The translations under genes and the position numbers were made by a program. From the sequence record NC_047884.1: a DNA stretch of 64,000 nucleotides. The stretch is one strand, 5' to 3'. The notes under the pieces were generated by a model that did not search any database, was not told the origin of the DNA, and saw only the letters and a program-made list of their open reading frames with translations. The stretch is from Escherichia phage saus132. Positions 1 to 64,000 of the stretch are shown piece by piece; position 1 is the stretch's first letter; each line of letters starts with the position of its first letter.

Positions 1-1445
1 TAGATGAAGTATTGGCTCCTTATGTTCGTAAGTCTTACGATAAGAATCATGCGTTTGCAAAACGTTGGACTAAGGATGAAGCCAAAGCATCTGTAATGGC
101 TACGGAAATGACTGAGAAAGAAGTTTACGATGCCTGTCAAGGTCTAGAGTATGAAATCAATACGATGTTCAACTCTAATGGTCAGAGTCCATTTATTACC
201 TTTGGTTTTGGTCTAGGAACTTCCTGGGAAGCACGTCTTGTACAGAAAGCAATCTTAGAAGTGCGTATGGATGGTTTGGGTATCAATAAACGTACAGCTA
301 TCTTCCCTAAACTGGTATTTGTTTTGCGTGATGGCGTAAATATGAAACCTGGTGATGTTAACTATGATATCAAGAAGTTAGCTATGAAATGTACTGCTGA
401 ACGTATGTATCCTGACTACATCAGTTATGATAAGGTTGTAGAAGTTACGGGAGACTACAAAGTCTCTATGGGCTGTCGTTCATTCCTGGCTGCTGCGGAA
501 GATGGTGAAACTTCTGGTCGTAACAACTTAGGCGTTGTTTCCGTAAACCTTCCTCGAATCGCTATCGAAGCGGAAGGAAATATTGATCTATTCTTCGATC
601 TGCTTGAGCTGCGTGTGGATACCGCGTTAAAAGCATTGGAGTGGAGGGTTGATCGCTTAAAATACATCCAAGCTAAAGCTGCGCCCATCCTCTATATGTC
701 AGGAGCCTTTGGATTACGTCTGGGGCCAGATGAATATGTGTTTGATCATTTCTACAAGCGTGCTTCTGTATCTCTAGGATATATTGGTTGCCACGAAATG
801 TTGCAGCTCATGTTTGGTAAAGATGTAGATACAATGTCTGAGTCTTGTATCAAGTTCGTTCAACGTGTGCTACAATACATGCGTGATCGTGCTGATCAGA
901 AGAAGGAAGAGACTCAATTAGGGTATAGTCTGTATGCTACACCATCTGAATCTCTATGTGATCGCTTCTGTCGTCTAGATCGTGAGTATTTCCCAGAGCA
1001 TGAAGATATTCTGGCTAAAGGATATTACACTAACTCTCATCACCTTGATGTGGAGCGTAAGGTTGCTCCGAACGTGAAGTTCGATTATGAGTCTAACTTT
1101 ACCCCAATTGCTTCTGGTGGGTGCATTTCCTATGTGGAATTGCCTGATATGAAACGATTCCCAGATGCGCTGGAGTGGGTTATTAACTATGCTGCAAGTA
1201 AAGTTCATTACTTCGGTATTAATACTCCAGTAGACTCTTGTGGGGAATGTGGATTCTTGGGTGAAACTATAGCTTCTGAGGATGGTTTCAAATGCCCAAT
1301 TTGTGGCAACCATGATCCTGAGACTCTTGAGGTAACTCGTCGAGTTTGCGGATATCTTGGAAATCCAGGTGCTCGTCCATTTAACCCAGGTAAACAACAT
1401 GAGGTTATGGGTCGAGTGAAACATCAGGACATTCGCGCTAAATAA
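1..1445 (+). CDS. nrdD: Anaerobic ribonucleoside-triphosphate reductase (class III, NrdD), 5'-truncated by window edge
   Basis: Reading frame open from window start (ORF track 12..1445); C-terminal Cys4 zinc ribbon (CGECGF...CPICG) followed by glycyl-radical motif RRVCGYLG. Confidence 0.85.
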   Translation, partial: DEVLAPYVRKSYDKNHAFAKRWTKDEAKASVMATEMTEKEVYDACQGLEYEINTMFNSNGQSPFITFGFGLGTSWEARLVQKAILEVRMDGLGINKRTAIFPKLVFVLRDGVNMKPGDVNYDIKKLAMKCTAERMYPDYISYDKVVEVTGDYKVSMGCRSFLAAAEDGETSGRNNLGVVSVNLPRIAIEAEGNIDLFFDLLELRVDTALKALEWRVDRLKYIQAKAAPILYMSGAFGLRLGPDEYVFDHFYKRASVSLGYIGCHEMLQLMFGKDVDTMSESCIKFVQRVLQYMRDRADQKKEETQLGYSLYATPSESLCDRFCRLDREYFPEHEDILAKGYYTNSHHLDVERKVAPNVKFDYESNFTPIASGGCISYVELPDMKRFPDALEWVINYAASKVHYFGINTPVDSCGECGFLGETIASEDGFKCPICGNHDPETLEVTRRVCGYLGNPGARPFNPGKQHEVMGRVKHQDIRAK

Positions 1446-1450
1446 TGAAT

Positions 1451-1484
1451 CAGCCAGGTTGCTAGTCGACCTGGCTTTTATTTT
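1451..1484 (+). terminator. Rho-independent terminator after nrdD
   Basis: Hairpin CAGCCAGGT-loop-ACCTGGCTT followed by a T-rich run. Confidence 0.6.
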
Positions 1485-1486
1485 AT

Positions 1487-1515
1487 TTGCTTTCGAGCTA
1501 AAACTTAGGTATAAT
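1487..1515 (+). promoter_or_regulatory. Early sigma70-type promoter
   Basis: TTGCTT, 17 bp spacer, TATAAT; upstream TTTATTTGCTTTC resembles the PN25 -35 region; RBS AAGGAGGG before ATG 1533. Confidence 0.5.
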
Positions 1516-1532
1516 TGTACAAGGAGGGCTAA

Positions 1533-2219
1533 ATGGTACGAAGGAAGTTAGATAAAGACACTATCAATAAAGATTTAGAGCCTAGAAGAATTAAGCTAAT
1601 AAGTGAGTATTCTGGAATCCTTAATAAAGGCACATTCATATGTAGTGTAGGTCATACATGGGAAGCTACTGTTAATAATGTAAGGAATAGCAAATCTGGC
1701 TGTCCAATATGCGCAGGTACTTTTAAACTTACTAAAGATTCGGTAAATGAAGGGTTACGTAGTAGGGGTATTACTCTTATTGGAGAGTATAAAAATAATG
1801 CTACTAAAACTCTTTTTGAATGTGAGCATGGGCATAGGTGGGAAGCCACAGTAGGCAATGTAAAGAATAAAAATTCTGGGTGTCCTGTGTGCGATACTGA
1901 TTGGAATACCCCTGGTTTTATATACATTATGTGTAGTAGTATGGGAACTAAAATAGGAATTAGTATCTCTCCTGAAAGACGGTGGAAAGAGATAGTTAAA
2001 AGCTCCAATATACTAGATTTATATATTTTTGGTGTCTATTCAATAGATTCTGGTACCAAATCTAAAAGTAGGTCTATCGAGAAACAGACTCATGAATATT
2101 TTTCAGAATATAGATTAAAGTATACAGGATTTGCTGGATGTACTGAATTCTTTGATATATCTCCCATAGCCGTAGAAAAGCACTTAATTAATAATGGGTG
2201 TATAAAGGTAGAAAAATAA
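1533..2219 (+). CDS. Putative GIY-YIG-like (T5orf172-type) nuclease with two N-terminal zinc-ribbon repeats
   Basis: Duplicated HxWEATVxNV...SGCPxC repeat; C-terminal GFIYIM...KIGIS segment; very AT-rich island. Confidence 0.5.
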   Translation: MVRRKLDKDTINKDLEPRRIKLISEYSGILNKGTFICSVGHTWEATVNNVRNSKSGCPICAGTFKLTKDSVNEGLRSRGITLIGEYKNNATKTLFECEHGHRWEATVGNVKNKNSGCPVCDTDWNTPGFIYIMCSSMGTKIGISISPERRWKEIVKSSNILDLYIFGVYSIDSGTKSKSRSIEKQTHEYFSEYRLKYTGFAGCTEFFDISPIAVEKHLINNGCIKVEK

Positions 2220-2284
2220 ATAAAGTACTTGCTTATATTACTTTTATTTGATATTATATTATTATAAATTAGAGAGGAGGGTGT

Positions 2285-2644
2285 ATGAAATTAAAACCAT
2301 TTATTGTTGTATCTAAACTAGGGCATTATCACGTAGGAGTAGATACAATTCAGGAAGCTATTTTTGCTGCTACAGGTGATTACTCATTACTAGAAGGTAT
2401 TGGGTATCCTACATTACTAGGAGACTTCGTAGAGCAAGAACTAGATATTACTGTCTATAATCCTATATATGAAGAACCTGAAGACTTAAAAGAGACTCTA
2501 GAATTTGTATACTGGAACCACTTACAAGTATTTAATGTTACCTCTAATGGCACAGAGGATTTCTCTTCTGCTATTAAGTATTATATTAAACAAGTTTACT
2601 ATGATTATTTCTATGAGGATATTGGAGCGGAGCTAAAAGTATGA
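2285..2644 (+). CDS. Hypothetical protein
   Basis: ORF with strong RBS GAGAGGAGGG upstream. Confidence 0.6.
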   Translation: MKLKPFIVVSKLGHYHVGVDTIQEAIFAATGDYSLLEGIGYPTLLGDFVEQELDITVYNPIYEEPEDLKETLEFVYWNHLQVFNVTSNGTEDFSSAIKYYIKQVYYDYFYEDIGAELKV

Positions 2645-2844
2645 AAAACGTAAAACATCTTAAGTATCGCTTAATTTACAACGGACGTATGGAAATAGAA
2701 GATCTAGCTCAGCTAGCGATCAATTCAGATGAAGTTACAGTTCGTGCTTTGTCCATCGAGAAGCTGCGTGCTTCTTACGAAAATCGTATTATGGAATTAG
2801 AGGAGAAACTTTATGGCATTCTCGAGTCAGAAGCTACCAGGTGA
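2641..2844 (+). CDS. Hypothetical small protein
   Basis: ORF start overlaps upstream stop (ATGA). Confidence 0.45.
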   Translation: MKNVKHLKYRLIYNGRMEIEDLAQLAINSDEVTVRALSIEKLRASYENRIMELEEKLYGILESEATR

Positions 2845-3058
2845 AAATGTTAGTCTTATTGATCTGAATAAGCTCAATCAAGAGTTTCAGGGAGTTTTAA
2901 TGAAGCACTGGGAAACTGGTTATAAGGATGGTGTTGAATCCTGTGCTACTATGCTAGAAGTTCTTGCTGATAACCTAGTGGAGAAAGGCAATAAAGAATT
3001 AGCTGAGCTGTTAGACAGTATTGGGCAAAACTTTAGAGAACAGGTGAAAAATGCGTAG
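2813..3058 (+). CDS. Hypothetical small protein (start uncertain)
   Basis: ORF in operon context; no motif recognised. Confidence 0.4.
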   Translation: MAFSSQKLPGENVSLIDLNKLNQEFQGVLMKHWETGYKDGVESCATMLEVLADNLVEKGNKELAELLDSIGQNFREQVKNA

Positions 3059-3902
3059 ACTAATCGTTGTTAGTGGTGCAGGTTTGAGTGTAGATAGTGG
3101 TGTTCGTGCTTTCCGTACTGATACTGCTAGTGGGAAATCCTTGTGGGATGAGTACGATCTAGAGGAAGTATGTAGCTTGCCTAACTTTGAAGCTGGCTTC
3201 CGTCGCTTCTGTGGTGAAGATGATCCTAACTACTTCAGTGCTCGTTTCCCTGGCATTGATGAAGATGGTAACGATCTGTATCTCAAGACTCATGAGTTCT
3301 ACAACATGCGTCGTCAGGAATTACAGACTGTTGAGCCTAACATTGCCCATCTGCGAATTGCAGAATGGTTCCAGCGTTATGGTGCGGATAGCGTGAAGAA
3401 CTTCACTACTAACGTTGATGACCTTCTGGAGCGCGCTGGTATCCCTCGTGATGAAATCATCCATGCTCACGGATACTTGAAAGAGGTGATCTATCGTCGG
3501 GGTCGCAATCAAATCATCGAAGATGTTGGATACACTGCAATTGTTCCTGAAGATTACGAATGGGTAAAACCAAACGTGGTGTTCTTTGGTGAAACAGCTC
3601 CGTGGTACATGGGTCAGATCAACCTGTTTGATACGCTTACTAGCAATGATATGGTTATTGTGGTGGGTTGTAGCAACCAAGTTATCAACTTCAACTGGGA
3701 ATTATTCCCTGCTGTATGTCGTGGAACTAAGATGATGGTTGTTAACCCTCAAGTTCGTTATGATGAACAGCTTGAGTATGAGAAACGTGGTGTTACTGTA
3801 TGGCGGGCTGGAGCTGCCGAAGTTTTTGGTAACAAGAATTTCATTGGTCAAGTAGAAGCCTTTATGGAAGGAACTATTTATGCACCGCAAGAGCATGTGT
3901 GA
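3051..3902 (+). CDS. Sir2-family (sirtuin-like) NAD-dependent enzyme lacking the zinc-ribbon cysteines
   Basis: Motifs VVSGAGLSVDSGVRAFR (GAGxS), TTNVD, catalytic HG, VVFFGE, VVGCS; no CxxC pairs between HG and FGE. Confidence 0.7.
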   Translation: MRRLIVVSGAGLSVDSGVRAFRTDTASGKSLWDEYDLEEVCSLPNFEAGFRRFCGEDDPNYFSARFPGIDEDGNDLYLKTHEFYNMRRQELQTVEPNIAHLRIAEWFQRYGADSVKNFTTNVDDLLERAGIPRDEIIHAHGYLKEVIYRRGRNQIIEDVGYTAIVPEDYEWVKPNVVFFGETAPWYMGQINLFDTLTSNDMVIVVGCSNQVINFNWELFPAVCRGTKMMVVNPQVRYDEQLEYEKRGVTVWRAGAAEVFGNKNFIGQVEAFMEGTIYAPQEHV

Positions 3903-4042
3903 TCTTTTAGTATGGCCGGACGGTAGTTGGTGCTACCGTTTCGAATTTGCTACCGATGACTTCTCATGGAAGAGTGATGATTTCTGCGTTATCTATGAGG
4001 ATACAGCAGAATGGAAAGAGTTCCTTATTAAGGAGGGAGAAT

Positions 4043-4228
4043 ATGGTGAAGAAGATTTTTAAGGGTATCTGGAAGGGTCTAGTATGGTTTGTCAACCTAA
4101 TTGGTATGATTACCATTTATTCTCTGTTCCTATCTGTTATGTGGGGTAAAGGTGAGCTGAAGGTTCCGGTTCCTTTTACTGATGAAGTTAAAGTCTGGAC
4201 GTGGGATGCTACTGGTGGAAATAAGTAA
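4043..4228 (+). CDS. Small membrane protein (61 aa)
   Basis: Strong RBS AAGGAGGGAGA before ATG 4043; single hydrophobic helix VWFVNLIGMITIYSLFLSVMW. Confidence 0.4.
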   Translation: MVKKIFKGIWKGLVWFVNLIGMITIYSLFLSVMWGKGELKVPVPFTDEVKVWTWDATGGNK

Positions 4229-4721
4229 TACTCCTGTGATTTTCCTGGATATTGATGGGGTACTCAATTCGAGCATCTCTCACCATCATGCTCTAGACAG
4301 TGAAAAGCTGTTCTTTGGCAGTGATTGGGTTTATAAGCCATTACTCCAGGTTTTTCAGAACTTTCTTAAACCCTCCCCAATAATGATTGTTGGGGTCTCT
4401 TCATGGTTTTCTGTACGAAATGAAATGGAGAACGTTCAGATTATGACCGGACTCGGTTTGATCGATCGTTTCCTTGGTACAACAGATTTTACTGGAGGTG
4501 GTTTATATCGGGGTAATTCTGTTTTACGTTTCGTCGAAAAACATAAGCTCAAGCATTGGTGTGTCTTAGACGATGCTGGTGCTATGATGTATCAATTTCC
4601 TACTGTTATTGTAAATGGCAGGACTGGAGTAAACCTTCAAGATTTAAATGCTATAAGCTATATGCTGGAATTTAGTCCAGATCTTGAAATGTGTAAGGCT
4701 CTTCAGAAACTTAAGGTATAA
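4206..4721 (+). CDS. HAD-superfamily phosphatase-like protein (start uncertain)
   Basis: N-terminal FLDIDGVLN (DxDGx motif I), later VLDD motif. Confidence 0.5.
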   Translation: MLLVEISNTPVIFLDIDGVLNSSISHHHALDSEKLFFGSDWVYKPLLQVFQNFLKPSPIMIVGVSSWFSVRNEMENVQIMTGLGLIDRFLGTTDFTGGGLYRGNSVLRFVEKHKLKHWCVLDDAGAMMYQFPTVIVNGRTGVNLQDLNAISYMLEFSPDLEMCKALQKLKV

Positions 4722-4723
4722 GC

Positions 4724-5152
4724 ATGTTCAATAATATTTTCATGAAAGAGGTAAATCCTATGCTCCTCAACTTCTGGCGTTCTCTCCCTAATGGTATGTA
4801 TAATGAAACCATCAATCTGCTTAAGATTTGGTGTGAGAATAATGATATCTTCTTATCCTTTAAAGGCCCACTAGAGGAAGCTCCATGTATTGGAGTTAGT
4901 GTGGATTTAGGTGAGGGAGTAGAAGAGATTGTAGACTGGAAAGAACTCGATGAAATGGGTCTGGTTTTTGCCTTAAATCATAAGCTGTTTATGCCTGCAA
5001 ATCACCGTCTTATTGTAAATTATCGCACTGGTGAAGCTCCTGCTTTCCAGGTAAATGAACGTGAGGGCTGGTCATATTCGCCCGAGGAAGTAAATGAGGG
5101 GATTCAGAAACTTCGTCGTTTCGGGTATATGATCCCAGGTTTAACTGCTTAA
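4724..5152 (+). CDS. Hypothetical protein, paralog A of a tandem pair
   Basis: Shares MGLVFALN...P...TGE...PGL pattern with the next ORF. Confidence 0.6.
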   Translation: MFNNIFMKEVNPMLLNFWRSLPNGMYNETINLLKIWCENNDIFLSFKGPLEEAPCIGVSVDLGEGVEEIVDWKELDEMGLVFALNHKLFMPANHRLIVNYRTGEAPAFQVNEREGWSYSPEEVNEGIQKLRRFGYMIPGLTA

Positions 5153-5161
5153 GGAGGCAGA

Positions 5162-5557
5162 ATGGAACAAGTATTTTGGCGTCAGATAGATCCTAGTTTG
5201 GTAGAGCGTGCTGAGGGGCTCCTTGCACGTTGGTTGGGGGTTGACAAGGTTAGTGTAACATTTCCGTTTACTTCTGTAACAGACCCTAGTGTAGGTGTCT
5301 TTGTGGACGAAGATGAAGATGATGGTTGGGAAGCTGACTGGAATGAATTGTCCAGTATGGGCTTGATTGTTGCCCTCAACTTCTCTATATTCCATCCACG
5401 TGGCTTAGCCATTACACGTGACCCCGAAACTGGTGAATCCCCTTATCTTTTGCAAGTAGAAGATGATATTTGGGAGTACACCGAAGATATTCTCGAAGAA
5501 GCTAAAGGTCAATTAAATCGCATTGGGATCTATGTTCCAGGCCTAAATGATGATTGA
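5162..5557 (+). CDS. Hypothetical protein, paralog B of a tandem pair
   Basis: MGLIVALNFSIFHP...TGESPY...VPGL aligns with the preceding ORF. Confidence 0.6.
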   Translation: MEQVFWRQIDPSLVERAEGLLARWLGVDKVSVTFPFTSVTDPSVGVFVDEDEDDGWEADWNELSSMGLIVALNFSIFHPRGLAITRDPETGESPYLLQVEDDIWEYTEDILEEAKGQLNRIGIYVPGLNDD

Positions 5558-5648
5558 TTTTCATTAGTCCAATCCTGATTACCGAGTCATTTTGGCTCGG
5601 TTTTCTCTGTGCTCAAAGACACTGATAGCACCTTCGGAAAAATTTTAC

Positions 5649-5678
5649 TTGCAGGATGCTCAAAATCTTGATATAATA
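5649..5678 (+). promoter_or_regulatory. Early promoter with extended -10
   Basis: TTGCAG, 18 bp spacer, TGaTATAAT, followed by conserved ATTTATATTGAATTGAGAGA downstream block. Confidence 0.5.
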
Positions 5679-6173
5679 TTTATATTGAATTGAGAGACAT
5701 TAGTAAAAATTGATTTTGCTAATTTTTCTTGTTTACAATCCGCAATACGGAACAGTTAGGCTGCCCCATTAAGGGTTGTTTTAACTATTACTAGTGTTTA
5801 TACTGCATTAGTTAATTATCAATTAAGTGATCTGCGTACCCTGAATTCGGAAAGGTAAATCCAAACCGTGCATATTTAGCTCGTTATATAGGCAGAGCTT
5901 TATATGGGGGTGCGAACGAAAAGAGCAGCGAATGGTGACACGTCCAGTAGCCACCTACCAATAGGATAGTGAGGGCAATCAGAATCGGCTTAGCGGCCAA
6001 TGACCTAGGTTCTGATCTGGATAAGAGTTAAGAGAGCGCAGCACTGAGGTATGATAACTTATTCATACTGCTTGATGATGATTAATGTTTGTGTAAATGG
6101 TAGTAATAGTTGTTCTATTCTTTTGAATAGTCCTAAAGAAAGATATCCGAATAACCAACATAGGAGTATTGTT

Positions 6174-8963
6174 GTGTTCTCAATCCTACAAGGTCACGCA
6201 GGATTTTCCAGAGATAAAGCCACTGGCATCTGGAAAGAGATCAAAGTGGAAGACTACACCTTTGCAAAGCGATTCTCTAAAGAGCATCCAGAAGGTAAAC
6301 CAGCTTCCATGCCCTTCAAATTTGATGTACTTGAAGAACTTGACCCGCAAAACCTTGCTGAAATGTTACCTATCATGCGTCGTCTTACCAAAGACCCGCA
6401 TATTGTAGCTATTCGTGGTAAATGTTTAGCTCCAAAAGATAATGTGCGTCGTACCAGAGGAAACTTTAATGTATCCAATCCTAGTCATATTATTGCTATG
6501 GACGTGGATGGTATTGTAGATACTGGTGGCTATGACAAGTTTAATCTTGTCGGCATGGCACGTCATATTATTAAGATGTTGAATAGTATTAGTGAGGATA
6601 TGTTTCCTCTTGATGCAGGGTTTATTGCTCATGCATCGTCTTCGGCTGGCTTAAAACCAGGTATCCGAATGCACTTAATGCTAGAATCTAATGTCAAGGT
6701 AACGCAGGGGCAATTAAAATTCCTATTTACATCCATCAATGACAGTAGTAAGCAAAAGTATGGCTTTGATATTGCTGACTTAGCTTATTATTCTTCTGTT
6801 CAGCTTCACTATTTCGCAGATCCCTTATTTGATGATGGTATAGTCGATCCGTTTAAAGCGGAGAATAAACCACGTCTTGTGTATGTTAAGGGTTCGAAAG
6901 TGAATCTACCCAATAACCTAGTTGACTTTGAAACAACTAGAGGTGAGTTTAAAGAAGAATTCTACTCCTTACTTGACCAAATTAAAGGCAAGAAGGCTGC
7001 ATCTGATAAAGTGGAAGAAACCATCAGCGAACTAGAAGAAGCTGAGGATGGGGTGTACCTGCGTATTATCCCAAAACTTTATCACAGAGCGTTAGAAGAT
7101 GGTGTTGACTTTACGTGGTTAGAACGTGAGATTAAACCAGCTTTATCTGAGTATATTGCGACTAAAGATAATAGTCGTAATATTCAAGATTACTTTAATA
7201 ACGGTCGTAAGCAGGCTCTCAAAGCCTTTGTAAATAACTCCAAACGTGAGATTCCACCAAACTTAAAAGGTGTACCATTAAAACGTCTAGACACAGATTC
7301 TCCACCAGAAGTTCCATACCTGAAAATTAACATTGTACCACCAAAAGGACATTTAACATTTGTTAAGGCAAGTCTTGGTACGGGTAAAACTACAGCAGTA
7401 ACTAAGTGGCTAGATGCAGGTGTTCTTCCAGGGAACTTTATTGCAATCACAAATACTAGGGCACTTGTATCTTCTAACGCGAAGAAATTCGGTGCTGGCC
7501 AGTATGATAAGTCAGTTGATATGCTGAACTTCAAACGTGGTGCTATTGATCGTATGTCTTCAACTATTCACTCTATCCATAAGTTCAAGAGCTTTGTGGG
7601 TCAGATTGATACGATCTTTATTGATGAATGTGATGCAGTAATGAACGATCTGTTATTCGCTCCGGTTGTTAAAAACCGTCGTGAATGTATTCAGGTTCTT
7701 CGTGATATTCTTATTACTGCAAAAACGGTGATCTTATCTGATGGGGATATCAGTGCAGAAACGATTGAAGCCTATGGTTCTTTGATTGATTTTGATAAAC
7801 CGGTTGCGTTCTATAATCATCACCGTAAAATGCTGGCAAAAGCTCATGCTTATGAATTCCCTGACGAATCCAGTATTTGGGTTGCACTTCAAACATCTCT
7901 AGAGATGGGTGAGAAGTCAATCCTAGTATCTGACTGTGGACCAGATGAACTGAATGAAAAGGGAATGGCATTACGTCGTAATACGGGTGCGTTAGTTAAA
8001 GAAATTCACTCAAACTCTACGTCTGATGTAGATATCCGTCGTATTCTGGATTATACAACTAATGAGCTAATTGATCAACAGATTGATTGTTTGTTATGTA
8101 GTCCATCTGTAACGAGTGGTGTTGACTTTAACTATTTTGATAACGTATTCGTAATCACTAGAACCTCAAACCAAGCGCCAAACATGCGTTTTCAAGCAAT
8201 CAGGCGCGACCGTGGTGCTCAGAACATTTATTATTTTATTGATAAATCTACGAGTGGATTTTCTGCGGGTTCCGAGCAATATAATATTGACGAAGGTTGG
8301 ATTGAGTTAGCCCAACAACTGTACGCACGTCGCCGTGAGCTGGAATCTAGAAACTATACCAGTACTTTGCGTTATTATCTTCTCGATCAAGGTGCAACTA
8401 TCGATATTTTCAGCGAAAGCTGGGGAACTATCGAAGGTGCAGGCAAAGAGTATATAGAAGAGCGAATCAAAGCTATTTTGCACTCAACTCCTGAATATTG
8501 CGCACCACGTCATGCAGACGCCTATGAAGCCAAGTTACTTCTGGTTCGCTATTATCATCTGGATTCTATTAAAGATGTAATAGTGGAACACGTTGAACAG
8601 TATATTAAGGATAAACCAAACGATAGAGCTGCATTCTTCCATAAGATGCACGACATGTTCTGGGAAGATATTAAAAAGTGTTCAAACGTAACAATCAAAC
8701 CGTTTATCGAAGCTCTTAAGAATAAGAAGAAGGATTTCTTCCTTAAGACAGGTCAGAGCGCTAACCCAAAATATGCTCGTATGTATCTTGGCATGATGGG
8801 TATCGGTAAAGATCTGGATACGGAAAAGATTGTGGACTGGTACAGAACTTACTGTAAGATCGAATGTATGCCGATTCCAGTTAAGTTTATGACAGATGAA
8901 GAACGTCAGATGCATGAGGAAGCTCTTGCTGAATTGGGGGCTAGAAATGACAGCGAAGAATAA
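6174..8963 (+). CDS. Putative replication initiator / origin-binding-type helicase-like ATPase
   Basis: Walker A SLGTGKTT, Walker B FIDECD; start placed at GTG 6174 (RBS AGGAG 7 nt upstream) instead of track start 6051. Confidence 0.6.
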   Translation: MFSILQGHAGFSRDKATGIWKEIKVEDYTFAKRFSKEHPEGKPASMPFKFDVLEELDPQNLAEMLPIMRRLTKDPHIVAIRGKCLAPKDNVRRTRGNFNVSNPSHIIAMDVDGIVDTGGYDKFNLVGMARHIIKMLNSISEDMFPLDAGFIAHASSSAGLKPGIRMHLMLESNVKVTQGQLKFLFTSINDSSKQKYGFDIADLAYYSSVQLHYFADPLFDDGIVDPFKAENKPRLVYVKGSKVNLPNNLVDFETTRGEFKEEFYSLLDQIKGKKAASDKVEETISELEEAEDGVYLRIIPKLYHRALEDGVDFTWLEREIKPALSEYIATKDNSRNIQDYFNNGRKQALKAFVNNSKREIPPNLKGVPLKRLDTDSPPEVPYLKINIVPPKGHLTFVKASLGTGKTTAVTKWLDAGVLPGNFIAITNTRALVSSNAKKFGAGQYDKSVDMLNFKRGAIDRMSSTIHSIHKFKSFVGQIDTIFIDECDAVMNDLLFAPVVKNRRECIQVLRDILITAKTVILSDGDISAETIEAYGSLIDFDKPVAFYNHHRKMLAKAHAYEFPDESSIWVALQTSLEMGEKSILVSDCGPDELNEKGMALRRNTGALVKEIHSNSTSDVDIRRILDYTTNELIDQQIDCLLCSPSVTSGVDFNYFDNVFVITRTSNQAPNMRFQAIRRDRGAQNIYYFIDKSTSGFSAGSEQYNIDEGWIELAQQLYARRRELESRNYTSTLRYYLLDQGATIDIFSESWGTIEGAGKEYIEERIKAILHSTPEYCAPRHADAYEAKLLLVRYYHLDSIKDVIVEHVEQYIKDKPNDRAAFFHKMHDMFWEDIKKCSNVTIKPFIEALKNKKKDFFLKTGQSANPKYARMYLGMMGIGKDLDTEKIVDWYRTYCKIECMPIPVKFMTDEERQMHEEALAELGARNDSEE

Positions 8964-9180
8964 AAAGTGGGAAACAAGGAAGTTTCCCGTAAAAGAACGT
9001 AAAACTTCTGTTTACGATACTGCGGAGAAACTATGTAGGGTTGTACCACCTCGTCTCGCGGGCATCCCTAACGTCTCCATATGGTTACTTAAACAACGGA
9101 AGACTCGTGTGTCTCTTCGCATTGGCTTTGAGTTAGATAAAGTCTATGCTGAACTTGCTTCTTTGCTCAAAGAATCGTAA
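8947..9180 (+). CDS. Hypothetical small protein
   Basis: ORF overlapping end of upstream gene; start set at internal ATG. Confidence 0.35.
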   Translation: MTAKNKKWETRKFPVKERKTSVYDTAEKLCRVVPPRLAGIPNVSIWLLKQRKTRVSLRIGFELDKVYAELASLLKES

Positions 9181-9188
9181 AAATTTAT

Positions 9189-9217
9189 TTGCTTTCAGAA
9201 AAATTTTTCTGTATAAT
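9189..9217 (+). promoter_or_regulatory. PN25-like strong early promoter
   Basis: AAATTTATTTGCTTTCAG-AAAATTTTTCTGTATAATAGATTCATAAATTTGAGAGAGGAG matches the published T5 PN25 sequence (from memory) almost base for base. Confidence 0.8.
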
Positions 9218-9248
9218 AGATTCATAAATTTGAGAGAGGAGTTTAAAT

Positions 9249-9953
9249 ATGGCTGGTTCTCGTAGAAAGAAACTTATCCATGAAATCCCTGATGAAACCT
9301 TTAAAAAGGTTATTGAACATCTAGAGAATGGTGGTACTAAGAAAGCAGCATGTGAAATGCTCGGCGTTTCTTCTAACCCAACTATGGAACGAATGATCGA
9401 GGAATGGAGAGATCGTCAGGTTCAAGTTGCGGAAATGAAAAAGAAGAAGCGCGGAACACTGATTGAAGGTGTTGAGCTTGCAAACGTAATTGAACAGTAT
9501 CTTTCTGGTGATTCTTTTGAAGAAATCGCTGATCGTAATTATCGTTCTGTAGCGATGATTAAATCTGTTCTAGAACGTTACGGTGCTCTGCTTCGTTTAA
9601 ATGATACTGTTGATCCATTGAATCCTCCATTGATTCCTGATGATGCAATGGCAGAGGAATTTGAAGTTGGTGAACTTGTTTGGGTTCCTGGCTATCAGTG
9701 TATTGGTGAAATCAAGAAAGCAATGACTAACCCAGTTGGTTGCTATCGTGTTTGGTTGTTATCAGAAGGTAAACAACAGAACGTTCACTATATGCACTAC
9801 GAATTAGCTTCTGTTAAACATCTGGAAAAGCTGGGAGTTGATGTTAAAGCTCTTGGCTTTAAATGGAGCCGTGAAGAAGTTATCACGTTGGTTAATGAAG
9901 CTGTTAAAGCTGCACTGAAACTCGATAAAGAGAAAGGAAAACGCCGTGAGTAA
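9249..9953 (+). CDS. Putative DNA-binding protein (N-terminal HTH)
   Basis: GGTKKAACEMLGVSSNPTMERMIEEW helix-turn-helix-like segment; directly downstream of PN25-like promoter. Confidence 0.55.
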   Translation: MAGSRRKKLIHEIPDETFKKVIEHLENGGTKKAACEMLGVSSNPTMERMIEEWRDRQVQVAEMKKKKRGTLIEGVELANVIEQYLSGDSFEEIADRNYRSVAMIKSVLERYGALLRLNDTVDPLNPPLIPDDAMAEEFEVGELVWVPGYQCIGEIKKAMTNPVGCYRVWLLSEGKQQNVHYMHYELASVKHLEKLGVDVKALGFKWSREEVITLVNEAVKAALKLDKEKGKRRE

Positions 9954-10200
9954 ACTAACTGATCTGTTAAAAGCTGGAGACGTAAAATATCTCCAGCGAG
10001 ATAGCTGGGAAAATAATACTTATTCTACCACTATCATCAAAGTAGATGTTGATAATAACAACATTATAGAATTTACTTGGTGGTGGTCTAAAGATGGGCG
10101 CACTAAACCCACGCTAGACGATGCATCGTGGAAAACCACTGAGCTAACTCTAGACGAAGCCCTAGCTGACGATTGGGAGATCGTTGAACTAGATGTGTAG
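9946..10200 (+). CDS. Hypothetical protein
   Basis: ORF overlapping upstream stop. Confidence 0.5.
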   Translation: MSKLTDLLKAGDVKYLQRDSWENNTYSTTIIKVDVDNNNIIEFTWWWSKDGRTKPTLDDASWKTTELTLDEALADDWEIVELDV

Positions 10201-10220
10201 CAGTTACTGAAAAATTTCAG

Positions 10221-10249
10221 TTGCTCAATCCTATAATTCTTGATATAAT
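10221..10249 (+). promoter_or_regulatory. Early promoter
   Basis: TTGCTC, 17 bp spacer, TGaTATAAT. Confidence 0.45.
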
Positions 10250-10307
10250 ATTCTCATAGTTTGAAAGAACTATTCTGTTTAATTCTTAATTAAGGAAATT
10301 CAAAAAT

Positions 10308-10718
10308 ATGACTACTCCAACTCAGTGGACTGATGAACTGTTCGAAAAAATGTCTTCCGATTACGTTGCTCGTATGGAGCAATTCCCAGAAGATGAGCGT
10401 CCGGGCGTTAGCATGGAAATTGTTAGCGAAATTGCTCAGGAAAATGGTGTAACTCCGAACGGTTTCCGTATGAAGCTGACCAAAGCAGGTCTGTATATCA
10501 AGAAAGCTGCTGGCTCTACTTCTAAATCAAGCGCATCTACTGGAGAAAAAGCTTCTGGTGGTTCTCGTACTTCCAAAGCTCAGGCTCACTCCGATCTTCG
10601 CTCTGCATTCTCTGATGCTGGCTTAGCACCGGACTTCCTGGACGACGCAATCATCGACAAGCTGACTGGTAAAGCAGCTGCTCATCTGGCAGAAGCTATC
10701 AGAGCTATCACTAAGTAA
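10308..10718 (+). CDS. Hypothetical abundant early protein
   Basis: Codon usage of highly expressed host genes (ctg, cgt, gct, tct), distinct from AT-rich neighbours. Confidence 0.6.
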   Translation: MTTPTQWTDELFEKMSSDYVARMEQFPEDERPGVSMEIVSEIAQENGVTPNGFRMKLTKAGLYIKKAAGSTSKSSASTGEKASGGSRTSKAQAHSDLRSAFSDAGLAPDFLDDAIIDKLTGKAAAHLAEAIRAITK

Positions 10719-10754
10719 TTCTTAGATAAATCCACCAACACAAGGAATACAGTT

Positions 10755-11051
10755 ATGAATAAAGCTGAAATTATTGCTCAATGCGAAAAATTTGGTGAGT
10801 TTTATCTTCATTACGAAAAACTTCGTCAGAAAGGAACCACGTATCTTCAGGGTACGATGGAATTTGATCCAGCTCAGGATAAATACCTGGCTGAGCGTAT
10901 TAAACGTGAGCGCATCCGTAAGCCGAAAGAGGATGAAATCCTCGTTTTCTCTCGTACTAACGATAGCTTCCGTTTCATTCCTGTTGCGAAAGTTCGCCGT
11001 GTGACGAGCCTCCAGTCAGAGTTAGATCGTGCTTCTCCAGTAGGCCGATAA
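10755..11051 (+). CDS. Hypothetical protein
   Basis: ORF with RBS AAGGAA; followed by terminator. Confidence 0.55.
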   Translation: MNKAEIIAQCEKFGEFYLHYEKLRQKGTTYLQGTMEFDPAQDKYLAERIKRERIRKPKEDEILVFSRTNDSFRFIPVAKVRRVTSLQSELDRASPVGR

Positions 11052-11061
11052 GAAACCAATT

Positions 11062-11083
11062 AGCCCCTATATGGGGCTTTTTG
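11062..11083 (+). terminator. Rho-independent terminator
   Basis: AGCCCC-tatat-GGGGCT followed by TTTTT. Confidence 0.6.
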
Positions 11084-11101
11084 TGTATTTGGGATATGTA
11101 A

Positions 11102-11410
11102 ATGAGCGATCAGGTAAATCAAAACTATGAAGGACACGTTGACGACCAGTCCATCATGCTTTGGGAGAAGGAGGGGGAACAAGTAAGACTAACCGTATCT
11201 GAATTTCGTGGGAATCTATACATGGGAATTCGTTACTGGCTCCAAGATATTACTGGAGAGTGGTTTCCAACGAAATCCGGCTTCTCTTTTCCTTATACCC
11301 TAGAAACTACATCACAGCTATTCTACGCTTTTACGCAAATCCTCAGTGAATCCGAGGTCTTGCATGAAGTACAGAAACGAGCTGAAGAACTCAAAGCCAA
11401 GAATGCCTAG
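11102..11410 (+). CDS. PC4-like single-stranded DNA-binding protein
   Basis: VRLTVSEFRGNLYMGIRYWLQD...PTKSGFSF resembles the PC4/Sub1 ssDNA-binding fold signature. Confidence 0.6.
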   Translation: MSDQVNQNYEGHVDDQSIMLWEKEGEQVRLTVSEFRGNLYMGIRYWLQDITGEWFPTKSGFSFPYTLETTSQLFYAFTQILSESEVLHEVQKRAEELKAKNA

Positions 11411-11423
11411 TTCTTGGCTTTTT
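11395..11423 (+). terminator. Rho-independent terminator
   Basis: GCCAAGAA-tgcctag-TTCTTGGC followed by TTTTT. Confidence 0.55.
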
Positions 11424-11438
11424 CTTTATAAATGTACT

Positions 11439-11466
11439 TGCTTTCATCCCTATTTTCTTATATAAT
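11439..11466 (+). promoter_or_regulatory. Early promoter
   Basis: TTGCTT, 16 bp spacer, TATAAT, then TAGTTATATAAATTAATGAGAGGGG block. Confidence 0.5.
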
Positions 11467-11495
11467 AGTTATATAAATTAATGAGAGGGGTGAAT

Positions 11496-11768
11496 ATGAA
11501 AAAGATAAAAATAAGTCCACTTAAACCTTTACCGTACATAGGACAGTCTTTAGTTCTTTCCTGGGAAGAAAAGCTCAATGGAGAGAAGGTACGTATGGTT
11601 CGACAGGGGTATAAACTTATATCTCTCGCTTACGAAGCAAACACATTAGTTGCTGATATTTACTCTCCAATAACTCAAAGAGTGGGAAGTACTACCTATC
11701 TTTGCTTATGTAAGAACTTTACATGGCAGGGGGATACTATTCAGCCTAAAGCATATGAGGTACAGTAA
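11496..11768 (+). CDS. Hypothetical protein
   Basis: ATG 11496 behind RBS GAGAGGGG (track start 11481). Confidence 0.5.
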   Translation: MKKIKISPLKPLPYIGQSLVLSWEEKLNGEKVRMVRQGYKLISLAYEANTLVADIYSPITQRVGSTTYLCLCKNFTWQGDTIQPKAYEVQ

Positions 11769-11963
11769 ATGGCAATAACACTTCCAAAGATTCAAGCAAA
11801 ACTTAATTTGCTCTCCATAGCAAGAATCAATTACCAGGATAGTATCGGCACTCCAAACCAGAAAGCGTACAAAGATGCGTGGTTGAAAGAAGCTGCTGAT
11901 TTAGCTGGTATGGCTGCGCAGTATAGTAAAGAACTCAAAATGGAAATCGCAGATGATGAATAA
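11769..11963 (+). CDS. Hypothetical small protein
   Basis: ORF abutting upstream stop. Confidence 0.45.
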   Translation: MAITLPKIQAKLNLLSIARINYQDSIGTPNQKAYKDAWLKEAADLAGMAAQYSKELKMEIADDE

Positions 11964-12927
11964 TGTAAAAGACTTTATTAAACGTTGTCAAGAAGCGTAC
12001 TACCAGGGAATGAGTCTTATTTCCGATGAAGAATATGATCGTCTGATTAAAAGATTCCCACTAGAGGAAGAAATCGGACCGAAAGGTGATATCCCTCATT
12101 TGTATCGTATGTATTCTTTGCAGAAAGTCTATTACGATCGTGGTGATAAAGCTCCATTCAACCCACTTGGTCAGGTTGAAACTGATAAGTTAGATGGTTG
12201 TGCGATTTCTCTATTATATATTAATGGTGAATTTATTCAAGCGTTAACTCGTGGTAACGGTATTCTAGGGAATGATGTAACGCATAATGTTAAAATGCTG
12301 AACATCCCTAAAACTATCTCCCAAAAAGTTCCAACTCAAATCACTGGTGAAGTTCTCATCACTAAAGAAGTAGAGAACAAACGTAACTATGCTTCCGGTG
12401 CTATTAACTTGAAAGATAGTGATGATTTCATGCAACGTATTGGTGAAGGTGGTTTAATCTTCGTTGCATATGGTATCCAGTGTTCAGCGGAAACAGTCGG
12501 TATTACAGAAGCCTATTTAAAAGATATGCTTTGGCTAGAGAATGAGAACTTCTTGACAGTTGTTAATGTTCGTTCCTTCTTTAAGTGGATTCCGACGGAT
12601 GGTAAAGTTGTTCGTATTAATGATAACAACAAATTCTTCCGTGAAGGTTGGACTAATAAATTTCCTCGCGGTGCATTTGCTATTAAAGAGGATGAAGAAG
12701 GCGAAATTACCACACTTGTTAAAGTTGAATGGCAAGTAGGGGCTTCTGGTAAAGTAACTCCAGTTGGTTATTTCGAACCGGTGATTATTGATGATGCCAC
12801 AATCGTTAAAGCAACTCTTAATAACGTTGATTATATTAACGCTCTCGATTTAGAGATCGGTTGCCAGATTCGAGTGATTCGTGCTGGTGGTGTAATCCCT
12901 TGTATAGTAGAGCGAGTATACGACTAA
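11953..12927 (+). CDS. NAD-dependent DNA ligase, N-terminal (adenylation) part of a split gene
   Basis: Adenylation motif KLDGCAISLLY (KxDG) in LigA-like context. Confidence 0.85.
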   Translation: MMNNVKDFIKRCQEAYYQGMSLISDEEYDRLIKRFPLEEEIGPKGDIPHLYRMYSLQKVYYDRGDKAPFNPLGQVETDKLDGCAISLLYINGEFIQALTRGNGILGNDVTHNVKMLNIPKTISQKVPTQITGEVLITKEVENKRNYASGAINLKDSDDFMQRIGEGGLIFVAYGIQCSAETVGITEAYLKDMLWLENENFLTVVNVRSFFKWIPTDGKVVRINDNNKFFREGWTNKFPRGAFAIKEDEEGEITTLVKVEWQVGASGKVTPVGYFEPVIIDDATIVKATLNNVDYINALDLEIGCQIRVIRAGGVIPCIVERVYD

Positions 12928-12977
12928 TTCGTAACCCTTTGCTACCCGTTTACCATGTCGGAATTATAAAGTGGTTA

Positions 12978-13006
12978 TTGACATTTTCGCCGCTTAGGTA
13001 TATACT
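12978..13006 (+). promoter_or_regulatory. Near-consensus sigma70 promoter between the two ligase ORFs
   Basis: TTGACA, 17 bp spacer, TATACT. Confidence 0.55.
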
Positions 13007-13070
13007 ATTATCATTCAGTTGAGGGATAGAAAGTTATGGCGAGGGTAAGCAAAGTTAGTTAAAATTGTAG

Positions 13071-13099
13071 TTGCTAAATGCTTAAATACTTGCTATAAT
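13071..13099 (+). promoter_or_regulatory. Early promoter before ligase C-terminal ORF
   Basis: TTGCTA, 17 bp spacer, TGcTATAAT, then ATTTATATAAATTGATAAGGAAG. Confidence 0.5.
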
Positions 13100-13129
13100 A
13101 TTTATATAAATTGATAAGGAAGAAATTTG

Positions 13130-13909
13130 ATGAAAATCGAAATTCCAACACAATGTCCCTCTTGTGGTTCTAAGCTAGATCTTGTCAACGGGCAATTATT
13201 CTGTAGGAATAAGTCCAACTGTCCAGCACAATCAAGTAAGTTAATCGAGAACTTCTGCACAAAAATGAAGTTAAAGGGCTTTGGCCCGAAAACTATTGAG
13301 AAGCTGGAACTGACTAAGATCTCAGAACTGTTTTACCTGACCGAAGAAGATTTGGTCGGAGCTGTGGGTAGCAAGGTTGCCGCTAAGTTGATTAGCGAGT
13401 TAAATACTAAGGTTCGCGGAGACATTGACTTTGGTTCGGTTCTCGGTTCTTTAGGAATTCCTCTTATTGGAGAGGTTGCAGCAAAGAAACTGTCCCAAAA
13501 TTGCACTAGCTTCCACGATGTGAAGGCTGACGGCAAGGCTGGAGAAAATTACAAAACCTGGCTAAATTCCCCACAAGGCAAGGATGTTATTGAATTACCA
13601 TGGAAATTCTCAACTGGTATTCGAGGTACTAAAGCTGATATCATCATTACGGATGATTTAGTTGCCCAGCCAAATGGAATCACGATCTGTATTACCGGAT
13701 CTTTGCAAGATTTTGCAAATCGAACGGATGCAACAAACTATTTAGAAAGTCTAGGATATACGGTTAAGAAATCCGTTACCAAAGACGTCAAATACCTAAT
13801 CTGTGAGGATGAATCAAAACGTTCTTCCTCATCTTATAAGAAAGCCGAAACGAATGGGATAGAAATCCTGTCGATTAAAGAACTATTGGAGAAAAATAAT
13901 AATGTCTAA
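13130..13909 (+). CDS. NAD-dependent DNA ligase, C-terminal part (zinc finger, HhH, BRCT-like)
   Basis: CPSCGSKL...CRNKSNCPAQ Cys4 zinc finger; GIPLIGEVAAKKL HhH-like; C-terminal BRCT-like region. Confidence 0.85.
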   Translation: MKIEIPTQCPSCGSKLDLVNGQLFCRNKSNCPAQSSKLIENFCTKMKLKGFGPKTIEKLELTKISELFYLTEEDLVGAVGSKVAAKLISELNTKVRGDIDFGSVLGSLGIPLIGEVAAKKLSQNCTSFHDVKADGKAGENYKTWLNSPQGKDVIELPWKFSTGIRGTKADIIITDDLVAQPNGITICITGSLQDFANRTDATNYLESLGYTVKKSVTKDVKYLICEDESKRSSSSYKKAETNGIEILSIKELLEKNNNV

Positions 13910-14669
13910 ACTGAACTGGAACGTAGAAGGTGTAACCGAGTCTCTGAAAGCAAAAGCCACTGCTCTGGGTGTTGCTGTAATCTCTCAAGAACAAGTAGCT
14001 GCTATCGCTGCTGAACTGGCTACCGAGACTGGTAAAGACGTTACCGCTCGCTCTGTTGGCTCTAAGCTGCGTAAAGAAGGTTTCGAAGTACAGAAAGCTA
14101 ACGAAGTACAGAAATCCCCGTGGACTCCTGAGCAGGAAGCTGAACTAGTTGATTTCCTGAACGCTCATGCTGGTCAGTATACTTACGCTGAAATCGCTGC
14201 TGCTGTAGCTGGTGGTCAGTTCGGTGCTAAGCAGGTACAGGGTAAGATCCTGAGTCTGGAAATGACTGCTTCTGTTAAGCCAACTGAAAAAGCTGCTGCT
14301 GTTCGTTCCTTCACTCCTGACGAAGAAACTGATTTCGTTAATCAGGTTGTTGCTGGTGCTACTATTGAAGCTATCGCTGCTCACTTCGGTCGTAATATTA
14401 AGCAGATCCGTGGTAAAGCTCTGAGCCTGCTTCGTGAAGGTCGTATCGCTGCTATGCCGGTACAGGAAACATCAAGTGCTAAGACTCGTGAAGATCTGTT
14501 AGAAGGTCTGGATCTGGCTTCCATGACTGTTGCAGAAGTTGCTGAGAAAACTGGTAAGTCTGAGCGCGGTGTTAAATCTATGCTGTCTCGTCGTGGTCTG
14601 GTTGCTAAGGACTATGATGGTGCTGCTAAGCGTGCTAAACTGGATGCAAAAGCTGCGGCTGCTGAATAA
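13902..14669 (+). CDS. Alanine-rich protein with three HTH-like repeats; likely abundant DNA-binding protein
   Basis: Three repeats of the pattern aEIAAxxG...KQIxGKxLSL; high-expression codon usage. Confidence 0.55.
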   Translation: MSKLNWNVEGVTESLKAKATALGVAVISQEQVAAIAAELATETGKDVTARSVGSKLRKEGFEVQKANEVQKSPWTPEQEAELVDFLNAHAGQYTYAEIAAAVAGGQFGAKQVQGKILSLEMTASVKPTEKAAAVRSFTPDEETDFVNQVVAGATIEAIAAHFGRNIKQIRGKALSLLREGRIAAMPVQETSSAKTREDLLEGLDLASMTVAEVAEKTGKSERGVKSMLSRRGLVAKDYDGAAKRAKLDAKAAAAE

Positions 14670-14684
14670 TCTGGTAAATTAAAC

Positions 14685-14720
14685 CTAAGGGGAGGGGGCT
14701 ATGCTCCTTCCCCTTTTTGC
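14685..14720 (+). terminator. Rho-independent terminator
   Basis: AAGGGGAGGGGG-cta-tgCTCCTTCCCCTT followed by TTTTT. Confidence 0.6.
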
Positions 14721-14751
14721 ATTTAGAAGGCACGAAAGCGTGCAAAGGAGA

Positions 14752-16224
14752 ATGACCTTGTTTAACGTGCAAGCTGTAGTGTTGAAGATGCTTCTCGCTT
14801 CTGAACAGAAGCAAATAGCATTGGAAACATTCTCAAAACTGCATAAAGATCATTTTAATGACGCTTTCTCCTCAATTTACCAAGCCGTCCAGAATTATTA
14901 TAAGAAATATAACGCAATGCCGTCCATTGACGCACTGATGCTTGAGGCCAATAGGAACGCCCGCCTTTCTCAAGCTCTTGTCGTCTTAGCTAACACTCAA
15001 ATTCCAGAAGTGAGCATGGAACAGGCACTTGAAGTCCTAGAAGCTGAATATACACAGGATCTATTCCTGAAACTTCTAGAAACAGACGTGCTTCAAGATT
15101 TAACAATGCTGGATCAGGGAGAAATTCTCAATCGAGTTGCCTCCCTTCACTTAAAATTAGAAGAGAAAGTAACGAATACTGGAAAGGTATTCAACGCAGA
15201 CACAATGCGTATTTTCCAGAGAGAAGAAGATACCAAACTGAACTTGATCGCTCTTGGTATTTGTAATGAGTTCGACGCTCAAATTGGTTTAGCTCGCACA
15301 GAAACGTTACTGCTTGGTGGTTGGCGTGGTACTGGTAAATCCATTATCTGTTCAAACATACAGGTTCAGCAATATTTGAATGGAGACATTGCTCCATATT
15401 TCTCAATTGAGATGAAAGAGCACGAAGTGTTTAGACGTAATCTGGCTATGTTAGCTGGAGTATCTGCATTAGCAATGCGTAATAACACTCTTGAAGGTGC
15501 TGCTCTGTTGAGATTAGCCAGAACTAGGGCTAGAATGTTTAATGGTGGTGAAGAGCTTTTCGATAGTTTCGTTAAGCAATACACTATGGCTAAAATGAGT
15601 GACTTCTATGATATGGAAAGTAAACTCCTTGAAGGCTATGAGCTTCACACTCCTATGATCATCGTTTACGATCCTGAACTGTCTATTACGACGGTTGACG
15701 TAGAATTAAATAAACTAGTTGCTAAGTATGGTGATAAGGTTACTGTAGCTCTTCTAGACTATATTAACCAAACAAGACTTCCAGATTCAAAGACCATTGA
15801 CATGTATGACTGGAAAGAACAGATGGTTGTTAGTTCGTCTTTCAAATCTATCTGCCAGAAACATAACGTGGCTGGTGTTGCTCCTTACCAGATTGACCAA
15901 GATGGTAGAACGCGTATGTCTAAAGGGATTCTTGATTCCGCAGATATGGCTGCTAATCTTAATGCTGCAAAAGCTGATAATGGTCAAGGTGCTATTATGT
16001 TTGACTTCGTTAAGACTCGTTCCTCTGATAGTGTGAAGTTTATGCCTAAGATGAACTGGGAAACTCTGCGAATGGATAACACTACCAACCTAGCAATGGA
16101 AGATATTGCGCAAATGGAAGCTGAGTTCGTTATTCCTATTGAAAAGGATAAACCAGCTCAACCTAAACGTGCTAAGAAAGACAAAGCTGAAAATTCAACA
16201 GGTGAACAGGCCAGCGATATATGA
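14752..16224 (+). CDS. DnaB-like replicative helicase (RecA-fold ATPase)
   Basis: Walker A GGWRGTGKS; track start 14701 lies inside the upstream terminator hairpin so start moved to ATG 14752 (or TTG 14758). Confidence 0.7.
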   Translation: MTLFNVQAVVLKMLLASEQKQIALETFSKLHKDHFNDAFSSIYQAVQNYYKKYNAMPSIDALMLEANRNARLSQALVVLANTQIPEVSMEQALEVLEAEYTQDLFLKLLETDVLQDLTMLDQGEILNRVASLHLKLEEKVTNTGKVFNADTMRIFQREEDTKLNLIALGICNEFDAQIGLARTETLLLGGWRGTGKSIICSNIQVQQYLNGDIAPYFSIEMKEHEVFRRNLAMLAGVSALAMRNNTLEGAALLRLARTRARMFNGGEELFDSFVKQYTMAKMSDFYDMESKLLEGYELHTPMIIVYDPELSITTVDVELNKLVAKYGDKVTVALLDYINQTRLPDSKTIDMYDWKEQMVVSSSFKSICQKHNVAGVAPYQIDQDGRTRMSKGILDSADMAANLNAAKADNGQGAIMFDFVKTRSSDSVKFMPKMNWETLRMDNTTNLAMEDIAQMEAEFVIPIEKDKPAQPKRAKKDKAENSTGEQASDI

Positions 16225-17111
16225 GTAGAATAACAGAACTACTTGATCTGAAAGGCATTGAATACAAAGACACAGGTGGGGACATCCTCATCTGTTGTCT
16301 CAATCCAGATCATGATGATAAACACCCAAGCTTGCGTATTGATCCTGAATCAGGTATTATGCATTGCTTGAGCTGTGGCTTCGGTAGAGGAATACCGAGC
16401 ATTTACCATTATTTTAATGAGACTCAGTACAGACAGTCCCCAAGATTGTCACAAGTACATAAAAAGATTTCAGAGATTAGGAATGGATCTACGAATCTTG
16501 CAATTCCTGAATCTGCTTACCTTTTCGAAGGTGATTTCCGAGGTATCAGTTCTAAGACCTTGAAGAAATATTTTGCTTTCCAACATCAAGCAGACTGGGA
16601 AGGCAGAATTGTATTCCCAATAACAGATGCTGTTGGACGCAATATCCTATTCCTGGGACGTTCTATAAACAGTTCTGCCCCTCCTAAATACTTAGTAAAA
16701 CCAAAACAAGTTTCACCACCGATTTTCCCTGTACGATATAATACACCAGTTCTTGTTCTAGTTGAAGGTATCTTTGATATGTTAAATCTAGAAGACAATG
16801 GTGTAGATTATGCTTCTTGCTGCTTTGGTACACATCAGTTTACATCTGATAACATTGCGGATAAGTTTAGTCCTTACATTATTGCTGGAGTAAGAGTAGT
16901 TGTTATCTTGCTAGATAATGATGCCTCTGGTAATAAAGCTGCCCAAGCACTAGCGAAGCTAATTCGTACAAAAACACGTTTAACACCTGTAGTTGGTAAC
17001 TTCCTTCTTCCAGAAGGCAAAGACCCAGGTGACTTAAATAAAGAAGAGATCGATATGTTGGCTCAACGTATTGAAATTTTAGTTGCCGAATCGCTCAAAG
17101 ATTTGGTATAA
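16221..17111 (+). CDS. DNA primase (zinc finger plus TOPRIM)
   Basis: CCLNPDH...HCLSCG zinc-binding segment; TOPRIM-like VLVEGIFD and ILLDNDASG. Confidence 0.8.
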   Translation: MSRITELLDLKGIEYKDTGGDILICCLNPDHDDKHPSLRIDPESGIMHCLSCGFGRGIPSIYHYFNETQYRQSPRLSQVHKKISEIRNGSTNLAIPESAYLFEGDFRGISSKTLKKYFAFQHQADWEGRIVFPITDAVGRNILFLGRSINSSAPPKYLVKPKQVSPPIFPVRYNTPVLVLVEGIFDMLNLEDNGVDYASCCFGTHQFTSDNIADKFSPYIIAGVRVVVILLDNDASGNKAAQALAKLIRTKTRLTPVVGNFLLPEGKDPGDLNKEEIDMLAQRIEILVAESLKDLV

Positions 17112-17112
17112 T
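17083..17112 (+). promoter_or_regulatory. Promoter upstream of DNA polymerase, -10 overlapping primase stop
   Basis: TTGCCG, 18 bp spacer, TATAAT (contains the primase TAA). Confidence 0.45.
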
Positions 17113-17173
17113 ATATTGGTAAGTTAGAGAAGAAACACTGAAGTTATACTTACTTACCAAAAGGAGACTAAAT

Positions 17174-19741
17174 TTGAAAATTGCAGTAGTTGATAAAGCT
17201 CTAAATAACACTCGTTATGATAAACACTTCCAGCTTTATGGTGAGGAAGTTGATGTATTCCATATGTGTAACGAGAAGTTATCTGGCCGTTTGCTGAAAA
17301 AGCATATTACAATCGGAACTCCAGATAACCCGTTCGATCCGAACGATTACGATTTTGTTGTACTAGTTGGTGCTGAACCTTTCCTGTATTTCGCAGGTAA
17401 GAAAGGTATCGGTGATTATACTGGTAAACGTGTAGAGCATGGAGGCTATGCCAACTGGATTGCAAGTATTAGTCCAGCTCAGCTACACTTTAAACCTGAA
17501 ATGAAACCAGTTTTCGATGCAACTGTTGAAAGTATTCATGACATTATTAATGGTCGTGAGAAGATTGCAAAAGCTGGTGATTATCGTCCTATTACTGATC
17601 CAGATGAAGCTGAAGAATACATCAAGATGGTGTATAATATGGTTATCGGACCTATCGCATTCGACTCCGAAACCTCAGCTCTGTATGCTCGTGATGGTTA
17701 TCTTCTTGGTGTTTCTATGTCTCACCAAGAGTATCAGGGTGTCTATATTGACTCTGACAGCATTACCGAAGTAGCTGTACATTATCTCCAGAAAATTCTG
17801 GATAGCAAGAATCATCAGATCGTTTTTCATAACTTGAAGTTCGATATGCACTTTTACTCCTATCATCTAGGACTTTCCTTCGAGAAAGCACATAAAGAGC
17901 GTAGACTTCATGATACCATGTTGCAACACTATGTTCTTGATGAACGTCGTGGTACTCACGGCTTGAAATCTCTGGCTATGAAGTATACTGACATGGGCGA
18001 TTATGACTTTGAACTGGATAAGTTCAAGGATGATTATTGCAAGGCACATAAGATCAAAAAAGAGGATTTCAGCTATGATCTGATTCCTTTTGATATTATG
18101 TGGCCATATGCTGCAAAAGATACCGATGCTACTCTGCGTCTGCATAACTTCTTCTTACCAAAAATTGAGAAGAACGAAAAGCTTTGCAGTCTATACTACG
18201 AAGTTCTGATGCCTGGTTGTGTATTCCTGCAACGTGTTGAAGATCGTGGTGTACCGATTTCCGTTGATCGCTTGAAAGAAGCTCAGTATCAGTTGACACA
18301 TCGATTAAATATGGCTCGTGAGAAGCTGTATACTTATCCAGAAGTCGTTCAGCTGGAGAAGAATCAGAACGAAGCGTTTAACCCGAACTCTGTTAAGCAA
18401 CTCCGTGTTCTTCTGTTTGATTATGTTGGTTTGACTCCAACTGGTAAACTGACGGATACAGGTGCAGATTCTACAAATGCAGAAGCTCTGAATGAACTGG
18501 CTACTCAGCACCCGATTGCTAAAACTCTGCTAGAGATTCGTAAGCTGACTAAGCTGATCTCTACTTATGTTGAGAAGATTCTTCTGAGCATCGATGCAGA
18601 TGGTTGCATTCGTACCGGTTTCCACGAACACATGACTACTTCTGGTCGTCTGAGTTCTTCTGGTAAGCTAAACCTGCAACAGTTACCACGTGATGAATCT
18701 ATTATCAAGGGTTGTGTAGTAGCTCCCCCTGGATATCGTGTAATCGCATGGGACTTAACAACTGCGGAAGTTTATTACGCTGCTGTACTGTCTGGTGACA
18801 GAAACATGCAACAAGTATTTATCAACATGAAGAATGAGCCGGATAAATACCCTGACTTCCACTCAAACATCGCACACATGGTATTTAAACTGACCTGTGA
18901 ACCACGTGATGTTAAAAAGCTGTTCCCAGCTCTGCGTCAGGCTGCTAAGGCAATTACCTTCGGTATTCTGTATGGTTCTGGCCCAGCGAAAGTAGCTCAT
19001 TCTGTTAACGAAGCTCTTCTGGAACAGGCTGCTAAGACAGGTGAACCGTTTGTTGAATGTACCGTTGCAGATGCTAAGGACTATATCGAAACTTACTTCG
19101 GTCAGTTCCCTCAGCTTAAGCGTTGGATTGATAAGTGCCACGATCAGATCAAGAACTTTGGATTCATCTATAGTCACTTTGGTCGTAAGCGTCGTCTGCA
19201 CAACATCCATTCCGAAGATCGTGGTGTTCAGGGTGAAGAAATCCGTTCTGGATTTAACGCAATCATTCAGTCTGCATCTTCTGATAGCCTGTTGTTAGGT
19301 GCTATTGATGCTGATGAAGAAATCCTGTCACTGGGTCTAGGAAAAGAGATGAAGATCGTCATGTTGGTTCACGACTCCGTGGTTGCCATTGTACGTGAAG
19401 ATCTGATCGATCAGTATAACGAGATTCTGATTCGTAACATCCAGAAGGATCGTGGTATTAGTATCCCTGGCTGCCCAATCGGTATTGATTCTGATTCTGA
19501 GAAAGGTGGTTCTCGCGACTACTCTTGTGGTAAGATGAAGAAACAGCACCCATCAATCGCTTGTATTGATGATGATGAATATACTCGTTATGTTAAGGGT
19601 GTATTACTCGATGCAGATTTCGAGTATAAGAAGTTAGCTGCAATGGATAAAGAGCATCCAGACCACAGCAAGTACAAGGATGATAAGTTTATTGCTGTAT
19701 GTAAAGATCTGGATAATGTGAAAAGGATTTTAGGTGCTTGA
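17174..19741 (+). CDS. Family A DNA polymerase with 3'-5' exonuclease domain
   Basis: 855 aa, the size remembered for T5 DNA polymerase; Exo I IAFDSET; motif B RQAAKAITFGILYG; motif C LVHDS; TTG start behind RBS AAGGAGA. Confidence 0.95.
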   Translation: MKIAVVDKALNNTRYDKHFQLYGEEVDVFHMCNEKLSGRLLKKHITIGTPDNPFDPNDYDFVVLVGAEPFLYFAGKKGIGDYTGKRVEHGGYANWIASISPAQLHFKPEMKPVFDATVESIHDIINGREKIAKAGDYRPITDPDEAEEYIKMVYNMVIGPIAFDSETSALYARDGYLLGVSMSHQEYQGVYIDSDSITEVAVHYLQKILDSKNHQIVFHNLKFDMHFYSYHLGLSFEKAHKERRLHDTMLQHYVLDERRGTHGLKSLAMKYTDMGDYDFELDKFKDDYCKAHKIKKEDFSYDLIPFDIMWPYAAKDTDATLRLHNFFLPKIEKNEKLCSLYYEVLMPGCVFLQRVEDRGVPISVDRLKEAQYQLTHRLNMAREKLYTYPEVVQLEKNQNEAFNPNSVKQLRVLLFDYVGLTPTGKLTDTGADSTNAEALNELATQHPIAKTLLEIRKLTKLISTYVEKILLSIDADGCIRTGFHEHMTTSGRLSSSGKLNLQQLPRDESIIKGCVVAPPGYRVIAWDLTTAEVYYAAVLSGDRNMQQVFINMKNEPDKYPDFHSNIAHMVFKLTCEPRDVKKLFPALRQAAKAITFGILYGSGPAKVAHSVNEALLEQAAKTGEPFVECTVADAKDYIETYFGQFPQLKRWIDKCHDQIKNFGFIYSHFGRKRRLHNIHSEDRGVQGEEIRSGFNAIIQSASSDSLLLGAIDADEEILSLGLGKEMKIVMLVHDSVVAIVREDLIDQYNEILIRNIQKDRGISIPGCPIGIDSDSEKGGSRDYSCGKMKKQHPSIACIDDDEYTRYVKGVLLDADFEYKKLAAMDKEHPDHSKYKDDKFIAVCKDLDNVKRILGA

Positions 19742-20231
19742 TTTCAAATTGCCCGTATATGCTTTACGGGCGTTTGTATCAATTGAGCAGGAAGGTGATT
19801 ATTCCGTAATTACAACAAGATATAATAAATATGTGCTAGATAACAGGAAGTTGCCTGGCACATTCTCTCAACGTAGATTAGACCTATTCGAGAAGCGGAA
19901 AGAATTACCTTATAAGCTCTATCCTATTCGTGGTAGAATATCAATGTTGTCCCAATTAGTTGGGTCAAAGCGTAGCCAGTTCATAGATTCTGATGGAAAT
20001 CTTATTAATTGGAAGAAAACTACGTTCTATGATGTTATCACGTCTAAAGTTCTGCATTCTGCAAGAATTTATAATGGAAAGTATCAATGTTATGTGGCCA
20101 AAGTTCCATATCCATTCGTACTATCCTATGTTCCAGCTTATATAAGCTATATTCTGGTAAATAATAGCCCTGTTATTTACCAAGTCCATCAAGAGGAGCC
20201 TGAAATTCCTAGACTTAGAATAAAATTATGA
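19734..20231 (+). CDS. Hypothetical protein
   Basis: GTG start behind RBS AAAAGGA; AT-rich. Confidence 0.5.
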   Translation: MLDFKLPVYALRAFVSIEQEGDYSVITTRYNKYVLDNRKLPGTFSQRRLDLFEKRKELPYKLYPIRGRISMLSQLVGSKRSQFIDSDGNLINWKKTTFYDVITSKVLHSARIYNGKYQCYVAKVPYPFVLSYVPAYISYILVNNSPVIYQVHQEEPEIPRLRIKL

Positions 20232-21574
20232 AGGTTGTTATATCTAATAAAGCCTATTTCAAGCCCGATGATGAACTCTGGGATTACTGTAGTAAACAAA
20301 CTACTTATCACATCGAGACAATGACTAGTAAATACCCTATTATGTATAAGAATAGTGGTGTTGTTGCTAAAGAGATTAAGTGGATTCCCGTTACGCGTCT
20401 GGATTTACTAGAGGCTAAGGGAGTAAAATACGAATTAGTTGATAAACGCACGTTATCTCCGGTAGAAATACCAGAACCTCAGTTCAAGCTACGTGAAGAA
20501 GATCAGCTTCCTATATATGAAGAGTGTGATGATACTTGTATTATCAATGGTAAGCCTGGATTTGGTAAAACTATCTTAGCTCTAGCTCTTGCGTATAAGT
20601 TTGGTCAGAAAACTCTGGTAATCTGCACTAACACATCCATTCGTGAAATGTGGGCTGCAGAAGTTCGTAAATGGTTTGGGTTCGAGCCTGGTATTATAGG
20701 TTCTGGAAAGTATAATATTGATCCACCAATCGTGGTCAGTAATATACAAACAGTGAACAAACATGCGAATAATCTTTCTAAGGTATTCGGTACTGTTATA
20801 GTTGATGAAGTTCACCACTGTGTAGCTACAACTTTCACTAATTTCCTAGAGATCTCATGTGCTCGCTACAAGATCGGTCTATCAGGTACATTAAAACGTA
20901 AAGATGGGCTACAAGTTATGTTCAAAGATTTCTTTGGATATAAGATCTTTAGTCCCCCTGTTAATAACACTGTTCCACCCACAATCCATAGGTACTCCGT
21001 ACCTGTCGAGTTATCAGGAAACCAGAACGTACCGTGGGCACTACGTGCTAATGATGTATATAATCATCCTGAATATCGGGAAACTATTATAAACCTAGCA
21101 CATTTATATGTGTCTATGGGGCATAAGGTTCTCTTTGTAAGTGATAGGACGGAACTAATCCAAACAATATTAGAAGCTCTCGCACAACGTGGTGTTACAA
21201 CCTATGAGATTATAGGTGCAACTCCTTTGGATGACCGATTGAGAATCCAGAAAGATGTAGCGGAGGGCGGACCCTGTGTGCTTGCAGCAGCTCAGAGTAT
21301 CTTCTCAGAAGGTATTTCTCTTAACGAGCTGTCTTGTTTAATAATGGGAAGTCTCATTAATAATGAATCTCTCATAGAACAGTTAGCAGGCCGCGTTCAA
21401 CGTATTGTTGACGGAAAGTTAGATCCGATTGTTGTAGATTTAATTATGAAAGGAGGTACTGGTTTAAGACAGGCTTCTGGACGTATGGCCGTGTATCGCA
21501 ATAATGCATGGAAAACTATTACTATGACTCCGGAGAAAGCAGTTAGATTAGCCCAGGAAGTATTTAAGGCATAA
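20228..21574 (+). CDS. SF2 DNA helicase (T5 D10-like)
   Basis: Walker A GKPGFGKT, DEAH-type box VIVDEVHH; position after polymerase as for T5 D10. Confidence 0.8.
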   Translation: MKVVISNKAYFKPDDELWDYCSKQTTYHIETMTSKYPIMYKNSGVVAKEIKWIPVTRLDLLEAKGVKYELVDKRTLSPVEIPEPQFKLREEDQLPIYEECDDTCIINGKPGFGKTILALALAYKFGQKTLVICTNTSIREMWAAEVRKWFGFEPGIIGSGKYNIDPPIVVSNIQTVNKHANNLSKVFGTVIVDEVHHCVATTFTNFLEISCARYKIGLSGTLKRKDGLQVMFKDFFGYKIFSPPVNNTVPPTIHRYSVPVELSGNQNVPWALRANDVYNHPEYRETIINLAHLYVSMGHKVLFVSDRTELIQTILEALAQRGVTTYEIIGATPLDDRLRIQKDVAEGGPCVLAAAQSIFSEGISLNELSCLIMGSLINNESLIEQLAGRVQRIVDGKLDPIVVDLIMKGGTGLRQASGRMAVYRNNAWKTITMTPEKAVRLAQEVFKA

Positions 21575-21575
21575 A

Positions 21576-22106
21576 ATGATAACACAAGATAAGCTCAAAG
21601 AACTTTTCGAGTATAACCCAGATACAGGTGATTTTACTCGTAGAGTAGCTAAAGGTAGAGCTGCAAAAGGAAGTATTGCTGGATCTCGTAACTCTAATGG
21701 TTATGTCTATATAAAAATAGATAAAATATCTTATCCTGCACATAGGCTTGCCTTCCTATACGTGGAAGGCAGGCTTCCTGAAGAGATAGACCATATTAAT
21801 CGTATAAGATGGGATAATAGGTGGAATAACTTGCGAGAGACCACACATCAACAAAACTGCAGAAATAGAAACACTAGAAGTACTTCTGGATATTTAGGCG
21901 TACATTGGGATAATAATTCTTCTAAATGGAAGGTAGAGATAACTAACTGTATAGGTGTTAAAATATACGGTGGGTTATTCCCTTATGAGGAATTAGAGTT
22001 AGCTATAGATAAAGCTAATGAACTTAGAGCACAGCATCTAGGCATGGATTCCAGACAAGAACTATTCAAAGGATATATTTGTCGACGTGAGGACTTAGAT
22101 AAGTAA
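21576..22106 (+). CDS. HNH homing endonuclease with AP2-type DNA-binding domain
   Basis: EIDHINRIRWDNRWNNLRETTHQQN (HNH_3-like) then SGYLGVHWDNNSSKWKVEI (AP2-like). Confidence 0.75.
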   Translation: MITQDKLKELFEYNPDTGDFTRRVAKGRAAKGSIAGSRNSNGYVYIKIDKISYPAHRLAFLYVEGRLPEEIDHINRIRWDNRWNNLRETTHQQNCRNRNTRSTSGYLGVHWDNNSSKWKVEITNCIGVKIYGGLFPYEELELAIDKANELRAQHLGMDSRQELFKGYICRREDLDK

Positions 22107-22114
22107 AATTGCAT

Positions 22115-22143
22115 TTGGCAACTGCTCATAATTATTGTATAAT
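22115..22143 (+). promoter_or_regulatory. Early promoter (first of a tandem pair)
   Basis: TTGGCA, 17 bp spacer, TGTATAAT, then ATACACATAAATTTGAGAGAGAAAG. Confidence 0.45.
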
Positions 22144-22214
22144 ATACACATAAATTTGAGAGAGAAAGTTTCGGATTGATAAGAAAGTCCGAAGCAGAAA
22201 AATAAAAATTGTAC

Positions 22215-22244
22215 TTGTCAAATCCTCCCGATTTAATGTATAAT
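22215..22244 (+). promoter_or_regulatory. Early promoter (second of a tandem pair)
   Basis: TTGTCA, 18 bp spacer, TGTATAAT, then ATATACATAAATTGATGAGAGA. Confidence 0.45.
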
Positions 22245-22271
22245 ATATACATAAATTGATGAGAGACAAAA

Positions 22272-22634
22272 ATGAAATTCTTTGATTACGAGAGAATTTA
22301 CCTCTTAGCTAGAGGAAACTCCGACCTGATTGTCAAGCTATTTAATAGAATGCTTGCAGAGCCTGATGCTCACCAGTTACTGGTCGGTTCTTCATTCATC
22401 TTGAATGAATCAACTATTGTTGATAACCCTTACAAATTGTCTAATAGACAACTGGCAGAATATCTAGGAATTCTAAGTCTACGAAATTATGCCGAATATA
22501 AGTTTACAAACGATCCGAGTTTGGACATGCAATATGTCCCCATATGGATACCACGTTCTGTAATCGACACTAACCCACTAATTGCAATCAATAAATCGAA
22601 GATAATCTTTAAAGAGGAAATAAAATATGGCTAA
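22272..22634 (+). CDS. Hypothetical protein
   Basis: ORF downstream of tandem promoters. Confidence 0.55.
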   Translation: MKFFDYERIYLLARGNSDLIVKLFNRMLAEPDAHQLLVGSSFILNESTIVDNPYKLSNRQLAEYLGILSLRNYAEYKFTNDPSLDMQYVPIWIPRSVIDTNPLIAINKSKIIFKEEIKYG

Positions 22635-23400
22635 GTCTTGGGGCGAAACTACTGGCGGTTCTAACGATAAAATCGACTTCCTGAAATTCAACAACGGTGT
22701 AACTCGTGTTCGTATCGTTTCTGGTGTTCTTCCACGTTATGTCTACTGGCTGACTAACAAAGATGGTAATGCAGCTCCGTTTGAGTGCCTGCGTTTCAAC
22801 CGTACTAAAGAGAGCTTCGTTCGCGGTAAAGCTGACCCGATTCACGAAATGGGCTTCTTCGAGAAAGAGCTGGACAAAGATGGTAATCGTGTTCCGCTGA
22901 AACCGAAGAAAAACTACATCGCTTTCGTTATCGACCGTTCTGATAACAAACTGAAAGTTATGGAAGTTAAAGCTACGATCCTGAAAGGCATCCAGTCTAT
23001 CATGAAGCAGCTGAAACTGTCCGACCCGTTCGATATCGATATTTCTATCGAGAAGAAAGGTAAAGGCTTCGATACTGAGTACGATGTACAGCAGATCGCA
23101 GCAATGCAGTTCCAGATGGCTCTGAAAGATCCTACTAGCGCAGAAGCTAAACTGCACGCCGCAGATGCCGATATCCTCGGTGAAGCTATGTGTGATGATA
23201 CTGGTGAGTTCATCAAGTTTGAAAAAGTTCCTTCTCTGGAAGAAACCTACCCGGTTCCGTCCTACGAAGAGCAGAAAGAAGCTATTCTCGCCTTCATGGA
23301 AGGTCGTGAGAAGCAAGACGGCGGTGACGCTAAGTCTGGTGGTGATGCTGGTTCTCAGAAAGGCATCGACGCTGAAGCTGCTAGCGATCTGGACGACTAA
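22627..23400 (+). CDS. Abundant early protein, possibly ssDNA-binding (acidic C-terminal tail)
   Basis: High-expression codon usage; acidic C-terminus ...EAASDLDD; RBS AAGAGGAAA; followed by terminator. Confidence 0.5.
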   Translation: MAKSWGETTGGSNDKIDFLKFNNGVTRVRIVSGVLPRYVYWLTNKDGNAAPFECLRFNRTKESFVRGKADPIHEMGFFEKELDKDGNRVPLKPKKNYIAFVIDRSDNKLKVMEVKATILKGIQSIMKQLKLSDPFDIDISIEKKGKGFDTEYDVQQIAAMQFQMALKDPTSAEAKLHAADADILGEAMCDDTGEFIKFEKVPSLEETYPVPSYEEQKEAILAFMEGREKQDGGDAKSGGDAGSQKGIDAEAASDLDD

Positions 23401-23405
23401 TAAAC

Positions 23406-23435
23406 CAAGGGGAGCTACGGCTCCCTTTCTTTTTA
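23406..23435 (+). terminator. Rho-independent terminator
   Basis: AAGGGGAGC-tacg-GCTCCCTT followed by TCTTTTT. Confidence 0.6.
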
Positions 23436-23439
23436 ACTT

Positions 23440-24417
23440 ATGAGAATACTATTTAGTGCTGATCATCATATCAAATTAGGACAAGATAAAGTTCCAAAGG
23501 AATGGCAGAAGCGTCGCTTCCTGATGCTAGGAGAACGGTTAAATGACATATTCCATAATCATAACTGTGATCTGCATATTGCTGGTGGTGATATTCTTGA
23601 TGTTGCCGACCCATCGTCGGAAGAAATAGAACTTCTTGAACAGTTCATGTCAAGACTTGACCATTCAGGCAAGATCTTCACTGGGAACCATGAAATGTTA
23701 ACTAAAACTATTTCATGTCTGTATCATTATGCAGGAGTTATTAATAAAGTAACAAACGGAAATTGGGAAGTCATTACTAAACCATATCGTTCTCCTGAAT
23801 TTGATATTATCCCTTATGATGAAATCCACAAACCAAAGTGGAAACCATCTGAGTCAAAACTATGTTTCACGCATGTTCGTGGTGAAATCCCTCCACATGT
23901 AAAACCAGAGATTGATCTAACGAGGTATAACTGTTATGACACTGTAATTGCTGGCGATTTACATTCTTATACTAATAGTCAAACTGTTGGTTCTACTAGA
24001 CTTCTTTATCCAGGATCTCCATTAACTACATCGTTCCATAGAGAACGAACAAAAGGTACAAATGGTTGTTTTATCATTGATACCGACACATTAAAAGTAG
24101 AATGGATTGAACTTGGTGACTTACCACAACTGATTCGTAAAACAATCGGAGTTGGTGAGGAAATGGAGCCTAGTGACTATGACCGTGTAATTTATGAAGT
24201 CACTGGTGACGTCGTTCAGTTAAAGTCTATTAAAGATTCTGATCTCTTAGATAAAAAGATTAACCATCGAGTTACTAAAGATGCTAAGTTAAATCTTGTT
24301 GATCTTGATATGTTAGGCGAGCTTGAGCTTTACTTCCGTGAAGTTGAAAAGCTGTCTCAAGACGACATTGATAGAATCTTGGCTAGAGCTGCTAAATATG
24401 TCAAAGATTATAATTAA
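23440..24417 (+). CDS. SbcD/Mre11-like metallophosphatase nuclease
   Basis: Motifs ADHH, AGGDILD, GNHE. Confidence 0.85.
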   Translation: MRILFSADHHIKLGQDKVPKEWQKRRFLMLGERLNDIFHNHNCDLHIAGGDILDVADPSSEEIELLEQFMSRLDHSGKIFTGNHEMLTKTISCLYHYAGVINKVTNGNWEVITKPYRSPEFDIIPYDEIHKPKWKPSESKLCFTHVRGEIPPHVKPEIDLTRYNCYDTVIAGDLHSYTNSQTVGSTRLLYPGSPLTTSFHRERTKGTNGCFIIDTDTLKVEWIELGDLPQLIRKTIGVGEEMEPSDYDRVIYEVTGDVVQLKSIKDSDLLDKKINHRVTKDAKLNLVDLDMLGELELYFREVEKLSQDDIDRILARAAKYVKDYN

Positions 24418-26236
24418 GACACTAAAATTCAGCAACGTTATGTCTTACGGTAAGGATACCGTAATTCATTTCGATAAGAATCCAGTTACTCAGTTAATCG
24501 GAGGAAACGGTCTAGGGAAGTCCACTATTGCTACTGTTATTGAGGAATTGTTTTATAACAAGAACTCACGTGGTATCAAGAAGGACGCCCTATTCTCTTG
24601 GGGTTCTCCGAAGAAAGAGTATGATATGCATGCTTACTTCTCGAAAGATGAAGATGAGTATGAATTGCATAAAGTAGTTAAATCAACTGCTAAGGTTACA
24701 CTGATTAAGAATGGAGAAGATATCAGTGGACACACAGCAACTCAAACGTACAAGATGATTGAAGAGATTATGGGTGGTGACTTCCAAACATTCACTAAAC
24801 TAATCTATCAATCTGTTGGTTCCAATCTAGACTTCCTCAAAGCAACTGATGCAACACGTAAAGCTTTTCTTGTTAATCTGTTCAATCAGGAACAGTATAA
24901 AGAGATGTCAGAAACTATTAAGGCTGATCGTAAAGAAGTGGCAAGTACGTTAAGTAACTTGCAAGGCCAGATGGCCGTAATTACGAAGATCCTCAATGGA
25001 AAAGGTAATCTCGGAAGTTTACAGGAGCCAGTTGAAGTTCCAGAATTTGATGAAGAACCGTTAGCACAAGAACTTACTGAATCGAAAATTAAGGCGGCAT
25101 TAGCCAAGTCACAAGAGGCTAATATTACTAAACTCCGTAATTTGGACAAAGCTGTACAAGTTGCCGAACAATCTTTCGAGCCTTTCAAAAATTTCCCTGC
25201 GCCCACCGACCAATCTGAAGAGATCTCAAGTGTTACGCGTGACTTAACGATTGTTGCCTCACGTGCGGGAGAAGTCAAGAAACGTTATCAGAAGTTTAAG
25301 CAAGAGGCTTCAAATACTGAATGTCCTACTTGTGGTACGCATCTTGATACAACTGCTGCTCAAAAAGCAATGGATATGGCTAGAACAGAATATGATCCTC
25401 TGTTTAAAGAGAAACAATCTCTTGAAGCTACATTGGAGCAGTTGAAGAAAGAACAAGTCGAGTACACTGCGTATACTAGAGCTAAGGATGCTTTGGATAA
25501 GGCAATAGAAGCTAGGGACGAGTTCAAAAATTCAATGAGTGATGCTTCTTTTGAAGAACTCAATGTGCAAATCCTACAGGTGCAAATCCGACAATTAGAA
25601 CAGGAAATCGCTGATGGCCGTTCTAAAGTTGCAATTGCCAAAGAGCATAATGTAAATGTCGAATTAGCCAATGCAAAATATAAAGCGAAACTAGAACAGA
25701 TTGAAAAAGCTGAGGCAGAAATGTCTGAGATAACGTCCAAACTGGATGGAGTATCAGAAGCTGTTGCTGATCTTGATATTCTGATCGCTGCATTGAAAAA
25801 TCTGGTAGGATATAAACTAGAGCATAGTGTGAAAGTATTTGAGGAATTGATTAATAAATATCTTTCTATTATGACTGGTGGTAAGTTCGCACTTGGATTT
25901 GAACTTGATGAAACTAAATTACAAGTAGTAATCTTCAATGATGGAAACCGCACCAGTATGGAGAACTGCTCTACAGGTCAGCAAAGTAGAATTAACCTAG
26001 CAACTCTGTTAGCAATTCGAATGCTGTTAACATCTATTAGTAAAGTTAATATTAATCTTCTGTTCCTTGACGAAGTTATTAGCTTTATTGATACGAAAGG
26101 ACTTGATACTCTCGTTGAATTATTAAATGAGGAGGATAGTCTGAATTCTATCATTGTTTCTCATGGGCATACGCATCCATTAGCCCATAAGATTACTGTC
26201 AAAAAAGATGCAGAAGGATTTTCCTACTTAGAATAA
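24398..26236 (+). CDS. SbcC/Rad50-like ATPase
   Basis: Walker A GGNGLGKST, CPTCG zinc hook, signature CSTGQQSRINLA, Walker B LLFLDEV; start at ATG 24398 (track start 24323 overlaps SbcD). Confidence 0.85.
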   Translation: MSKIIIKTLKFSNVMSYGKDTVIHFDKNPVTQLIGGNGLGKSTIATVIEELFYNKNSRGIKKDALFSWGSPKKEYDMHAYFSKDEDEYELHKVVKSTAKVTLIKNGEDISGHTATQTYKMIEEIMGGDFQTFTKLIYQSVGSNLDFLKATDATRKAFLVNLFNQEQYKEMSETIKADRKEVASTLSNLQGQMAVITKILNGKGNLGSLQEPVEVPEFDEEPLAQELTESKIKAALAKSQEANITKLRNLDKAVQVAEQSFEPFKNFPAPTDQSEEISSVTRDLTIVASRAGEVKKRYQKFKQEASNTECPTCGTHLDTTAAQKAMDMARTEYDPLFKEKQSLEATLEQLKKEQVEYTAYTRAKDALDKAIEARDEFKNSMSDASFEELNVQILQVQIRQLEQEIADGRSKVAIAKEHNVNVELANAKYKAKLEQIEKAEAEMSEITSKLDGVSEAVADLDILIAALKNLVGYKLEHSVKVFEELINKYLSIMTGGKFALGFELDETKLQVVIFNDGNRTSMENCSTGQQSRINLATLLAIRMLLTSISKVNINLLFLDEVISFIDTKGLDTLVELLNEEDSLNSIIVSHGHTHPLAHKITVKKDAEGFSYLE

Positions 26237-26239
26237 AAC

Positions 26240-26722
26240 ATGGCCGTAGATAGTAGAGAGAAAGGTAAACGTGGTGAATATCAGGTAAGAGATATACTGC
26301 GTGAACGTACAGGTCTTGAGTGGGAACGTGTTCCAGGTTCTGGTGCTTTTGGCCAGAGCCATGGACTGAAAGGTGACATCTACCTTCCACCACAAAGCGG
26401 ACACATTAGTAAATACTGCTTCGAAGTTAAGTGGTATAAAGATGATAACATATCAAGTAATTTATTTAACGTTGGTGAATCCACTCTAGAGAAGTGGTGG
26501 CAGCAGTGTTCCCGTGAAGGTGAACAGATGAACTCCAAACCAGCTTTAATATTCAAGAAAGACAGAGGACAGTGGTTAATTGCTTTGGATAGCTCAGACC
26601 CGATGGTCGACAACTTAATGAGTCGTACCCATATGGTGTTAAATAAGAAAGACATGGAAATCGTAATCGGGTTATTCGAACCGTGGTTACATCACGCATC
26701 TGTTGAGGACTTAATTAAATAA
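26240..26722 (+). CDS. Putative PD-(D/E)XK-type nuclease (resolvase-like)
   Basis: GDIY...FEVKWYK fits a D...ExK arrangement. Confidence 0.45.
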   Translation: MAVDSREKGKRGEYQVRDILRERTGLEWERVPGSGAFGQSHGLKGDIYLPPQSGHISKYCFEVKWYKDDNISSNLFNVGESTLEKWWQQCSREGEQMNSKPALIFKKDRGQWLIALDSSDPMVDNLMSRTHMVLNKKDMEIVIGLFEPWLHHASVEDLIK

Positions 26723-27597
26723 TGAGTAAATCCTGGGGAAAATTTATTGAAGAGGAAGAAGCTGAGCTGGCTTCTCGTCGCAACCTAATGATTGTTGATG
26801 GAACTAACTTAGGCTTCCGCTTCAAACATAATAATAGTAAGAAACCATTCGCTTCAAGTTATGTTTCTACAATTCAATCTTTAGCAAAATCCTATTCAGC
26901 TAGAACTACAATCGTTCTCGGCGATAAAGGAAAGTCTGTATTCCGTTTAGAACATCTTCCCGATTACAAAGGGAACCGTGACGAAAAGTATGCACAACGT
27001 ACAGAAGAAGAGAAAGCACTAGATGAACAGTTCTTCGAGTATCTTCGTGATGCTTTCGAGTTGTGTGAAACCACATTCCCAACTTTCACTATTCGTGGTG
27101 TAGAAGCAGACGATATGGCAGCTTATATTGTTAAGCTCATTGGTCATTTATATGATCACGTTTGGCTGATCTCTACTGATGGTGACTGGGATACTCTATT
27201 AACTGATCGAGTTTCTCGCTTCTCCTTCACCACACGTCGTGAGTACCATCTTCGTGATATGTATGAACATCATAACGTTGATGATGTAGATCAGTTTATC
27301 TCTCTGAAAGCAATTATGGGAGATCTTGGTGATAACATCCGTGGTGTTGAAGGCATCGGTGCAAAACGTGGTTATAATATTATCCGTGAATTTGGTAATG
27401 TTCTGGATATTATTGATCAACTCCCTCTGCCTGGGAAACAGAAATATATACAGAATCTAAATGCATCGGAGGAGTTGCTTTTCCGAAATTTGATTCTGGT
27501 TGATTTACCGACCTATTGTATAGATGCTATTGCTGCTGTGGGTCAAGACGTACTAGATAAGTTTACGAAAGATATTTTGGAGATCGCAGGACAATGA
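26722..27597 (+). CDS. 5'-3' exonuclease / flap endonuclease (T5 D15-like)
   Basis: 291 aa; MIVDGTNLGFR, GVEADD, ISTDGDWDTL, GDLGDNIRGVEGIGAKRG (FEN/PIN plus H3TH motifs). Confidence 0.95.
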   Translation: MSKSWGKFIEEEEAELASRRNLMIVDGTNLGFRFKHNNSKKPFASSYVSTIQSLAKSYSARTTIVLGDKGKSVFRLEHLPDYKGNRDEKYAQRTEEEKALDEQFFEYLRDAFELCETTFPTFTIRGVEADDMAAYIVKLIGHLYDHVWLISTDGDWDTLLTDRVSRFSFTTRREYHLRDMYEHHNVDDVDQFISLKAIMGDLGDNIRGVEGIGAKRGYNIIREFGNVLDIIDQLPLPGKQKYIQNLNASEELLFRNLILVDLPTYCIDAIAAVGQDVLDKFTKDILEIAGQ

Positions 27598-28040
27598 TTA
27601 AAATTAAACTAACTCATCCAGATTGCATGCCAAAGATTGGTTCTAATGATGCCGCAGGTATGGATCTGCGTGCATTCTTTGGTACTAACCTTGCAGCAGA
27701 TTTACGTGCTATTGCACCAGGCAAATCCCTTATGATTGACACCGGTGTCGCGGTGGAAATTCCGCGAGGTTGGTTTGGTCTGGTAGTTCCTCGCAGCTCT
27801 TTAGGTAAGCGTAAACTGATGATCGCAAACACCGCAGGAGTGATCGACTCAGACTACCGTGGTACTATTAAGATGAACCTTTATAACTATGGTTCTGAAA
27901 TGCAAACTCTGGAGAATTTCGAGAGACTTTGTCAGCTAGTAGTACTACCACACTACTCAACTCATCATTTTGAAATCGTTGACGAACTAGAGGAGACTGA
28001 TCGTGGAGAAGGCGGCTTTGGAAGCTCAGGAAGTAAGTAA
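27594..28040 (+). CDS. dut: dUTPase
   Basis: dUTPase motifs AAGMDLRA, VVPRSSLG, GVIDSDYRG, RGEGGFGSSG. Confidence 0.95.
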   Translation: MIKIKLTHPDCMPKIGSNDAAGMDLRAFFGTNLAADLRAIAPGKSLMIDTGVAVEIPRGWFGLVVPRSSLGKRKLMIANTAGVIDSDYRGTIKMNLYNYGSEMQTLENFERLCQLVVLPHYSTHHFEIVDELEETDRGEGGFGSSGSK

Positions 28041-28269
28041 TTTTGTTGGTCCTACTATGGTAGGAGTAGGCGTAGATCAATCTAACTTTTACAAGATTGA
28101 CGTTAAATACGTTGAACCTGAGAAAATAGTACTGAGAGTTGGTGCATCTGGTGTAGTAGAACAGTGGGATGAAGAAGGATTTATCGCACTTTGCACTGAA
28201 TCTCAAGATCCTATGCTTAAAGCCATGCTAGCAGTATATAACTTAGGTAGTATTGCAGGTAGTAGATAA
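28003..28269 (+). CDS. Hypothetical protein (doubtful)
   Basis: ORF overlapping dut 3' end; no motif. Confidence 0.3.
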   Translation: MEKAALEAQEVSNFVGPTMVGVGVDQSNFYKIDVKYVEPEKIVLRVGASGVVEQWDEEGFIALCTESQDPMLKAMLAVYNLGSIAGSR

Positions 28270-28272
28270 TAA

Positions 28273-28303
28273 GAAACCCCAGTGGACAATCCACTGGGGT
28301 TTC
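28273..28303. terminator. Bidirectional terminator at early/late boundary
   Basis: GAAACCCCAGTGG-acaa-TCCACTGGGGTTTC with T/A runs on both sides; convergent genes meet here. Confidence 0.6.
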
Positions 28304-28328
28304 TTTATATTACGTATATATATATATA

Positions 28329-29654
28329 TTATGAGTTATCTGGCGTAATGAGCTCGCTCACAAGTTTTTTCAGTTCGTCTAGCTCTTGTTCTAAAGTAGC
28401 AACTTTTAGTTTCAATTCGTCTGTTTCCTTCTGTTGCTTATCATTATCCTCAATTATTTCTTTAATTGCGTTGGTGAGTAACGCCGTCACACCTGCATAG
28501 TTAATTGAAAGATAATCCGTGTCTGCTACTTTGTAGACAGCTTCTGGTAAAACAGTTACAACGTCTTGAGCAATTAAACCAGCTTCTTCCGTGTAAAAAG
28601 AATGTTCGTTTTCCTCTAAGCTATTACGTTTGAAGTAGGTGTATCCCTGTAAGACTTTAACTTTATCTTTTGCGGATACTATTTCTTTTAACTGAGCTTT
28701 AAGGCGTATATCAGATGTGCTTTGCCATGCGACGGCCGTAGCTTGTCCCGCGCTATTGAAACCATAAGATGTATTTCCAACTAGAAGACGCTGGTAGGGG
28801 TTCCCATCCCCATAAATAACAACATCAGCGCCAGATGCAAAAGTATCACCCCATCTAACTGATTTCCAAATATTTACACCGCCGTCCCTAGACGGGATTT
28901 CCACTAACAGACCAGCCGCCCGATCTCGCCATTCACCATGACCGCCAGCTTGCACTTGACCCGCTATAAGCGCACTACCGGCCCCAGCACGAACACCGTA
29001 TACATACATACCACGAGAGTCATTAGGCGCTGAACTGGAGATAGCGCGTAGGGTGGAAAATCCATTCCCATTAAAAGTACAGAGATTAAGTGAATCGGTA
29101 TAAACATCTAAAACACCATCACTACGCTGTGCAAATCCAGTGTCACTATCACCAATAGCAATAGATCGAGCACCTAAACCCTGTGCGTCACCCGGAGTAC
29201 CAATTGACATACGATCGGTTACTGCTAATGTTGCTGTACGGGATTTGCCAGAAACACCCAAAGCGTTAATAGATAAAAGCCCTGAATTATTGAACGTACA
29301 ATATGATTCTATATTATTTGATAGATTCTTAGTGTGAATTACGGTTTGGGTTTCACCAGTGGCACCATTAATCGCATTATAAAAACGCGATTGGGAACGT
29401 GCCGAGCCTGACGTAGAATATAATGTACTATGATAGATCCCACCATTAGTAGATTCAATATCATAACGAGTAAGAGCATTAACACCGCTAAAGGTAACAG
29501 TTTGACCTTCGCCTAATCGAAGATTAGTACGAGCACCGTTTACATCTGTTGCACCTGTACCGCCAGCACCAATAGGAAGAGCTGATGTAGCGTTATCGCT
29601 ATTTCTAGCAACTCGCCAATCGCCATTATTAGCAATCCGGAGTTCATATGTGGC
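28329..29654 (-). CDS. ltf: L-shaped tail fibre, C-terminal part in frame with upstream ORF (no own start); ends in intramolecular-chaperone (S74) domain
   Basis: Frame open and in phase from the TAA at 29655-29657 down to 28329 (2928 nt overall, divisible by 3); no ATG/GTG before the track's TTG at 29261; C-terminal LKAQLKEIVSAKDKVKVLQGYTYFKRNS is S74 chaperone-like. Confidence 0.7.
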   Translation of the reverse strand, partial: ATYELRIANNGDWRVARNSDNATSALPIGAGGTGATDVNGARTNLRLGEGQTVTFSGVNALTRYDIESTNGGIYHSTLYSTSGSARSQSRFYNAINGATGETQTVIHTKNLSNNIESYCTFNNSGLLSINALGVSGKSRTATLAVTDRMSIGTPGDAQGLGARSIAIGDSDTGFAQRSDGVLDVYTDSLNLCTFNGNGFSTLRAISSSAPNDSRGMYVYGVRAGAGSALIAGQVQAGGHGEWRDRAAGLLVEIPSRDGGVNIWKSVRWGDTFASGADVVIYGDGNPYQRLLVGNTSYGFNSAGQATAVAWQSTSDIRLKAQLKEIVSAKDKVKVLQGYTYFKRNSLEENEHSFYTEEAGLIAQDVVTVLPEAVYKVADTDYLSINYAGVTALLTNAIKEIIEDNDKQQKETDELKLKVATLEQELDELKKLVSELITPDNS

Positions 29655-31256
29655 TTATGGGTTAGTAAATGCGTTATAATCACCTAAAGTAGTTCCAGTT
29701 GTTTGTCTAACAGAATCAACGCCGAGATTCCCTCGAGCTGAAACTTTATCTGTAAGGTCCGCGAGGTTCTGGTCCTTTTTCAAAGACGCTTGCATAACCT
29801 GTGCTGCAGATGCAGCCGCTGTCTCCGCTCTATCTGCTGCACTGGTGGCGTTAGTAGCTTTCTCACTTGCCGTTGTAGCGCTACCAGCGGCCTCTGTAGC
29901 CTTTTGCGTAGCTGTGGTAGCCTTTTGTGTAGCTAAAGCCGCAGCATCTTCTGCTGCTTCTCTCAGCGGTGTCATTGCGTTCAGTGATTCAGTTTTAGCA
30001 GTATTAATAGCGTTAACACCAGCGACCTTGGCTGTGTTAACACCACCAATCGCGCTAGATTTAGCACTTCCTATTGCCGTTAACGCTGCGTCTTTTGACT
30101 GGGTAATGCTGGTTGTTGCATCCGTTTTAGCGGTATTAATTTCTCCAACAGCACCGTCTTTAATAGTTTGCGTGTCGCTCTTTAACTGCTCAACGTCGGA
30201 CTTAAGATTCTGTACTGTGATCACAGCTTGCATAGCAGTACTCGCGCTACCTGATGCAGCTTGTTGAGCTAACTTAGCAGCGTCTTCACTAGCTTTTGAG
30301 TTAATTTCGCTAGTCTTTGCATTAGTTTCTGAATTTTTTGCTGCTAATGCTGATGTAGAGGCTTGTGTAGCGAATGTTTCTGCTTCATCTCTGAATCCTT
30401 TGGATTCAGAGGCAGAGGCAGCGGATAGGGCAGCATTAGTCTCACTATTTTTTGCTGCTGCTGCATATGCTGCTGCATTAGTCTCACTAGTTTTTGCCTT
30501 AGTCTCACTAGTTTTTGCATTAGTCTCACTAGTTTTTGCATTAGTCTCACTAGTTTTTGCCTTAGTCTCACTAGTTTTTGCATTAGTCTCACTAGTTTTT
30601 GCTGCTATTTGTGATGTAGCAGCAGCATTTTTACTTGCTAATGCATTAGTTTCGCTAGTAGCAGCATTCATAGCCGAAGTAGCTGCCGCTAATTCGGAAG
30701 CTTTAGCGTTAGTCTCTGAAACTTCAGCGTTAGTCTCAGAAGTTTTTGCTGCTGTTTGTGAAGCTGCTGCCGCATTTTTACTTGCTAATGCATTAGTTTC
30801 AGAAGTCTTGGCATTAGTCTCAGAAGTTTTTGCGTTAGTTTCAGAAGTTTTTGCTGCGTTTTTGCTTGCTAAAGCTGCTATTTCAGAAGCCTTAGCACTA
30901 GTTTCAGAAGTCTTGGCATTAGTTTCTGAAGTTTTAGCATTTGTAGCAGAAGTTGCTGCGGCTGTTTGAGAGGCGGCAGCTGCATTTTTACTAGTTAATG
31001 CATTAGTCTCGGAAGTCTTAGCGTTTGTCTCAGAAGTTTTTGCATTGATTTCTGATGTTTTTGCAGCATTCTCAGAATCTTTTGCTGCCGCAGCAGAAGC
31101 AGCAGAGGCCTCAACAGCCGCTGTTAGTTGACCAGCAGTAATAGAACTAATAGAATTACCTAAAACTACTGTATATTTAGGATACTTACTAGCAGTAGTT
31201 GTAGTGTCATCTATGTTCAGAGTCTGCTGTACAATAATTTTAGTTTTAAGTGCCAT
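29655..31256 (-). CDS. ltf: L-shaped tail fibre (pb1-like), N-terminal 533 codons ending at an in-frame TAA
   Basis: N-terminus [17 protein letters not shown]...; about 30 heptads of AKTSETN type; fibre motif NLADLTDKVSARGNLG. Confidence 0.8.
   Translation of the reverse strand: MALKTKIIVQQTLNIDDTTTTASKYPKYTVVLGNSISSITAGQLTAAVEASAASAAAAKDSENAAKTSEINAKTSETNAKTSETNALTSKNAAAASQTAAATSATNAKTSETNAKTSETSAKASEIAALASKNAAKTSETNAKTSETNAKTSETNALASKNAAAASQTAAKTSETNAEVSETNAKASELAAATSAMNAATSETNALASKNAAATSQIAAKTSETNAKTSETKAKTSETNAKTSETNAKTSETKAKTSETNAAAYAAAAKNSETNAALSAASASESKGFRDEAETFATQASTSALAAKNSETNAKTSEINSKASEDAAKLAQQAASGSASTAMQAVITVQNLKSDVEQLKSDTQTIKDGAVGEINTAKTDATTSITQSKDAALTAIGSAKSSAIGGVNTAKVAGVNAINTAKTESLNAMTPLREAAEDAAALATQKATTATQKATEAAGSATTASEKATNATSAADRAETAAASAAQVMQASLKKDQNLADLTDKVSARGNLGVDSVRQTTGTTLGDYNAFTNP
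30300..31080. repeat. Tandem 21-bp repeats inside the tail fibre gene
   Basis: Perfect copies of ATTAGTCTCACTAGTTTTTGC around 30476-30603 with degenerate copies on both sides. Confidence 0.85.
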
Positions 31257-31678
31257 TATTTAGTTACTCCATCGCTGATGTATACTTTACCTTCCATAAT
31301 ACGGAAAGAATTGACTTCAGAGCCAATCACATCACGAGTCATTAGGATATCATAATAACCAGCAAAACGTTGTCTTGGGTTATACTTATCACGTTCTTTA
31401 GATGCTTTTTCACCAATATTAGTAGTGTCTACAATGGAAAGACTAATTGCAGCAGCACCTTGAGCAGCATCAATAACATGAGTTTTAAAGTTAGCTAGAA
31501 CCTCGGCGTTCTCATCTAGACTAGATTTAATAGTTCCTCGGAGTGAATATCCGGTTAAGTTAATAGGAACTTCTGTTGGTGGATATACACTGTCGTCAAC
31601 ATCCATAAACTGCATGATAAGACCATAAGGCACTTTCTCATCAACAATAATATCAATAACTCGGTTTTCTGTACTCAT
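31256..31678 (-). CDS. Tail-tip collar protein (T5 p132-like)
   Basis: 140 aa, position between baseplate genes and fibre; stop overlaps fibre start (TAATG). Confidence 0.55.
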
Positions 31679-31683
31679 TATAA

Positions 31684-33741
31684 TTACCTTATATGGATAT
31701 ACCCACTATTTAGGTCTATCTTCATCTTGTAGTATGCTTCAGGGTTTCCTGATAACGCAGCATTTCTATCGTATATTATATTAACACCTATTTGTGATAA
31801 GAAGGCATTTCCTGCCACAATCTTATCAGCAGTTACAGTTCCATTAACAATCATGTTGCCATGAAGAACCATTGCAGGGTTAATCCATCCACCCCCGTTC
31901 CATTGGCGGGTAAATGCTGTTTGTGGAGCATTACTGTTAAATTGTGTTAAGACATCGTATTTAACTGGAGGTTTTCCAAAGTTATTTTGGAAGAATGCAT
32001 TAGCCTGTCCATCATCCCAACCACCTAATCCAGGAATACCCATGGAGTACATCCCAGGACCACGCTGTCCATCACGCCCTATAGTACCTTCAGTACCACT
32101 CCACTGAACCACATCAGACCAGCTAGTACCTTCAAGAAGTTTGTTAGTAACTGGATCAAGTGTACCAGTAGTAGTATAGATATTTTGTGTCATATCTGTA
32201 CGATTAGGTGGAGTTTTTGACCAACCAGGAGGTGGATAATCTTGTTCTAGCGGTTTGGTGGGTAGAGATGTTGCTAACTTATAAACAAATACTGTTTGTT
32301 TACCCTGTAATCCAGTACCAATATCTACGTCACCATTTGGTGTTCCAATTACTACACCACTAGAAATACGTAGGGTAGTACCATCATAACGTATCCATTG
32401 TGTAGCATTACCAATATCTAATTTAGCTTTGGCAGAGGTATTATCCATGCCCATCCAAATACCAGAGTTATTATCTCCCCAAGATTTACCTTGAGTGTAA
32501 ATTGCTGGATTATCTTTACCAGACAAGTTAGTCATAATAAAGTTTGCAGCATTAATATCTCTAGTGATTACTTTACCATCAACGTTAACAACACGGTTTA
32601 TAGGGTCGAAAGAAATAGGTGCTTTACCTTCTCTATCTAGCAGACCAATGTTAATAGCACCAGTAGCTGCATCAATTAGGAATGTTTGTCTCCATATTTC
32701 CCCATCTTTCATACTACCCTTAATAAAGGCATAGTTAACATCAATACCCGTCTCATTGACAAAACTATTATCTAGAGGAGTATCTTCATTCAGAATAAAT
32801 GTTACAGGAGCTGATTCTGTTATATCTTGTTTGTTTGGTCCCCAGGCAATTGATGAAACCTTAAAGGTATGTTCAACTTTCCATGGGAATGATATAATCG
32901 TTGCAGCTCTAGCAGCACCCACGTTTATCTTTTGAGCTTTAGCCCATCCGGTTTTAGCGTATTCCTCGGAGTTTATATAAGTAACCAAGAACTCACGAAC
33001 ATTAGCACCAGCACCGCGTTCCCAATCCCACTCAATTCTAACATCATATCGTTCTTTACCATCAGCAATTCGTGCAGCTTTAAAAACAATATCGATAGGT
33101 GCAGTAGGAGGAACAAAATTATAAGCTACAGTTAGAATACTAGGGGACTCATAGTAACCAGAAGAATCAACTGTAACACCATCAGGCATAGTTACTTGAC
33201 CAGATATTCTGATCTTATAATCTCCGATAGGAACTCCACCAAATTTAATAGTAGAACCTAAAGCCCCAATGTAATACTTAGTCCAAGGACTATCTTCCGT
33301 GGCTGTACTTTTTAACTCAATAGTACAGTAACTTGCTTCACCAGTAGTTTCCACAACAACTATCGGTGCGCCCACCCCAACATCCACTGGTTCTGACTCA
33401 GACCTTGCTGTAACAATTATTGGCTTCTCTTTTGTTTTAAAGTTAGTTTCATTAGAGAGGTTAATACCAATTTTTGCATTTAAAAGTTCTGAGTCAATAA
33501 TTGAGTCATAAAAAGCTCCCTGAACCTGATAGGTAGTTGAGGGAGTTAAATTATTGATCATAACAAAGAAAGTGTCGATCCCAGTGAAATCTCTTCTATC
33601 CACTTCTTCGCCAAGTTTAAGCCAGAATGATCTACCGATAACATCGTAGTCGGTATAGATAGAATGCTGGATATACGCCATCGTATACCCAGTCATAATA
33701 CTATTTAAGACCATCTTGGCTGGTGCATTATTAGAAATCAT
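31684..33741 (-). CDS. Baseplate/central fibre protein (T5 pb4-like)
   Basis: 685 aa; synteny downstream of hub protein; size close to remembered T5 pb4. Confidence 0.6.
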
Positions 33742-36591
33742 TTAAATAGATGCCCAATCCACAGATTGCTCGCCATTATCACCTTCTGCTCTTATACGGA
33801 AGCGTAACTTCCTATTAATACCTAGAGCATCCTCGTTATGAAGAGCATAGTCTGCCTTATTGTATATCAGTAGATAATCGTAGACATACTGATCTTCAAT
33901 TCGTACACTTCTTAATAAACGATCTAGGTTATCGTAGATTTCGAGAGTGTAGAAGATTCCATCAATGATATCTTCTTCTGGAATTCTATCCCAGGCCAAC
34001 TTAACGTCTGGTCCTACAAACTCCGATGCATCTCCTGAAGCTGTATTAGTAACCCTGAAATTACTAACGACGCTTAAGTTTTTAGCAGAGTTAAGTTCTA
34101 CCGATAGTGTTACAGGAGAACTTCGTCTACCATTAATATCTACAGCTCTAATCTCAAAGACTGCTAAACCAGCAGGTTCTCCAATAATTTCTTGGATCAT
34201 TCGTAGATTTGGATTAGTTTCTAGTTGCTGTACGATATAAGGATCAGCATGTCCAGAATGAACGATGGAGTAATAAACAACGTTATTAGTTAAGCTAGGA
34301 AGCCAAGATAGCTCACCATTCTTACCAATAGATCCTACTTGTCCACCCGGTGTTGGTGTGTACATAAAGTCTCTAGGGGGCAGTACGTTATTACTAACAT
34401 CAGGGATATCGTTACCACTATTATCAACCTGCTCGGAGTTAATGAATACATCCTCACCATACTCTTGCAGTGTAATATTAATCTTACCTTCTCTAGAGTT
34501 TTCAACTTCATCAACTAGGAAGTATTTCTTATCCCAACCATAACGACCATATGTAAAAGCAACCGGATCGTTAGGCTCAATACCTATGAAATGATATGGT
34601 AATGAGAATGTGAGAGTTCGTGAGTAACGAGATTTTTTCAGTTCTCTATCTGCAAAGCTACGTGCAGTATAATAGTTAGTGATGTTTGCAAAAGAAAGCT
34701 GAAGTTTTTTATCTAATCCTTTATCTTGTTCTTTAAATACAGAATTAAAGAATGTGATAGAGTTAGTTTTCCAACTTAATGCAGGATCTAATATAGAGGC
34801 TTGTACTGAGTTGAATTTATTTCTGCCAGTAGTATCTGACAATTCCAGATCACCATAGGTATCTAAGAAGTCAATCTCCAGTGGAGTATTCGAGAACTTC
34901 TCAACAGTTATTCTATACTGACCAGATAAGTTGTTGATAGCACCCCCATAAGACTCTATTAATCCCTGCACGTTTTTAAATACTGACTCAGAGGTATCGA
35001 GAATAGTGTTCATTTGAACTATTTGTCTATTCTCTCCTACAGCATCAGTCCATCCAACGTATCTCCAGTAGGGTTGCCAAGAAACCTGATAGGATTCATC
35101 AATTATATCCAGAATAGCTGCTTCTTGAATAAGTTGCTGGAGAGGGAACTGATCAATAGTGATATTAGCACCATAGCGATCAGAGGTTAGGTAGTCCAGA
35201 GTTTGCCAGATACCATTTAAGCTAGTCTTATCAGCAGTTACTCTACCATCTGAATGATAGATCTTAATCTTCTTACCTTGAACTTCAGCGCTAACTTCTG
35301 GAATTTCTGTTCTGTTTTCATTAATAGTAAAGCGAACAATAGCGTAAGCAGTATCTAACAGTTTATAACGAGAGTCCCAGTATTCTGGTCCATTCTCATT
35401 CATGTTCTGTAGGTAGAAACCTTTCTCTTTTGCAATGTTAACTAGAACATCCGCAGCAGATTGGTCTGCTTTACCATGATAAGTCCAGATACGTATATCG
35501 CCATTACCATCGTTATACCTATATTCCTGTCCATGAACAGAGGGTTCAGAGCTTGATTGACCAGAAGCAATACGTTGCATGGTATCTCCAGCTACTTTCT
35601 TAGTACCAAAGCAAGTACGAGACTTACTATCGTTAGGATCAATACAGATCATTGGTACATCACCAAAGTAGAAATCTAGAAATCCATCAATCTCACCCTC
35701 ACAGAAGGCGTATACTATATATACGATATTAGGGTTATGCAGCTCAGTATCCGCAAATACGGGGATTCCAGGGATTTTCTGAGTTCCATACACTACTGGA
35801 AGGAACTTAGCCGCTAAGTTAAAATCGATGTCAACTTCCTTAGTCACAGTCTCATAGTATTTCTTTAGGCTATAGCTTCTAGAAAGACCAAATAACTTTT
35901 TCTTAGACTGTAACTTGTAACGCTCTTCCTGAACCTGATATTTAGCAAGAATAGAAATACTCTTGTTAGCGTGGAAGAATCCATAGTCCTCTTGATATTC
36001 AGGTCGCTTAGCACCATTAGATGGAACTAATTGGCCAGCAACAATCTCAAGTCCCCTATGGTCAGCATCGTCTGTGAAACGTCCGTTTACTCTATCAAAG
36101 TCGTAAAACTGGTTCGAACAGTTCCATGTGATAGTGGATGTGCTAATTCCAGAAGTACCAATGTTATCCTTAATACCACCACCAGTGATTTTACCACGGA
36201 AGTAAAGTAAAGGACCATTAGTGTCTGGATCTACAGGAAGAATGTTACCTTCTTCATCAATAACCGCTTGATGGATTGAGATGGATCTATCTAGGAATGA
36301 TACACCATTTTGGACTAGTTTTAATACTTCATCCTCAGCAGTACCTGTGATAGTAAAAGAAAGACTACCAATGGAAAGATCTCTATTTTGTTTATGTGTT
36401 GTTATAGACTTAACCTTACCGGATGTATAAAGAATCCCATTATATCTTACATCTCTAAAATAATCTGTAAGATATATGTAGGCAGAACTTGATCCAGTAG
36501 AGCTTGGCAATTCAAGAGTAATAAGGCATGCAGTTTTTATTTTATTATTAGTTCTTAAATACTCTCTTGCACTGTCAAGAATTTTCTTCAT
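33742..36591 (-). CDS. Baseplate hub protein (T5 pb3-like)
   Basis: 949 aa, matching remembered pb3 size; lies between distal tail protein and pb4-like gene. Confidence 0.7.
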   Translation of the reverse strand: MKKILDSAREYLRTNNKIKTACLITLELPSSTGSSSAYIYLTDYFRDVRYNGILYTSGKVKSITTHKQNRDLSIGSLSFTITGTAEDEVLKLVQNGVSFLDRSISIHQAVIDEEGNILPVDPDTNGPLLYFRGKITGGGIKDNIGTSGISTSTITWNCSNQFYDFDRVNGRFTDDADHRGLEIVAGQLVPSNGAKRPEYQEDYGFFHANKSISILAKYQVQEERYKLQSKKKLFGLSRSYSLKKYYETVTKEVDIDFNLAAKFLPVVYGTQKIPGIPVFADTELHNPNIVYIVYAFCEGEIDGFLDFYFGDVPMICIDPNDSKSRTCFGTKKVAGDTMQRIASGQSSSEPSVHGQEYRYNDGNGDIRIWTYHGKADQSAADVLVNIAKEKGFYLQNMNENGPEYWDSRYKLLDTAYAIVRFTINENRTEIPEVSAEVQGKKIKIYHSDGRVTADKTSLNGIWQTLDYLTSDRYGANITIDQFPLQQLIQEAAILDIIDESYQVSWQPYWRYVGWTDAVGENRQIVQMNTILDTSESVFKNVQGLIESYGGAINNLSGQYRITVEKFSNTPLEIDFLDTYGDLELSDTTGRNKFNSVQASILDPALSWKTNSITFFNSVFKEQDKGLDKKLQLSFANITNYYTARSFADRELKKSRYSRTLTFSLPYHFIGIEPNDPVAFTYGRYGWDKKYFLVDEVENSREGKINITLQEYGEDVFINSEQVDNSGNDIPDVSNNVLPPRDFMYTPTPGGQVGSIGKNGELSWLPSLTNNVVYYSIVHSGHADPYIVQQLETNPNLRMIQEIIGEPAGLAVFEIRAVDINGRRSSPVTLSVELNSAKNLSVVSNFRVTNTASGDASEFVGPDVKLAWDRIPEEDIIDGIFYTLEIYDNLDRLLRSVRIEDQYVYDYLLIYNKADYALHNEDALGINRKLRFRIRAEGDNGEQSVDWASI

Positions 36592-37202
36592 AGACTTTCC
36601 CTCAAGGAAAGTGAAATACCAGTATATGTACCATTGCTATTTAACGTAGAGCCGAAGCTATCTCCATTCATTAATTTAGTTCTAAATAGAATACCATTAA
36701 ATACCGGTTTCTCACTACCCGTAGTAGTAATGAATAGATCAGGATAAACACTTATATTCCAAGTATTTCCTGCTGTGTTGATAGAAGTGATTTTATACAC
36801 TTTTGGATGATTGGACAACTTAAATAAATCGCCTGGTTTAGGCAGTCCACGAAGTGTACCTTTAGTGTACATAATAACTGTTGAACCTTTTTGTCCAGCA
36901 GGAATATTTACAGCACTAGTATCACCACGAACTCGGAAAGCCTCATATTGTGGTAATAACACATCAATATAGCTACCTGTTCTTTTATAATCTAGGATGA
37001 ATGAGTCTAATTTAGCAAATTCATCTGGGAATAATTCTGGATAAGAGATATTAATACCCCAATATTGAGCAGACACCTTAACCTCCCTAACTTTACCATT
37101 GGGTAATTCATCACGAATCATAGGGTCATTGTCTACTAAGTTAACGCTTTCAAAACCTAACCCTGATAGCTCTGGGTTCGTGTATGGGTCTGGTAGTCTC
37201 AT
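36588..37202 (-). CDS. Distal tail protein (T5 pb9-like)
   Basis: 204 aa, immediately downstream of tape measure gene. Confidence 0.7.
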   Translation of the reverse strand: MRLPDPYTNPELSGLGFESVNLVDNDPMIRDELPNGKVREVKVSAQYWGINISYPELFPDEFAKLDSFILDYKRTGSYIDVLLPQYEAFRVRGDTSAVNIPAGQKGSTVIMYTKGTLRGLPKPGDLFKLSNHPKVYKITSINTAGNTWNISVYPDLFITTTGSEKPVFNGILFRTKLMNGDSFGSTLNSNGTYTGISLSLRESL

Positions 37203-37227
37203 AGTTAATTTCTCCTCTTAATAACAA

Positions 37228-37256
37228 TATTATAATAGGATTGGAAAATTTTATCA
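37228..37256 (-). promoter_or_regulatory. Sigma70-like promoter upstream of distal tail protein gene
   Basis: Minus strand TTGATA, 17 bp spacer, TATAAT, then RBS AAGAGGAG. Confidence 0.4.
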
Positions 37257-37284
37257 AGAAATTTTTATTTTTCCATAAAGAAAA

Positions 37285-37305
37285 GGAGGACATAAAGTCC
37301 TCCTC
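37285..37305 (-). terminator. Terminator-like hairpin after tape measure gene
   Basis: Minus strand GGAGGAC-tttat-GTCCTCC followed by TTTTCTTT. Confidence 0.5.
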
Positions 37306-37310
37306 CAGTA

Positions 37311-40300
37311 TTAAGAATTACCAAGTGATTTCAGGGTGGTTCCATTCTCATTAAGAGCCTGTTCCACGGCATCCCTGAAAGCAGCACTGTTACTCGAAGC
37401 AAAGTCTCGGAAGCTAGCCGCATCCATCGTACTGATGTTCAGCACAATAGGTCTACCCGATGTACTCTTTGAAGATCCTTTGAGTTCATCAGTAGGAGTA
37501 GCCTTCATCGGAACCATAGGAGTGATTACTTCGGTACCATGCTCACCCATCTGGTAACTAACTCCAGGGTACATATTACCACCTTCTGCACGAGGTACGA
37601 AAGAGTTCGCATTACCAATCCCTTGATCTCCTCTAATATAAGAAAGTTCTCCTGCGTTAGCCGACATAGAAACGTCCACGTTCTTCTGGCGCTCTCCAAG
37701 AGACAAGTATTGAGCTGTATCAGTACCCGAGTCTCCAATAGAAGACATACCAGATGCAGAGGATGCTTGTGCAAGAGACAATGCACCTGCAACACCTGCG
37801 GCAATCATAAGAGGAATAGACCAGGGGTAGGGAACAGCTGTTGCTGCTTGCATCACCGCTACTGCCGTCTGAATAATGATTTGCTTCTTAGCTGCATCCT
37901 GCTGGATCTTAACCTTTTCCGCTTCCAGTTTCTTGAGCTTAGCTTTAGATGCTTCGGATTTACCGTCACGTTTTTGCTCTGCTGCAATAGCCTGATCAAT
38001 AGCGGATACTTGATTACTTACTCCCATAGCGATCATTGAAGAAACCATCTGCATACCCGCTGCCACAGTGCTAACAGTATCTAAAGATCCCTGAGAGAAC
38101 TGCATCATGGCATTAGTAAGATTGCCTATACTCTGGCCAACTTCCGTTGCTTGGCTATTTAATGCTCCAAGCTTAGAAATAGCTTCGTCGTAAGAGGCCA
38201 TCTGGTTCTGCATATCAGCATACTTCTTATCATCCCCGGATAAACCAGTCGTAGGAGTATAAGTAGCTCCAACAGAAGAACCTACCTGTTGCTGCATCTG
38301 AGCATCTCTCTGTTTTTTAAGCTGTTCTAGGGCTGCTGAAGTTTTATAAATCTCATTACGATATTTAATTTCTTCTTCAGTATTGTCTTTGGATAACTCT
38401 AACTGCTTTTCTGAAATCGATAACCTTTCAGTAAGAATCTGAGACTGGCCAGTGACATTTCTCTCAGTTTGACTAACCTCTAAGGCATCCATGAGAGCTG
38501 ATACATGAGTAGCGGTAGCTTGTTTCTCTGCTTCCACGAGTTCTCTATTTATCTGTGCTTGAGCACGCCTAGATTGTTCAGCCTCTTTCTGTTTACCAGC
38601 TTGTCTAGAGTACCACGCATACTTTTCTTTCTCAATAGTCAGTTCTAGTTTTAACTGTGCTAAACGATACTGGGTATCTGTCATAGTACGGTTATTCAGG
38701 AGAGCAATTTCACGATCAACACCAAGAATCTTATCCGTATAGTCCTTAACTTTCTTCTGAGCTTCCATGTCCTGGTTAGTAATTTTGATACGTTCTAACT
38801 GAACCTTAGCTATTTCATTCTCAATTGCCTTGTTACCCTTGTTAGTTTCTAGGACACGCTTAAGGGCTGCTTCCTGTTCTTCTAACTGTTGGATTTCTAG
38901 ACGTCTACCCGCTTCCTGTGCTTTCTCTTTATCCTTGGTCTGGTTGTACACTTCGGCAATCTTTTGCTGAACTTCTAACTGATTTTTAGTCTCATTACTA
39001 GTTAATTTTACATAACCAGCAAGAGCTTGTGAGGCAGTCTTCATCTCACTAAGAGTATTATACCCTAAGTTCAGACTCTTAACATACTCATCAGCATTTT
39101 TACCAGTACCAGCAGATAGAGACTCAATAGTCTTAATCGTATCTGATAGGGATGCACTAGTTTTAGCCGCAGTATTAGTATTCTGAGCGATGTTCTGTAT
39201 ATCGTTAGCTAAATCACTAGCAGTTTTCTTAGCCTGATCATATGCTTTCTGCTGTTCCGTCAGTCCTTTCAGAGTTGCGGAGTTAAAGTCATAAACCGCA
39301 TCAGGGTCATTCATATCCTTCTGCAGATTAATCTGCTTCTGAAATTCTGGATTAGTCTTAGCAGCCGCAGCACCAGCAGCTTGATACGCAGATTTCCAAG
39401 CATTAAGGTTTTCAGTAGAGTCATCAACTTCTTTACCTAACCTTGCTACCTGTAGTCCCATAGCTGCGGTTTCTTCTACAAACTTTTTGTTAGCTTCGGA
39501 AGAACCTATGCGCACTCCCCCTACTTCAAATCCCCCAGCAGCTAATCCAACAGGCATCCCCTCACCCACTAATCTAATAGCGGCAGCAGTACTAGCATCT
39601 GCTTGGGACATACGTTTATCAAACTCAGTCTTTAGTTTATTACGCTTATCCAGAGACTCTTTATACATATCAAGAGCTTTATTATATCCTTCCTCGGAAG
39701 CGGAAAGACTTAAAGCTACAGCACCAACGTTAGTTGGGTCAATCTGACGGTTAGTTTCTTCTTGTGCTCTAGCAGCAGAAGCCGAGATAGATGCTTGAGA
39801 AGTATAGAATACTGCGTTAATAGAATCAATTACCGGCCCTAAATACTTAGCAGCAGCCTGTTGAACCTTTCTTAGTGCAGCATCAGCGTTAGCAGCAAAC
39901 TGTTCCCATGGAGTTGCACGGAGTACGTCATCCAAGTAGCCGAAACGTTTAGTAGATTCAGCAATTACTGCGTTAGCATATGCTTGTTGCTTTTGGAAAG
40001 TGGAAAGACTATTGACGTTATATGTGATACCTGTGTTAGCAGCATTTAACTGTTTAACGTAGTCAGCGTAAGCATCATTAAGACGAATAGTAACACCAAG
40101 TTCGTCCAGAAGTTCGATTTCTTGTTTAGATACACCTTTGATTACACGGTTAAGTGCATCAGTCATATCAACACCAAGAACAGCAGCAGCACGACGAGCT
40201 ACTAGACCAAATTTATTAAGTTGTTCAGCATCGAATCCATATGCAGAAGCAGAGGATGCCTGTCTCATTGCTTCTTCGAAGGAGATTGCATAACCAGCAG

Positions 40301-41018
40301 CCTCTTGTAGAGATCTAGCTAGAGTTTGTACCGGAGTACCTGTTTGAGTACCTACAATAGTACCGAACTTCTCCAGACGGTTTAACTGGTCACCCATCTT
40401 AAGTTGTTCGAATGCAGATTGTAGAACGAACACGTTAGATGCGATAGCAGCATACATAAGAGGTAGAGAACCACCAACTTTAGCCATTGCTGCGAAGTCA
40501 CGAGTAGCACCACGTGCAGAACCAGATGTATTACCTAGAGCACGACTAGCACGACCTGCGGATGTGGTAGTATCATTGAAGCCTCTAGTAGTACCCGACA
40601 AAACACGGTTTGTATCGTATAATCTATCTTGAACTTTTTCAGTTGCAGCAGCTACATCGTTACCCATCGCCTTAACAGATTTACCAACATGTGTAAATCC
40701 AGACTCTAGCTTATCGGATACCTCAATCATAGCAATAGCAAGGTCATCTAACTTAGCACCAATACTATCTATAGATTTGGTGATACCCATCATACCTCTG
40801 CTAGCCTGCATTTTAGTTAGGCTTTTAGCTGCTCTATCCGCTGCCCTCTCAATGGAGTAAAGAGTTTTGGGCATTTTTCCTAGCTGCTCATTAGTCAGTT
40901 CGGAAGCGGCAGCAGCATTTTCTAACGCATCGGAAACGTTCTCAATAGATTTTGCAGTACGGGTTGCCCCTTTCTGCTTTACATCTATAAGTAGTTCTCG
41001 TATTAGCTTATCAGTCAT
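37311..41018 (-). CDS. Tail tape measure protein (T5 pb2-like)
   Basis: 1235 aa, largely helical/coiled-coil; between chaperone ORFs and distal tail protein. Confidence 0.85.
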   Translation of the reverse strand: MTDKLIRELLIDVKQKGATRTAKSIENVSDALENAAAASELTNEQLGKMPKTLYSIERAADRAAKSLTKMQASRGMMGITKSIDSIGAKLDDLAIAMIEVSDKLESGFTHVGKSVKAMGNDVAAATEKVQDRLYDTNRVLSGTTRGFNDTTTSAGRASRALGNTSGSARGATRDFAAMAKVGGSLPLMYAAIASNVFVLQSAFEQLKMGDQLNRLEKFGTIVGTQTGTPVQTLARSLQEAAGYAISFEEAMRQASSASAYGFDAEQLNKFGLVARRAAAVLGVDMTDALNRVIKGVSKQEIELLDELGVTIRLNDAYADYVKQLNAANTGITYNVNSLSTFQKQQAYANAVIAESTKRFGYLDDVLRATPWEQFAANADAALRKVQQAAAKYLGPVIDSINAVFYTSQASISASAARAQEETNRQIDPTNVGAVALSLSASEEGYNKALDMYKESLDKRNKLKTEFDKRMSQADASTAAAIRLVGEGMPVGLAAGGFEVGGVRIGSSEANKKFVEETAAMGLQVARLGKEVDDSTENLNAWKSAYQAAGAAAAKTNPEFQKQINLQKDMNDPDAVYDFNSATLKGLTEQQKAYDQAKKTASDLANDIQNIAQNTNTAAKTSASLSDTIKTIESLSAGTGKNADEYVKSLNLGYNTLSEMKTASQALAGYVKLTSNETKNQLEVQQKIAEVYNQTKDKEKAQEAGRRLEIQQLEEQEAALKRVLETNKGNKAIENEIAKVQLERIKITNQDMEAQKKVKDYTDKILGVDREIALLNNRTMTDTQYRLAQLKLELTIEKEKYAWYSRQAGKQKEAEQSRRAQAQINRELVEAEKQATATHVSALMDALEVSQTERNVTGQSQILTERLSISEKQLELSKDNTEEEIKYRNEIYKTSAALEQLKKQRDAQMQQQVGSSVGATYTPTTGLSGDDKKYADMQNQMASYDEAISKLGALNSQATEVGQSIGNLTNAMMQFSQGSLDTVSTVAAGMQMVSSMIAMGVSNQVSAIDQAIAAEQKRDGKSEASKAKLKKLEAEKVKIQQDAAKKQIIIQTAVAVMQAATAVPYPWSIPLMIAAGVAGALSLAQASSASGMSSIGDSGTDTAQYLSLGERQKNVDVSMSANAGELSYIRGDQGIGNANSFVPRAEGGNMYPGVSYQMGEHGTEVITPMVPMKATPTDELKGSSKSTSGRPIVLNISTMDAASFRDFASSNSAAFRDAVEQALNENGTTLKSLGNS

Positions 41019-41039
41019 TTATTTTTCCCAATAAAAAAG

Positions 41040-41064
41040 GCTCTGGGCAAATCACCCAGAGCCA
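41040..41064 (-). terminator. Hairpin plus T-run immediately upstream of tape measure start
   Basis: Minus strand GGCTCTGGGTGATTTGCCCAGAGCC followed by TTTTTTATTGGGAAAAATAAATG. Confidence 0.55.
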
Positions 41065-41098
41065 AGCCTCATCGTGGAACGCCCATTGGAGGAAACTT

Positions 41099-41467
41099 TT
41101 ACTGAGCTCGAGATCTAGCATGCGGTTTAATGTTCGGAGTGCGACCATTTTGTTTACCATGCTTCTCGGCTCTCTTACGAGCTGCATCTACAGCTTTCGA
41201 ATCAAATATATTGATTATGTGTAGAACAAACTCTTTCTCTATGGGATCAGTAATCCCATAGATATCAAATAAAACACCTAGTGCACTTTTATCTTTTCCT
41301 ATAAAAATAGGAAAGTCACCTGGTATGAAACAGTCAATAAGACTGTTATAAATATTCATACTAGTAGATACAATAGGTGGAAAATCTTCGAGTTCAACAG
41401 GCATTGCCTTAGGATCAGGTTCAATACCTAGCGACTCACAAAGCATTAAATATTGTTGTTTTGTCAT
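41099..41467 (-). CDS. Putative tail assembly chaperone (second ORF)
   Basis: Small ORF directly upstream of tape measure gene. Confidence 0.45.
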   Translation of the reverse strand: MTKQQYLMLCESLGIEPDPKAMPVELEDFPPIVSTSMNIYNSLIDCFIPGDFPIFIGKDKSALGVLFDIYGITDPIEKEFVLHIINIFDSKAVDAARKRAEKHGKQNGRTPNIKPHARSRAQ

Positions 41468-41528
41468 TTTAGATGCTGATGATTTAATGCATTTATCAGC
41501 AAAATCGGCAACAGCATCTAGTAACTGC

Positions 41529-41933
41529 TTACGCTTTTGAGCTACGAAAAGTGTCTAAGTGGAACACTGTCTGGTTGATCCAAGAATCAAACGCAGCAGA
41601 GTTCTGCATAAGCATGATAGCGTTATCGCGACTAAATGGAACTTCAGTAGTAGGATCAGCTTCAGTTTCGATAAGCATCAGTTTCTCAACGTCTCCAATA
41701 GTCAAGCCAGTCCAGCCAGCAATTGCAGTATCAACGAAAGCTTCAATAAACTTATCATCGTCCTGAACTTGAATCATAGTACCGTTAACCCACTCGTCAC
41801 GCTTAGCGGAAGAGATAACACGCTTAGATGCAGCACGAGACATGTAGTTCAGTTGCAGCTTGAAGTTAGGCATACCTGGGTAAGCCAGCTCAATAGTACG
41901 AGTTTCAAGGGTAATATCTTTTAAATTGATCAT
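41529..41933 (-). CDS. Putative tail assembly chaperone (first ORF)
   Basis: Small ORF between tail tube region and tape measure gene. Confidence 0.45.
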   Translation of the reverse strand: MINLKDITLETRTIELAYPGMPNFKLQLNYMSRAASKRVISSAKRDEWVNGTMIQVQDDDKFIEAFVDTAIAGWTGLTIGDVEKLMLIETEADPTTEVPFSRDNAIMLMQNSAAFDSWINQTVFHLDTFRSSKA

Positions 41934-42829
41934 TTCTTTATTTCTCCAAAGAAGTCGATTCTTACCGGATCAGAGTCTGCAGTAGGGATTACATCCCATT
42001 CAACTCTGTATATATCCGAGAATTGTAGGCGTTTTGTTATACGTGCTGAAGGGAAGTCAATCGAAATATGTCCATTCCGGATGGTTAATGGTATGTCAGT
42101 TTCGGGTTCAATATTATAAAACATATCACCAGCAAATCGCTTAGTGTAGTAAAATGCAATTGTTGCCGAAGCATTCATTTCATTAACATAAGCTCTCTTA
42201 TTATTATATATTTTGTTTATGTCAAATACGCTTTTATCTTCTCTCCAAGAACATTGTTGCTGGAATGACATAGAAGCGGATAAAAGAGCTGGTAAAACAT
42301 TACTGTTGGTAGATACTCTAGGAGGACTATATGACATAACTTCACCCTGAACAATAGAACCAGCAGGAGTAAAAGTAGACACCTCAGAGAACTTACCAGA
42401 TTCAATTCCTACGTTTAGGATAGGAACGCTTTTGTCTAGAGAAAAGTCTACAGTAGATACATAGCAATTCTCAAAGTACACACAGTTATTATTTTTATTA
42501 ACTATGTATATATTAAACATTGTTGGCTCAATATTTGTACTATAAAGTGGTAGTAAGAATGTGTTACCCTCTCGGTCAAAGCCCATCCATTCAAAGAAGT
42601 TAGCTTCAGTAAGGGTATTACTAAAATTTATAGCCAGCGATATTGAAGATGGAGTTTGTGCATTAATAATAGAGTCAGCATAGTTGGTTCTACGATGGAT
42701 AGTCCTACGAAGAGTTTTAAATTCCTCATAGGACGTATTGATATCGTAATTTGACAGGGCATCAAAATGATAAGCCCTGCCATCATACTCAACTATAACT
42801 TTTGACTCCCTCATTAGAGAGTAGTACAT
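41930..42829 (-). CDS. Minor tail protein (T5 p140-like)
   Basis: 299 aa ORF directly downstream of tail tube gene. Confidence 0.5.
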   Translation of the reverse strand: MYYSLMRESKVIVEYDGRAYHFDALSNYDINTSYEEFKTLRRTIHRRTNYADSIINAQTPSSISLAINFSNTLTEANFFEWMGFDREGNTFLLPLYSTNIEPTMFNIYIVNKNNNCVYFENCYVSTVDFSLDKSVPILNVGIESGKFSEVSTFTPAGSIVQGEVMSYSPPRVSTNSNVLPALLSASMSFQQQCSWREDKSVFDINKIYNNKRAYVNEMNASATIAFYYTKRFAGDMFYNIEPETDIPLTIRNGHISIDFPSARITKRLQFSDIYRVEWDVIPTADSDPVRIDFFGEIKK

Positions 42830-42833
42830 TTAA

Positions 42834-44243
42834 TTAGCCACCAGAAGCAGTAACTGTAATGCTCTTAGTACCTTCTACACCAGAACCATCTTTAGCTACA
42901 GCTTTCACAGTAACTGCACCAGTCTTAGAAGCATCAGCGGTCAGTAAACCAGAAGTTGCATCAATAGTAGCAGCAGTACCAGAGGAAATAGACCAAGTTA
43001 CTTCCTTATTAGTAGCTTCAGCAGGTAAAACGTCTACAGTCATCTGAAGAGTTGCGCTATTCTTAACGGAAGTTGCATCGCCCGCAGATTTAACAGTAAT
43101 ACCTGTTACCTTAACCGGAGCTGCTTTACCACCGTCACCAGTTGCAATCAGATTTGCAATAGTAGTTTTGGTGTACTTATTAGAGAAACCAAGATAACCT
43201 TCATCACCAGTATCCAGATCAGTAGGAATTGCTTTGAACTCTACAGAAGTACCAAGTACATCGTCAGTCTCAATAGTTGGGATGTTAACGTGAGCTTGCT
43301 TAGCAACTAGAACAGCGGCTGGGCGCTCATCATCATATTCACCGCCAAGTACTAGAGCGATTTCGAAACGGTTAACTACCTTCAGGGTCTTAATCAGATC
43401 TTTATACAGATCCATAGAACCTAGAGCTTTATCGTTAAGATACGCAGTTAGAGAACCAGTTAATTCGAATGCACCAGTAAATGAACCGATTGGGATGTTA
43501 ACACGGGACATGACGTTAGGAGTCAGATAGGTGATGTTGTTGTTAATTGTAAAACTACCACCAGTGATCGGAATGTCATATGCCTTACCAGTATCCATAT
43601 CCTTAATTTTGAGGATAGTCAGTTTGTTCTTGATGTAAGAACCCTGGATAGTCATGTAAGTTTCATCATCAATACCTACAGTATCAGGATCAAATGGAGC
43701 AGCGTCCAGAGGGATCAGCTGGTTACCATTACCAGACCAAGTTACACGACCAATATCCTCAATATCAACGTTAACTTCTGCCTGGTTGATCTGGCAAGAG
43801 TCAATATAGCTCCATGCTTTGTCAGTAAGAATGTAGATGTGCAGCATAGCCAACTCATGATAAGAGTTATCTTTAAAGTTAACCATGAAGTTAGCTTCAT
43901 TATTATGCGCACCTGTGTCTCCCTCAAGGTTTAACGCTTTACCACTAGAAAGAGCATGCCATAACATGTAGTCGGGAACAATCTGTTTATTAGAGGTTTT
44001 ATCCTTGTATGGCAGAATATAAGTAGAAAAACTCCACTCAGCCGCATTCAAGGAATCGTTAAAACGTTTAGAACCACGAGTAGGACGCGGACCAGCTTCG
44101 TTAACAGTAATATCTGTTGAGTTACTGTCCTGACCCCAAGAAATATCATCCTGAACTAGAATCTCTTGCGTGTTGGTCTTATCGTGACCAGTCTTAACCG
44201 TAGACACGAAGATTCGAGTATTACGTAATAGTTGTAAAGACAT
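42834..44243 (-). CDS. Major tail tube protein with C-terminal Ig-like domain (T5 pb6-like)
   Basis: 469 aa; C-terminal KVTGITVKSAGDATSV...VTWSISSG...VTVKAVAKDG is Big_2/Ig-like. Confidence 0.8.
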   Translation of the reverse strand: MSLQLLRNTRIFVSTVKTGHDKTNTQEILVQDDISWGQDSNSTDITVNEAGPRPTRGSKRFNDSLNAAEWSFSTYILPYKDKTSNKQIVPDYMLWHALSSGKALNLEGDTGAHNNEANFMVNFKDNSYHELAMLHIYILTDKAWSYIDSCQINQAEVNVDIEDIGRVTWSGNGNQLIPLDAAPFDPDTVGIDDETYMTIQGSYIKNKLTILKIKDMDTGKAYDIPITGGSFTINNNITYLTPNVMSRVNIPIGSFTGAFELTGSLTAYLNDKALGSMDLYKDLIKTLKVVNRFEIALVLGGEYDDERPAAVLVAKQAHVNIPTIETDDVLGTSVEFKAIPTDLDTGDEGYLGFSNKYTKTTIANLIATGDGGKAAPVKVTGITVKSAGDATSVKNSATLQMTVDVLPAEATNKEVTWSISSGTAATIDATSGLLTADASKTGAVTVKAVAKDGSGVEGTKSITVTASGG

Positions 44244-44269
44244 TTAATTATTTTCTCCTAATCTGTAAC

Positions 44270-44755
44270 TTATCTGCGAAGTGACCTACGTGGAGGCTGA
44301 TACCTCACTGTTACATTTATTTCTGCTAAACCATATGGGGCCAGTAGACCCTCATCTGTACTAACTGATGTAATGCTCATATCAGTCGCCTCACATGGGA
44401 AGGTCGATCCATTAGGTTTACTAACAGTATATTCTAAATTTCCACCTGTGTCAATAACGGTTTTTATATCCGCTACGAGTTTTTCAAGTTGCTCTTGAAT
44501 GTCTGTTTTCTCTTTATCGTACACCAGGATTGGAAGTTCTAAAAACATCCACTGTTGGCCTGAAGGAAGATACTGCCCAGTTTCAGTTCCGATATGGACT
44601 GCCACATAAGGAAATTCTCGGATTTCCTCGAATTTATAAGTTTGACGAGAAACGTTTCCATAAAGGTTATTGAAATACTCATCAGGTTGTGAACCATCCA
44701 TTTGTGTGGCGATTCGGTCAACCACTGCTTGTGCAATACTTGTTCTGTGATCCAT
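44270..44755 (-). CDS. Tail terminator protein (T5 p142-like)
   Basis: 161 aa ORF immediately upstream of tail tube gene. Confidence 0.5.
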   Translation of the reverse strand: MDHRTSIAQAVVDRIATQMDGSQPDEYFNNLYGNVSRQTYKFEEIREFPYVAVHIGTETGQYLPSGQQWMFLELPILVYDKEKTDIQEQLEKLVADIKTVIDTGGNLEYTVSKPNGSTFPCEATDMSITSVSTDEGLLAPYGLAEINVTVRYQPPRRSLRR

Positions 44756-44758
44756 TTA

Positions 44759-45526
44759 TTAGGTTCCTTGATTAACCTTGATTTTATATCTAGAGTGAAT
44801 CAGGTCTCTTGCAGCTTTTGCGATTGCTTCCCCAATAAGTTTTTGAGGGTTTCGAGCGCCAGGGTAAGGTCGTAGAGAAAGTCTTCGATATGTAGAAACT
44901 GCGGGGTTGAACACAGAGTAAGGACGAACCATATAGTTATACGTCACATTCAGCTCTGGAGCACCTTTACTAGTTTCTGCATCACGTAACATAACATCTT
45001 TAATCTTTAAGGAGTTAGCAAAGCGACCAGTTCTGAACTTCAATGGTGCCCCTGCTTTTTTCATATCCTTGATTAAGTATTCCTTAGCTACTATCTCAAG
45101 AATAGCACGCATGTTACTATTTGATACGAAACGACCGGAAGCACCTGTTACTGCACCTGAATAGCCATCTTCAGTATCTCTAGGATCTCCAAAGTTTACC
45201 TGAACTCTACCGGTAGAACGTTTTTTACCTACAGCAGAACGTTTACCTGCGGTTGCTTGAATTAACTTCTCTAGAGCGCCTAAATCACCAGAAAGATCTA
45301 AGTTAGAAGAAACAGCCTTCAGTATAGATGCTGTCCTAACATTTAATAAGTCTTGTGATACTGGTTTTGAGAATTTGAAAGATACCTGTGCAACTGTGCC
45401 ATCTCTTGTGGGATCCTTCAAACCAGTCTCAACTGTATATACAACAGTATTCTTATTATTCTCAGATCGTCCTGCAGTATCTAGCTGCTCTTTAATAATT
45501 TGTCTAGCTAGATCAGAAAGAGCCAT
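44759..45526 (-). CDS. Neck / tail completion protein
   Basis: 255 aa ORF in head-tail joining region. Confidence 0.45.
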   Translation of the reverse strand: MALSDLARQIIKEQLDTAGRSENNKNTVVYTVETGLKDPTRDGTVAQVSFKFSKPVSQDLLNVRTASILKAVSSNLDLSGDLGALEKLIQATAGKRSAVGKKRSTGRVQVNFGDPRDTEDGYSGAVTGASGRFVSNSNMRAILEIVAKEYLIKDMKKAGAPLKFRTGRFANSLKIKDVMLRDAETSKGAPELNVTYNYMVRPYSVFNPAVSTYRRLSLRPYPGARNPQKLIGEAIAKAARDLIHSRYKIKVNQGT

Positions 45527-46038
45527 TACACTCTCCTATAGACTTCGATGATTGTACGAATATGTTCTGGAATACCAGACTTAGTATTGTTAAACGTAAC
45601 TGTCTCACCACCAATAGTCTTGGCTTGACGATAATCTTGCTTATGCCAGTGATCTACTAACAGACATGCTGCCAGCTTAAGATCTTCAGGCATTGGATTG
45701 AAACCACCTTGGGTATATTCTACATCCATATACCCTTCAGGAGGATTAAACTTAAGAAGAATAACACCATCAGGGTACAATTTAAACTGTTCCGGGTCTA
45801 TTTCATTCTCGTTAATAGTCATTTTTGTAATAGATGTGGCTGAGGGGGAACTCAGAAAATATTTCCTACGGCTAGGTTTTGTAGTGATTAATTGATCTAC
45901 CGCATCTGCATCATCCATACCTAGAAGGCTTGTAATCAGCGTATTGGCAGCTTTAATCATCATCTCAACCTGAGTTTCCATATCAGGTCGCTTTGCATTA
46001 GCATATAGTCTGTAGTCTTCAACAGTGATGATTTGCAT
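45526..46038 (-). CDS. Head completion / head-tail adaptor protein
   Basis: 170 aa ORF after capsid gene; preceded by hairpin-ATTGGGAAAAATAAATG module. Confidence 0.45.
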   Translation of the reverse strand: MQIITVEDYRLYANAKRPDMETQVEMMIKAANTLITSLLGMDDADAVDQLITTKPSRRKYFLSSPSATSITKMTINENEIDPEQFKLYPDGVILLKFNPPEGYMDVEYTQGGFNPMPEDLKLAACLLVDHWHKQDYRQAKTIGGETVTFNNTKSGIPEHIRTIIEVYRRV

Positions 46039-46057
46039 TTATTTTTCCCAATAAAAA

Positions 46058-46079
46058 AGGAGAGCCGAAGCTCTCCTTA
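46058..46079 (-). terminator. Hairpin plus T-run after major capsid gene
   Basis: Minus strand AAGGAGAGC-ttcg-GCTCTCCTT followed by TTTTTTATTGGGAAAAATAAATG. Confidence 0.55.
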
Positions 46080-46097
46080 TCGGCTGAAAAGCCTGTA

Positions 46098-47474
46098 TTA
46101 AGATGCAGCGTAAGTACCGGATACAACGCCATTTGCAAAGTAACGTTGCAGGTTAACACGCTGAGTAACGTAGTATGCGTCACGCTGTTTGCCAGCTTGG
46201 CGCTCACGTTCAACAGTAACAGCACGCTGACGCGGCATTACGAAGTTATCTTTATAAACAATAACTGCGAATTCTGCAGAAGCAGCCTTAGCTGGGAAGT
46301 ACTCAGAAACTACAACTGGCAGACCGTAAATACGACCAACCTGACCCTGCAGTTTAACAGCATCGTTACCAACCTGGGCAACATCCTGCCATTCTTCATC
46401 TTCCAGCAGATCGTAGTAAGCATCCATAGATACGATCAGTACCAGTTTGCTCAGTTTCAGACCGTGACGGCCCAGTTTACGACGCAGCTTGGAGATAGTT
46501 TTAGCAGTTACCAGAACAGAACCGTCAGCTTTAGCTTCGGTAACAACCTTAGCACCATCATCAGCAGCCAGTTTCAGCAGACCCTTAGGCTGACCAGTAC
46601 CATTACCGGACATGAAAGCTTCTTCGATAGAAACAGCGTGTGCTTCGATCAGACGCTTACGCAGCAGAGGCAGCAGGGAGAAGATTGCATCTTCTTCAGT
46701 TTCATCAGTGATGAAGGATTTAGCAGCCAGCTTGTAAGTTTTGAAGCTGATTTCAGTCAGTTGACCTTTAACTTCGTCACCAACAGTTTCGTCAGTACCG
46801 AATTTGGAAGCATCTACCCAAGTAGCACGACCAGCTTCTGGTTCAACGAGCATAGTAAGGATTTTGCTGGACATTGGCAGTTCATCGAACAGTGCACCAA
46901 CTACCAGTTCCTTCTGCAGGTCACGGATAATACGGGTAGAGAAGATAGTTTCGTATGCTTCGCTAGACATGGAAACGGAAGAAGAACCGTTAACAGCTTT
47001 AACGTGAGCCTTACCGTGTTCAGTTTCGAATACGTCCTTCTCCATCATATAAGACAGAAGAACCAGTTTCTCAACTTCATCTTCGAAAGCATCCTGAGTG
47101 CCATAAAGAGCTTTAGCTACGCTATCACCAACGAAGGAACGACCTTCACGAGCTGCTAACAGAGACTTAATTTCGTCCTGAAGACCAACGATGGTTTCCT
47201 GCTGCTTTTCTACAGTCTGTGCAAACAGTTCTGCGCTCTTCTTAGACTTCTCGTCCAGGTTCTTAACCAGATCCAGAGCTTCTTCCAGACGCTTACGGTC
47301 TTCACCAACAGCTTTAGATACTAGGTCATTCATACGAGACAGTTCTTTTTCTTCCTGCTCTTCACGCAGACGCTTAGCTTCCGCAGCTTTCTGAGCAGCA
47401 GTCAGACCTTCCAGAGATTTAGCCAGATCACCCAGACCAAGTTCTTCCTTCAGCTTATTAATATCAATAGTCAT
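46098..47474 (-). CDS. Major capsid protein with N-terminal scaffolding (delta) domain (T5 pb8-like)
   Basis: 458 aa; coiled-coil-rich N-terminal ~160 aa then HK97-fold-like body; precedes protease in transcription order. Confidence 0.85.
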   Translation of the reverse strand: MTIDINKLKEELGLGDLAKSLEGLTAAQKAAEAKRLREEQEEKELSRMNDLVSKAVGEDRKRLEEALDLVKNLDEKSKKSAELFAQTVEKQQETIVGLQDEIKSLLAAREGRSFVGDSVAKALYGTQDAFEDEVEKLVLLSYMMEKDVFETEHGKAHVKAVNGSSSVSMSSEAYETIFSTRIIRDLQKELVVGALFDELPMSSKILTMLVEPEAGRATWVDASKFGTDETVGDEVKGQLTEISFKTYKLAAKSFITDETEEDAIFSLLPLLRKRLIEAHAVSIEEAFMSGNGTGQPKGLLKLAADDGAKVVTEAKADGSVLVTAKTISKLRRKLGRHGLKLSKLVLIVSMDAYYDLLEDEEWQDVAQVGNDAVKLQGQVGRIYGLPVVVSEYFPAKAASAEFAVIVYKDNFVMPRQRAVTVERERQAGKQRDAYYVTQRVNLQRYFANGVVSGTYAAS

Positions 47475-47491
47475 TTTTAAATAATTCTCCG

Positions 47492-48124
47492 TTATTCTTT
47501 AACGTAGCCTAAAGCTATCGCAAGTTTTTCTAGTTCAGAAAGATTACGTTCTTGAGCTGGGACAGCCTTAGAACTTATTGCAGTAAAAGATTTGCGCCAT
47601 TCAGTATAATCGTGGCCATTCATACTCTTAGCGAGGTTGAACGTTGAGTCCTGATTACAGGGTACAGAAACTACCGAAACTTCGTATAGTTCTAAATCTT
47701 TAATAATAAATATGTCAGTAGCTTCATCCCATTCTGCATCTAGGCAGCGGAATCCGATACTAAAAGTTTTCAGTACACCGTTTTTAATTAGTGAAAAGAT
47801 AGCCGGGTCAGAACTTTCATAGATCTCGCATTCGATTTCGAGACCCATTTCAGTAGGGTTAAGATCAATACACTTACCGATTGGACGACGATGATCGTGT
47901 CCGAAAAGAATAATCGGGTTTTTCATATAGTTAGCAAGTGCATTAGATGTTTTCCACGCAGAAGCAGGAATTACATCACCAGCGCGATCTTTACTAATTG
48001 TATTAGCGAATCCACGGATTTTTACAACACCCTCTTTGGATTCGCTATCAATAGATTTAATATAAGCATCTAAATGAACGGGTGCTGATTTTAACTTGTT
48101 ATAGTCAATAGCAGCTTGTGTCAT
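47492..48124 (-). CDS. Prohead maturation protease
   Basis: 210 aa between decoration and capsid genes; size matches remembered T5 protease. Confidence 0.7.
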   Translation of the reverse strand: MTQAAIDYNKLKSAPVHLDAYIKSIDSESKEGVVKIRGFANTISKDRAGDVIPASAWKTSNALANYMKNPIILFGHDHRRPIGKCIDLNPTEMGLEIECEIYESSDPAIFSLIKNGVLKTFSIGFRCLDAEWDEATDIFIIKDLELYEVSVVSVPCNQDSTFNLAKSMNGHDYTEWRKSFTAISSKAVPAQERNLSELEKLAIALGYVKE

Positions 48125-48127
48125 TTA

Positions 48128-48610
48128 TTAGCCTCCAACACCAGGGTTAATTGTAGTTACACACTCGTTAGAAGTAATAGAAGTAGATTTACTATCCGTT
48201 ACAACAACTTTGTAAGTACCAGCATCTTCTGCAGCAGCTGTAGCTTTGTTGAAATTAGGGCCAGTAACACCACTTAGTGGAGAACCGTCTTTAGTCCAAG
48301 CATAAGTATATGGTGCAGTACCACCAGTAACTGTTACGCCCAGATTAATTGCTGCACCAGTATCAACAGCTAGAGTTTTAGCCAGATTCTTCGTGAAAGC
48401 TAGAGCCGGAACAACCGGAGCAGTAACTTCGTATGCTTCTTTGAACTTATTCCAAACCTTGCGGTTGGTATGTGCAGTGGTCATTCCAAACTCTTTACGT
48501 AGAGTAGCGTAGTTTGGAACGAACTTGTGTGCTGCAACCGTAGCAAAGAAGATATGAGATTCTGGCAGCTTTTCACCAAAAATGGCCTTTAGACCATCAT
48601 AATCAATCAT
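48128..48610 (-). CDS. Capsid decoration protein with C-terminal Ig-like domain (T5 pb10-like)
   Basis: 160 aa; C-terminal GGTAPYTYAWTKDGSPL...AGTYKVVVTD Ig-like segment. Confidence 0.7.
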   Translation of the reverse strand: MIDYDGLKAIFGEKLPESHIFFATVAAHKFVPNYATLRKEFGMTTAHTNRKVWNKFKEAYEVTAPVVPALAFTKNLAKTLAVDTGAAINLGVTVTGGTAPYTYAWTKDGSPLSGVTGPNFNKATAAAEDAGTYKVVVTDSKSTSITSNECVTTINPGVGG

Positions 48611-49824
48611 TCTTTATCCCCATCGGCAGTGCCTTGCGGTCTACCACCTTCTTGACCAGATACACCTGTTGCAGAACCAGCAACGTTAGCAGGAATACGA
48701 ATCTTATTCATCTGCTCATCATCTAAAGGTTCAAGGTTAAGCTCTTCACGAGCCTCGTTACCAGTCATGATACCGTTATTAACCAAAGAGGTTAAATGTT
48801 TAGCCTCAGCTTCTTTATCTGGCGTCAGTGCAGCTACTTCCTTAGTATTAGGAGTAACCTTGTAGCCAAAGAAGAAAGTAAGAGAACTAGTCAGCTTGTT
48901 CAGCATAGGAATGATAGTCATGTAATAGAACAATTCGATGTTTGGTCGAATGTTAGCATTATTACCACCATCAAGTAACACTTGCGGAACACCAAAGGCA
49001 AGACAGATGGATTTATTAAATCCTTCGATATCTTCCTTGAAGTCTAGATCTTTAAAAGAGGATATTTGGGAGTACGGTTTTGCTTTCATACCACCATCTA
49101 GAATCAGGACAGTAGACTGACCCGTACTAGGATTATAATCGAGTTGTAATTCTTCTTGTTTACGCTCACGCAATTTCTTGTTCAGGATTTCATCCGTCTC
49201 AAGAATAAGACCAATCACTGTGCCGTTATCGAGGAACTTCTCTTTAAAGTTAAGCATTTTAGAACGCTTCTCAAGAGAGTCAATAACTGTAGCAACACGA
49301 GATTGTCCAGAAATTTGGGAGTTTGTGCCACACACGTAACTGTTATCCTTTATAAAGATAATCTCATCTACGCGATAGTCTATCTGGTTATTAAATATGA
49401 ATTTTTTGATAAACTTATTGGCATCTGCCTCTACTTGCATTAGTGCAGCAGGGACATGGTAAAGTGCTGTGCCATCCCAATAGATGTATGCACAACCCTC
49501 AAAAAGTAGGTCAGTGACTACAAGTCTACGGAATGTGCTTATATCCATGAATGGATTAGGTCGTACATTTAAGAGAGTGTCTAGAGTCTTTGCCTTGACG
49601 CCATTAGCGTACGTGACAATATTATATTTATCTCCGACAGTATAAGAACACTCCGCCGCACTATCAATAACCATGTTAGCAGTTCGGTTGAGAATCTCAA
49701 TCTTACTGTAGGCTTGTCCAGTGGTAAAGGGCTTACGGTTAGTGCGATGACTAACTGGTTCCATGTCTCTTATAATACGTTGACCCGGATTTAGCTTTTC
49801 AGTAATCCAGCTTTTTAAACCCAT
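48607..49824 (-). CDS. Portal protein
   Basis: 405 aa ORF between terminase region and head genes. Confidence 0.75.
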   Translation of the reverse strand: MGLKSWITEKLNPGQRIIRDMEPVSHRTNRKPFTTGQAYSKIEILNRTANMVIDSAAECSYTVGDKYNIVTYANGVKAKTLDTLLNVRPNPFMDISTFRRLVVTDLLFEGCAYIYWDGTALYHVPAALMQVEADANKFIKKFIFNNQIDYRVDEIIFIKDNSYVCGTNSQISGQSRVATVIDSLEKRSKMLNFKEKFLDNGTVIGLILETDEILNKKLRERKQEELQLDYNPSTGQSTVLILDGGMKAKPYSQISSFKDLDFKEDIEGFNKSICLAFGVPQVLLDGGNNANIRPNIELFYYMTIIPMLNKLTSSLTFFFGYKVTPNTKEVAALTPDKEAEAKHLTSLVNNGIMTGNEAREELNLEPLDDEQMNKIRIPANVAGSATGVSGQEGGRPQGTADGDKE

Positions 49825-50348
49825 TATAAGAACCTTGCGAATCCTGATTTAGTTTCAGTCTTGACTTGTGTCTTTTCTTGAGGATTCTGTAGCTTTTCCT
49901 TTTGTTTAAGAACCCATGCCTTCTGCTTATTAGCAGAAAAAAGGGGAGGTTCCTTAGTGTACACCTTATGTAATAGTTGGTGATGGTGGACACAAAGGGT
50001 AACAGTGTCATCTACTAGCTCATGCCTATATCTTTCATAGAATGCCGTCCTATTTGAGAGGACTGTTTCTTCGTCAGTGAAATCCAATTGGAGTTCTTTA
50101 GCAAATTTTTTAACTAGTAGAGACACTGTATGGTAATGATGAAGCTCTAATTCTTCACCACAACCACAGATTTCGCAGCGATCGGCTTTTTTATATTGAC
50201 TTTTTATACCGTCTCGCATGAGTGATATAGCATCACGTTTATATTTTACATTTCCTGCCACAGTATTCTCCTCAACTGTATGAATATAGTATACATAATC
50301 ATGTCGAATTTGTAAAGGGGATTTTAAAATGCAGGAATGGGATACCAA
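49824..50348 (-). CDS. HNH-type endonuclease-like protein between terminase and portal (start uncertain)
   Basis: CEICGCGEELELHHYH...CVHHHQLLH Cys/His cluster. Confidence 0.5.
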   Translation of the reverse strand: MVSHSCILKSPLQIRHDYVYYIHTVEENTVAGNVKYKRDAISLMRDGIKSQYKKADRCEICGCGEELELHHYHTVSLLVKKFAKELQLDFTDEETVLSNRTAFYERYRHELVDDTVTLCVHHHQLLHKVYTKEPPLFSANKQKAWVLKQKEKLQNPQEKTQVKTETKSGFARFL

Positions 50349-50375
50349 CTGAGTAGTATCCCATCCTATACTTAT

Positions 50376-51692
50376 TTATTTCCCACGGGAAATTGAGTAA
50401 ATTCCATAACGCAGTGCGTCACAAAGGTGAGAGTTCGCATCATGACGTGGTTTTTCACGTGATAATTTCTCTTCGCCCTCCTGGAAGTCCCACTTGTAGT
50501 TCGCTAGGGCGTGGATCAGTGAGGTACATGAAGCATCTACGATGATCTTACCTTGCTGGAACAGTGCTTGTAGGCATGCCAGACCATCTAGGACAGATTT
50601 CTTAGCAGGAGCAGAAGCGATTTCATGTTCATATGCTAAGTCCTGACGGAACTGAGCAGCAGCGGAGTCTACAAATATACGATCAACGTTATAACGATCT
50701 ATACAGTGCTGTATGTAAGCAGCGTGTTGAGCTGTAGTCTTTTCAGCCTGCTGATACTCTTCTAATACGTAATAAACATCAGTATCATAGTGGTACTTGA
50801 TAGTAAGAACTGCTGTAGGATCACGATAACCAACGTCGATACCAAGTAATGTTTCGAAAGCCTCATCATCTTTAAAGAAGTGACGCATACCCTTGAGGTC
50901 TTTAACATGTTCGATAGCATTGAAGGTGTCAAAGATCTGACCTTCGAATACGGAGAAATCAGCCTCATATTCTTGACGAAAATAGTTTTTACTAACAGTA
51001 CGACGCGCTTCTTCGATATCGTTCAGGTCAGCGCGTGGGTTATCACGATATGTACCATGAATAGATACCCAGTTAGGTAACGTTTCATTAAATCCTTTCT
51101 CGTAGAACTCTTTGAACCAGTTACCACCACGAGGTGTAGAAATAAATAGAGCTTTAGAGTTTGGTTTATCTAGGGTAGGACGTAACTGAATATCGAAAGC
51201 TGCACCACCAACGTCGGAAATCGCTGCTTCGTCAAAAATGATGAAGTCATATGAACGACCAACCGCGGAGTCAGCCTGTGCCGCAGAAGCCAGCTTAAAG
51301 AGAGAACCATTCGCTAGTTCAATCTCCTTATCTTTGGCGTTCTCACGTTCAGTCTGTAGTCCATATTTCTTAATAAGACCACGAATCTGAGACCAACCGA
51401 TGTTAGCCAGTGAGTAGTTAGGTGCAACTACTAGCACCTTCACATTAGGCTCCAGAAGCTTCAGGAACCCAAGTGTATATGCGATGAATGACTTACCTAC
51501 ACGACGTGATACACATGCAGTTACGAAACGGTGTCTAGGATCTTCCAGCGCGTTAATAATTGCAACCTGAGGGGCATTAGGTGTAATTCCCTCTTGTGCT
51601 AGGATGCTAGAGACTGGTAGACGAAAGAATCGTTTGTCAATACCAAAGTCAATAACATCTGTGGTGTTAATATAATCTCTAGAGACTTTCAT
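50376..51692 (-). CDS. Terminase large subunit
   Basis: 438 aa; Walker A CVSRRVGKSF; C-terminal nuclease acidic motifs DVGYRDPT and DSAAAQ. Confidence 0.9.
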   Translation of the reverse strand: MKVSRDYINTTDVIDFGIDKRFFRLPVSSILAQEGITPNAPQVAIINALEDPRHRFVTACVSRRVGKSFIAYTLGFLKLLEPNVKVLVVAPNYSLANIGWSQIRGLIKKYGLQTERENAKDKEIELANGSLFKLASAAQADSAVGRSYDFIIFDEAAISDVGGAAFDIQLRPTLDKPNSKALFISTPRGGNWFKEFYEKGFNETLPNWVSIHGTYRDNPRADLNDIEEARRTVSKNYFRQEYEADFSVFEGQIFDTFNAIEHVKDLKGMRHFFKDDEAFETLLGIDVGYRDPTAVLTIKYHYDTDVYYVLEEYQQAEKTTAQHAAYIQHCIDRYNVDRIFVDSAAAQFRQDLAYEHEIASAPAKKSVLDGLACLQALFQQGKIIVDASCTSLIHALANYKWDFQEGEEKLSREKPRHDANSHLCDALRYGIYSISRGK

Positions 51693-52174
51693 TATCTCTT
51701 ACCTCCTCCTGCTAGAGCGGTAATAAGATTCATATAGTTTTCGTCACCACTTCCAGCAATAATATTATTCTGAATATTAGTCTGGTTAGCCGGAGTACGG
51801 GCTGCTGCCTTCACTTTCTCCAGTTCTACCATCATTTTCATTTCTTCCATCTTCATCTTGTGCGCCTTCCAGAGAATATCCATGATATCCTGGTCAGAAC
51901 CCATGCCAGTTTCTTCGAGTTCTTCCAACTTGCGTTTGATAACTTCATCAAGAACTCCGAATAAGCGGTCACGATTACGGAAGCCGCTTTCCATAAAGAT
52001 ATCGTTGAGATAGTTTTTAACTTCCCCACGATTCATTATATCACGAAATGCAATCTCGGACATTCCAAGACTACGAGCGGCGGCAGGAACATCACTACCA
52101 CACTGTAAATAGGCTTCAATAACATCCATGCCTTCGGGAGACATGAGATCGGGAACTAATACATCATTTGCCAT
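51692..52174 (-). CDS. Putative terminase small subunit
   Basis: 160 aa ORF coupled upstream of TerL; HTH-like [16 protein letters not shown]. Confidence 0.55.
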
Positions 52175-52184
52175 ATATCCTCCT

Positions 52185-53966
52185 TTAGGTTAGGCGTTGA
52201 ACTGTTACACGTAGTCTTGGCAAGAAAACAGCTGCCGCTTCTGCAGCGTGAATGATAACACCCAACTCAACGTTGCCATTACCAAGGTTTTTAATAGTAT
52301 AAATATATCCGTTCCTACGGAAAGCAAACTCATCAGGCCTACTAGCCCAAGTTTGTGTATAACTATAGGAAGTTGTACTGTGATAAGGTACTAGATATCC
52401 AGGTGGCAGAGTAAGAATCTGGTGGAATACACCATCACCAGCAGTATAACTTTGTTGCCGTCTACCTTGTACCTGCCAAGCACTACCTCCGTAAGTACGC
52501 ACAGGCATTCCAGCAGTATTAAGATTACCCATAATAACTTCAGTAGTTAATATAACAGTAGAGTGAGCATTCGGTAATCCCAACCAAACTGTGGCCAAAG
52601 GTGTGTAGAAGTCACCAGCACCAGGGTAGGATGGAGTTATATCGTCCCCTACATAAGTACTTGCAACGTTGCCTGGGAATAACCTGAGGGGTACAGTACT
52701 AGGACTCCAGACAGGTCCATGTTCATTACCAATGGAGTTGGTATTAGTATCTACATACCATTGTTTACCTACACCAAATTTATATAAGCTAATTTGAGAA
52801 GCTGCACCCCCATAGTTAACAGGAGACCACAATCCGCCATTACTAGAGCCGATAAATTCACATCGTGCAGTATTATCACCAAAAACTCCGGTATACGCAG
52901 CGTTATTACCAACATACTCCATATCAGGGCGATAGCCTAAGTTTCCGAAAGCATTCTGGTTAATAAATTTATAGCCTGTATTTGGTAGGCTAACACCTTT
53001 AATAGTAAAGTTAGATGGAGATATTAAGATATCTGAACCGGTAAATGGATTACCAGAAACTCCCATACTACCATTAGAATAGCGCAGATTTAGTACATAC
53101 CAAATAACCTTAGTTGGCGTAACGTTGTACCAGTCCTGTACATATACCTTTCTAGTGGCTTGCGCAGCCATATTAGTTGTAGAACCCCTACAAACGTATA
53201 CTTTAGTAGGAAAGGAGGGGGATTGGTAGTTAATGTTTACGTTATCTGGTAGTACGCCTTTTTTACCTGCGAAGCCACGAATATTAGAACTACAAACATA
53301 AAACCAATCATGGCCTCTACCAGCAGAACCAATAGGCGCCTGCCAGTTAGGATCCCAATAATCAGCGTTACCACCATCTAAAGGAACAGTAGAGACACCA
53401 GTTGGAAAACCCATAAGACTCCAGGCTCTGGCAATGGCTTCACCAGCAGGAACACCACCAGGTCTAAAGATCTGGAAACCAGAGGACTGTAGTAAACTGC
53501 CTCCAGAACCTTGCCTAGCAATAGATTCCTCATGACCAAGACCACCATTATAGATATAAGTACCATGAGCTAAACTATCCCCGATCGCAAAAGCAGATGT
53601 TACAGATAATTCAGCACCAGCACGTGGTGGGTCTTCAAAAAATGATAAGAACTGGCCAACCTGAGATTGAGTACCATTGAGGAATCCTCTATGAGTACCG
53701 TTTATCTCAATAGCAGTTAATATAACTCTACCTGGATCATTGGATTTAATATTTATAATATCCCAAGGCATCTGAGTAACAAAGTATCCATTACCTGCAT
53801 TACCTAGGGCTGCTTCATAAGTCCCATCAACCAGGACGAAAGGCATATCGGAGTGGAAAATACTATTAGTATTTGGAGAATAGTGCTCACCAGTATCACC
53901 ACCATTAGCAGCATTTAGAGATAATACAGTTTTACCATCACTAAATTTTCCTGCGAAAAAACTCAT
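52185..53966 (-). CDS. Receptor-binding protein (T5 pb5/oad-like)
   Basis: N-terminus MSFFAGKF...[20 protein letters not shown] resembles remembered pb5 start; Gly/Asn/Tyr-rich; divergent lipoprotein gene alongside. Confidence 0.7.
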
Positions 53967-53991
53967 ACAATCTCCTTCTTTAAAAATGTAT

Positions 53992-54020
53992 TTGCTTAGA
54001 TCCCTCTATTTTGCTATAAT
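53992..54020 (+). promoter_or_regulatory. Early-type promoter driving the lipoprotein gene
   Basis: TTGCTT, 17 bp spacer, TGCTATAAT, then ATATTTATAAATTAAACAGAGGAAC. Confidence 0.55.
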
Positions 54021-54049
54021 ATATTTATAAATTAAACAGAGGAACGATT

Positions 54050-54316
54050 ATGAAAAAGTTACTAGCTATCGTAGTTGCAGCAGTAGTGTTGACTGGTTGT
54101 GTACCAGCTCCCGAGCCATTCTGTAAGGCATACGTGAAGTCTTATGGACATGTTGGTGAAGAACACTACGCTTTAGATATTCGAGAAGCACGTACTGTGG
54201 GCTACCGATTCCCTAAAACTCAGTTACGCACTAAGTTTGGGTGGTGGGATTTGTCACAGTTTGATCTCAAATATGGTGATTGCAAATTTAAACTAGAACA
54301 ATCTGGTCACTTGTAA
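54050..54316 (+). CDS. llp: Lipoprotein, putative receptor-blocking superinfection-exclusion protein (Llp-like)
   Basis: Signal peptide with lipobox MKKLLAIVVAAVVLTGC; small size; divergent from the receptor-binding protein gene. Confidence 0.7.
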   Translation: MKKLLAIVVAAVVLTGCVPAPEPFCKAYVKSYGHVGEEHYALDIREARTVGYRFPKTQLRTKFGWWDLSQFDLKYGDCKFKLEQSGHL

Positions 54317-54389
54317 TTAGTATAAAGTAAAAAGATCTCGAAGTAAACAAAAATTTTTATTTCTGGGATGAGGTACAGGTAGCAAACAC

Positions 54390-54600
54390 AATGCAAGATG
54401 AAGAAAAGTCCTTTCAGGAACCTGTTAACTTTGAAATAAATCCCAGGAATAAAAAGCAATACATGATGCAATTGATGAAATCATTCAAGACGTCATAGAA
54501 GATACAGTAGAAGACGTGATGGAACATCCTTCTTACTAGAAGAATCCGGCTTCGACGAAGTAATGGATCTAATCGGGACAGTCGTAATGGTTCGTGCAAT
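54390..54600 (+). pseudogene. Possible decayed gene remnant
   Basis: Three consecutive short protein-like frames (MQDEEKSFQEPVNFEINP..., ...AIHDAIDEIIQDVIEDTVEDVMEHPSY, ...EESGFDEVMDLIGTVVMVRAIARVFQ) separated by frame changes. Confidence 0.3.
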
Positions 54601-54779
54601 TGCTAGGGTATTCCAAATACCAAGACTATAGGAGAAGCAAAGAGATGTCAGAAGACAACAGAAGAAAGAACAGACGTGGGGAAGTGTACGAAAGTTGGAT
54701 AAATAGTTTCGGATTCGGAACTGTATTATTCTTTATCTTTGTACTCTTTTGGTTAGCGGCTATGGCGGGGTGGTTATAA
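54594..54779 (+). CDS. Small membrane protein
   Basis: C-terminal hydrophobic helix FGFGTVLFFIFVLFWLAAMAGWL. Confidence 0.4.
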   Translation: MQLLGYSKYQDYRRSKEMSEDNRRKNRRGEVYESWINSFGFGTVLFFIFVLFWLAAMAGWL

Positions 54780-54882
54780 TGGAAGTAATAATTATTGCTT
54801 TACTAGTTGTGGTAATTATAGAGCAGTGCATCTTAGATAACCACTTAGCTCGTATCGAACGTAAGCTGCGGGGAGACAAGTA

Positions 54883-55128
54883 ATGTTTAGTTTTGTAGCT
54901 ATCTTCATTATCGGGGTACTTGCGGGAATCTTCGGAACACTCGGGGCTATTAACAAACATCGTGAATATATTGCGGGAGTATCGCGGGAGCTTTCGGAAA
55001 GGGAGCGGAAGTTTGCGGAGAAACGTGCGGAGTTTGAGCGAGAATGGTCTGATGGATCTCGGGCGTCGCGGAGGAGGTTTCGTATGTCAGAATCAGGAGA
55101 CAAGCCAGTAGACCGGTGTTCTTCCTAA
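54883..55128 (+). CDS. Small membrane-anchored protein
   Basis: N-terminal helix FSFVAIFIIGVLAGIFGTLGAI then charged tail. Confidence 0.45.
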   Translation: MFSFVAIFIIGVLAGIFGTLGAINKHREYIAGVSRELSERERKFAEKRAEFEREWSDGSRASRRRFRMSESGDKPVDRCSS

Positions 55129-55243
55129 GTTAGCGCTAATTACCAATTCTCGAAATTTCATAAGATTACACATGCGGGTGGGCCCAGAGGTTCCCCAGAT
55201 GAGAATGAGTCTCATTACCGCCCCGGTACTTAGCAAGCTAATA

Positions 55244-55286
55244 GTCACACCATGTTATCATTACACAGTGTGACTATTTTATTTTT
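55244..55286 (+). terminator. Rho-independent terminator
   Basis: GTCACAC-17 nt loop-GTGTGAC followed by TATTTTATTTTT. Confidence 0.55.
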
Positions 55287-55291
55287 AATTG

Positions 55292-56026
55292 TTAGGCAAC
55301 TTTTAATTTATCAATGAATTGTTGCGGAGTGGTACTATATTCCGCGCGTTCTTCCTCGGTCATACCTTCCCAACACATTTTTAAACGTTCGGCTAGGAAT
55401 TGATAATCGTTATCATCATCAAGCGATTCATCAATAAAGGTTTCACCGATCAATGTTACGCCGATTGATAGGATATCATTAACGGCTTGAGCGTCCAGCG
55501 TTTTAAATCCAGCACTTGCCGCCGCCGATAATACACCTTTATGATCATCAATCATTGTAAAATCAGCGTTAGGATATAGCTGTTTAAACAGTTCAAAGTA
55601 ATAAGATTTATATACAGCGTCTTTGCTGTGATATATTTCGCTAACCTTATTTGCATCAAAGTATTTATGTAATGTATCGCGGGAAAATACGCGAATATTA
55701 CTATTTCCGCGCCCTCGCAAGCCTTGTTTACGCAAATAAAAGTAATCGCTTTTAGACATTAAGCGAGCGGTACAAATAATATTTAAAGTATTTGCATCAT
55801 TCATGCACTGGCGCATATATTCAACCAACGGCAATAAAGAATCCTGCATAATTAAATCATGTTTACAGGCTTCGCGGAAATACTTATTTAAATCTAAATT
55901 CCCGTTATCATCAAAGCAAGGCGCTACACGGTGGAAAGAATTAATGATAGTTCCGTCTAAGTCCCAAATCATAACGCGGGAAATATGCGGGAAAGTGCGG
56001 GTAATATTCATATTGACTTGATTCAT
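55292..56026 (-). CDS. dmp: Deoxynucleoside-5'-monophosphatase (HAD family, T5 Dmp-like)
   Basis: 244 aa; N-terminal MIWDLDGTIIN (DxDGT). Confidence 0.75.
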   Translation of the reverse strand: MNQVNMNITRTFPHISRVMIWDLDGTIINSFHRVAPCFDDNGNLDLNKYFREACKHDLIMQDSLLPLVEYMRQCMNDANTLNIICTARLMSKSDYFYLRKQGLRGRGNSNIRVFSRDTLHKYFDANKVSEIYHSKDAVYKSYYFELFKQLYPNADFTMIDDHKGVLSAAASAGFKTLDAQAVNDILSIGVTLIGETFIDESLDDDNDYQFLAERLKMCWEGMTEEERAEYSTTPQQFIDKLKVA

Positions 56027-56113
56027 TTGTTACATTCTCCATTTAAGGGATTTAGGTTAATTCAATCTTGCCAGCTAATTATATTAGATTAGCTGGCAAT
56101 GTTCAATTAACTA

Positions 56114-56506
56114 TTAATTAGTGAGGCCATACGCTAGCGCGTCACCGATAAAGGAAAGATCTTCACCATGTACGCTAGAACGGATACCCGCGCAAGTGTA
56201 AACCATCGCGCTAGCTTCTGGATTGCAGACCGGACACGGCTTAACAACTGCAAACGCTAGACCGGATTTAAGCGCATCAATAATAATTGTTTGCACTGTC
56301 AAAGTATCAGCGTAAACTCCTTTTGCTTTTGTATGGCTTGCCACTTTGCCGGTATCATAAGCAAAGGTAGTAACCTGCAAAGCGTCGTTATAATTCAGCA
56401 AATCGAAATTAACTTGCCCCGCCTCGACGTGATAACGTTCGCCATTAGAATAAACTAGAACGATGGAAGAAGTAGCACGATCAAAAGGAATGTTTTGGTT
56501 TTTCAT
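56114..56506 (-). CDS. Hypothetical pre-early-region protein
   Basis: ORF with GC-richer codon usage typical of this block. Confidence 0.55.
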   Translation of the reverse strand: MKNQNIPFDRATSSIVLVYSNGERYHVEAGQVNFDLLNYNDALQVTTFAYDTGKVASHTKAKGVYADTLTVQTIIIDALKSGLAFAVVKPCPVCNPEASAMVYTCAGIRSSVHGEDLSFIGDALAYGLTN

Positions 56507-56538
56507 GTTTATGACTCCAGATTATTTAATTACGGGAT

Positions 56539-56817
56539 TTATTGAAAAAATACATTTAAAGATAAATCAGTTTTACGAAAATATGTTTCGTCGCCGTCTT
56601 TCCTTTCTTGATTAAGGTAATCGCCTGTCATTACCTGAATAGAATCTTTTCCGAAAAAGATCATATTTTCGCCAATATTACTATCCCATACGGCATACAT
56701 TCCCGCGTACATTCCACGGGTAACTAAATAAACGCAACTATCAAAAGACATTTCAGACCATGCAATATCTTCTAAACAATTGCTATCAGGGATAGATATA
56801 TTAATTTTACTAGCCAT
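56539..56817 (-). CDS. Hypothetical pre-early-region protein
   Basis: ORF between A1-like and dmp-like genes. Confidence 0.5.
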   Translation of the reverse strand: MASKINISIPDSNCLEDIAWSEMSFDSCVYLVTRGMYAGMYAVWDSNIGENMIFFGKDSIQVMTGDYLNQERKDGDETYFRKTDLSLNVFFQ

Positions 56818-56869
56818 TTAATAAACCTTTTATTAATGGCGGTATATTTCAACCGCCGATTAAATTTAA

Positions 56870-58534
56870 TTATGCAAAGAATTTTCCATTCTTAAAGTCA
56901 ATCAAAGTACGCTGCCCGTTTGCGTATGTAATTAAATGGGTTTGCGTCCAGCTACTAGCGCCAACGTTGTAACCCATATCGAGACTACCAGCAACGCCAG
57001 CGGTATAAACGCCGCCATAAATACTAGCCGTGTGAGTGTGGCCAGTATTGAGGCGTCCCAACTTTTTGAACTGTTTTGGATTGCCCCGACTGCCATTAAT
57101 GCCGTTGTGACCATGAACACCGCATTCAATTCCTGCAATCTTGAAAGATTGGTCAGTGGTTAGGAAAATGGCGTTAAATTCGCAACCTGCAACGTTTCTA
57201 AGCGCGTAATCCAATACGTTAAAGGTATCATCTTGTTTTGCAATAGCTGCATAAATCGCGGCGTTTAGGCTGTGATACAGTTCGGCGTTTGCGGGGTCGT
57301 CTTTAATGTTAGCGTTGCGATCATCAAGCCAACGGGATAACGCCAAATCATGATTGGATTCCACGATGATTGTTTGAGAAAAATCGCGCTCCATTGACTC
57401 CAACACGCGACCGGTATCAATGAGATCGTCAATAACTTTGTCACGTCCGGCGGCGTACTGTTTAGCTAGGAATACACCAGAGGCACGATTATGATGATTG
57501 CGGGATGTAAAATCGTGTACGTCATGGATAAACTGATATTTCGGTTTAAGAATATCAAGCAAGCTATTTTCGCCCACCCATGATGCAACGGCGCAATCAT
57601 CATCTAATTTTTCGGCGTGAATATCGCCATATTGCAAGCCTAAAACATGATCAGATGTTTTGAAACATCCGGTGGGCACAGCGCAAACGTTCAAATCGTA
57701 GAACATCCCGCTTTCGTCCATAGTTTCAAGCTGGCGAACAAAAAATTCTCCGTCGTCGTCAAATTCTACCAGTAAAGCACCGAAATTATGCAGCGCCTCG
57801 GCCTTTTGTCCTGCCTTTTGCTGAATATAGTTTTTAAGTGTAGCCGTTCCGGTGGAGTACATACGGCGCACTACTTCACCTTTTAACGCTGGCACACTTT
57901 CAGCGGTAATTTTTGCGTGACCAATTGCCAGACCTTCGATGTTTAAAGCCGTTGCAGTTTCTGCGAATCCAGAAAGCGGATAATCTGCCGTTGGTAATAC
58001 ATTAATTTCAGCCATGAAAGCAAAACGGCGATTATTCAAAAACACGTTTTTCTCACAAATATATTTATCAAATGCGGGATCATATTTGATTTTTTCGCCG
58101 CCTTCCCCGTTCTGAAATCCGTTTTTGTTGTAAATGAATTTGCTAACAAGTAATTCAGCGCCGTAATAACTAGCGTACTGCTCAAGCGCTTTCAAAAAGT
58201 TTTTATGCGGGAAAGTATTGTTTTGAATCGACGTTAGAATAAAACGGCGACCGGATTTAACTTCCCACTGTTCAACGGTGCTAGAAACAATCCCCGCCGC
58301 TTCTGGGCGATCATCGTTTTTAATGGCTTTTACTGCCTTCGCTGCCTTCGGTTTCGCTGGCTTATTTGCTTCCAACCAGTCACAAATTGCCGTTGAATGT
58401 TTCGGCGTATCATAAACAGCTTTTGAAATATCGTCGCAAACTTCCAATTTAGTAGCGCGTAAACGCTTACCGTAGAAGTTAAAATCTGCGGCCATTTTCA
58501 AAATTTGAGCTTGTTTTTCTGCGGAAATATTCAT
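56870..58534 (-). CDS. A1: A1-like pre-early protein (calcineurin-type metallophosphatase motifs)
   Basis: 554 aa; motifs GDIHAEK, GHNGINGSRGNP, GHTHTASIY; size matches remembered T5 A1. Confidence 0.75.
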   Translation of the reverse strand: MNISAEKQAQILKMAADFNFYGKRLRATKLEVCDDISKAVYDTPKHSTAICDWLEANKPAKPKAAKAVKAIKNDDRPEAAGIVSSTVEQWEVKSGRRFILTSIQNNTFPHKNFLKALEQYASYYGAELLVSKFIYNKNGFQNGEGGEKIKYDPAFDKYICEKNVFLNNRRFAFMAEINVLPTADYPLSGFAETATALNIEGLAIGHAKITAESVPALKGEVVRRMYSTGTATLKNYIQQKAGQKAEALHNFGALLVEFDDDGEFFVRQLETMDESGMFYDLNVCAVPTGCFKTSDHVLGLQYGDIHAEKLDDDCAVASWVGENSLLDILKPKYQFIHDVHDFTSRNHHNRASGVFLAKQYAAGRDKVIDDLIDTGRVLESMERDFSQTIIVESNHDLALSRWLDDRNANIKDDPANAELYHSLNAAIYAAIAKQDDTFNVLDYALRNVAGCEFNAIFLTTDQSFKIAGIECGVHGHNGINGSRGNPKQFKKLGRLNTGHTHTASIYGGVYTAGVAGSLDMGYNVGASSWTQTHLITYANGQRTLIDFKNGKFFA

Positions 58535-58642
58535 AACTAAATCAACTCCTATAAAGGGATAAATATTAATACTGGCAATATTGCCAAATATAACGCCTTA
58601 CCTGAAGTGAGGACAATTTAAAAGGCGTTATAATTTGCAATA

Positions 58643-58888
58643 TTATTCTAGAATTGGCATAAGACTAGAACTAAAACCGCAACTAATAGCCAGCGTTAAA
58701 AATATAATCGCCAGATATTTTTGTTTATTAGCTTGACGTTTAAACATATCAGCGGCATAAGCTGAATTAATGCCGATAATAGAAATTATATATTTGCCGT
58801 AATTAAATATAAATATAGCGGCAACTATAAATAAACCTAAAATAAACGCTTCACTAGGGAAGAAGATCATTTTAATAACTCCGGTCAA
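58643..58888 (-). CDS. Small integral membrane protein
   Basis: Two hydrophobic helices (FILGLFIVAAIFIFNY and YLAIIFLTLAISCGF). Confidence 0.45.
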   Translation of the reverse strand: MTGVIKMIFFPSEAFILGLFIVAAIFIFNYGKYIISIIGINSAYAADMFKRQANKQKYLAIIFLTLAISCGFSSSLMPILE

Positions 58889-58928
58889 AGGGAAATTATA
58901 GCGGGGAATAATCCCCGCTAATTAAAAT

Positions 58929-59345
58929 TTATTCACCTGCGGCCTGTTTTACTTCCTCCGCTACGCCTAACAATTGCGCTACGGCTTCCAGCGTTTCCAG
59001 TTTTGCACTTTCCAGACTTGCCAGATCATCAGCGTCTTTGATAACGCCAGCATCAATGGCATGTTTAGCCATAACGCGCACATAGTGAGCTTTACGGACA
59101 CTAGACCCGCCGCCAACTTTACGCGGTTTATCACTTTTCTGGTACGCTTTTGCGCTTGTCAGTTTAGAACGTACAGAAACAGGGCTTGCAGCGCCAACGG
59201 CGGCGGCAATTTCTTTCAGGCCGTCACTGTTAGCAAATTCAATTCCGCTTTTAGCGACCATTTCAGAATACATAGAAACAGCCTTTTCGGTGTTTTCTTC
59301 GTTCCAAGAGAATTTTGCGGTTTTTTCGGTTTTAACGTTAGACAT
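58929..59345 (-). CDS. Putative A2-like pre-early DNA-binding protein
   Basis: 138 aa ORF upstream of A1-like gene in transcription order; assignment by position and size only. Confidence 0.4.
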   Translation of the reverse strand: MSNVKTEKTAKFSWNEENTEKAVSMYSEMVAKSGIEFANSDGLKEIAAAVGAASPVSVRSKLTSAKAYQKSDKPRKVGGGSSVRKAHYVRVMAKHAIDAGVIKDADDLASLESAKLETLEAVAQLLGVAEEVKQAAGE

Positions 59346-59631
59346 AATTTAATACTCCATTCAATTATTAATTAAGGGATTATGATTAACTAAATGTTAA
59401 TCGCTATATATTCTATTAGCTAGAATATATAACGGAAACATTTTATTTTTATTTCCAGTTTCAAGCGGTTTATTAATTCCCGAATATATTTATATTCTCA
59501 CCTTATCCGGCTTGCCAGAGAATTAATAAGGCAACATTGTATTTATACGCTGTTTATTATTCCGTTCACGCTAGGAATATTTCGAGTTATCTTTATTGCC
59601 TAACTAAGCATGATATGTAAGGCGCATTAAT

Positions 59632-59883
59632 TTATGCGATAGCTTGCCATTTATCATCTTTCTGAATGATTTTTACAACGTCGCCAGATTTAACACGGAC
59701 GTTATAAATAGGCTTGCCGTGGTTACTGCGTTCCGTTTCCGCATAGACCGCTTCAATCTTATCAAAGGGATCAAGCGCCGCACCTTTAATACGTTCGGCT
59801 TTTCCGGTTAATTCATCCGTTTTAGTTACAAAAGGAATGAATACAGATTGACCTACTTTCGGCGCGGTAATAACGTTTTGCAT
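59632..59883 (-). CDS. Hypothetical protein
   Basis: ORF in pre-early block. Confidence 0.5.
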   Translation of the reverse strand: MQNVITAPKVGQSVFIPFVTKTDELTGKAERIKGAALDPFDKIEAVYAETERSNHGKPIYNVRVKSGDVVKIIQKDDKWQAIA

Positions 59884-60047
59884 TTTTAATACTCCGGTTT
59901 ATTGGGGATTATTCCACAATAGCGCCTCGATACTTTGAAACGCTATTAGATTATAATCCGCTAGGAGTTAGCCTAAACATTACCGTTATCCAAATTGTTA
60001 AAGAGCAGTTACTACGGGGAACATCTTAAAACCTATCGGCTAGCGTG

Positions 60048-60257
60048 TCAAGCGTTTTTTAAACTTTTTTCGATTTGATGTGAGTTATATAAATCAATCA
60101 TTATATTACGCCACACCATTTCCAGACCTTGCTGCTTACCTTTCTTGTATTGCTTGAATCTGTATTTTACAGATCTTTGCGCTACTGTCAACAAATTTTT
60201 TGTTCTGCTATCAAGTGACTTGATAGGCTTGCCAGTGATCAAAAGCGTTTGTTTCAT
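60048..60257 (-). CDS. Hypothetical basic protein
   Basis: Lys/Arg-rich ORF; an upstream 52-codon ORF (60260-60418) overlaps its start by ATGA. Confidence 0.45.
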   Translation of the reverse strand: MKQTLLITGKPIKSLDSRTKNLLTVAQRSVKYRFKQYKKGKQQGLEMVWRNIMIDLYNSHQIEKSLKNA

Positions 60258-60749
60258 TTGAGATCCTCCAAAGCATATAAACCATCCCCATCATTGCAGA
60301 TTATTACCGCTTCCGAATGATTAGCATAGTATTCATTTGCAGTCTTTACCCATTGTTCGATTTTTTCGATAGTGTCGTGGGTAGCTGGATGATCGTTAAA
60401 TATTATTGTCATATCGTCGATTCCTTATAATGTATAAGTTTACCGCCGATAGGCTTTAAGATGTTCCCTAGTTTTTAAAGAGCATGGCGGTAAACTTCCC
60501 CGCCGTGTAGTTCGTCATTGCCGCCCTACGTGATAAATATTAGGGGAATACCGAAAAGGGCGCAACCATATTTTTGTAAAGAAACGTAAAGACAAACGCC
60601 ACCGCACCACGTCCAGCGGCGCACTAAATTTAATGAAACGGGCGCGCGAATAACACCAAAACAACCATTTTAGCAAGTAATTTTTTCATTTATATCTGCT
60701 CTAGGGTACTTGACAAAATCTAAAATCCTCGTGGTGAGGTTTTCTCGGT

Positions 60750-60830
60750 GTGCCCCTTATGGTTGCCTATCTTTTCCTTTGAGGCGCTTAGAATGCGTTA
60801 CAGAGCGTTTTAGACCCTGTTAATAACTTA
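60750..60830 (+). repeat. Direct repeat copy 1 (core TTAGAATGCGTTACAGAGCGTTTTAGA)
   Basis: 27-bp core at 60786-60812 identical to 63363-63389, degenerate similarity on both flanks. Confidence 0.85.
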
Positions 60831-60859
60831 TACAAAAAGCAAAAATGAAATTTAATGAG

Positions 60860-61201
60860 TTATCCACTTGATTTTTCAAAAAAGTATTTTCTGCTATTAT
60901 TTTTCATTGACAAATAAGTTTAGACGTGCATTGATTGGTTAGCAGACTAACAATCGCTAGGATGATAATCACGCTGGTGGATTGTAACAGCTGAAACAGT
61001 TAGCAGACTATTAATACTCTAAAAACCTATTAGCCAACTAACTATTTCATATTATATAATATACTTATAAATTAAAGAGAAATAATAACTATAAGAAACT
61101 ATCGGCTAAGTGAGAACCACTATCATTTAGGTTATTCACAAAGTTATCCACAGCACAAAATAACTTGACGCAATAGGCGACGTTTTGGCGACTTATCCAC
61201 A
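60860..61201. promoter_or_regulatory. Cluster of DnaA-box-like 9-mers
   Basis: TTATCCACT at 60860; TTATCCACA at 61144 and 61193; weaker GGTGGATTG at 60976. Confidence 0.6.
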
Positions 61202-61247
61202 GACTTATATACAGGTTATCCTACTGTATAAATATACAGGGTAGAAT
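61192..61247. repeat. Left arm of long inverted repeat (contains DnaA box and palindrome CTGTATAAATATACAG)
   Basis: About 90 percent identical to reverse complement of 63418-63472. Confidence 0.85.
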
Positions 61248-61519
61248 GGTAGCAGTAACAACCGCAATCAAATTTAAGCGGCCTAGAACACGCTATACGG
61301 CGTTTTCTCACTGCTACCCTTATTATAATAAAGCCTTGTGTACGCTTACAGAGAACTAGAAATAGAAAACGCGCGGCAATGGAAGCGGCAATGTTGGAAA
61401 TGGTACAAAGTTTCAATATTGCTGAAATGATCGATGAAATGGTAAAAGGTATTGACATTTCAACCTTTACCCAAAATGCTGAAAGCGAGTAATAATTAGT
61501 CTAATGTAAAGTTTTGTAA

Positions 61520-61546
61520 AGGTCGCCCTAATCGGCGGCCTTTTTT
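61520..61546 (+). terminator. Terminator-like hairpin
   Basis: GGTCGCC-ctaatc-GGCGGCC followed by TTTTTT. Confidence 0.45.
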
Positions 61547-61548
61547 GT

Positions 61549-61554
61549 TATAAT
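61549..61554 (+). promoter_or_regulatory. Extended -10 promoter element
   Basis: TGtTATAAT followed by RBS TAGGAGG and ATG 61612. Confidence 0.4.
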
Positions 61555-61611
61555 GCCTTTACACCGAAACGGTGGATTGAAAATTTTCCCCTGATTTCTA
61601 GGAGGCGTTAA

Positions 61612-61839
61612 ATGGTACATTCATCATCTTCTGCAATTTTTAACGGTATGGAATGGGTATCCGTTCCCGCTATTGTCAGCGTTATGGTTTCTGAGTTCGG
61701 CATAGGTAAAACTTATGTTACCATTCAGGGGCTTTACGACAATGACAAGATTGACCAGCAAACCGCCGGATTTTTGCTGGATGAATTGAAAGCTAACCAT
61801 TGCACTAAAAAGCAAGCGGCAAAAATTGTTTTAATGTAA
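61612..61839 (+). CDS. Hypothetical small protein
   Basis: RBS context ATTTCTAGGAGG. Confidence 0.55.
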   Translation: MVHSSSSAIFNGMEWVSVPAIVSVMVSEFGIGKTYVTIQGLYDNDKIDQQTAGFLLDELKANHCTKKQAAKIVLM

Positions 61840-61885
61840 TTATTAAAGGGGATATATTATCCCCTAATTTCTAGGAGCTAATAAA

Positions 61886-62035
61886 ATGGTTATTTTTCGA
61901 TCTATTCTGGCTAGTATCTTGGGCGCTATTTTATCGTTGTTTGCAATAGCTTTCGGTGTTCATGCCGTTATTATCGGAGCAGGTATCGCGGGGTTTTCTT
62001 ACTTGTTAGGCTGTATGACTGGTAAAGGGGAATAA
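61886..62035 (+). CDS. Small membrane peptide (49 aa, below ORF-track size cutoff)
   Basis: RBS context ATTTCTAGGAG; hydrophobic ILASILGAILSLFAIAFGVHAVIIGAGIAGF. Confidence 0.4.
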   Translation: MVIFRSILASILGAILSLFAIAFGVHAVIIGAGIAGFSYLLGCMTGKGE

Positions 62036-62037
62036 AA

Positions 62038-62250
62038 ATGTTAAAGAATGTTTCCCTTGCCCGTTCCAAAGGTTTTAAGCTGGTGGATGTTAACACGTTC
62101 GAGCGTCCAGATTGTAAAATTGAATATGTAGCACGCAACAAAAACGCTTTCCGTGTCACTGAAAAGAAATTTGACAAGCGCGGCAATTTGGTAGCCGAAA
62201 CGGTTAAACACTTTGCCACTTTTTACGCTGCATTTCGTGGGGTATTATGA
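62038..62250 (+). CDS. Hypothetical small protein
   Basis: ORF in tightly packed operon. Confidence 0.5.
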   Translation: MLKNVSLARSKGFKLVDVNTFERPDCKIEYVARNKNAFRVTEKKFDKRGNLVAETVKHFATFYAAFRGVL

Positions 62251-62387
62251 AAACTTTATTTTCTATTTTGCTCGGTGCTGCTGGTGGCTTTATTGCTACC
62301 TGCTTTAAAAGTGATCCTGCACTGTTAGGCGTTTATTCGATTTGTTTTGGCTATTTGCTAGGGAGGCTGGCAGATGGTTATTTATGA
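62247..62387 (+). CDS. Small membrane peptide (46 aa, below ORF-track size cutoff)
   Basis: MKTLFSILLGAAGGFIATCF...; start overlaps upstream stop. Confidence 0.35.
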   Translation: MKTLFSILLGAAGGFIATCFKSDPALLGVYSICFGYLLGRLADGYL

Positions 62388-62718
62388 GGGCAATCGCTTT
62401 GTTACTAATTGCCGTCCGGCATTATTAGCAAACTATTTAAACCAGCTTTCACCAGTTTATAAAGGCGTAATTAATATCTATGAGGGCAAAGCACATTATA
62501 AGATTAATGCCATTGTTGCCCGTGAACTAGCGTTTCAATTTTTAACTTTTGGATCTTGTGACGTTCAGGTTATGGGGGAAGCGTTAATAGCAGAAAATGA
62601 AAATGAATTTATCGACATTTTCCGCAAAGTATGTACAGAGCGCCTGATTATGAAAGGCGCGTATATTCAATCAACCGCTGAAAGTATAGAAACAGCGTTT
62701 CGAAAGGTGGCGCAATGA
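62374..62718 (+). CDS. Hypothetical protein
   Basis: ORF in operon. Confidence 0.55.
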   Translation: MVIYEGNRFVTNCRPALLANYLNQLSPVYKGVINIYEGKAHYKINAIVARELAFQFLTFGSCDVQVMGEALIAENENEFIDIFRKVCTERLIMKGAYIQSTAESIETAFRKVAQ

Positions 62719-62912
62719 CTAAAGATGAAGCACTAGAAAAAATGAAACAAGGTTTCAAAGTTCGTCAAGAATACTTCACTAGTGAGGAATTTTTGTACAT
62801 GAAAAATGGCGTGATCATGTCAGAAGATGGATATACTTTTAATGACTGGTTTTTCAAGATTACCCCTGCTACACGTTGGAAGCTAGACGGTTGGAGCGTC
62901 TACCGTGAATAG
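62715..62912 (+). CDS. Hypothetical small protein
   Basis: ORF overlapping upstream stop (ATGA). Confidence 0.5.
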   Translation: MTKDEALEKMKQGFKVRQEYFTSEEFLYMKNGVIMSEDGYTFNDWFFKITPATRWKLDGWSVYRE

Positions 62913-63035
62913 CTGGTGGCGAAAAACACAAAGCCATAAATCTAATAATACCGCTGGGAAACATTCCCAGCGTTTACGATTTAGTAGCGGGCTTGTAATG
63001 GTAATAATAATCATTCTCATTCTAGGAGCGATGGC

Positions 63036-63275
63036 ATGGCTGTAAGAATTTTACGATATGTGGAACGTAAAGAAACCGATATTATGCAACATCATTTAAC
63101 TGATGCGCAATACGCGCAATTTTTAGAAATGCAGAAAAGCGGAGCTGATACGGCAACGCTAGGAGCGTGGATCAACTCAGTTTCAACGTGTACGCATTTT
63201 GATTCATACGGGTATACGCCAGCCGAAACCGTCCAGATCTTTGATGACTACGAGAAAGAATACATAGCAGACTAA
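63036..63275 (+). CDS. Hypothetical small protein
   Basis: RBS TCTAGGAGCGATGGC-ATG; followed by terminator. Confidence 0.55.
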   Translation: MAVRILRYVERKETDIMQHHLTDAQYAQFLEMQKSGADTATLGAWINSVSTCTHFDSYGYTPAETVQIFDDYEKEYIAD

Positions 63276-63281
63276 TAATAA

Positions 63282-63309
63282 CGGGGCGCAACTATCGGCC
63301 CCGCTTTTT
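63282..63309 (+). terminator. Rho-independent terminator
   Basis: CGGGGC-gcaactatcg-GCCCCG followed by CTTTTT. Confidence 0.6.
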
Positions 63310-63324
63310 CTGGCCTTCCTCAAA

Positions 63325-63405
63325 TTTCCCCTTATTAAAATACCTCCTCCAAAAATAAACGCGTTAGAATGCGTTACAGAGCGTTTTAGAGCTATATTAG
63401 AGTTA
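63325..63405 (+). repeat. Direct repeat copy 2 (core TTAGAATGCGTTACAGAGCGTTTTAGA)
   Basis: 27-bp core at 63363-63389 identical to 60786-60812. Confidence 0.85.
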
Positions 63406-63417
63406 TTCACTACGCAG

Positions 63418-63472
63418 GAATACTGTATAAATATACAGTAGAATAACCTGTTGATAAGTCTGTGGATAACGC
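63418..63472. repeat. Right arm of long inverted repeat (contains DnaA box TGTGGATAA and palindrome)
   Basis: Reverse complement matches 61192-61247 at about 90 percent; further GGTGGATAA at 63522. Confidence 0.85.
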
Positions 63473-63562
63473 CTCAAAATCGCTAGGATTTTGTCAAGTC
63501 AAATCGTGCTGTTAATAAACCGGTGGATAACTTAAATAACAGTGTTTCTCACTTCGCTTTGT

Positions 63563-63706
63563 AAATGCGAGTCACTCTCATTATCATTCGCGTTTCCCTT
63601 CCTAAATGCAAATCATTCTCATTCGTATTCCGGTAGTCAAATGATAACTATTCTCATTCGCATTCAACTTCTCAAATGCGAATCAATCTCATTATCATTT
63701 GCATTT
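63563..63706 (+). repeat. Iteron array 1: four tandem ~36-bp units each containing an inverted pair AAATGCGAAT...ATTCGCATTT
   Basis: Units start at 63563, 63604, 63639, 63674. Confidence 0.8.
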
Positions 63707-63743
63707 CGGCAGGCAGGGCATTTTCTATTTGCCCTGCGCTTTT

Positions 63744-63966
63744 GTGCAAATCCGACATTTGCCCCCACGGATTACGTGCCAGCGTGCATGTGCGAATCCG
63801 ACAATTTTTGGTAGTGTGCAAATCCGATGGCAAATATTTTTTATATGTGCGAATCCGACAATGAATTTTCCTAAAAACTCCAGCAATCCGCAACTGCGAT
63901 GCAATCCAGCTGGGTTTACTAGAGTATGTGCAAATTCGACAAGTGTTAAGGTGTGCGAATCCGACA
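63744..63966 (+). repeat. Iteron array 2: six same-orientation copies of GTGCRAATYCGAYR (array may continue beyond window)
   Basis: Copies at 63744, 63790, 63816, 63847, 63929, 63953; shares core TGCGAATC with array 1; perfect hairpin GCAGGGC/GCCCTGC at 63713-63737 between arrays. Confidence 0.8.
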
Positions 63967-64000
63967 AGATTTTTGTGACTTCGATGAGAGGGTGTGTGAT

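Follow-up and report, generated by a model that had tools for sequence, protein, structure and literature searches.

The early promoters of phage T5 and its relatives are very strong and carry a conserved sequence at the start of the transcript, whose role in boosting output has been known since the 1980s. One of them, P-N25, is among the most studied bacterial promoters and a standard model in work on abortive initiation and on escape from the promoter. The commercial 'T5 promoter' of the pQE series was derived from it and engineered with lac operators and a synthetic RBS. The early promoters of phage T4 form another large family served by host sigma-70; they are conserved beyond the hexamers (upstream A-tracts, extended regions), which lets them outcompete host promoters. 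This extra conservation lies chiefly upstream and is tied to ADP-ribosylation of RNAP alpha, whereas a conserved transcribed block is a speciality of T5.

In vitro mapping of the T5 promoters is credited to Gentz & Bujard (1985) in PMC7472727, and an ATATT discriminator is common to all T5 early promoters (PMC7472727, Klimuk 2020). In T5, primer extension established early temporal expression for Ppol and P15A (PMC7472727), the early class being switched on following second-step transfer and off as the late genes come on. Escape is the rate-limiting step at N25. Replacement of N25 +3 to +20 ('antiDSR') lowers full-length RNA ∼10-fold (Kammerer 1986, in the passages citing it in PMC12464699 and PMC5961368), and the native ITS is described as raising productive RNA ∼10-fold over a transversion variant via faster promoter escape (PMC12464699). 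Productive yield correlates with how purine-rich the ITS is (PMC10911233, PMC5961368), and YG steps near +6 slow escape (PMC5961368). Functional ITS experiments are limited to N25 and were mainly performed in vitro or on plasmids.

In the present study we describe a repeated promoter motif in 64,000 nucleotides of Escherichia phage saus132 (NC_047884.1), hereafter the window. It is the final 64 kb of a T5-like phage genome, 100% identical to positions 57987-121986 of MF431736.1, and the phage belongs to Epseptimavirus, a genus other than that of T5. The motif is the T5-type early promoter family, which includes P-N25; the finding is real but ordinary, and already known.

Results

Detection of the family

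An earlier note, made from the sequence alone, had listed eleven sites sharing a promoter motif. A PWM built over -46 to +15 scored 38-64 bits at 5672, 9212, 10244, 11461, 13094, 17107, 22138, 22239, 54015, 61055 and 2252, against a maximum of 14 bits in the shuffled sequence that served as the null. Ten of the listed sites thereby proved to carry the motif; the remaining one, 1510, has a good core and lacks the block. With 2252, which had not been listed and scored 37.7 bits in one scan and 29.8 bits in another, the family has 11 members in the window, all on the + strand. These sites and several contrasting promoters are as follows (+1 positions are predicted unless stated otherwise).

1476..1541, + strand: block-less core, short of full membership; TTGCTT-17-TATAAT, -10 at 1510-1515, then TGTACAAGGAGG and ATG; TGTACAAGGAGGGCTAAATG after the -10 leads to a 228-aa ORF (1533-2219)
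2218..2283, + strand: family member; -10 TATTAT at 2252-2257, +1 at about 2264, ITS ATAAATTAGAGAGGAGG; ATG 2285 (+22) opens the T5.100 ortholog
5638..5703, + strand: family member with an 'ATTGAAT' block variant, ortholog of T5 promoter 58999-59073 (97% identical); -10 at 5672-5677, +1 at about 5684; untranslated leader of at least 367 nt, then a replication-origin-binding/helicase gene (6051 or 6174 to 8963)
9178..9243, + strand: P-N25 ortholog, 'T5P33' with 'repeat c' in AY587007; -10 at 9212-9217, discriminator AGATTC, +1 the A at 9224, assigned from the -12/+2 oligo TATAATAGATTCAT in PMC7472727; ITS ATAAATTTGAGAGAGGAGTT, ATG 9249 (+26), D2 helicase-like gene
10210..10275, + strand: P-N26 ortholog; -10 at 10244-10249, ITS ATAGTTTGAAAGAAC; 52-nt leader with its own SD (AAGGAAA), ATG 10308 (D3)
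11427..11492, + strand: ortholog of T5 promoter 65284-65358 (T5P35, 'repeat b'); -10 at 11461-11466, +1 at about 11473, ATG 11496 (+24)
13060..13125, + strand: P-K28a ortholog, 100% identical over 195 nt; -10 at 13094-13099, TGC extended -10, ITS ATAAATTGATAAGGAAG, ATG 13130 (+25), DNA ligase B subunit
17073..17138, + strand: pol promoter ortholog (T5 'Ppol'); -10 at 17107-17112, TGG extended -10, ITS GTAAGTTAGAGAAGAAAC; 55-nt leader containing a hairpin and a separate SD (AAGGAGA), DNA polymerase TTG start at 17174
22104..22169, + strand: P31A ortholog, 'repeat c copy 7' in AY587007; -10 at 22138-22143, ITS ATAAATTTGAGAGAGAAAG; then a stable hairpin at 22168-22195 (-14 kcal/mol, z = -4.6), with P31B 101 nt downstream
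22205..22270, + strand: P31B ortholog; -10 at 22239-22244, ITS ATAAATTGATGAGAGAC, ATG 22272 (+22) of a 120-aa ORF without annotation in MF431736.1
53981..54046, + strand: family member before a lipoprotein (llp/Cor-like) gene, positional ortholog of T5 promoter 110349-110423; -10 at 54015-54020, TGC extended -10, ITS ATAAATTAAACAGAGGAAC, ATG 54050 (+24)
61021..61086, + strand: -10 and block in the right terminal repeat; the left repeat holds a second copy (record position 5772)
12967..13030, + strand: contrast, outside the family; P-K28b ortholog (TTGACA-17-TATACT) without the ATAAATT block
37200..37280, - strand: contrast; late P-G25 ortholog (TTGATA...TATAAT attgtt ATTAAGAGGAG) without the early-class -35 and block
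About 44431, - strand: contrast; late P-J5 ortholog
About 60169, - strand: contrast; pre-early P-H22 ortholog

Exact TATAAT-N6-ATAAATT occurs seven times in the window, every copy on the + strand, and with up to two mismatches 18 times against 7.9 ± 2.5 expected; none of 100 shuffles reached 18. As a guard against circularity, sites were picked again by their upstream core alone (-46 to -7) across the window, the remaining genome, T5 and one Klebsiella phage. The block lay in exact register at 65 of these 81 sites, compared to a per-position background of 0.5%. Bases 1-50,000 of the same genome hold 13 more non-duplicate members (bases 50,001-57,986 lay outside the scan). A match at 23453 on the minus strand (20.7 bits with a downstream-only PWM) lacks a promoter core and was discarded as chance; a match at 76824 (-) in T5 (AATAAT, 22.7 bits) was discarded as well. 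A generic TTGACA/TATAAT consensus scan of positions 1-20,000 showed no enrichment (39 hits, 49 expected) and listed only two members; such scans miss the family because its TTGCT -35 scores poorly against TTGACA.

Shared architecture

From upstream to downstream, members share an A-tract, a -35 of the TTGCT type and, after a 17-bp spacer, TATAAT; an A/T discriminator then leads to ATAAATT (+1 to +7), which a purine run follows. The -10 is TATAAT in every member except 2252, and in nine the -35 is TTGCx or a one-substitution variant (TTGGCA at 22138, TTGTCA at 22239) at 17-18 bp. The A-tract (consensus AAAAaTT, -46 to -38) has an information content comparable to that of the -35. At 1510 and 11461 the T-run of a terminator lying upstream takes its place, the hairpins (1452-1476 and 11393-11421) abutting the core of the former and the upstream A/T tract of the latter. 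The discriminator is A/T-type in all members, as ATATT, ATTTAT or AGATTC variants. Downstream homology extends from +1 to about +20 (ATAAATT and the purine run) at 2252 and at all listed sites other than 1510.

The earlier note had also defined the sites by an extended -10 (TGnTATAAT), a description that fits only part of them. TGn at -15/-14 is present in six of the 11 window members (2252, 5672, 10244, 13094, 17107, 54015) and in ∼40% of 60 family members; among the five that lack it, three have a G at -13 only and the others nothing. TGnTATAAT by itself was not enriched in the window (8 against 4.4 expected; 10 of 100 shuffles reached 8), and the extended -10 is therefore not family-defining.

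Orthology to T5 promoters

The T5 reference genome, NC_005859.1, annotates promoters to which nine window sites are orthologous; BLAST mapped these sites one-to-one to P-N25, P-N26, P-K28a, P31A, P31B, Ppol, 58999, 65284 and 110349. Identity is 86-100% in eight of the nine and ∼71% at 54015. A second record, AY587007.1, labels the same places 'putative early promoter T5P33-38' and, within them, annotates the downstream block itself as 'repeat c' (TGTATAATAGATTCATAAATTTGAGAGAG) or 'repeat b' (TATAATATTTATATAAATTAATGAG). None of the family's promoters is annotated in the window's own GenBank record. Members with genes downstream lie on the + strand ahead of + strand replication/early genes. That these are early promoters, as first proposed, is borne out by this orthology and by the in vivo early expression of Ppol, the T5 ortholog of 17107, in primer extension (PMC7472727). 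The early timing and start sites of the saus132 promoters would carry over from T5 by orthology, the start at the A of ATAAATT coming from the literature for N25 only (-12/+2 oligo, PMC7472727).

Site 61055 is the least certain member of the set as a working promoter. Its -35 is weak (TAGCCA, 18-nt spacer), no gene lies nearby and paired DnaA boxes follow directly downstream; the motif is kept in T5, yet neither T5 record annotates it as a promoter. Over the window as a whole, DnaA boxes show no enrichment (25 against 18 expected); they cluster only in the terminal repeat.

Two superimposed layers in the downstream block

The block consists of a promoter layer from +1 to about +14 and an optional Shine-Dalgarno layer superimposed on it. 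The conserved block had been thought to include the RBS throughout; this holds at 2252, 9212, 11461, 13094, 22239 and 54015, where the ATG lies at +22 to +26, and fails at 5672, 10244, 17107, 22138 and 61055, with leaders from 52 to >360 nt. Where a member precedes a long leader or a tRNA/stable-RNA gene, +1 to +14 is retained and the G-rich +15 to +17 is lost. In 34 such members the purine content of +9 to +14 is 0.82-0.94, and G at +15 to +17 is 0.12-0.18, compared to 0.49-0.68 in 47 short-leader members. The T5 promoters of tRNA/stable-RNA genes (P13b, P15b, P16-17) retain ATAAATT.

These data bear on whether the block is conserved only as a 5' leader/ribosome-binding cassette (A/U-rich enhancer and Shine-Dalgarno) under selection for translation. 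An ATG at +19 to +32 in 47 of the 81 core-selected sites, a G-rich +13 to +18 at SD distance and short, unstructured leaders would all suit such a cassette. However, members with leaders of 52 to >480 nt or with tRNA/stable-RNA genes keep ATAAATT and the purines and lose the GG core, and the long-leader members 10244 and 17107 have a separate Shine-Dalgarno beside the start codon. Moreover, the most constrained part is +1 to +7 and not the Shine-Dalgarno, and the N25 antiDSR effect on RNA yield occurs in vitro (PMC12464699). We consider selection on translation alone very unlikely. A search of the window against Rfam at the gathering threshold returned zero families, so none of the leaders is a known RNA element, and a repeat search of the long leader after 5672 (5600-6100) gave short chance-level repeats only and no iterons.

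Constraint on the initial transcribed region

Changes per site were computed from 27 ortholog pairs against T5, in ungapped alignments that overcount mismatches in the flanks and with T5 and saus132 closely related, so that paralogous and orthologous copies are non-independent samples. They amount to 0.000 in the -10 hexamer, 0.016 in +1 to +7, 0.062 in the -35 hexamer, 0.116 in +8 to +14, 0.179 in the spacer and 0.293 in +21 to +40. The segment +1 to +7 is the most conserved next to the -10 and evolves more slowly than the -35 hexamer; it is under purifying selection. The suggestion of selection on the initial transcribed region is upheld by this comparison, in agreement with the ∼10-fold RNA drop of N25 antiDSR (as cited in PMC12464699 and PMC5961368).

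Descent can be weighed against the same figures. Recent duplication, or a recombining cassette with an unselected downstream part, would explain why the entire -50 to +20 unit is similar between paralogs, and the 1510/2252 pair shows a cassette split or duplicated by gene insertion: up to the -10, the upstream half of 1510 is 91% identical to T5 promoter 55708-55782, to which the downstream half of 2252 also aligns. But between orthologs the divergence of spacer and flanks is 10-fold faster than that of +1 to +7, information content sits unevenly in discrete elements, and the architecture has been kept in Klebsiella and Vibrio phages whose coding DNA has diverged beyond alignment. Repeats by descent alone are scarcely credible as an explanation.

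The same architecture was found at 11 sites in 40 kb of the Klebsiella T5-like phage, and in T5-like phages of Vibrio, with a polymerase only 51-58% identical. The block is missing from the orthologs of late (P-G25, P-J5) and pre-early (P-H22) promoters and of P-K28b. A/T content from -12 to +7 is 93%, compared to 60% genome-wide, no YG step lies within +1 to +7 and leaders lack structure (mean z = -0.45). In 43% of members a T-G step lies at +7/+8; steps of this kind are reported to slow escape when they occur near +6, so 'optimal for escape' does not by itself describe the block.

Were ATAAATT a protein- or RNA-level signal, purifying selection on it would be expected just as well. At the RNA level, an AUAAAUU 5' terminus might act on the stability or processing of early mRNA (e.g. 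RNase E, pyrophosphohydrolase entry) and help messages disappear. Transcripts of the whole class would have an unstructured, A/U-rich 5' end in common, and the block is retained before RNA genes, where translation is irrelevant. However, tRNA precursors lose their 5' leaders in any case, and co-conservation of the untranscribed discriminator with the block indicates a role at the DNA level. This makes an RNA-level role extremely improbable.

Discussion

The sites are, with high probability, early-class sigma-70 promoters of a T5-like phage whose downstream block is intrinsic to the promoter and carries an optional SD layer. Unmodified host RNA polymerase would read each as a ∼66-bp cassette made up of a UP-like A-tract (-46 to -38), a TTGCT(T/A) -35, a 17-bp spacer, TATAAT, an A/T-only, ATATT-like discriminator and a conserved ITS. 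The promoter layer, from +1 to about +14, comprises ATAAATT and then a purine run, usually GA(T)GAGAG. Discriminator and ATAAATT together leave -12 to +7 nearly pure A/T, which would make it easily melted and scrunched. The layer has no pyrimidine-G pause steps before +7 and encodes a purine-rich nascent RNA, a trait correlating with productive escape. The transcribed sequence would set output because tight polymerase binding makes escape rate-limiting. Ahead of genes starting at +21 to +28, the 3' part of the purine run is G-rich (GAGG/GGAG, +13 to +18) and acts as the Shine-Dalgarno of a minimal unstructured leader of ∼25 nt. That one escape mechanism holds for every member is inferred, as is its physical rationale (melting, hybrid stability).

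Restriction of the block to the early class, and the tighter constraint on +1 to +7 than on the -35, would also be expected if discriminator and ATAAATT were a class tag for a phage factor that shuts off early transcription at the early-to-late transition. Such a factor may be the RNAP-binding gpT5.026, the D5 DNA-binding protein or another repressor. Loss of gpT5.026 raises early transcripts ∼5-fold, the protein reduces RNAP affinity for the N25 -5/+2 non-template segment, and the mechanism of the T5 temporal switch is called unknown in the same paper (PMC7472727). In addition, the start site in the 'repeat b' subtype is the centre of a perfect palindrome of 12 bp, ATTTATATAAAT. However, this palindrome is missing from the N25/'repeat c' subtype, and chance easily yields A/T-only palindromes. 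No sequence-specific binder is known, gpT5.026 lacks a strong in vitro effect (PMC7472727) and the known ITS effect on host RNAP alone suffices for the constraint. A tag in place of the escape function is held to have little chance of being correct. It is unlikely, if slightly less so, that ATAAATT, which is retained in the Vibrio-infecting relatives, is both an escape tuner and a recognition tag for a phage factor (gpT5.026-modified RNAP, D5 or another protein) silencing the whole early class at once; if true, a shutoff tag would explain the early-to-late switch of T5-like phages.

Rediscovery of the T5 early promoter family brings no new biology. Three minor additions are the two-layer block, the slower evolution of +1 to +7 than of the -35, and the presence of the architecture in Klebsiella and Vibrio T5-like phages. 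They could help to select natural ITS variants for escape studies and to improve promoter annotation.

Comparison with known systems

The T5 early promoters (P-N25, P-N26, P-K28a, P-H207, P31A/B, P15a and others) have the same elements in the same register as the window sites. Both sets carry the transcribed block ATAAATT(T)GAGAGAGG and are co-oriented with early genes. Unlike T5, with its single promoter at 55708, saus132 has the block-less core 1510 and the full promoter 2252, which flank an inserted nuclease-like gene. The terminal-repeat copy at 61055 is unannotated in T5. Window positions 9224-9243, ATAAATTTGAGAGAGGAGTT, are identical to the N25 DSR/ITS (+1 to +20; Kammerer et al. 1986, Hsu lab N25/N25anti). 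The N25 DSR experiments concern one promoter, whereas the family-wide picture of a +1 to +14 core with optional SD is drawn from comparison. The pQE 'T5 promoter' likewise has its core sequence in common with site 9212.

Membership of the promoter family

The window matches positions 57987-121986 of MF431736.1 (Bacteriophage T5-like chee130_1; genus Epseptimavirus, family Demerecviridae), the right-hand 64 kb with the right terminal repeat included, and a 6-kb piece of it is 100% identical. Genes are annotated in that record, promoters are not. The eleven promoter positions listed in the earlier note were read and then aligned on the TATAAT box. Ten of them are alike far beyond the -10 hexamer, sharing an A-tract (approximately -46 to -38), a TTGCT-type -35 element, a 17-bp spacer, an A/T discriminator (ATATTT, ATTTAT or AGATTC) and a downstream block in which a purine run, typically (T)GA(T)GAGAG, comes after ATAAATT. 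With a weight matrix covering -46 to +15, these ten score 43-64 bits, against a maximum of 14 bits in 20 shuffled windows. The shared motif proposed for all eleven sites fails at 1510, which has a good core (TTGCTT-17-TATAAT) but lacks the block. A site absent from the list, at 2252 (-10 element TATTAT, 37.7 bits), brings the family in the window to 11 members. TATAAT-N6-ATAAATT occurs exactly seven times in the window, always on the + strand, and 18 times with up to two mismatches (expected, 7.9 ± 2.5). The extended -10 (TGnTATAAT) that had been proposed as a common feature is found in six of the 11 members and is not enriched by itself in the window; a G at -13 (...CTG TATAAT), as in three other members, does not make a TGn motif.

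The first matrices included the block, and selection was therefore repeated with the upstream core only (-46 to -7), using a threshold above the null maximum. The scan took in T5 in full, 40 kb of a Klebsiella T5-like phage, the window and, from the genome it belongs to, bases 1-50,000; 81 sites passed. ATAAATT (≤2 mismatches) plus a purine run was present in exact register at 65 of these 81, compared with a background of 0.5% per position, and several others have the block one base out of register or as an ATTGAA variant. Beyond the window, bases 1-50,000 contributed 13 more non-duplicate family members, T5 has 25, and Klebsiella phage vB_Kpn24-P2 has 11 in 40 kb.

Identity with the T5 early promoters

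The T5 RefSeq record NC_005859.1 holds 46 promoter features of ∼75 nt each, to which the window sites were mapped by BLAST.

Window sites and their T5 orthologs (BLAST)
5672: promoter 58999-59073
9212: P-N25
10244: P-N26
11461: promoter 65284-65358
13094: P-K28a (100% over 195 nt)
17107: promoter ahead of pol
22138: P31A
22239: P31B
54015: promoter 110349-110423 (llp/Cor)

These nine orthologies support the early-promoter identity suggested earlier. AY587007.1, an independent T5 record, has 'putative early promoter T5P33-T5P38' at these loci and, within them, features named 'repeat c' (TGTATAATAGATTCATAAATTTGAGAGAG) and 'repeat b' (TATAATATTTATATAAATTAATGAG), which are the block described in the earlier note. 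Orthologs of promoters of other classes have neither the TTGCT -35 nor the block.

Other-class promoter orthologs in the window, all without TTGCT -35 and block
∼13001, + strand: P-K28b
∼37234, - strand: late P-G25
∼44431, - strand: late P-J5
∼60169, - strand: pre-early P-H22

In the subtype with ATTTAT|ATAAAT ('repeat b'), a perfect 12-bp palindrome, ATTTATATAAAT, spans the discriminator and the first six bases of the transcript, with the start site at its centre (13100-13111; approximate at 11467-11478; a variant at 5678-5689), whereas the N25/'repeat c' subtype lacks it. An A/T-only sequence may produce such a palindrome incidentally.

Constraint on the transcribed block

Changes per site between this phage and T5 (27 ungapped ortholog pairs; rough estimate only)
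-10 hexamer: 0.000
+1 to +7: 0.016
-35 hexamer: 0.062
Discriminator: 0.105
A-tract: 0.114
+8 to +14: 0.116
+15 to +20: 0.173
Spacer: 0.179
+21 to +40: 0.293

The segment from -12 to +7 is 93% A/T, compared with 60% for the genome. No pyrimidine-G steps were found before +7 in the family sites, and the first 45 nt of the transcripts showed no unusual structure (mean z = -0.45). A signal for stability of the RNA 5' end is an exceedingly improbable account of the block, given that the discriminator is conserved along with it although it is not transcribed.

The 81 core-selected sites were split into 47 with short leaders (ATG at +19 to +32) and 34 others, comprising long leaders, tRNA or stable-RNA genes, and a few block-less sites. 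ATAAATT and the purines at +9 to +14 are retained in both groups, the purine fraction at +9 to +14 being 0.82-0.94 in the 34 others. G at +15 to +17, in contrast, has a frequency of 0.49-0.68 in the short-leader group versus 0.12-0.18 in the others. This difference in base composition indicates that +1 to about +14 is the promoter part, and that the G-rich tail is found where a Shine-Dalgarno sequence is needed. T5 members ahead of tRNA or stable-RNA genes (P13b, P15b, P16-17) display the same pattern and, since nothing is translated there, support a promoter role of +1 to +14.

The proposal that the block includes the ribosome-binding site applies to six window members (2252, 9212, 11461, 13094, 22239 and 54015; ATG at +22 to +26) and not to the other five: 10244 and 17107 have a Shine-Dalgarno of their own beside the start codon, in leaders of 52-55 nt, the leader of 5672 is 367 nt or longer, a hairpin and then a second promoter follow 22138, and 61055 has no gene nearby. 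We consider a purely translational cassette very unlikely: members with long leaders or RNA genes contradict it, as does the strongest constraint within the block, which lies at +1 to +7.

Conservation in Klebsiella and Vibrio phages

In a megablast comparison with the N25 region, the Klebsiella phage was similar only in a paralogous copy of the promoter, which there precedes another gene. Vibrio T5-like phages, whose DNA polymerases are only 51-58% identical, have a TATAAT-agattc-ATAAA(g/t)T-purine architecture. ATAAA(t/g)T at +1 with a purine run was found in Klebsiella PP848848.1, Vibrio JSF10 and Vibrio 70E37-4, and the transcribed block is thus conserved across Demerecviridae subfamilies and hosts. 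That the copies are mere repeats by descent has a practically negligible probability: conservation goes element by element, and the architecture persists in phages whose coding DNA is past alignment.

Proposed function of the block

According to PMC12464699, N25 open complexes form extremely fast and are extremely stable, with promoter escape as the rate-limiting step. Changing +3 to +20 (antiDSR) is stated there, citing Kammerer 1986 and Hsu 2003/2006, to reduce full-length RNA to about one tenth, with an expansion of abortive products, and the native initial transcribed sequence is concluded to have evolved toward faster escape. Productive yield correlates with a purine-rich initial transcribed sequence (PMC10911233; PMC5961368), and pyrimidine-G steps near +6 cause initiation pauses and slower escape (PMC5961368). 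An ATATT discriminator is common to all known T5 early promoters, and Ppol, to which 17107 is orthologous, shows early behaviour in vivo (PMC7472727).

Most likely, the N25 mechanism operates in every member, and we infer the following physical rationale. Host RNA polymerase would be recruited through the UP-like tract, -35 and -10; the all-A/T segment from -12 to +7 would ease melting and scrunching; and the pause-free ATAAATT with purine-rich nascent RNA would favour productive escape. In short-leader members, the purine run would end as the Shine-Dalgarno of a minimal leader. The block might instead tag the early class for a phage regulator, as its specificity to that class would allow; the RNA polymerase-binding gpT5.026 acts on -5/+2, where it weakens polymerase contacts and damps early transcription (PMC7472727). 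No known sequence-specific binder supports such a tag, however, and we regard it as highly improbable beside the escape function.

Local features around family members

In region 22150-22215, the P31A (22138) transcript is predicted to start with a stable hairpin, GUUUCGGAUU...AGUCCGAAGC (-14 kcal/mol, z = -4.6), and P31B (22239) lies 101 nt downstream of P31A, in the path of that transcript. The DNA polymerase leader (17116-17174) has an inverted repeat, UUGGUAAGU...ACUUACCAA, in which the extreme 5' end of the transcript is paired, immediately before the pol Shine-Dalgarno; this hairpin has only a modest advantage over shuffled sequence (z = -1.7) and is weaker than that of P31A. Intrinsic-terminator-like hairpins at 1452-1476, 5581-5601 and 11393-11421 lie upstream of 1510, 5672 and 11461. 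The first and third of these promoters directly follow the terminator T-run, which also serves as their upstream A/T tract; the hairpin before 5672 is ∼36 nt further upstream. These units of hairpin and early promoter are compact terminator-promoter modules. Two ORFs with good Shine-Dalgarno sequences, 11496-11768 (90 aa, starting at +24 of a family promoter) and 22272-22634 (120 aa, at +22), have no annotation in MF431736.1.

In region 1476-2283, ORF 1533-2219 (228 aa) lies between the block-less core at 1510 and the second, full early promoter at 2252. It encodes a DUF4379 treble-clef zinc finger, a CapR domain and a MUG113/T5orf172 nuclease-like domain, which we take to be GIY-YIG-like. T5 has no counterpart at the corresponding position, and the 1510 core shares 91% identity with the T5 promoter at 55708 in the upstream half of the latter. 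The arrangement suggests that a mobile nuclease-like gene inserted into, or duplicated, a promoter cassette.

Site 61055 (61021-61086), in the pre-early region of the terminal repeat, combines an early-type -10 and the ATAAATT block with a weak -35, and is duplicated at MF431736.1 ∼5738-5803. For over 300 nt there is no ORF. T5 keeps the motif as TATAAT aactgc ATAAATTAG, for which neither NC_005859.1 nor AY587007.1 annotates a promoter. Directly downstream are paired DnaA boxes (61132/61144, 3 bp apart) and another at 61193. DnaA-box clusters, with pairs 3 bp apart, are found at 61132-61201 (+) and 63449-63530 (-), and contain all three perfect TTATCCACA boxes of the window. These clusters have already been described, as IRC/IRD and IRD'/IRC', a proposed injection stop signal (Davison preprint 10.1101/866236).

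Comparison with known systems

Work of the 1980s had already established this promoter family as early-class, named its members and shown that the transcribed region is functionally important; both T5 reference records annotate the family. Gentz and Bujard reportedly noted homologies outside the classical promoter region explicitly in 1985. Positions 9178-9243 are essentially the textbook P-N25 sequence. To this knowledge the present analysis makes small additions: the dissection of the block into two layers, a position-wise estimate of constraint, the extension to Klebsiella and Vibrio phages, and two unusual loci, namely 61055 and the pair 1510/2252.

Follow-up and report, generated by a model that had tools for sequence, protein, structure and literature searches.

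A putative free-standing homing endonuclease gene of the T5orf172 type at a predicted early promoter next to nrdD in T5-like phages

Described T5orf172 nucleases and the nrdD-adjacent gene

Homing endonuclease genes of the T5orf172 type are abundant in T5-like phages (Barth, Dunham & Seed 2023, PMC10448857). According to the same study, at least one CapR/DUF723-type finger is present in 87% of them, the fingers being repeated like beads on a string, ribonucleotide reductase genes are found in 33% of their neighbourhoods, and the genes mark boundaries of genetic exchange. The locus analysed here, adjacent to nrdD, fits all four of these points, namely a T5-like genome, fingers, a ribonucleotide reductase neighbour and an exchange boundary. 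Like the published genes (including gp165 and gp174 of ICP1), it combines the nuclease domain with tandem fingers on its N-terminal side and is free-standing; it differs from them in that its fingers score best with DUF4379 and not with DUF723, and an exact insertion site, a dual-promoter layout and three allele classes are described here.

A comparison at the level of the catalytic domain is offered by Odn (ICP1 gp88), a T5orf172 nuclease that cleaves DNA in vitro and whose cleavage is abolished by the E180A substitution (PMC8263062). The T5orf172 family keeps an Arg and a Glu, without the His/Tyr of helix 1 (PMC8263062), and, compared by motif position, both conserved residues are found in the protein studied here. 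However, Odn has a RepA_N DNA-binding domain of its own, targets a satellite replication origin and acts as an anti-parasite weapon, not as a homing element. The gene nrdB is the cleavage target of Hef, a free-standing homing endonuclease (2010 review), and Hef-like genes, the F-Lim enzymes, were reported in the LIMEstone paper on a Dickeya phage. In our tblastn searches, phages of the ViI and Dickeya groups matched the nuclease protein at 28–34%. Hef of the T4-related phage U5 was reportedly described by Sandegren and colleagues in 2005. In the T4 SegA–G/I-TevI family the domain order is reversed, the nuclease domain being C-terminal in the present protein; T4 Seg enzymes also lack DUF4379 fingers, whereas the protein described here remains below threshold for PF01541 and has KIG in place of YIG.

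The window, by which we mean the whole 64 kb stretch of DNA that was analysed, is 100% identical to the T5-like phage chee130_1 and to four sibling isolates (MF431736 and others; Epseptimavirus), and its position 1 corresponds to position 57987 of the matching record. The gene of interest is labelled ‘hypothetical protein’ in the source record MF431736 (locus tag P1301_0101), and the chee130_1 genome paper lists ORF 101 only as ‘unknown’, among the genes differing from the closest relative EPS7. The orthologue of mar003J3 (99.6% protein identity) is annotated as ‘putative Hef-like homing endonuclease’, a label that comes from database annotation alone, and two other records label the gene ‘endonuclease’.

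We consider that the product of 1533–2219 is probably a free-standing homing endonuclease belonging to the T5orf172 branch of the GIY-YIG superfamily; the enzyme would cleave a specific target and home into it. The class is already described, and in a lineage known to harbour many such selfish elements the gene would be a typical example; current understanding is unchanged by it. Its main value lies in annotation, as P1301_0101 (MF431736) and several relatives could pass from ‘hypothetical protein’ to putative T5orf172/GIY-YIG-type free-standing homing endonuclease with two fingers. Beyond this, the locus offers a clean natural example of a barely characterised class: its empty and filled sites can be compared exactly, alleles of three classes occur at one junction, and a paralogue lies across nrdD. 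It could serve for target-site mapping and for studying the part played by such genes in deciding where recombination boundaries fall in T5-like phages, a group of use in biocontrol.

The features in the following list are all on the plus strand:
12–1445, 3′ part of nrdD, anaerobic ribonucleotide reductase large subunit (NRDD 2.6e-133, Gly_radical 9.6e-23; annotated in MF431736)
1452–1486, intrinsic terminator of nrdD, 10-bp stem followed by a T run (terminator scan, alignment)
1487–1515, putative T5-type early promoter P1, TTGCTT-N17-TATAAT (consensus only; conserved in filled and empty sites)
1518–2261, inserted cassette of 744 bp, absent from chee24-type empty sites
1521–1527, Shine-Dalgarno sequence AAGGAGG, 5 nt before the ATG (read directly from the sequence)
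1533–2219, nuclease ORF, 228 aa, ATG start, P1301_0101
1542–1712, zinc-finger repeat 1, residues 4–60 (best Pfam DUF4379 stretch, residues 35–62; repeat comparison)
1722–1892, zinc-finger repeat 2, residues 64–120 (CapR, residues 79–120, and the second DUF4379 stretch)
1902–2216, T5orf172/MUG113-type GIY-YIG nuclease domain, residues 124–228
2229–2257, second putative T5-type promoter copy P2, TTGCTT-N17-TATTAT, at the 3′ end of the cassette (one mismatch to the pattern)
2285–2644, ORF of 119 aa, function unknown (PHROG 11748), variable neighbour present with or without the nuclease gene

Tandem fingers and a C-terminal nuclease domain

The ORF at 1533–2219 that the original prediction had picked out was recovered with the same coordinates, intact, on the plus strand and with 228 codons' worth of protein. 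Its GC content is 33.8% versus a window mean of 40.1% (SD 2.8%, 687-bp windows), which places it among the lowest 1.2% of 687-bp windows, and the low-GC tract extends past it to approximately 2644 (spacer 21.5% GC, next ORF 32.8%). The same prediction had spoken of a very AT-rich island: the low GC is real, but ‘very’ was an overstatement, the dip being moderate and running through the next ORF. Neither the whole protein nor either of its halves retrieved a nuclease paralogue by tblastn within the 64 kb, and a tRNA scan of the window returned none.

Two copies of one motif, HTWEATVNNVRNSKSGCPIC (residues 41–60) and HRWEATVGNVKNKNSGCPVC (residues 101–120), are present, as originally noticed; the repeated units are in fact longer than this motif, spanning residues approximately 4–60 and 64–120, and share 54% identity over 56 aa (BLASTP E 1e-22). 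Pfam DUF4379 (‘probable treble clef zinc finger’) matched two stretches with 49.2 bits (cut-off 24.5) and is the best-scoring finger family; the Pfam CapR homology domain matched residues 79–120 with 34.5 bits (cut-off 24.2), and DUF723 scored only 0.014. Both repeats display the pattern Cys-x3-His ... Cys-x2-Cys, the presumed zinc ligands being C37, H41, C57 and C60 in the first and C97, H101, C117 and C120 in the second, of which C37, C60, C97, H101, C117 and C120 are invariant in one of the alignments (A4). The profile matches and the four ligands per repeat thus point to fingers of the DUF4379/CapR type, for which binding of zinc and DNA is predicted. In the structural model, each of the two units is predicted to consist of a helix, three strands and a helix. 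An assignment to the HNH endonucleases was considered and rejected: the match to PHROG 559 ‘HNH endonuclease’ (1e-19) covers the fingers only (residues 13–122), and the HNH families of Pfam gave no match in the nuclease protein.

The finger repeats are also similar in DNA (76–79% over about 65 bp), both within the gene (window 1650–1711 versus the second repeat, approximately 1830–1891) and between the two nuclease genes that flank nrdD (window 1821–1886 versus 1689–1754 of the metagenomic contig L016). Such similarity could permit recombination between finger modules, as reported for homing endonuclease genes of ICP1.

The segments GFIYIM (residues 128–133) and KIGIS (residues 140–144), which had been likened at the outset to a T5orf172 domain, both lie inside the region matching MUG113 and T5orf172. 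The profile search proposed along with that likeness (GIY-YIG, T5orf172/MUG113) bears it out, as MUG113 (32.4 bits versus a cut-off of 22.3, residues 140–216) and T5orf172 (25.9 bits versus 20, residues 128–216) both pass. The canonical GIY-YIG profile PF01541 stayed below its gathering score (16.0 bits versus 22.6, residues 128–153 only), and the protein is therefore filed under the T5orf172 branch rather than under PF01541. Nearly the whole protein (residues 6–224) matches PHROG 681 ‘endonuclease’ (3e-49). With the nuclease domain alone, a word-indexed homologue search gave no match, and an exhaustive HMMER search with residues 121–228 retrieved 48 representative proteins, most of them 200–300 aa long with the domain at the C-terminus.

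Residue conservation was read from an alignment of 30 of these 48 homologues (25–45% identity). No variation was seen at Y131, K140, G142, R150, E183, F200, G202, E205 or F207, and very little at H187; the conserved residues of the domain proper are Y131, K140-I141-G142, R150, E183, H187 and E205. The second motif is thus K-I-G and not Y-I-G, K140 itself being invariant. A catalytic-type residue set appears to be present, with Y131 as the Tyr of the first motif, R150 as the Arg of helix 1 and E205 as the Glu of strand 3, and this pattern fits both the Tyr/Arg/Glu set that is key in Odn and the description of the T5orf172 family. By motif position (G-x-T-E-F strand), Glu205 is the likely counterpart of Odn E180. 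The AlphaFold model (mean pLDDT 77, from a shallow alignment) displays a beta-beta-alpha-beta-alpha domain after the finger units, and the predicted fold is closest to solved GIY-YIG nucleases. A sequence search of the PDB returned no match at E ≤ 1, nor did a search of NCBIfam return any. Among predicted structures of viral proteins, 214 matches were obtained at E ≤ 0.001; many bear the names T5orf172, CapR-homology or treble-clef zinc-finger, and they come from giant viruses as well as from phages with diverse hosts.

Insertion site, promoter copies and neighbouring genes

The window starts inside nrdD, the conserved left neighbour of the cassette, and the nrdD terminator is nearly invariant in all 13 of the 13 phages compared. 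Inserted exactly between the -10 box of P1, which follows nrdD, and the next gene's ribosome-binding site, the cassette brings with it the nuclease ORF, a ribosome-binding site for this ORF and another copy of the promoter. Its limits are defined by relatives that possess the 119-aa ORF without the nuclease gene (chee24, JLBYU43, 2-3 and Stp1); in chee24, 4 bp stand in place of window 1516–2261 (blastn). The two types of site can be read as follows:

— Empty sites display the promoter, then ATTTATAAATTTGAGAGGAG, then the start of the next gene, the junction being written TATAATTG/ATTTATAAATT.

— Filled sites display the promoter, then TACAAGGAGGGCTAAATG, the ribosome-binding site and start codon of the nuclease gene itself. 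The left junction falls directly after TATAAT(T/A)G, 2 bp past the -10 box of the TTGCTT-N17-TATAAT promoter.

Without the cassette, P1 would drive the small gene downstream; here it would drive the nuclease gene. P2 is conserved in all three allele classes and is followed by the same type of leader of the downstream gene, whose transcription it would restore. The pattern TTGCTT-N17-TATAAT, which we take to resemble classic T5 early promoters such as PN25, was detected eight times in the window versus 1.0 expected. P1 and P2 were both found by this pattern search; a sigma-70 scan did not report them because TTGCTT fits only three of the six positions of TTGACA. The copies start at 1487, 2229, 9189, 10221, 11438, 13071 and 53992 on the plus strand, and one lies on the minus strand (24407–24435). 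The copy at 9189–9239 continues with ATTCATAAATTTGAGAGAGG and is, we presume, close to the classic PN25 promoter and leader. The match at 13071–13099 lies in the gap of about 200 bp between the two coding sequences (11956–12927 and 13130–13909, plus strand) as which the DNA ligase is annotated, possibly a split gene or an annotation artefact.

To the right of the nuclease ORF come three small ORFs of unknown function, then a Sir2-family gene (3051–3902). The first of them, the 119-aa ORF, is found in 45 records, about 30 of which are without the nuclease gene. As the same site holds an ORF of 93 aa in phage bastian, we asked whether the two could be diverged alleles; they share no similarity, which makes them alternative cargo. 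Further downstream, the interval from the 67-aa ORF to the Sir2-family gene (window 2641–3902, plus strand) is strongly mosaic among relatives and forms a hot spot of exchange: the 81-aa ORF (2813–3058) is replaced or absent in several phages, and the DNA identity of the Sir2 gene ranges from about 67% to 100%. PADLOC returned no match for the Sir2 gene.

Spread of the cassette, homing and alternative explanations

The 4.2-kb neighbourhood matched 440 phage records, and DNA of the nuclease gene was detected in 15 of them (12 distinct genomes), with an identity of 99% or more in 13 and of about 89.5% in two. A single left junction, TATAAT(T/A)G, was retrieved in seven carrier loci and six empty sites, and even the allele of L016, a metagenomic T5-like contig, only 59% identical in protein, displays the identical junction. 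The gene is thus polymorphic in its presence among close relatives, at one precise site. The comparison of presence and absence that the original prediction had called for therefore agrees with it, and neither of the two observations named there as speaking against it, the lack of any nuclease-domain match and strict conservation at this locus in all relatives, was made.

The cassette has also spread recently and horizontally, being more alike between carriers than are its flanks. Indeed, the nuclease gene is 99–100% identical between genomes whose adjacent nrdD differs by 8–10%: the left flank (nrdD 3′ end) and the cassette diverge by 9.9% and 0.27%, respectively, in mar003J3 (Fisher p 1e-20), and by 7.8% and 0.94% in KKP_3831 (Fisher p 2e-11). 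On the right, the tract of near-identity stops near 2211–2261, the right end of the cassette, in MSP1 and KKP_3831, and takes in the 119-aa ORF as well in mar003J3 and SE3, into which this ORF moved with the nuclease gene (99.8% identity in mar003J3). The carriers 1Sgal2PP, SUT_E1620 and L016 possess the nuclease gene without the 119-aa ORF; therefore, the nuclease cassette is the recurring unit. All seven carrier alleles read (that of the window and six others) are intact, and comparison with the 89.5% allele gave a dN/dS of 0.18 overall (fingers 0.10, nuclease domain 0.29), so that the protein is under purifying selection and maintained. A gene that is maintained by selection, sporadic, fixed in site and recently moved presents the signature expected of a free-standing homing endonuclease gene. 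The ‘selfish or homing nuclease’ first suggested from the sequence thereby gains support from the domains, the sporadic presence at one junction, the recent spread and the purifying selection.

Such an element could operate as follows. The protein would be built like beads on a string, its two tandem Cys-His-Cys-Cys fingers (DUF4379/CapR type) reading the DNA target and its C-terminal domain of GIY-YIG fold (Tyr131, Arg150, Glu205) cutting it. The 744-bp cassette appears to lie roughly where transcription from the T5-type early promoter past the nrdD terminator would begin, so that the nuclease gene would be expressed early from P1 through its own Shine-Dalgarno sequence. P2, at the 3′ end of the cassette, would keep the downstream gene on, so the burden of the insertion on the phage would be small. 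In a cell infected by both a carrier and a non-carrier T5-like phage, the enzyme would break the non-carrier genome near the intergenic site downstream of nrdD, presumably by double-strand cleavage and not by nicking, and recombinational repair off the carrier genome would copy the cassette in, sometimes with adjoining DNA; homing of this kind would be ongoing.

Other members of the family occur around nrdD and elsewhere. In phages 2-3, JLBYU43 and Stp1 and in contig L016, a paralogue lies directly upstream of nrdD and overlaps its start (L005 1–627, L006 1–612, L007 766–1629 and L016 1407–2078 in our locus extracts), i.e. to the left of the window start. The paralogue of Stp1, with a length of 287 aa, has three fingers and the nuclease domain and shares 44% identity with the window protein. 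The nrdD DNA of 2-3, JLBYU43 and Stp1 is only about 66–70% identical to that of the window, and their DNA past the terminator/promoter is 86–98% identical, which places the nrdD breakpoint at the terminator/promoter module. Thus, with a paralogue upstream, the cassette downstream and divergent nrdD between them, two insertion sites of the family bracket nrdD, whose alleles seem to be swapped wholesale. In T5, a 34%-identical homologue (T5p150) and a small ORF lie between the terminase and portal genes. The corresponding interval of the window (approx. 49825–50375, between portal, 48607–49824, and terminase large subunit, 50376–51692, both on the minus strand) holds only a 47-aa ORF and non-coding DNA, and so has the appearance of an unoccupied site of a further family member.

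A bolder version of the homing scheme is that the target is the conserved terminator/early-promoter module itself, and that promoter-site cassettes, together with the paralogue at the nrdD 5′ end, bracket nrdD and drive the wholesale replacement of its alleles among T5-like phages. The insertion at the transcription start, the replacement promoter brought along and the three allele classes with conserved ends are the features on which this idea draws, and we regard it as speculative and rather unlikely.

Alternatively, the cassette could be passive cargo, carried between genomes by homologous recombination of the usual kind, which would act at the terminator/promoter module and the promoter copies in a manner comparable to the promoter-stem-loop-mediated shuffling of T4-type phages, while the nuclease serves marker exclusion or an anti-satellite role. 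Promoter copies do flank the gene (1487–1515 and 2229–2257), the terminator/promoter stretch hardly varies, even in phages whose nrdD identity is as low as 66–69%, and the same site swaps unrelated small ORFs without the nuclease gene (93 aa in bastian versus 119 aa here). For the 59% allele, identity is 100% at the 5′ ends, about 90% at the 3′ ends and 50–70% in the interior, and Odn of ICP1 provides a precedent for a redeployed T5orf172 nuclease. No long co-conversion tract shared by the carriers, which could have pointed to the cut site, was found in nrdD: carriers differ in nrdD haplotype, and their near-identity is lost no further than about 25 bp from the left junction. However, the nuclease gene always sits at one junction, and its near-identity across backgrounds diverged by 8–10% implies that it spread faster than its neighbours. 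Its paralogues adjoin conserved genes of essential type (upstream of nrdD in 2-3, JLBYU43, Stp1 and L016; terminase-portal in T5), as is typical of homing endonuclease genes, and PADLOC found no defence-family match for the nuclease protein. Passive transport is accordingly held to be a minor possibility, and homing remains the preferred reading.

Two further roles would spare the enzyme its double-strand cut. The gene could be a domesticated or decaying relic, either a non-cleaving, sequence-specific DNA-binding regulator like PLE CapR, a repressor that arose from the finger part of genes of this kind, or a nickase. The match of the fingers to the CapR homology domain, the KIG in place of YIG, the dN/dS that is higher in the nuclease domain (0.29) than in the fingers (0.10) and the position directly at a promoter are all compatible with such a fate. 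Yet none of the 30 homologues departs from Y131, R150 or E205, purifying selection continues to act on the nuclease domain and all alleles are full-length, and a regulator required by the phage would not be missing from about 97% of relatives; because of the invariant catalytic-type residues and this widespread absence, we judge a regulator or a decayed enzyme improbable. A site-specific nuclease architecture in a T5-like phage also recalls the site-specific single-strand nicks of T5-type virion DNA, all the more as some GIY-YIG enzymes nick. The gene is, however, absent from most T5-like phages at the nrdD locus, which makes this role very unlikely, close to negligible; T5 itself has only the 34%-identical homologue, at a different locus, and its nick formation is annotated to another gene, sciB. 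A free-standing homing endonuclease thus remains the probable identity of P1301_0101.

The window also contains a second, unrelated free-standing endonuclease gene (21576–22106, plus strand), located directly after a DNA helicase gene; it matches Pfam HNH_3 (1.1e-14) and is labelled ‘homing endonuclease’ in the record.

Follow-up and report, generated by a model that had tools for sequence, protein, structure and literature searches.

The window analysed here, a 64,000-nucleotide stretch of Escherichia phage saus132 (NC_047884.1), comes from a T5-like Epseptimavirus and carries an early operon shared by a Sir2-like gene (sir2) and a gene for a capless HAD_SAK_2 phosphatase. The phosphatase gene lies 300 bp downstream of sir2, within one terminator-bounded unit:

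1452-1476, plus strand: terminator-like hairpin after nrdD, upstream boundary of the unit; the T5 annotation places a terminator and a promoter here
2285-3058, plus strand: three small ORFs upstream of sir2 in its transcription unit (2285-2644, 2641-2844 and 2813-3058), no function assigned
3051-3902, plus strand: Sir2-like coding sequence, 283 aa plus stop, identical to ASU02468.1; orthologue of T5 gene T5.102
3880-4062, plus strand: conserved small ORF, 60 aa, PHROG 5116, overlapping the 3' end of sir2
4046-4228, plus strand: conserved small ORF, 60 aa, PHROG 11166
4206-4721, plus strand: HAD_SAK_2 phosphatase, 171 aa, capless HAD fold; orthologue of T5.105
4724-5152, plus strand: DUF7415 protein, paralogue a; orthologue of T5.106
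5162-5557, plus strand: DUF7415 protein, paralogue b; orthologue of T5.107
5581-5601, plus strand: terminator-like hairpin at the end of the Sir2-HAD-DUF7415 unit, matching the T5 annotation

The sir2 ORF starts with ATG, has a Shine-Dalgarno sequence (AGGTGA) 5 nt upstream and overlaps with its start the stop of the preceding ORF (ATGCGTAG). Its product matches ASU02468.1 of the Epseptimavirus phage chee130_1 (MF431736.1) at 100% identity; the gene is thus phage-encoded, as the original prediction had it, and is an already annotated, known gene. In the HAD_SAK_2 protein, the DIDG of F-L-D-I-D-G-V-L-N probably represents HAD motif I, judging by its DxD signature, and all homologues of this protein are standalone, with no fusions. 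PDB sequence searches for solved structures of the HAD and DUF7415 proteins gave noise only, and a promoter scan returned 10 sites against 14.6 expected in shuffled sequence, with no excess. The Sir2/HAD pair was also considered as NARP3 and rejected, as NARP3 of T5-like phages is the NAD+ restoration pair PnuC and NadR (PMC13464706), which this phage encodes elsewhere in its genome, outside the window.

The matches to Pfam SIR2 (PF02146; E=9.9e-22, 78.2 bits against a cutoff of 24), PHROG 2162 'Sir2' (E=8e-108) and E. coli CobB (1s5p; E=1e-16) show that the family assignment is not due to chance. The original prediction had named a profile HMM search and a structure prediction as checks on its Sir2-like protein, and both agree with it: besides the profile match, the AlphaFold model (pLDDT 86.9, pTM 0.86) has the Rossmann domain plus small domain of the Sir2 superfamily. 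The superfamily motifs (GAGxS, FR, catalytic Asn and Asp, catalytic His) are all present, and the previously reported GAGxS, TTNVD, HG and FGE correspond to GAGLS, TTNVDD, HAHG and FFGE, respectively. Their positions, with those of other features of the protein, are:

3075-3089, plus strand: GAGLS, NAD-binding glycine motif, aa 9-13; G9, A10, G11 and S13 invariant
3171-3173, plus strand: C41, invariant; in the alignment it falls on CobB A76, a residue mutated in engineered acyl-selectivity CobB variants
3189-3278, plus strand: lineage-variable insertion in the helical small domain, aa 47-76; low model confidence, 3 to 30 aa in relatives
3300-3314, plus strand: YNMRR, aa 84-88, with the class III sirtuin YxxR anion-binding pair Y84/R87, aligned to CobB Y92/R95
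3405-3422, plus strand: TTNVDD, aa 119-124, with catalytic N121 and D123; T120 in place of the usual Gln of TQNID
3462-3473, plus strand: HAHG, aa 138-141, holding catalytic His140, aligned to CobB H147
3474-3581, plus strand: degenerate zinc ribbon without cysteines, aa 142-177, from the alignment and the AlphaFold model
3582-3593, plus strand: FFGE, aa 178-181, substrate-loop motif; F179 aligned to CobB F190

About 50 residues, including all catalytic ones, are invariant across lineages in the homologue alignment; a set of 49 diverse homologues shows no variation at G9, A10, G11, S13, F21, R22, Y84, R87, N121, D123, H140, F179 and E181. The protein is acidic (pI 4.8; family median 4.95) and, from its sequence, is apparently an active NAD-using enzyme.

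The phage protein is a folded and selected sirtuin of the CobB/SIRT5 (class III-like) lineage with intact catalytic residues, and by sequence and predicted fold its closest relatives are the deacylase sirtuins CobB, SIRT5 and Sir2Af1, not the defence NADases. The class III deacylase CobB of E. coli (PDB 1S5P, 6RXJ-6RXS) is the best match in both sequence and Foldseek searches (TM 0.82-0.83), and shares with the phage protein GAGxS, FR, YxxR, the Asn, Asp and catalytic His, the FGE loop and the acyl-pocket positions. All counterparts of the CobB acyl pocket are conserved (phage/CobB: C41/A76, Y84/Y92, R87/R95, V122/I131, H140/H147, V176/V187, F179/F190 and V211/V219), and the YxxR pair is accompanied by a small residue, C41, at the position of SIRT5 Ala86 and CobB A76, as in class III. 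However, the phage protein differs from CobB in lacking the ribbon Cys ligands, in its 30-aa insertion in the helical module, in being acidic and phage-restricted, and in active-site changes specific to the phage clade, namely TQN to TTN (Q120T), GTS to GCS, and VYP to VIN; in the clade N213, F214 and W216 are invariant and N215 nearly so. Orthology to CobB was rejected because the protein falls far under every NCBIfam CobB cutoff (NF040867, NF001753 and others; at best 91.5 bits against 243, and 74.6 against 320), in line with the earlier view that this is no housekeeping deacetylase. Human SIRT5 and archaeal Sir2Af1, which are of the desuccinylase type, hold zinc with four Cys and have no link to RNA-repair genes, unlike the phage protein. 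The defence Sir2 NADases (ThsA, DSR1/2, Sir2-HerA, Avs5) and SirTM share with it the Sir2 Rossmann core and NAD+ use. A defence-type Sir2 (Thoeris ThsA, DSR, Sir2-HerA, SIR2-APAZ) was rejected, as no PADLOC model matched and no sensor or partner (SLOG, HerA, pAgo) accompanies the gene. The operonic or fused macrodomain partner of SirTM (class M) is missing too. Membership of the KptA/Tpt1 family does not hold either, SIR2 being the sole Pfam match at E up to 1 and the predicted fold that of Sir2.

The original prediction held that the zinc module between HG and FGE is absent. The cysteines are indeed gone: the protein has four (41, 54, 207 and 223), with none between H140 and F178, and no conserved Cys column occurs in this segment among 120 homologues of at least 54% identity. 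The four-Cys structural zinc site of the sirtuin small domain is therefore missing from aa 141-177, but the module itself is kept. The segment has 37 residues, compared with ~40-43 aa in Zn-type relatives, and retains the internal 'IGY' motif. Y148...G151 stands where the Zn-type relatives have their first CxxC; their second one is deleted in the phage protein, leaving a short alignment gap between P166 and E167. AlphaFold places strands at 141-150, 153-158 and 172-176 (block-mean pLDDT 91-94). Length, 'IGY' motif, alignment and modelled strands therefore show a cysteine-less, slightly shortened zinc ribbon. It is a confidently modelled beta-ribbon, and more distant relatives have its homologue with CxxC...CxxC. 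The loss of zinc was probably structurally neutral, making folding independent of the metal and leaving the chemistry unchanged. Residue 120 is Gln in 80 of 96 Zn-type relatives and Thr in 35 of 52 Zn-less ones; this correlation of Q120T, within the N-ribose-contacting TQN motif, with the zinc-less clade suggests that handling of the ribose step is altered. The absence of the finger-domain zinc ligand was described for the Sir2/CobB of the Vibrio schizoT4-like phages phiSt2, phiGrn1 and KVP40, where salt bridges were proposed instead and a T5 homologue was pointed out (Skliros et al., 2016; PMC5107563). These proteins belong to the same phage sirtuin family (~32% identity for VH7D) but to another lineage with other neighbours, and no HAD_SAK_2 gene was found at the VH7D locus.

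Of 50,697 phage records, 982 (about 2%) carry the Sir2-like gene, which is under purifying selection (dN/dS 0.07-0.19). In the viable T5-like phage DT57C a natural deletion has removed most of sir2 and the HAD gene, and sir2 is therefore dispensable on a laboratory host. Stringent patterns from the close clade found no cellular relatives in 185,579 species genomes. The pattern of a more distant zinc-less subfamily retrieved 545 sirtuins from the same genomes; the best 80 of these comprised 79 ordinary TQN/CxxC types and one zinc-less chromosomal copy, from a Marinobacterium MAG. In longer relatives (P0158, P0176 and others), the only domain fusions are tandem Sir2 or WG repeats.

The Sir2 and HAD_SAK_2 pair is present in nearly all T5-like loci examined. 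At one locus (L151) it is inverted, with HAD upstream of SIR2, and at another (L062) the Sir2 and HAD_SAK_2 genes are 3 kb apart, the Sir2 there having only 38% identity. In 15 Vequintavirinae-like loci, Sir2 adjoins genes of an RNA-repair cassette that includes an AAA_33 kinase, Metallophos, Rnl1 RNA ligase (13 of 15) and cREC (10 of 15), with gene orders that differ between rV5-type and other loci. A 608-kb phage contig has Rnl1 as well, 1.2 kb upstream of a Sir2 with 34% identity; in jumbo phage PBECO4 the gene immediately after Sir2 encodes a Nudix protein. Further neighbours across lineages are a MazG-like pyrophosphohydrolase, an AAA_28 kinase, a nucleoside 2-deoxyribosyltransferase-like protein and, beside a distant homologue (L063), NAMPT. 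Several lineages (phi92-like, KVP40-like) have no RNA-repair neighbour of Sir2. In Serratia phage ChuuTotoro, the genes next downstream of HAD_SAK_2 are Prs-like and of the NAPRTase family. Some of these arrangements match the classes described for a clade of phage 'RNA-repair sirtuins', for which a Tpt1-like role has been predicted (Iyer, Burroughs, Anantharaman and Aravind, 2022; PMC9503650). The locus in the window is exactly the type 3 neighbourhood, a sirtuin with a Swiss-army-knife HAD phosphatase, typified by T5-like phage SP15 (PMC9503650). The RNA healing or sealing neighbours and the lack of a macrodomain that characterize the clade are found for the window gene and its orthologues in unrelated phage lineages, and the gene is on this comparison a clade member. 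The type 2 neighbourhood (Rnl1, cREC, kinase, MazG-like, calcineurin-like phosphoesterase) is reproduced in the loci examined here, and of the jumbo-phage type the Sir2-Nudix pair alone was seen. Both the loss of zinc in phage Sir2/CobB (2016) and the RNA-repair prediction (2022) are thus already published, and the literature searches turned up no experiments on the sirtuins of T5-like or other phages.

The gene neighbourhood points to RNA-end repair, and our tentative preference is that the sirtuin is the NAD+-dependent enzyme of a phage module that repairs damaged RNA. It would perform a sirtuin version of Tpt1/KptA chemistry. Tpt1 uses NAD+: an oxygen nucleophile attacks C1'' and nicotinamide is lost, whereupon the ribose 2''-OH transesterifies to give a 1'',2''-cyclic product (PMC11417386). 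These steps formally parallel the sirtuin mechanism, and the RNA 2'-phosphotransferase Tpt1/KptA is proposed as a functional analogue only, since it is not of the Sir2 family and KptA is placed among the ADP-ribosyltransferases in the literature. In the phage enzyme, a phosphate oxygen of RNA, either from the 2'-phosphate of an opened 2',3'-cyclic end or from a terminal phosphate, would attack C1'' of NAD+ and expel nicotinamide, with the anionic group held by the invariant Y84/R87 pair. The ribose 2''-OH, activated by His140, would then attack phosphorus. Healing of the RNA end that is left, or breakdown of the ADP-ribose product, might fall to the HAD phosphatase, a part that cREC, metallophosphoesterase or Nudix enzymes may take in other phages. 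The phage would gain by recovering tRNA or mRNA that host anticodon nucleases have cleaved.

An RNA-repair role is favoured over classical lysine deacylation, which we rank behind it as a possible but less probable account. In that case the protein would be an NAD+-dependent deacylase of the CobB/SIRT5 type that acts on host or phage proteins in infection. Besides acetyl, it would probably favour acidic acyl groups (succinyl, malonyl), and it would reactivate, for example, acylated metabolic, translation or repair enzymes; the loss of zinc would be neutral. Each residue changed in the engineered acyl-selectivity variants of CobB (A76, Y92, I131 and V187, taken from PDB titles) has a conserved counterpart (C41, Y84, V122 and V176), and the YxxR pair is invariant in the clade, so that ordinary lysine deacylation explains the conserved pocket more simply than RNA repair does. 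It is also the published reading for the zinc-less vibriophage homologue, which was argued, in silico only, to deacetylate Acs (Skliros et al., 2016; PMC5107563). However, it leaves unexplained why phosphoesterase and RNA ligase genes remain neighbours of sir2 in different lineages and after rearrangement; the clade-specific active-site changes (including N213, F214 and W216), the scores under all CobB cutoffs and the hosts' own CobB also speak against it. For RNA repair argue the linkage to phosphoesterase and RNA-repair genes in several lineages, also after rearrangement, the Q120T change that goes with the zinc-less clade, the same prediction made independently by comparative genomics (PMC9503650), and the invariant catalytic residues, purifying selection and confident fold, which suggest an active, selected enzyme. 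Against it stand several observations besides the acyl pocket. Tpt1 enzymes are basic, unlike the acidic phage protein. In the annotated T5 and chee130_1 genomes no RNA ligase or polynucleotide kinase is seen, so that a T5-like module would have to draw on host ligases. In Vequintavirinae, kinase, metallophosphoesterase and Rnl1 suffice for T4-type repair without a 2'-phosphotransferase. The phi92-like and KVP40-like lineages lack RNA-repair neighbours, HAD_SAK_2 also adjoins NAD-salvage-like genes, and adjacency in dense early phage regions is weaker evidence than in bacterial operons. The boldest version sees in the phage sirtuin no protein deacylase but an enzyme directed at nucleic acids, a sirtuin-fold functional replacement for Tpt1/KptA that would use NAD+ to remove or ADP-ribosylate RNA phosphates and, with the capless HAD, would rescue tRNAs cut by host anticodon nucleases; it is held to be rather unlikely.

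The remaining readings are considerably less probable. The original prediction suggested an enzyme that may manipulate host NAD pools or modify host proteins. An NAD+ glycohydrolase or protein ADP-ribosyltransferase could serve takeover or anti-defence in this way, by depleting or redirecting NAD+ of the host or by modifying its proteins. According to the literature, some zinc-less Sir2 domains (ThsA, DSR, Sir2-HerA) are NADases, the protein has the catalytic Asn and His that NAD cleavage requires, NAMPT adjoins the distant homologue, and the PnuC and NadR pair indicates that the NAD+ economy matters to this phage. Nevertheless, NAD-pool manipulation is poorly supported and improbable, and nothing backs the loss of zinc as a sign of it: the protein matches no PADLOC model, has no macrodomain partner, keeps the CobB/SIRT5-type acyl pocket and the FGE loop, and has a degenerate rather than a removed ribbon, while destruction of NAD+ would harm a phage with an NAD-dependent DNA ligase and an NAD+ restoration pathway. 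If RNA cut by host nucleases is repaired, which would be counter-defence, the term 'anti-defence' may still prove right in a sense different from the one first intended. A pathway of small molecules or RNA caps, in which Sir2 strips nicotinamide from NAD-capped RNA or a modified dinucleotide and HAD, Nudix, MazG or cREC degrade the product, seems just as improbable. It would account for the Nudix, MazG-like, NAMPT and nucleoside 2-deoxyribosyltransferase-like neighbours, for AAA_28, which we take to be the Pfam family of the NadR ribosylnicotinamide kinase domain, and for the ChuuTotoro arrangement, but the capless fold of the HAD protein favours a macromolecule over a small molecule as substrate. 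Moreover, it draws on gene context only, overlaps the RNA-repair reading, and we know of no described sirtuin activity of this kind. A functionless gene that is inert or in decay, as the viability of DT57C might imply, is very improbable given the strong purifying selection, the invariance of ~50 residues including all catalytic ones, and the number of phage records that carry it.

Taken by itself, the zinc-less ribbon is a minor structural curiosity previously noted in print. The carriers of this sirtuin family include the model phage T5 and rV5-like, phi92-like, KVP40-like and jumbo phages, and rV5-like and phi92-like phages feature in therapy cocktails. If the protein is an ordinary deacylase, large virulent phages would reset host protein acylation. 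If the boldest proposal is true, RNA phosphates would for the first time be a demonstrated sirtuin substrate, and phages would possess a counter-defence enzyme of a new type. An enzyme of RNA 2'-phosphates or RNA ends would extend sirtuin chemistry from acyl-lysine to nucleic acids, and phage tRNA-repair counter-defence would gain a new component.

The Sir2 ORF lies in a 4-kb stretch with 100% identity to five food-derived genomes of T5-like phages, among them MF431736.1 (chee130_1; Demerecviridae, Epseptimavirus), whose record coordinates equal window coordinates plus 57,986. Two terminator-like hairpins enclose a co-directional unit, and the T5 annotation has a terminator and a promoter at the equivalent place upstream and a terminator downstream. 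The order is a homing-endonuclease-like ORF, three small ORFs, Sir2, two small ORFs, HAD_SAK_2 and two DUF7415 paralogues.

Features of the Sir2 unit (window positions; aa, residues of the Sir2 product)
1452-1476, terminator-like hairpin after nrdD, upstream bound
1533-2219, homing-endonuclease-like ORF, 228 aa; two DUF4379 treble-clef zinc fingers and a T5orf172/MUG113 (GIY-YIG-like) domain; PHROG 'endonuclease'
3051-3902, + strand, Sir2 ORF, 283 aa; Sir2 motifs GAGLS (aa 9-13), TTNVDD (aa 119-124), HAHG (aa 138-141) and FFGE (aa 178-181)
4206-4721, + strand, HAD_SAK_2 protein, 171 aa; Pfam HAD_SAK_2 E=2.7e-17
4724-5152 and 5162-5557, tandem DUF7415 paralogues after the HAD gene
5581-5601, terminator-like hairpin, downstream bound

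The original prediction placed the ORF exactly, all four core motifs that it claimed are found in the translation, and the Sir2 profile match that it named as a check was obtained with Pfam SIR2 (E=9.9e-22, 78 bits against a cutoff of 24) and PHROG 2162 'Sir2' (E=8e-108). The T5 orthologue is T5.102; among solved structures, E. coli CobB (1s5p, E=1e-16) is the closest in sequence. The dN/dS ratio is 0.07-0.11 against close relatives and 0.13-0.19 against more distant ones. Given the family match, the positions of the motifs and cysteines, and these ratios, the motifs and the cysteine loss are real and the gene is functional. Two orthologues of 57-74% identity, from Klebsiella phage vB_Kpn_3 (P0010) and Pectobacterium phage DU_PP_V (P0079), are misnamed 'tail assembly protein' in GenBank and UniRef.

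The protein has four cysteines (residues 41, 54, 207 and 223), none of them between HG and FGE. Aligning the protein with 120 homologues (54% identity or higher) shows no conserved Cys column in that segment; C41 is conserved in 121/121 sequences and C207 in 109/121. Searched exhaustively with a profile, 1.84 billion cluster representatives yielded 1,721 relatives at E<=1e-3 (18 at E<=1e-30), the best 150 of which were aligned across the zinc ribbon. Among the closest of these 150 (about E < 1e-29), almost none has more than two Cys or a CxxC pair between HG and FGE, and many at E 1e-28 to 1e-16 contain CxxC...CxxC. The segment spans about 40-43 aa in the latter versus 37 in the phage protein, and both share an internal 'IGY' motif and the ending 'KPNVVFFGE'. 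Y148...G151 aligns with the first CxxC, and the second falls at a short gap between P166 and E167. In the AlphaFold2 model (49-sequence alignment; pLDDT 86.9, pTM 0.86), three strands make up residues 141-176, at a block-mean pLDDT of 91-94. The cysteines are thus missing as originally predicted, but the module is degenerate rather than absent, the alignment and the model indicating a ribbon that persists without its metal ligands. Since the ribbon is kept and confidently modelled, zinc loss is best read as structurally neutral. Two other changes correlate with it: the Gln of the canonical TQN[IV]D motif is replaced by Thr (Q in 80/96 Zn-type relatives, T in 35/52 Zn-less ones), and the Thr of GTS is mostly swapped for Ser, Cys or Ala in Zn-less relatives. 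H140, N121 and D123 are invariant or nearly so in both groups. For the vibriophages phiSt2, phiGrn1 and KVP40, whose Sir2/CobB is homologous, a 2016 paper had already described a zinc-less state; it suggested salt bridges as a zinc substitute, put forward Acs deacetylation as the function and listed T5 as a homologue carrier (PMC5107563).

By tblastn, the Sir2 protein occurs in 982 of 50,697 phage records, carried by T5-like phages, Vequintavirinae, Stephanstirmvirinae, Vibrio Schizotequatroviruses and jumbo phages. Close-clade patterns retrieved no relatives from 185,579 bacterial and archaeal species (one genome each). A more distant zinc-less subfamily used as query retrieved 545 cellular sirtuins, the best 80 of which comprise 79 ordinary TQN/CxxC types and one TTN, zinc-less protein. 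The zinc-less Thr-type clade is therefore essentially viral in these data. The sole such case among the best 80 lies on a Marinobacterium MAG chromosome (OY782520.1) with non-phage-looking neighbours; sirtuin genes occupy 5920-6732 and 11498-12343, the zinc-less one 5 kb from the second, canonical one.

Structure prediction, also proposed as a check, agrees with the family assignment: a Foldseek search of the PDB puts E. coli CobB at the top (E=5e-16, target-normalised TM 0.82-0.83), ahead of Sir2Af1 and SIRT5. PADLOC defence models gave no match to the Sir2 protein. In an HMMER alignment, CobB A76, Y92, I131 and V187, four residues mentioned in the titles of PDB entries on engineered variants, map to C41, Y84, V122 and V176, and R95, H147, F190 and V219 map to R87, H140, F179 and V211. 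All eight phage residues are invariant within the clade except V176, which is nearly so. The YxxR pair, which marks class III sirtuins, binds the carboxylate of succinyl- or malonyl-lysine (Y102/R105 in SIRT5). Because this pair and the mapped residues are kept, the active site looks, from sequence, like that of a CobB/SIRT5-type deacylase. However, where CobB has VYP, the phage clade has invariant V211, I212, F214 and W216 after the GCS motif, with N213 and N215 nearly invariant, and the protein scores far below every NCBIfam CobB cutoff. The original interpretation thus survives in part: this is a phage Sir2 rather than a housekeeping CobB, but nothing in the analysis backs manipulation of host NAD pools. 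Residues 47-76 form a variable 30-aa insertion of low model confidence, and the protein is acidic (pI 4.8; family median 4.95).

The HAD_SAK_2 family is described in Pfam as 'HAD domain in Swiss Army Knife RNA repair proteins'. The phage protein has an invariant FLDIDGVLN motif and is modelled (pLDDT 94) as a capless HAD fold nearest to MDP-1, Scp1/Fcp1 and UBLCP1; substrates of capless members are mostly macromolecular phosphoesters. RefSeq T5 and many T5-like records label this gene (T5.105) 'Sir2 (NAD-dependent deacetylase)', giving 'Sir2 (x2)'; the label is a propagating annotation error caused by PHROG 18062, which bears the Sir2 name but models 92 positions at the C-terminus of the HAD protein. 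The DUF7415 pair trails the HAD gene in all T5-like loci having it, and a PDB sequence search with the paralogues returned only noise. T5 notes tie T5.105 and T5.107 to adjoining genes of Aeromonas phage Aeh1. As T5 has no gene at the place of ORF 1533-2219, between nrdD and the Sir2 operon, this ORF looks like a mobile homing-endonuclease insertion.

Sir2 neighbours were compared across 59 IMG/VR and several GenBank loci (tblastn with seed proteins, Pfam). Sir2, HAD_SAK_2 and both DUF7415 genes are kept in 34/37 T5-like loci. RNA-repair cassette genes lie within a few kb of Sir2 in 15 Vequintavirinae-like loci, 13 of which have a calcineurin-type phosphoesterase, an Rnl1-type RNA ligase, an AAA_33 kinase and a MazG-like pyrophosphohydrolase; ten also carry a cREC cyclic-phosphate domain protein. 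Cassette order and orientation in rV5-type loci differ from those in the remainder. Elsewhere, HAD_SAK_2 lies 3 kb from a Sir2 of 38% identity (L062), an Rnl1 ligase 1.2 kb upstream of one of 34% identity (L064, a 608-kb phage contig), and a Nudix gene directly downstream of Sir2 in jumbo phage PBECO4; locus L151 has the inverted order nrdD, HAD_SAK_2, two small genes, SIR2. No RNA-repair neighbour was recognised beside Sir2 in phi92-like and VH7D loci by tblastn and Pfam. A DUF7277 and DUF7275 protein within 3 kb upstream of Sir2 in phi92-like phages and Vibrio phage VH7D (L016 3981-4907; L004 3098-3856) is a possible further conserved partner. Since ±3 kb spans about 1-7% of these genomes (a rough guide), repeated adjacency to rare RNA-repair genes in at least four lineages is unlikely to be due to chance, although the families were chosen post hoc.

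In the T5-like phage DT57C (NC_027356.1, record 46493-46765), a 273-bp 'sir2 (defective)' remnant leads directly into the T5.106 orthologue; orthologues of T5.103 to T5.105, the last being the HAD gene, are absent and the DUF7415 pair is kept. This deletion shows Sir2 and HAD to be jointly dispensable on a laboratory host, as expected of a conditional function such as counter-defence. Upstream of the window, MF431736.1 encodes a PnuC-like transporter and a NadR-like enzyme (record 39617-41351). PnuC and NadR form NARP3, a two-gene pathway for restoring NAD+ that was shown in 2026 to overcome the Sir2-HerA and DSR1 defences (PMC13464706). With NARP3, Sir2 and an NAD-dependent DNA ligase, one genome holds both NAD+ restoration and NAD+ consumers. 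The ligase is annotated as two CDS (window 11956-12927 and 13130-13909), the T5 equivalent being NAD-dependent ligA. The 970-aa helicase/origin-binding gene at 6051-8963 (T5 D1/T5.108 orthologue, 'DNA primase C') starts at window 6174 in the record, so its first ~41 codons are probably not translated.

Iyer et al. (2022) placed most viral sirtuins in a distinct clade with predicted RNA repair 'analogous to KptA', one of three neighbourhood types being a sirtuin with a Swiss-army-knife HAD in T5-like phage SP15 (PMC9503650); no biochemical or genetic study of a phage sirtuin was found in the literature. Such a role, in which the sirtuin would carry out Tpt1-like RNA repair partnered by phosphoesterases, is tentatively the leading reading, at somewhat below even probability. 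It is favoured by the RNA-repair linkage, the single feature separating the phage clade from ordinary CobB; linkage to phosphoesterases and RNA ligase survives rearrangements, down to 34% identity. Q120T, at a ribose-contacting position, points the same way. Tpt1 catalysis begins with an oxygen of the substrate attacking C1'', followed by loss of nicotinamide and then by attack of the ribose 2''-OH on the substrate centre, which yields a 1'',2''-cyclic species (PMC11417386); the sirtuin mechanism is formally parallel in all three steps. A classical lysine deacylase, possible at roughly one chance in three, would suit the CobB/SIRT5 fold, the conserved acyl pocket and the YxxR pair, but leaves the phosphoesterase and RNA ligase linkage unaccounted for. 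RNA repair is ranked above it because of this linkage, the parallel mechanisms, and phosphoesterase partners whose role in an acyl-lysine pathway is not obvious. Against RNA repair stand the acidity of the protein, the lack of RNA ligase and polynucleotide kinase in the T5 and chee130_1 annotations, and the sufficiency of the Vequintavirinae cassette alone for T4-type repair.

Processing of NAD metabolites or NAD caps is unlikely, even though NAMPT adjoins Sir2 in L063 and, in Serratia phage ChuuTotoro, HAD_SAK_2 adjoins Prs-like and NAPRTase-family genes, contexts that point to NAD metabolism. In the latter (vB_SmaM-ChuuTotoro, ON287369.1, 6001-9217), the two genes directly after HAD_SAK_2, one PRPP-synthetase-like and the other of the NAPRTase family (595 aa), look like the NARP1 pair (Adps and Namat), so HAD_SAK_2 may act in ADP-ribose/NAD metabolism as well as RNA repair. 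An NADase or ADP-ribosyltransferase for takeover or anti-defence is as improbable, NAD-pool manipulation having found no support, and an inert remnant is highly improbable at a dN/dS of 0.07-0.19. Public sources already contain the gene and its family, describe the zinc-less state and propose the leading functional hypothesis. The sirtuin is present in ~2% of sequenced phages, and DT57C, a T5-like laboratory phage, amounts to a natural, ready-made knockout of Sir2 and HAD.

Follow-up and report, generated by a model that had tools for sequence, protein, structure and literature searches.

Two open reading frames form an adjacent pair on the + strand of the analyzed window (64,000 nt of Escherichia phage saus132, NC_047884.1; all coordinates refer to it). 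Gene A (4724..5152, +, 142 aa) is an orthologue of T5.106 of phage T5 and the upstream, divergent paralogue from the DUF7415 family; gene B (5162..5557, +, 131 aa) is an orthologue of T5.107 and the downstream paralogue, in which the family signature is kept. The two genes are 9 nt apart, with no gene between them. ORFs of both lengths are found where a preliminary description had placed them, and the strings by which it had compared the proteins are present: MGLVFALNHKLFMP and the terminal MIPGLTA in A, MGLIVALNFSIFHP and the terminal YVPGLNDD in B, the C-terminal PGL tail being common to both. As for the acidic runs ascribed to both proteins, the run is clear in B (DEDEDD) and weaker in A (GEGVEE).

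BLASTP aligns A and B over 124 ungapped residues with 31% identity (E 1e-20). The A–B score is 69.7 bits, compared to the mean of 12.9, standard deviation of 4.6 and maximum of 26.9 for shuffles of B (n = 300), that is, z ~12, so the similarity claimed for the pair lies well above shuffled controls. It is observed in both halves of the proteins, with Smith–Waterman z values of 8.8 for the N-terminal halves and 18.6 for the C-terminal ones. Chance similarity or mis-called ORFs would be an exceedingly improbable explanation: we found no point in its support, and it is contradicted by the z value against shuffles, low dN/dS in both ORFs, many database orthologues, and confident AF2 folds of A and of the C-terminal domain of B.

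Gene order and the transcription unit

The A–B junction (5150..5161, +) comprises the TAA stop codon of A, a strong GGAGG Shine–Dalgarno sequence (5153-5157), a 4-nt spacer, and the ATG of B. The genes are in the same reading frame (in-frame translation A*GGR-B), and the 438-nt offset between them is identical in T5. In Sugarlandvirus and in the metagenomic lineage L010 the stop of A and the start of B overlap by 4 nt (ATGA), and the annotated CDSs of Eos share 23 nt. Stop-codon read-through yielding an A–B fusion was considered and rejected, since the shared frame is not kept outside Markadamsvirinae, the genes overlapping instead in Sugarlandvirus and L010. A terminator-like hairpin followed by a T-run (5581..5611, +; 9-bp stem with 5 GC pairs) starts 24 nt past the stop of B; a terminator is annotated at the equivalent position in T5 and Slocum, and the hairpin is predicted to mark the operon end.

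The 3' part of nrdD, encoding anaerobic ribonucleotide reductase (12..1445, +; Pfam NRDD, 446 bits, and Gly_radical; also annotated in locus L001), heads the same rightward gene block as Sir2–HAD–A–B, and the block ending in A and B presumably consists of early genes. The Sir2-family gene (3051..3902, +; T5.102 orthologue; Pfam SIR2, 78 bits; phrog_2162) precedes the DUF7415 gene or genes within the same transcription unit in all T5-like loci that we examined, the distance not exceeding ~1.3 kb in the window and in L002, L007-L010, L042, and L043. The HAD_SAK_2 phosphatase-like gene (4182..4721, +; T5.105 orthologue; Pfam PF18143, 63.7 bits) has its GenBank start at window position 4206 and its stop 2 nt before the ATG of A. 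Linkage to HAD as a general rule was rejected: the Sugarlandvirus, L008, and Slocum loci lack this gene, L010 has it at another place, and no DUF7415 ORF is found within 3.5 kb of the HAD gene of Morganella phage MP1. Synteny within one phage family would be weak evidence for a link of A and B to Sir2 or nrdD.

Family membership, domains and the signature

Both proteins match Pfam PF24187 (DUF7415, cut-off 27 bits), A with 125.5 and B with 98.2 bits, and phrog_2502 (E 7e-60 and 2e-58, respectively). The 134-position profile of the latter is matched end to end, residues 11-142 of A corresponding to positions 2-134, and residues 1-130 of B, to positions 4-134. PHROGs 3954, 1812, and 33705, comprising stand-alone domains, match the C-terminal halves of A and B. 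No matches to the family HMM besides A and B are observed among ORFs of the 64-kb window.

The window sequence is 100% identical to the T5-like phage chee130_1. A is 73% identical to T5.106 (dN/dS ~0.09) and B is 69% identical to T5.107 (dN/dS ~0.24), and by these ratios both genes are under purifying selection, strong in the case of A. A and B are not new to the databases, their orthologues T5.106 and T5.107 (YP_006934 and YP_006935) both being filed under DUF7415 and phrog_2502. These have the same order, spacing, and Sir2–HAD–A–B–terminator operon, and we see no difference of substance between the two loci, the window belonging to Epseptimavirus and T5, to Tequintavirus. There is no NCBIfam model for either protein, we found no paper addressing the function of DUF7415 or of T5.105–T5.107 in its main text, and the Clover dNTPase and HIDEN-SEQ papers do not touch on these genes. 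As both genes are catalogued, the duplication, though genuine, is nothing unusual, save for the hints at nucleotide metabolism discussed below; as it stands, a textbook case of tandem duplication in a pair of catalogued hypothetical genes changes little.

Each protein consists of two domains. The N-terminal domain of A (4757..4927, +; approximately residues 12-68) contains the AF2 elements E14-16, H25-37, E42-46, E55-61, and E67-71, and has no independent similarity to C-type domains in profile, HMM, and pairwise tests; such a domain is seen solely in two-domain proteins from T5-like phages. The N-terminal domain of B (5162..5332, +; residues 1-57) aligns with the N-terminal half of A at the z value given above. 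The C-terminal domain cores are located at 4934..5077 (+) in A (D71-Y118, DWKELDEMGLVFALNHKLFMPANHRLIVNYRTGEAPAFQVNEREGWSY), where the signature is degenerate, and at 5336..5479 (+) in B (D59-Y106, DWNELSSMGLIVALNFSIFHPRGLAITRDPETGESPYLLQVEDDIWEY), where it is canonical. In the family covered by PF24187 and PHROG 2502, over 100 of the 153 clusters formed at 50% identity contain just a domain of ~55 residues, alone or fused, whereas A and B have two domains, an architecture that is for the most part restricted to T5-like phages.

The C-terminal DUF7415 domain (~55 residues) is composed, in this order, of two helices, a beta-hairpin, a WxY turn, and one more helix. A is modeled by AF2 (pLDDT 88.3, pTM 0.82) as a compact monomer made of a helix plus hairpins, and residues 56-131 of B are modeled with pLDDT 91.9. 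The BFVD model of a B-type protein can be superimposed on the model of A made by AF2 (TM 0.85/0.92, rmsd 1.9), and the BFVD search returned other DUF7415 proteins alone. Foldseek against PDB yielded no match at E <= 0.001, the best E value being 0.11 for the model of A and 1.0 for the C-domain model of B, with TM of at most 0.31. Sequence search of PDB produced no true match for A or B, only spurious LRR, Rhs, and ACE ones. A leucine-rich repeat assignment for A was rejected: the top PDB sequence matches span only residues 15-42, with 0 stretches past the threshold, there is no Pfam LRR match, and the AF2 fold is of the helix-and-hairpin type.

The consensus of the DUF7415 C-terminal domain is IDWNxLSxLGLIxRINxEILHPLGLAxxRxPETGxSxGxLVxxDGxWEY. 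In stand-alone domains N, G, and S of the signature are invariant, and H-P-x-G-L-A is nearly invariant. B carries the signature (FHPRGLAITRDPETGESP) and scores 79 bits with the HMM built from 113 stand-alone domains, while A lacks it (FMPANHRLIVNYRTGEAP) and scores 32 bits: of the invariant residues, G and S, and of the nearly invariant ones, H, L, and A are changed (H to M, G to N, L to H, A to R, S to A), so that family-invariant residues are lost. The same difference is seen throughout the sets of homologues, with scores of the C-terminal halves in the range of 10-32 bits for A-type proteins and mostly 51-86 bits for B-type and single-copy ones. The HPxGLA...TGxSP signature is thus kept in B and lost in A. 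A has its own conserved surface, not that of the family, and it is strongly kept among A orthologues. As A is without the signature and still strongly constrained, A and B constitute an asymmetric, conserved-plus-specialised pair, rather than a gene and its decaying copy.

Duplication history

The A-then-B pair is observed in all Markadamsvirinae loci checked in IMG/VR (28/28), as well as in T5 and Eos, in Sugarlandvirus, and in the metagenomic lineage L010/L011. One copy at the same position is present in four T5-like lineages, namely, L007, L008, L009, and Serratia phage Slocum. The IMG/VR locus scan yielded close T5-like relatives only, and among the examined loci no lineage was found with A and without B, or the reverse. 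In the neighbor-joining tree, the A-type proteins are grouped into a single clade (bootstrap 85%), this support being moderate, as it is a distance tree of distant sequences over 133 columns. Identity of the single-copy protein P0048 to A is 39%, and to B, 40%, compared to 31% between A and B.

The distribution of pairs and single copies at one position, together with the A clade, bears out the old tandem duplication proposed initially: it is well supported that a phage-specific gene was duplicated in tandem once, long ago, to give A and B. With a neighbor-joining tree based on 133 columns of distant sequences, some probability of repeated duplications or gene conversion is left. The single-copy and paired lineages provide a natural experiment on the specialisation of a duplicate.

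Possible role of the pair

Contexts of homologues provide some functional hints. The DUF7415 C-terminal domain is fused to Thymidylate_kin, to dATP-dGTP_PPHyd (two clusters), and to DUF3850/ASCH. In Jiaodavirus, a stand-alone DUF7415 gene is located between nrdD and nrdG, overlapping both; in Aeromonas phage Ah1, a stand-alone gene lies directly 3' of rnlA, with td and a HAD_SAK_2 gene ~2 kb away; and in Roth22, one gene downstream of a Nudix gene. The neighbors of three sampled stand-alone homologues are anonymous small genes. Four long proteins with multiple matches in the exhaustive search (P0056, P0084, P0170, P0189) were discarded as false positives, being Ig/cadherin-type or biased-composition repeats. 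The fusions, the position between nrdD and nrdG, and the nrdD...Sir2–HAD–A–B block of the window itself suggest an accessory role in nucleotide metabolism.

Enzymes of nucleotide metabolism are known to have small domains with accessory or regulatory roles attached to them, the ATP-cone of ribonucleotide reductases and NrdR being examples. Similarly to these, DUF7415 is a small helix-plus-hairpin module found alone, fused to different nucleotide enzymes, and adjacent to ribonucleotide reductase genes. The likeness may be regarded as an analogy only, as A and B have neither a Pfam ATP-cone match nor a fold match in PDB.

In the CRISPRi-ART knock-down screen of T5 (PMC11879866, supplement), T5.107 is among 17 "Fit" genes, though marginally (p 0.02), and T5.106 is not scored "Fit"; the screen missed the orthologue of T5.108, annotated as DNA primase / replication-origin-binding protein. 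The "Fit" score of T5.107 and not T5.106 is a weak argument against A and B being strictly co-dependent. The present analysis could be of modest value in that T5.107, a fitness-relevant gene of the genome-wide T5 screen without a known function, is moved from a "hypothetical protein" to an idea that can be tested, a binding module with an accessory role in phage nucleotide metabolism. This idea is based on the signature kept in B and lost in A, the stand-alone copy between nrdD and nrdG, and the fusions to dTMP kinase and dNTP pyrophosphohydrolase.

Taken together, we consider it fairly probable that A and B are orthologues of T5.106 and T5.107 that arose by one ancient duplication and form an asymmetric pair, with the DUF7415 module serving nucleotide or NAD metabolism. 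According to this scheme, a phage-specific gene located 3' of Sir2, at the end of the rightward block in T5-like phages (Demerecviridae), would have been duplicated in tandem once. In each protein a lineage-specific N-terminal domain is packed against the widespread C-terminal DUF7415 domain. After the duplication, B kept the signature surface HPxGLA...RDPxTGxSP, and A swapped these residues while staying under strong purifying selection. DUF7415 would then most likely be a small non-enzymatic binding module for phage nucleotide or NAD metabolism, interacting with a partner enzyme or a nucleotide-like ligand, B retaining the ancestral binding site and A acting as a structural partner or being retargeted. 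A bolder version, which we regard as improbable, makes DUF7415 an unrecognised regulatory or adaptor module without a solved relative fold, and the T5-like duplicate, a hetero-complex of active B and degenerate A that would tune an enzyme of the nrdD–Sir2 block, e.g., anaerobic ribonucleotide reduction or Sir2 activity; if true, it would account for the fitness cost of the T5.107 knock-down.

A physical complex of A and B, initially suggested as a heterodimer, is plausible, and its strictest form, an obligate heteromer with B supplying the functional site and A being a degenerate pseudo-subunit, may be tentatively entertained. It would agree with A always having B immediately downstream in the examined loci, with their tight spacing or overlap (GGAGG 4 nt before the ATG of B; 4 nt in Sugarlandvirus and L010; 23 nt in Eos), with the loss of the signature in A alone despite its dN/dS of 0.09, and with the PGL tail kept by both proteins. 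Active and degenerate paralogues that form heteromers follow the same general pattern of adjacent, close or overlapping genes with the signature in only one of them; the present pair differs in that single-copy relatives exist and the fold is confidently predicted as a monomer. In particular, the confidently modeled compact monomer of A, the sufficiency of one protein in single-copy lineages, and the unequal scores of T5.106 and T5.107, although in an insensitive screen, count against an obligate heteromer. The same unequal scores would fit independent sub- or neofunctionalised paralogues with different partners or ligands, adjacent only by descent, a reading that is possible but held with reserve. 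It would also explain why the conserved surface of A is wholly unlike the family signature and itself strongly kept, and in the stand-alone and single-copy forms the module evidently functions with no paralogue beside it; at the same time, no lineage was found to retain only A or only B of the pair, and close spacing or overlap points to matched expression.

Two further readings concern the module itself. An anti-defence role, with DUF7415 sequestering a nucleotide-derived immune signal or blocking NAD- or dNTP-depleting defence, and variable copy number and rapid divergence reflecting an arms race, seems decidedly improbable. The module is small, accessory, phage-restricted, and patchy, with many architectures, its neighbors include Sir2, HAD, and Nudix-type genes, and the Roth22 homologue has been labeled "anti-CBASS protein acb1" by the depositor; but its fusion partners are housekeeping nucleotide enzymes, not known anti-defence domains, and the fitness effect of T5.107 on the CRISPRi-ART host may also speak against this role. 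We found no support for the acb1 label itself: the Roth22 protein (85 aa) has no match among PDB chains save for a chance one to an unrelated PQQ-binding beta-propeller (E 0.88), and models of A and of the C-terminal domain of B have no Foldseek PDB match at E <= 0.001, the Acb1 / 2H phosphoesterase fold included. Acb1 is also far longer than 85 aa. The other reading, which we find rather unlikely, is that each protein is an internal tandem of DUF7415, and the locus contains four copies of a 53-residue unit that arose by domain and then gene duplication. Tests that do not depend on the Pfam seed speak against it: the N-half and C-half profiles are aligned by hhalign with the probability of 1.5%, the HMM of 113 stand-alone domains yields at most 3.8 bits on every N-terminal half, the N-half HMM gives only 11 bits on stand-alone domains (E 0.003 among 113), and the N versus C pairwise z values are 0.4-1.3. 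On the other side, Pfam DUF7415 matches each half taken alone above the cut-off of 27 bits (73.3 and 56.6 bits for the N- and C-terminal halves of A, 44.4 and 57.9 bits for those of B), although this may just reflect the presence of both half types in the seed, and in the AF2 model W-x-x-L, a 13-residue helix, and a beta-hairpin are observed in both halves.

Paralogy of the two genes and their genomic context

Open reading frames 4724..5152 (+; 142 aa, hereafter A) and 5162..5557 (+; 131 aa, hereafter B), each named "hypothetical protein" in the GenBank record, are the counterparts of T5.106 and T5.107 of phage T5, respectively. BLASTP aligns A and B over 124 ungapped residues with 31% identity (E 1e-20); the score without composition correction is 69.7 bits, compared to a mean of 12.9, sd of 4.6 and maximum of 26.9 in 300 shuffles of B. 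This agrees with the preliminary description, where the two genes were considered a tandem paralogous pair, and each sequence string quoted there does occur. N half and C half both add to the similarity (z 8.8 and 18.6, respectively), A and B each match Pfam DUF7415 and phrog_2502 full-length, and the BFVD model of a B-type protein superimposes on the AF2 model of A (pLDDT 88.3, pTM 0.82) with TM 0.85/0.92.

GenBank entry MF431736 (T5-like phage chee130_1, Epseptimavirus) is 100% identical to window 4182-5800, and among the T5-like phages of Salmonella and Escherichia, hundreds match it at 95–99% identity. In T5, the rightward transcription unit formed by Sir2 (T5.102), T5.103, T5.104, HAD-like T5.105, T5.106 and T5.107 ends with the latter two genes, beyond which come a terminator (annotated), a promoter and T5.108, the primase/origin-binding gene. 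The window is arranged in the same way, with the 3' part of nrdD (12-1445) followed by an ORF resembling a homing endonuclease, small ORFs, Sir2 (3051-3902), two ~60-aa ORFs, HAD_SAK_2 (4182-4721) with its stop 2 nt 5' of the A start codon ATG, then A, B and a terminator-like hairpin (5581-5601). A and B are joined by TAA-GGAGG-CAGA-ATG and share the reading frame, being separated by TAA plus 9 nt, as in T5. Instead of this gap, the genes overlap in Sugarlandvirus, Eos and the homologous locus L010, and hence an A-B read-through fusion is unlikely to matter.

Several observations concern the neighboring genes. Immediately 3' of nrdD, a 228-aa ORF (1533-2219, +) combines a DUF4379 treble-clef zinc finger with a CapR homology domain and MUG113/T5orf172, and resembles a homing endonuclease of the GIY-YIG type inserted into the nrdD-Sir2 block. 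The small ORFs after Sir2 are at 3880-4062 (+) and 4046-4228 (+). The 60-aa "WPDGSWCY" protein (phrog_5116) lies 3' of Sir2 here and also in Eos, Sugarlandvirus (without annotation), L010, L007 and T5; in the latter, T5.103 and T5.104 both belong to phrog_5116, forming a second small tandem pair, whereas the 60-aa ORF in the second slot of the window is hydrophobic, unrelated and also present in L007. A non-coding stretch of approximately 500 bp, containing promoter-like sites, lies between the B terminator and the primase/origin-binding gene (6051-8963, +), whose mechanical ORF start is 6051 (970 aa) and whose GenBank start is window 6174 (L001 9993).

Copy number and history of the duplication

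Both one and two copies are observed in relatives. Each of the 28 Markadamsvirinae loci taken from IMG/VR has A and then B, and the pair is also present in T5, phage Eos, Klebsiella Sugarlandvirus, and a metagenomic T5-like lineage (L010/L011). In Sugarlandvirus IME260 (L002, Klebsiella phage, NC_041899) the T5.106 orthologue, gp118 (3510-3989), is annotated in a 5'-truncated form of 95 aa; the full ORF (L002 3510-3986) covers family HMM columns 4-130, and a 133-aa form is present in the database (P0064). Four other T5-like lineages, L007 (protein P0048), L008 (P0052), L009 (P0053) and Serratia phage Slocum, have one two-domain copy (N half plus C-terminal DUF7415 domain) at the same place, downstream of Sir2 in all four and upstream of the primase gene in L007, L009 and Slocum, that is, where the locus reaches that far. 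Small ORFs flanking the single-copy gene in these four lineages do not match the family.

In the neighbor-joining tree of 29 two-domain proteins, A-type proteins from all paired lineages form one clade (85% bootstrap; with distances calculated from 133 columns, the support is moderate, not conclusive). Single-copy P0048 is intermediate, with 39% identity to A and 40% to B, the identity between A and B being 31%. A single early duplication in the family would explain these data most simply; another possibility is duplication with later loss of a copy in certain lineages. Thus the old tandem duplication proposed initially is real and correctly interpreted, given the widespread pair, the single-copy lineages, the A-type clade and the intermediate protein. 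Both genes had already been catalogued as hypothetical (T5.106/T5.107, DUF7415, phrog_2502), and there is nothing unusual about a tandem duplication; additional to the database entries are the asymmetry of the divergence, the outgroups with a single copy, the associations with nucleotide metabolism and the connection to a weak fitness phenotype.

Asymmetric divergence of the copies

An exhaustive search with HMMER, covering 1.84 billion representatives, matched 153 clusters, about 20 of them two-domain proteins, the others covering only profile positions ~56-110, that is, the C-terminal domain. The HMM of 113 such stand-alone domains has the consensus IDWNELSELGLIxRINREILHPLGLAxxRDPETGxSxGALVADDGVWEY. 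Against it, the C half of B scores 79 bits, and those of B-type and single-copy proteins, mostly 51–86 bits, while the C half of A scores 32 bits, and those of A-type proteins in general, 10–32 bits. Protein A has lost G and S, which are invariant in the family, and H, L and A, which are nearly so, all of them being substituted (FMPANHRLIVNYRTGEAP, compared to FHPRGLAITRDPETGESP in B). Nevertheless, A is not decaying: relative to T5, dN/dS is ~0.09 (A) and ~0.24 (B), both rough values, as dS is near saturation. The lost signature together with the low dN/dS of A indicates that B is the conservative copy and A, the specialized one.

The 53-residue Pfam DUF7415 model matches all four half-proteins, each above the cut-off, which would make each protein an internal tandem, with four repeats at the locus instead of two; in the AF2 model, too, the two halves resemble each other in their succession of W-x-x-L, helix and hairpin. 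Still, the signal of the Pfam model is not reproduced independently: hhalign assigns 1.5% probability to the match between the N-half and C-half profiles, the stand-alone-domain HMM yields at most 3.8 bits on every N half, stand-alone domains score at most 11 bits with the N-half HMM, and z for the pairwise comparisons is 0.4–1.3. The locus may hold either two repeats or four.

Genomic associations and possible function of DUF7415

The conserved DUF7415 domain is found in association with nucleotide metabolism. It is fused to thymidylate kinase (P0085), dATP/dGTP pyrophosphohydrolase PF04447 (P0174, P0178), DUF3850/ASCH (P0180) and, weakly, a ClpX-type zinc finger. In Jiaodavirus, T4-like Klebsiella phages, a stand-alone DUF7415 gene of 72–77 aa is located between nrdD and nrdG, whose ends it overlaps (KP179, L040 2989-3207; KMI12, L041 3974-4207); this arrangement is seen across many listed Jiaodavirus genomes. 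In Aeromonas phage Ah1, the gene begins at the rnlA stop, with td and a HAD_SAK_2 gene ~2 kb upstream, and in Klebsiella phage Roth22, its position is one gene downstream of a Nudix gene, whereas three other stand-alone homologues have anonymous small genes as neighbors. In T5-like loci, DUF7415 genes are at most ~1.3 kb downstream of Sir2 in 8 of 8 lineages inspected, even where nrdD is missing (Slocum) or HAD is missing (Sugarlandvirus, L008, Slocum) or moved (L010), synteny inside one family being weak evidence.

DUF7415 and T5.105-107 are not mentioned in the main texts of the literature searched, NCBIfam has no model for the family, and PDB sequence searches yield chance matches only. Foldseek finds no solved relative of the full A model (best E 0.11) or the high-confidence model of the B C-terminal domain (pLDDT 91.9; best E 1.0, TM <=0.31). 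The only experimental result comes from the CRISPRi-ART screen (PMC11879866): T5.107, "of entirely unknown function", is one of 17 T5 genes scored "Fit", with mean guide fitness –2.90 (p 0.02), a marginal effect; T5.106 (–3.28, p 0.17), Sir2, the HAD gene and the T5.108 orthologue (annotated DNA primase / replication-origin-binding protein) are "Not Fit".

DUF7415 is most likely a small non-catalytic binding module for nucleotide or NAD metabolism of the phage, which would either dock to a partner enzyme or bind a ligand resembling a nucleotide; B would carry the ancestral site, and A would be its structural partner or be retargeted. An anti-defense role is a weaker alternative. The depositor's label "anti-CBASS protein acb1" of the 85-aa Roth22 homologue (L003 2477-2734) has no sequence support: the protein matches no PDB chain, Acb1 included, and hence the label looks like an annotation error. 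The heterodimer suggested in the preliminary description may exist but is less likely than not: the A model is confident as a monomer, single-copy lineages exist, and T5.106 and T5.107 differ in the screen, but A and B co-occur, their genes are closely spaced or overlapping, and the signature loss is one-sided, all of which would suit a complex pairing an active subunit with a degenerate one.

The depositor names of A and B orthologues are conflicting, "tail tube protein", "exonuclease" and "Phage exonuclease (ACLAME 70)" being used for P0001, P0024, P0039 and P0041, none of them with any domain or fold support.
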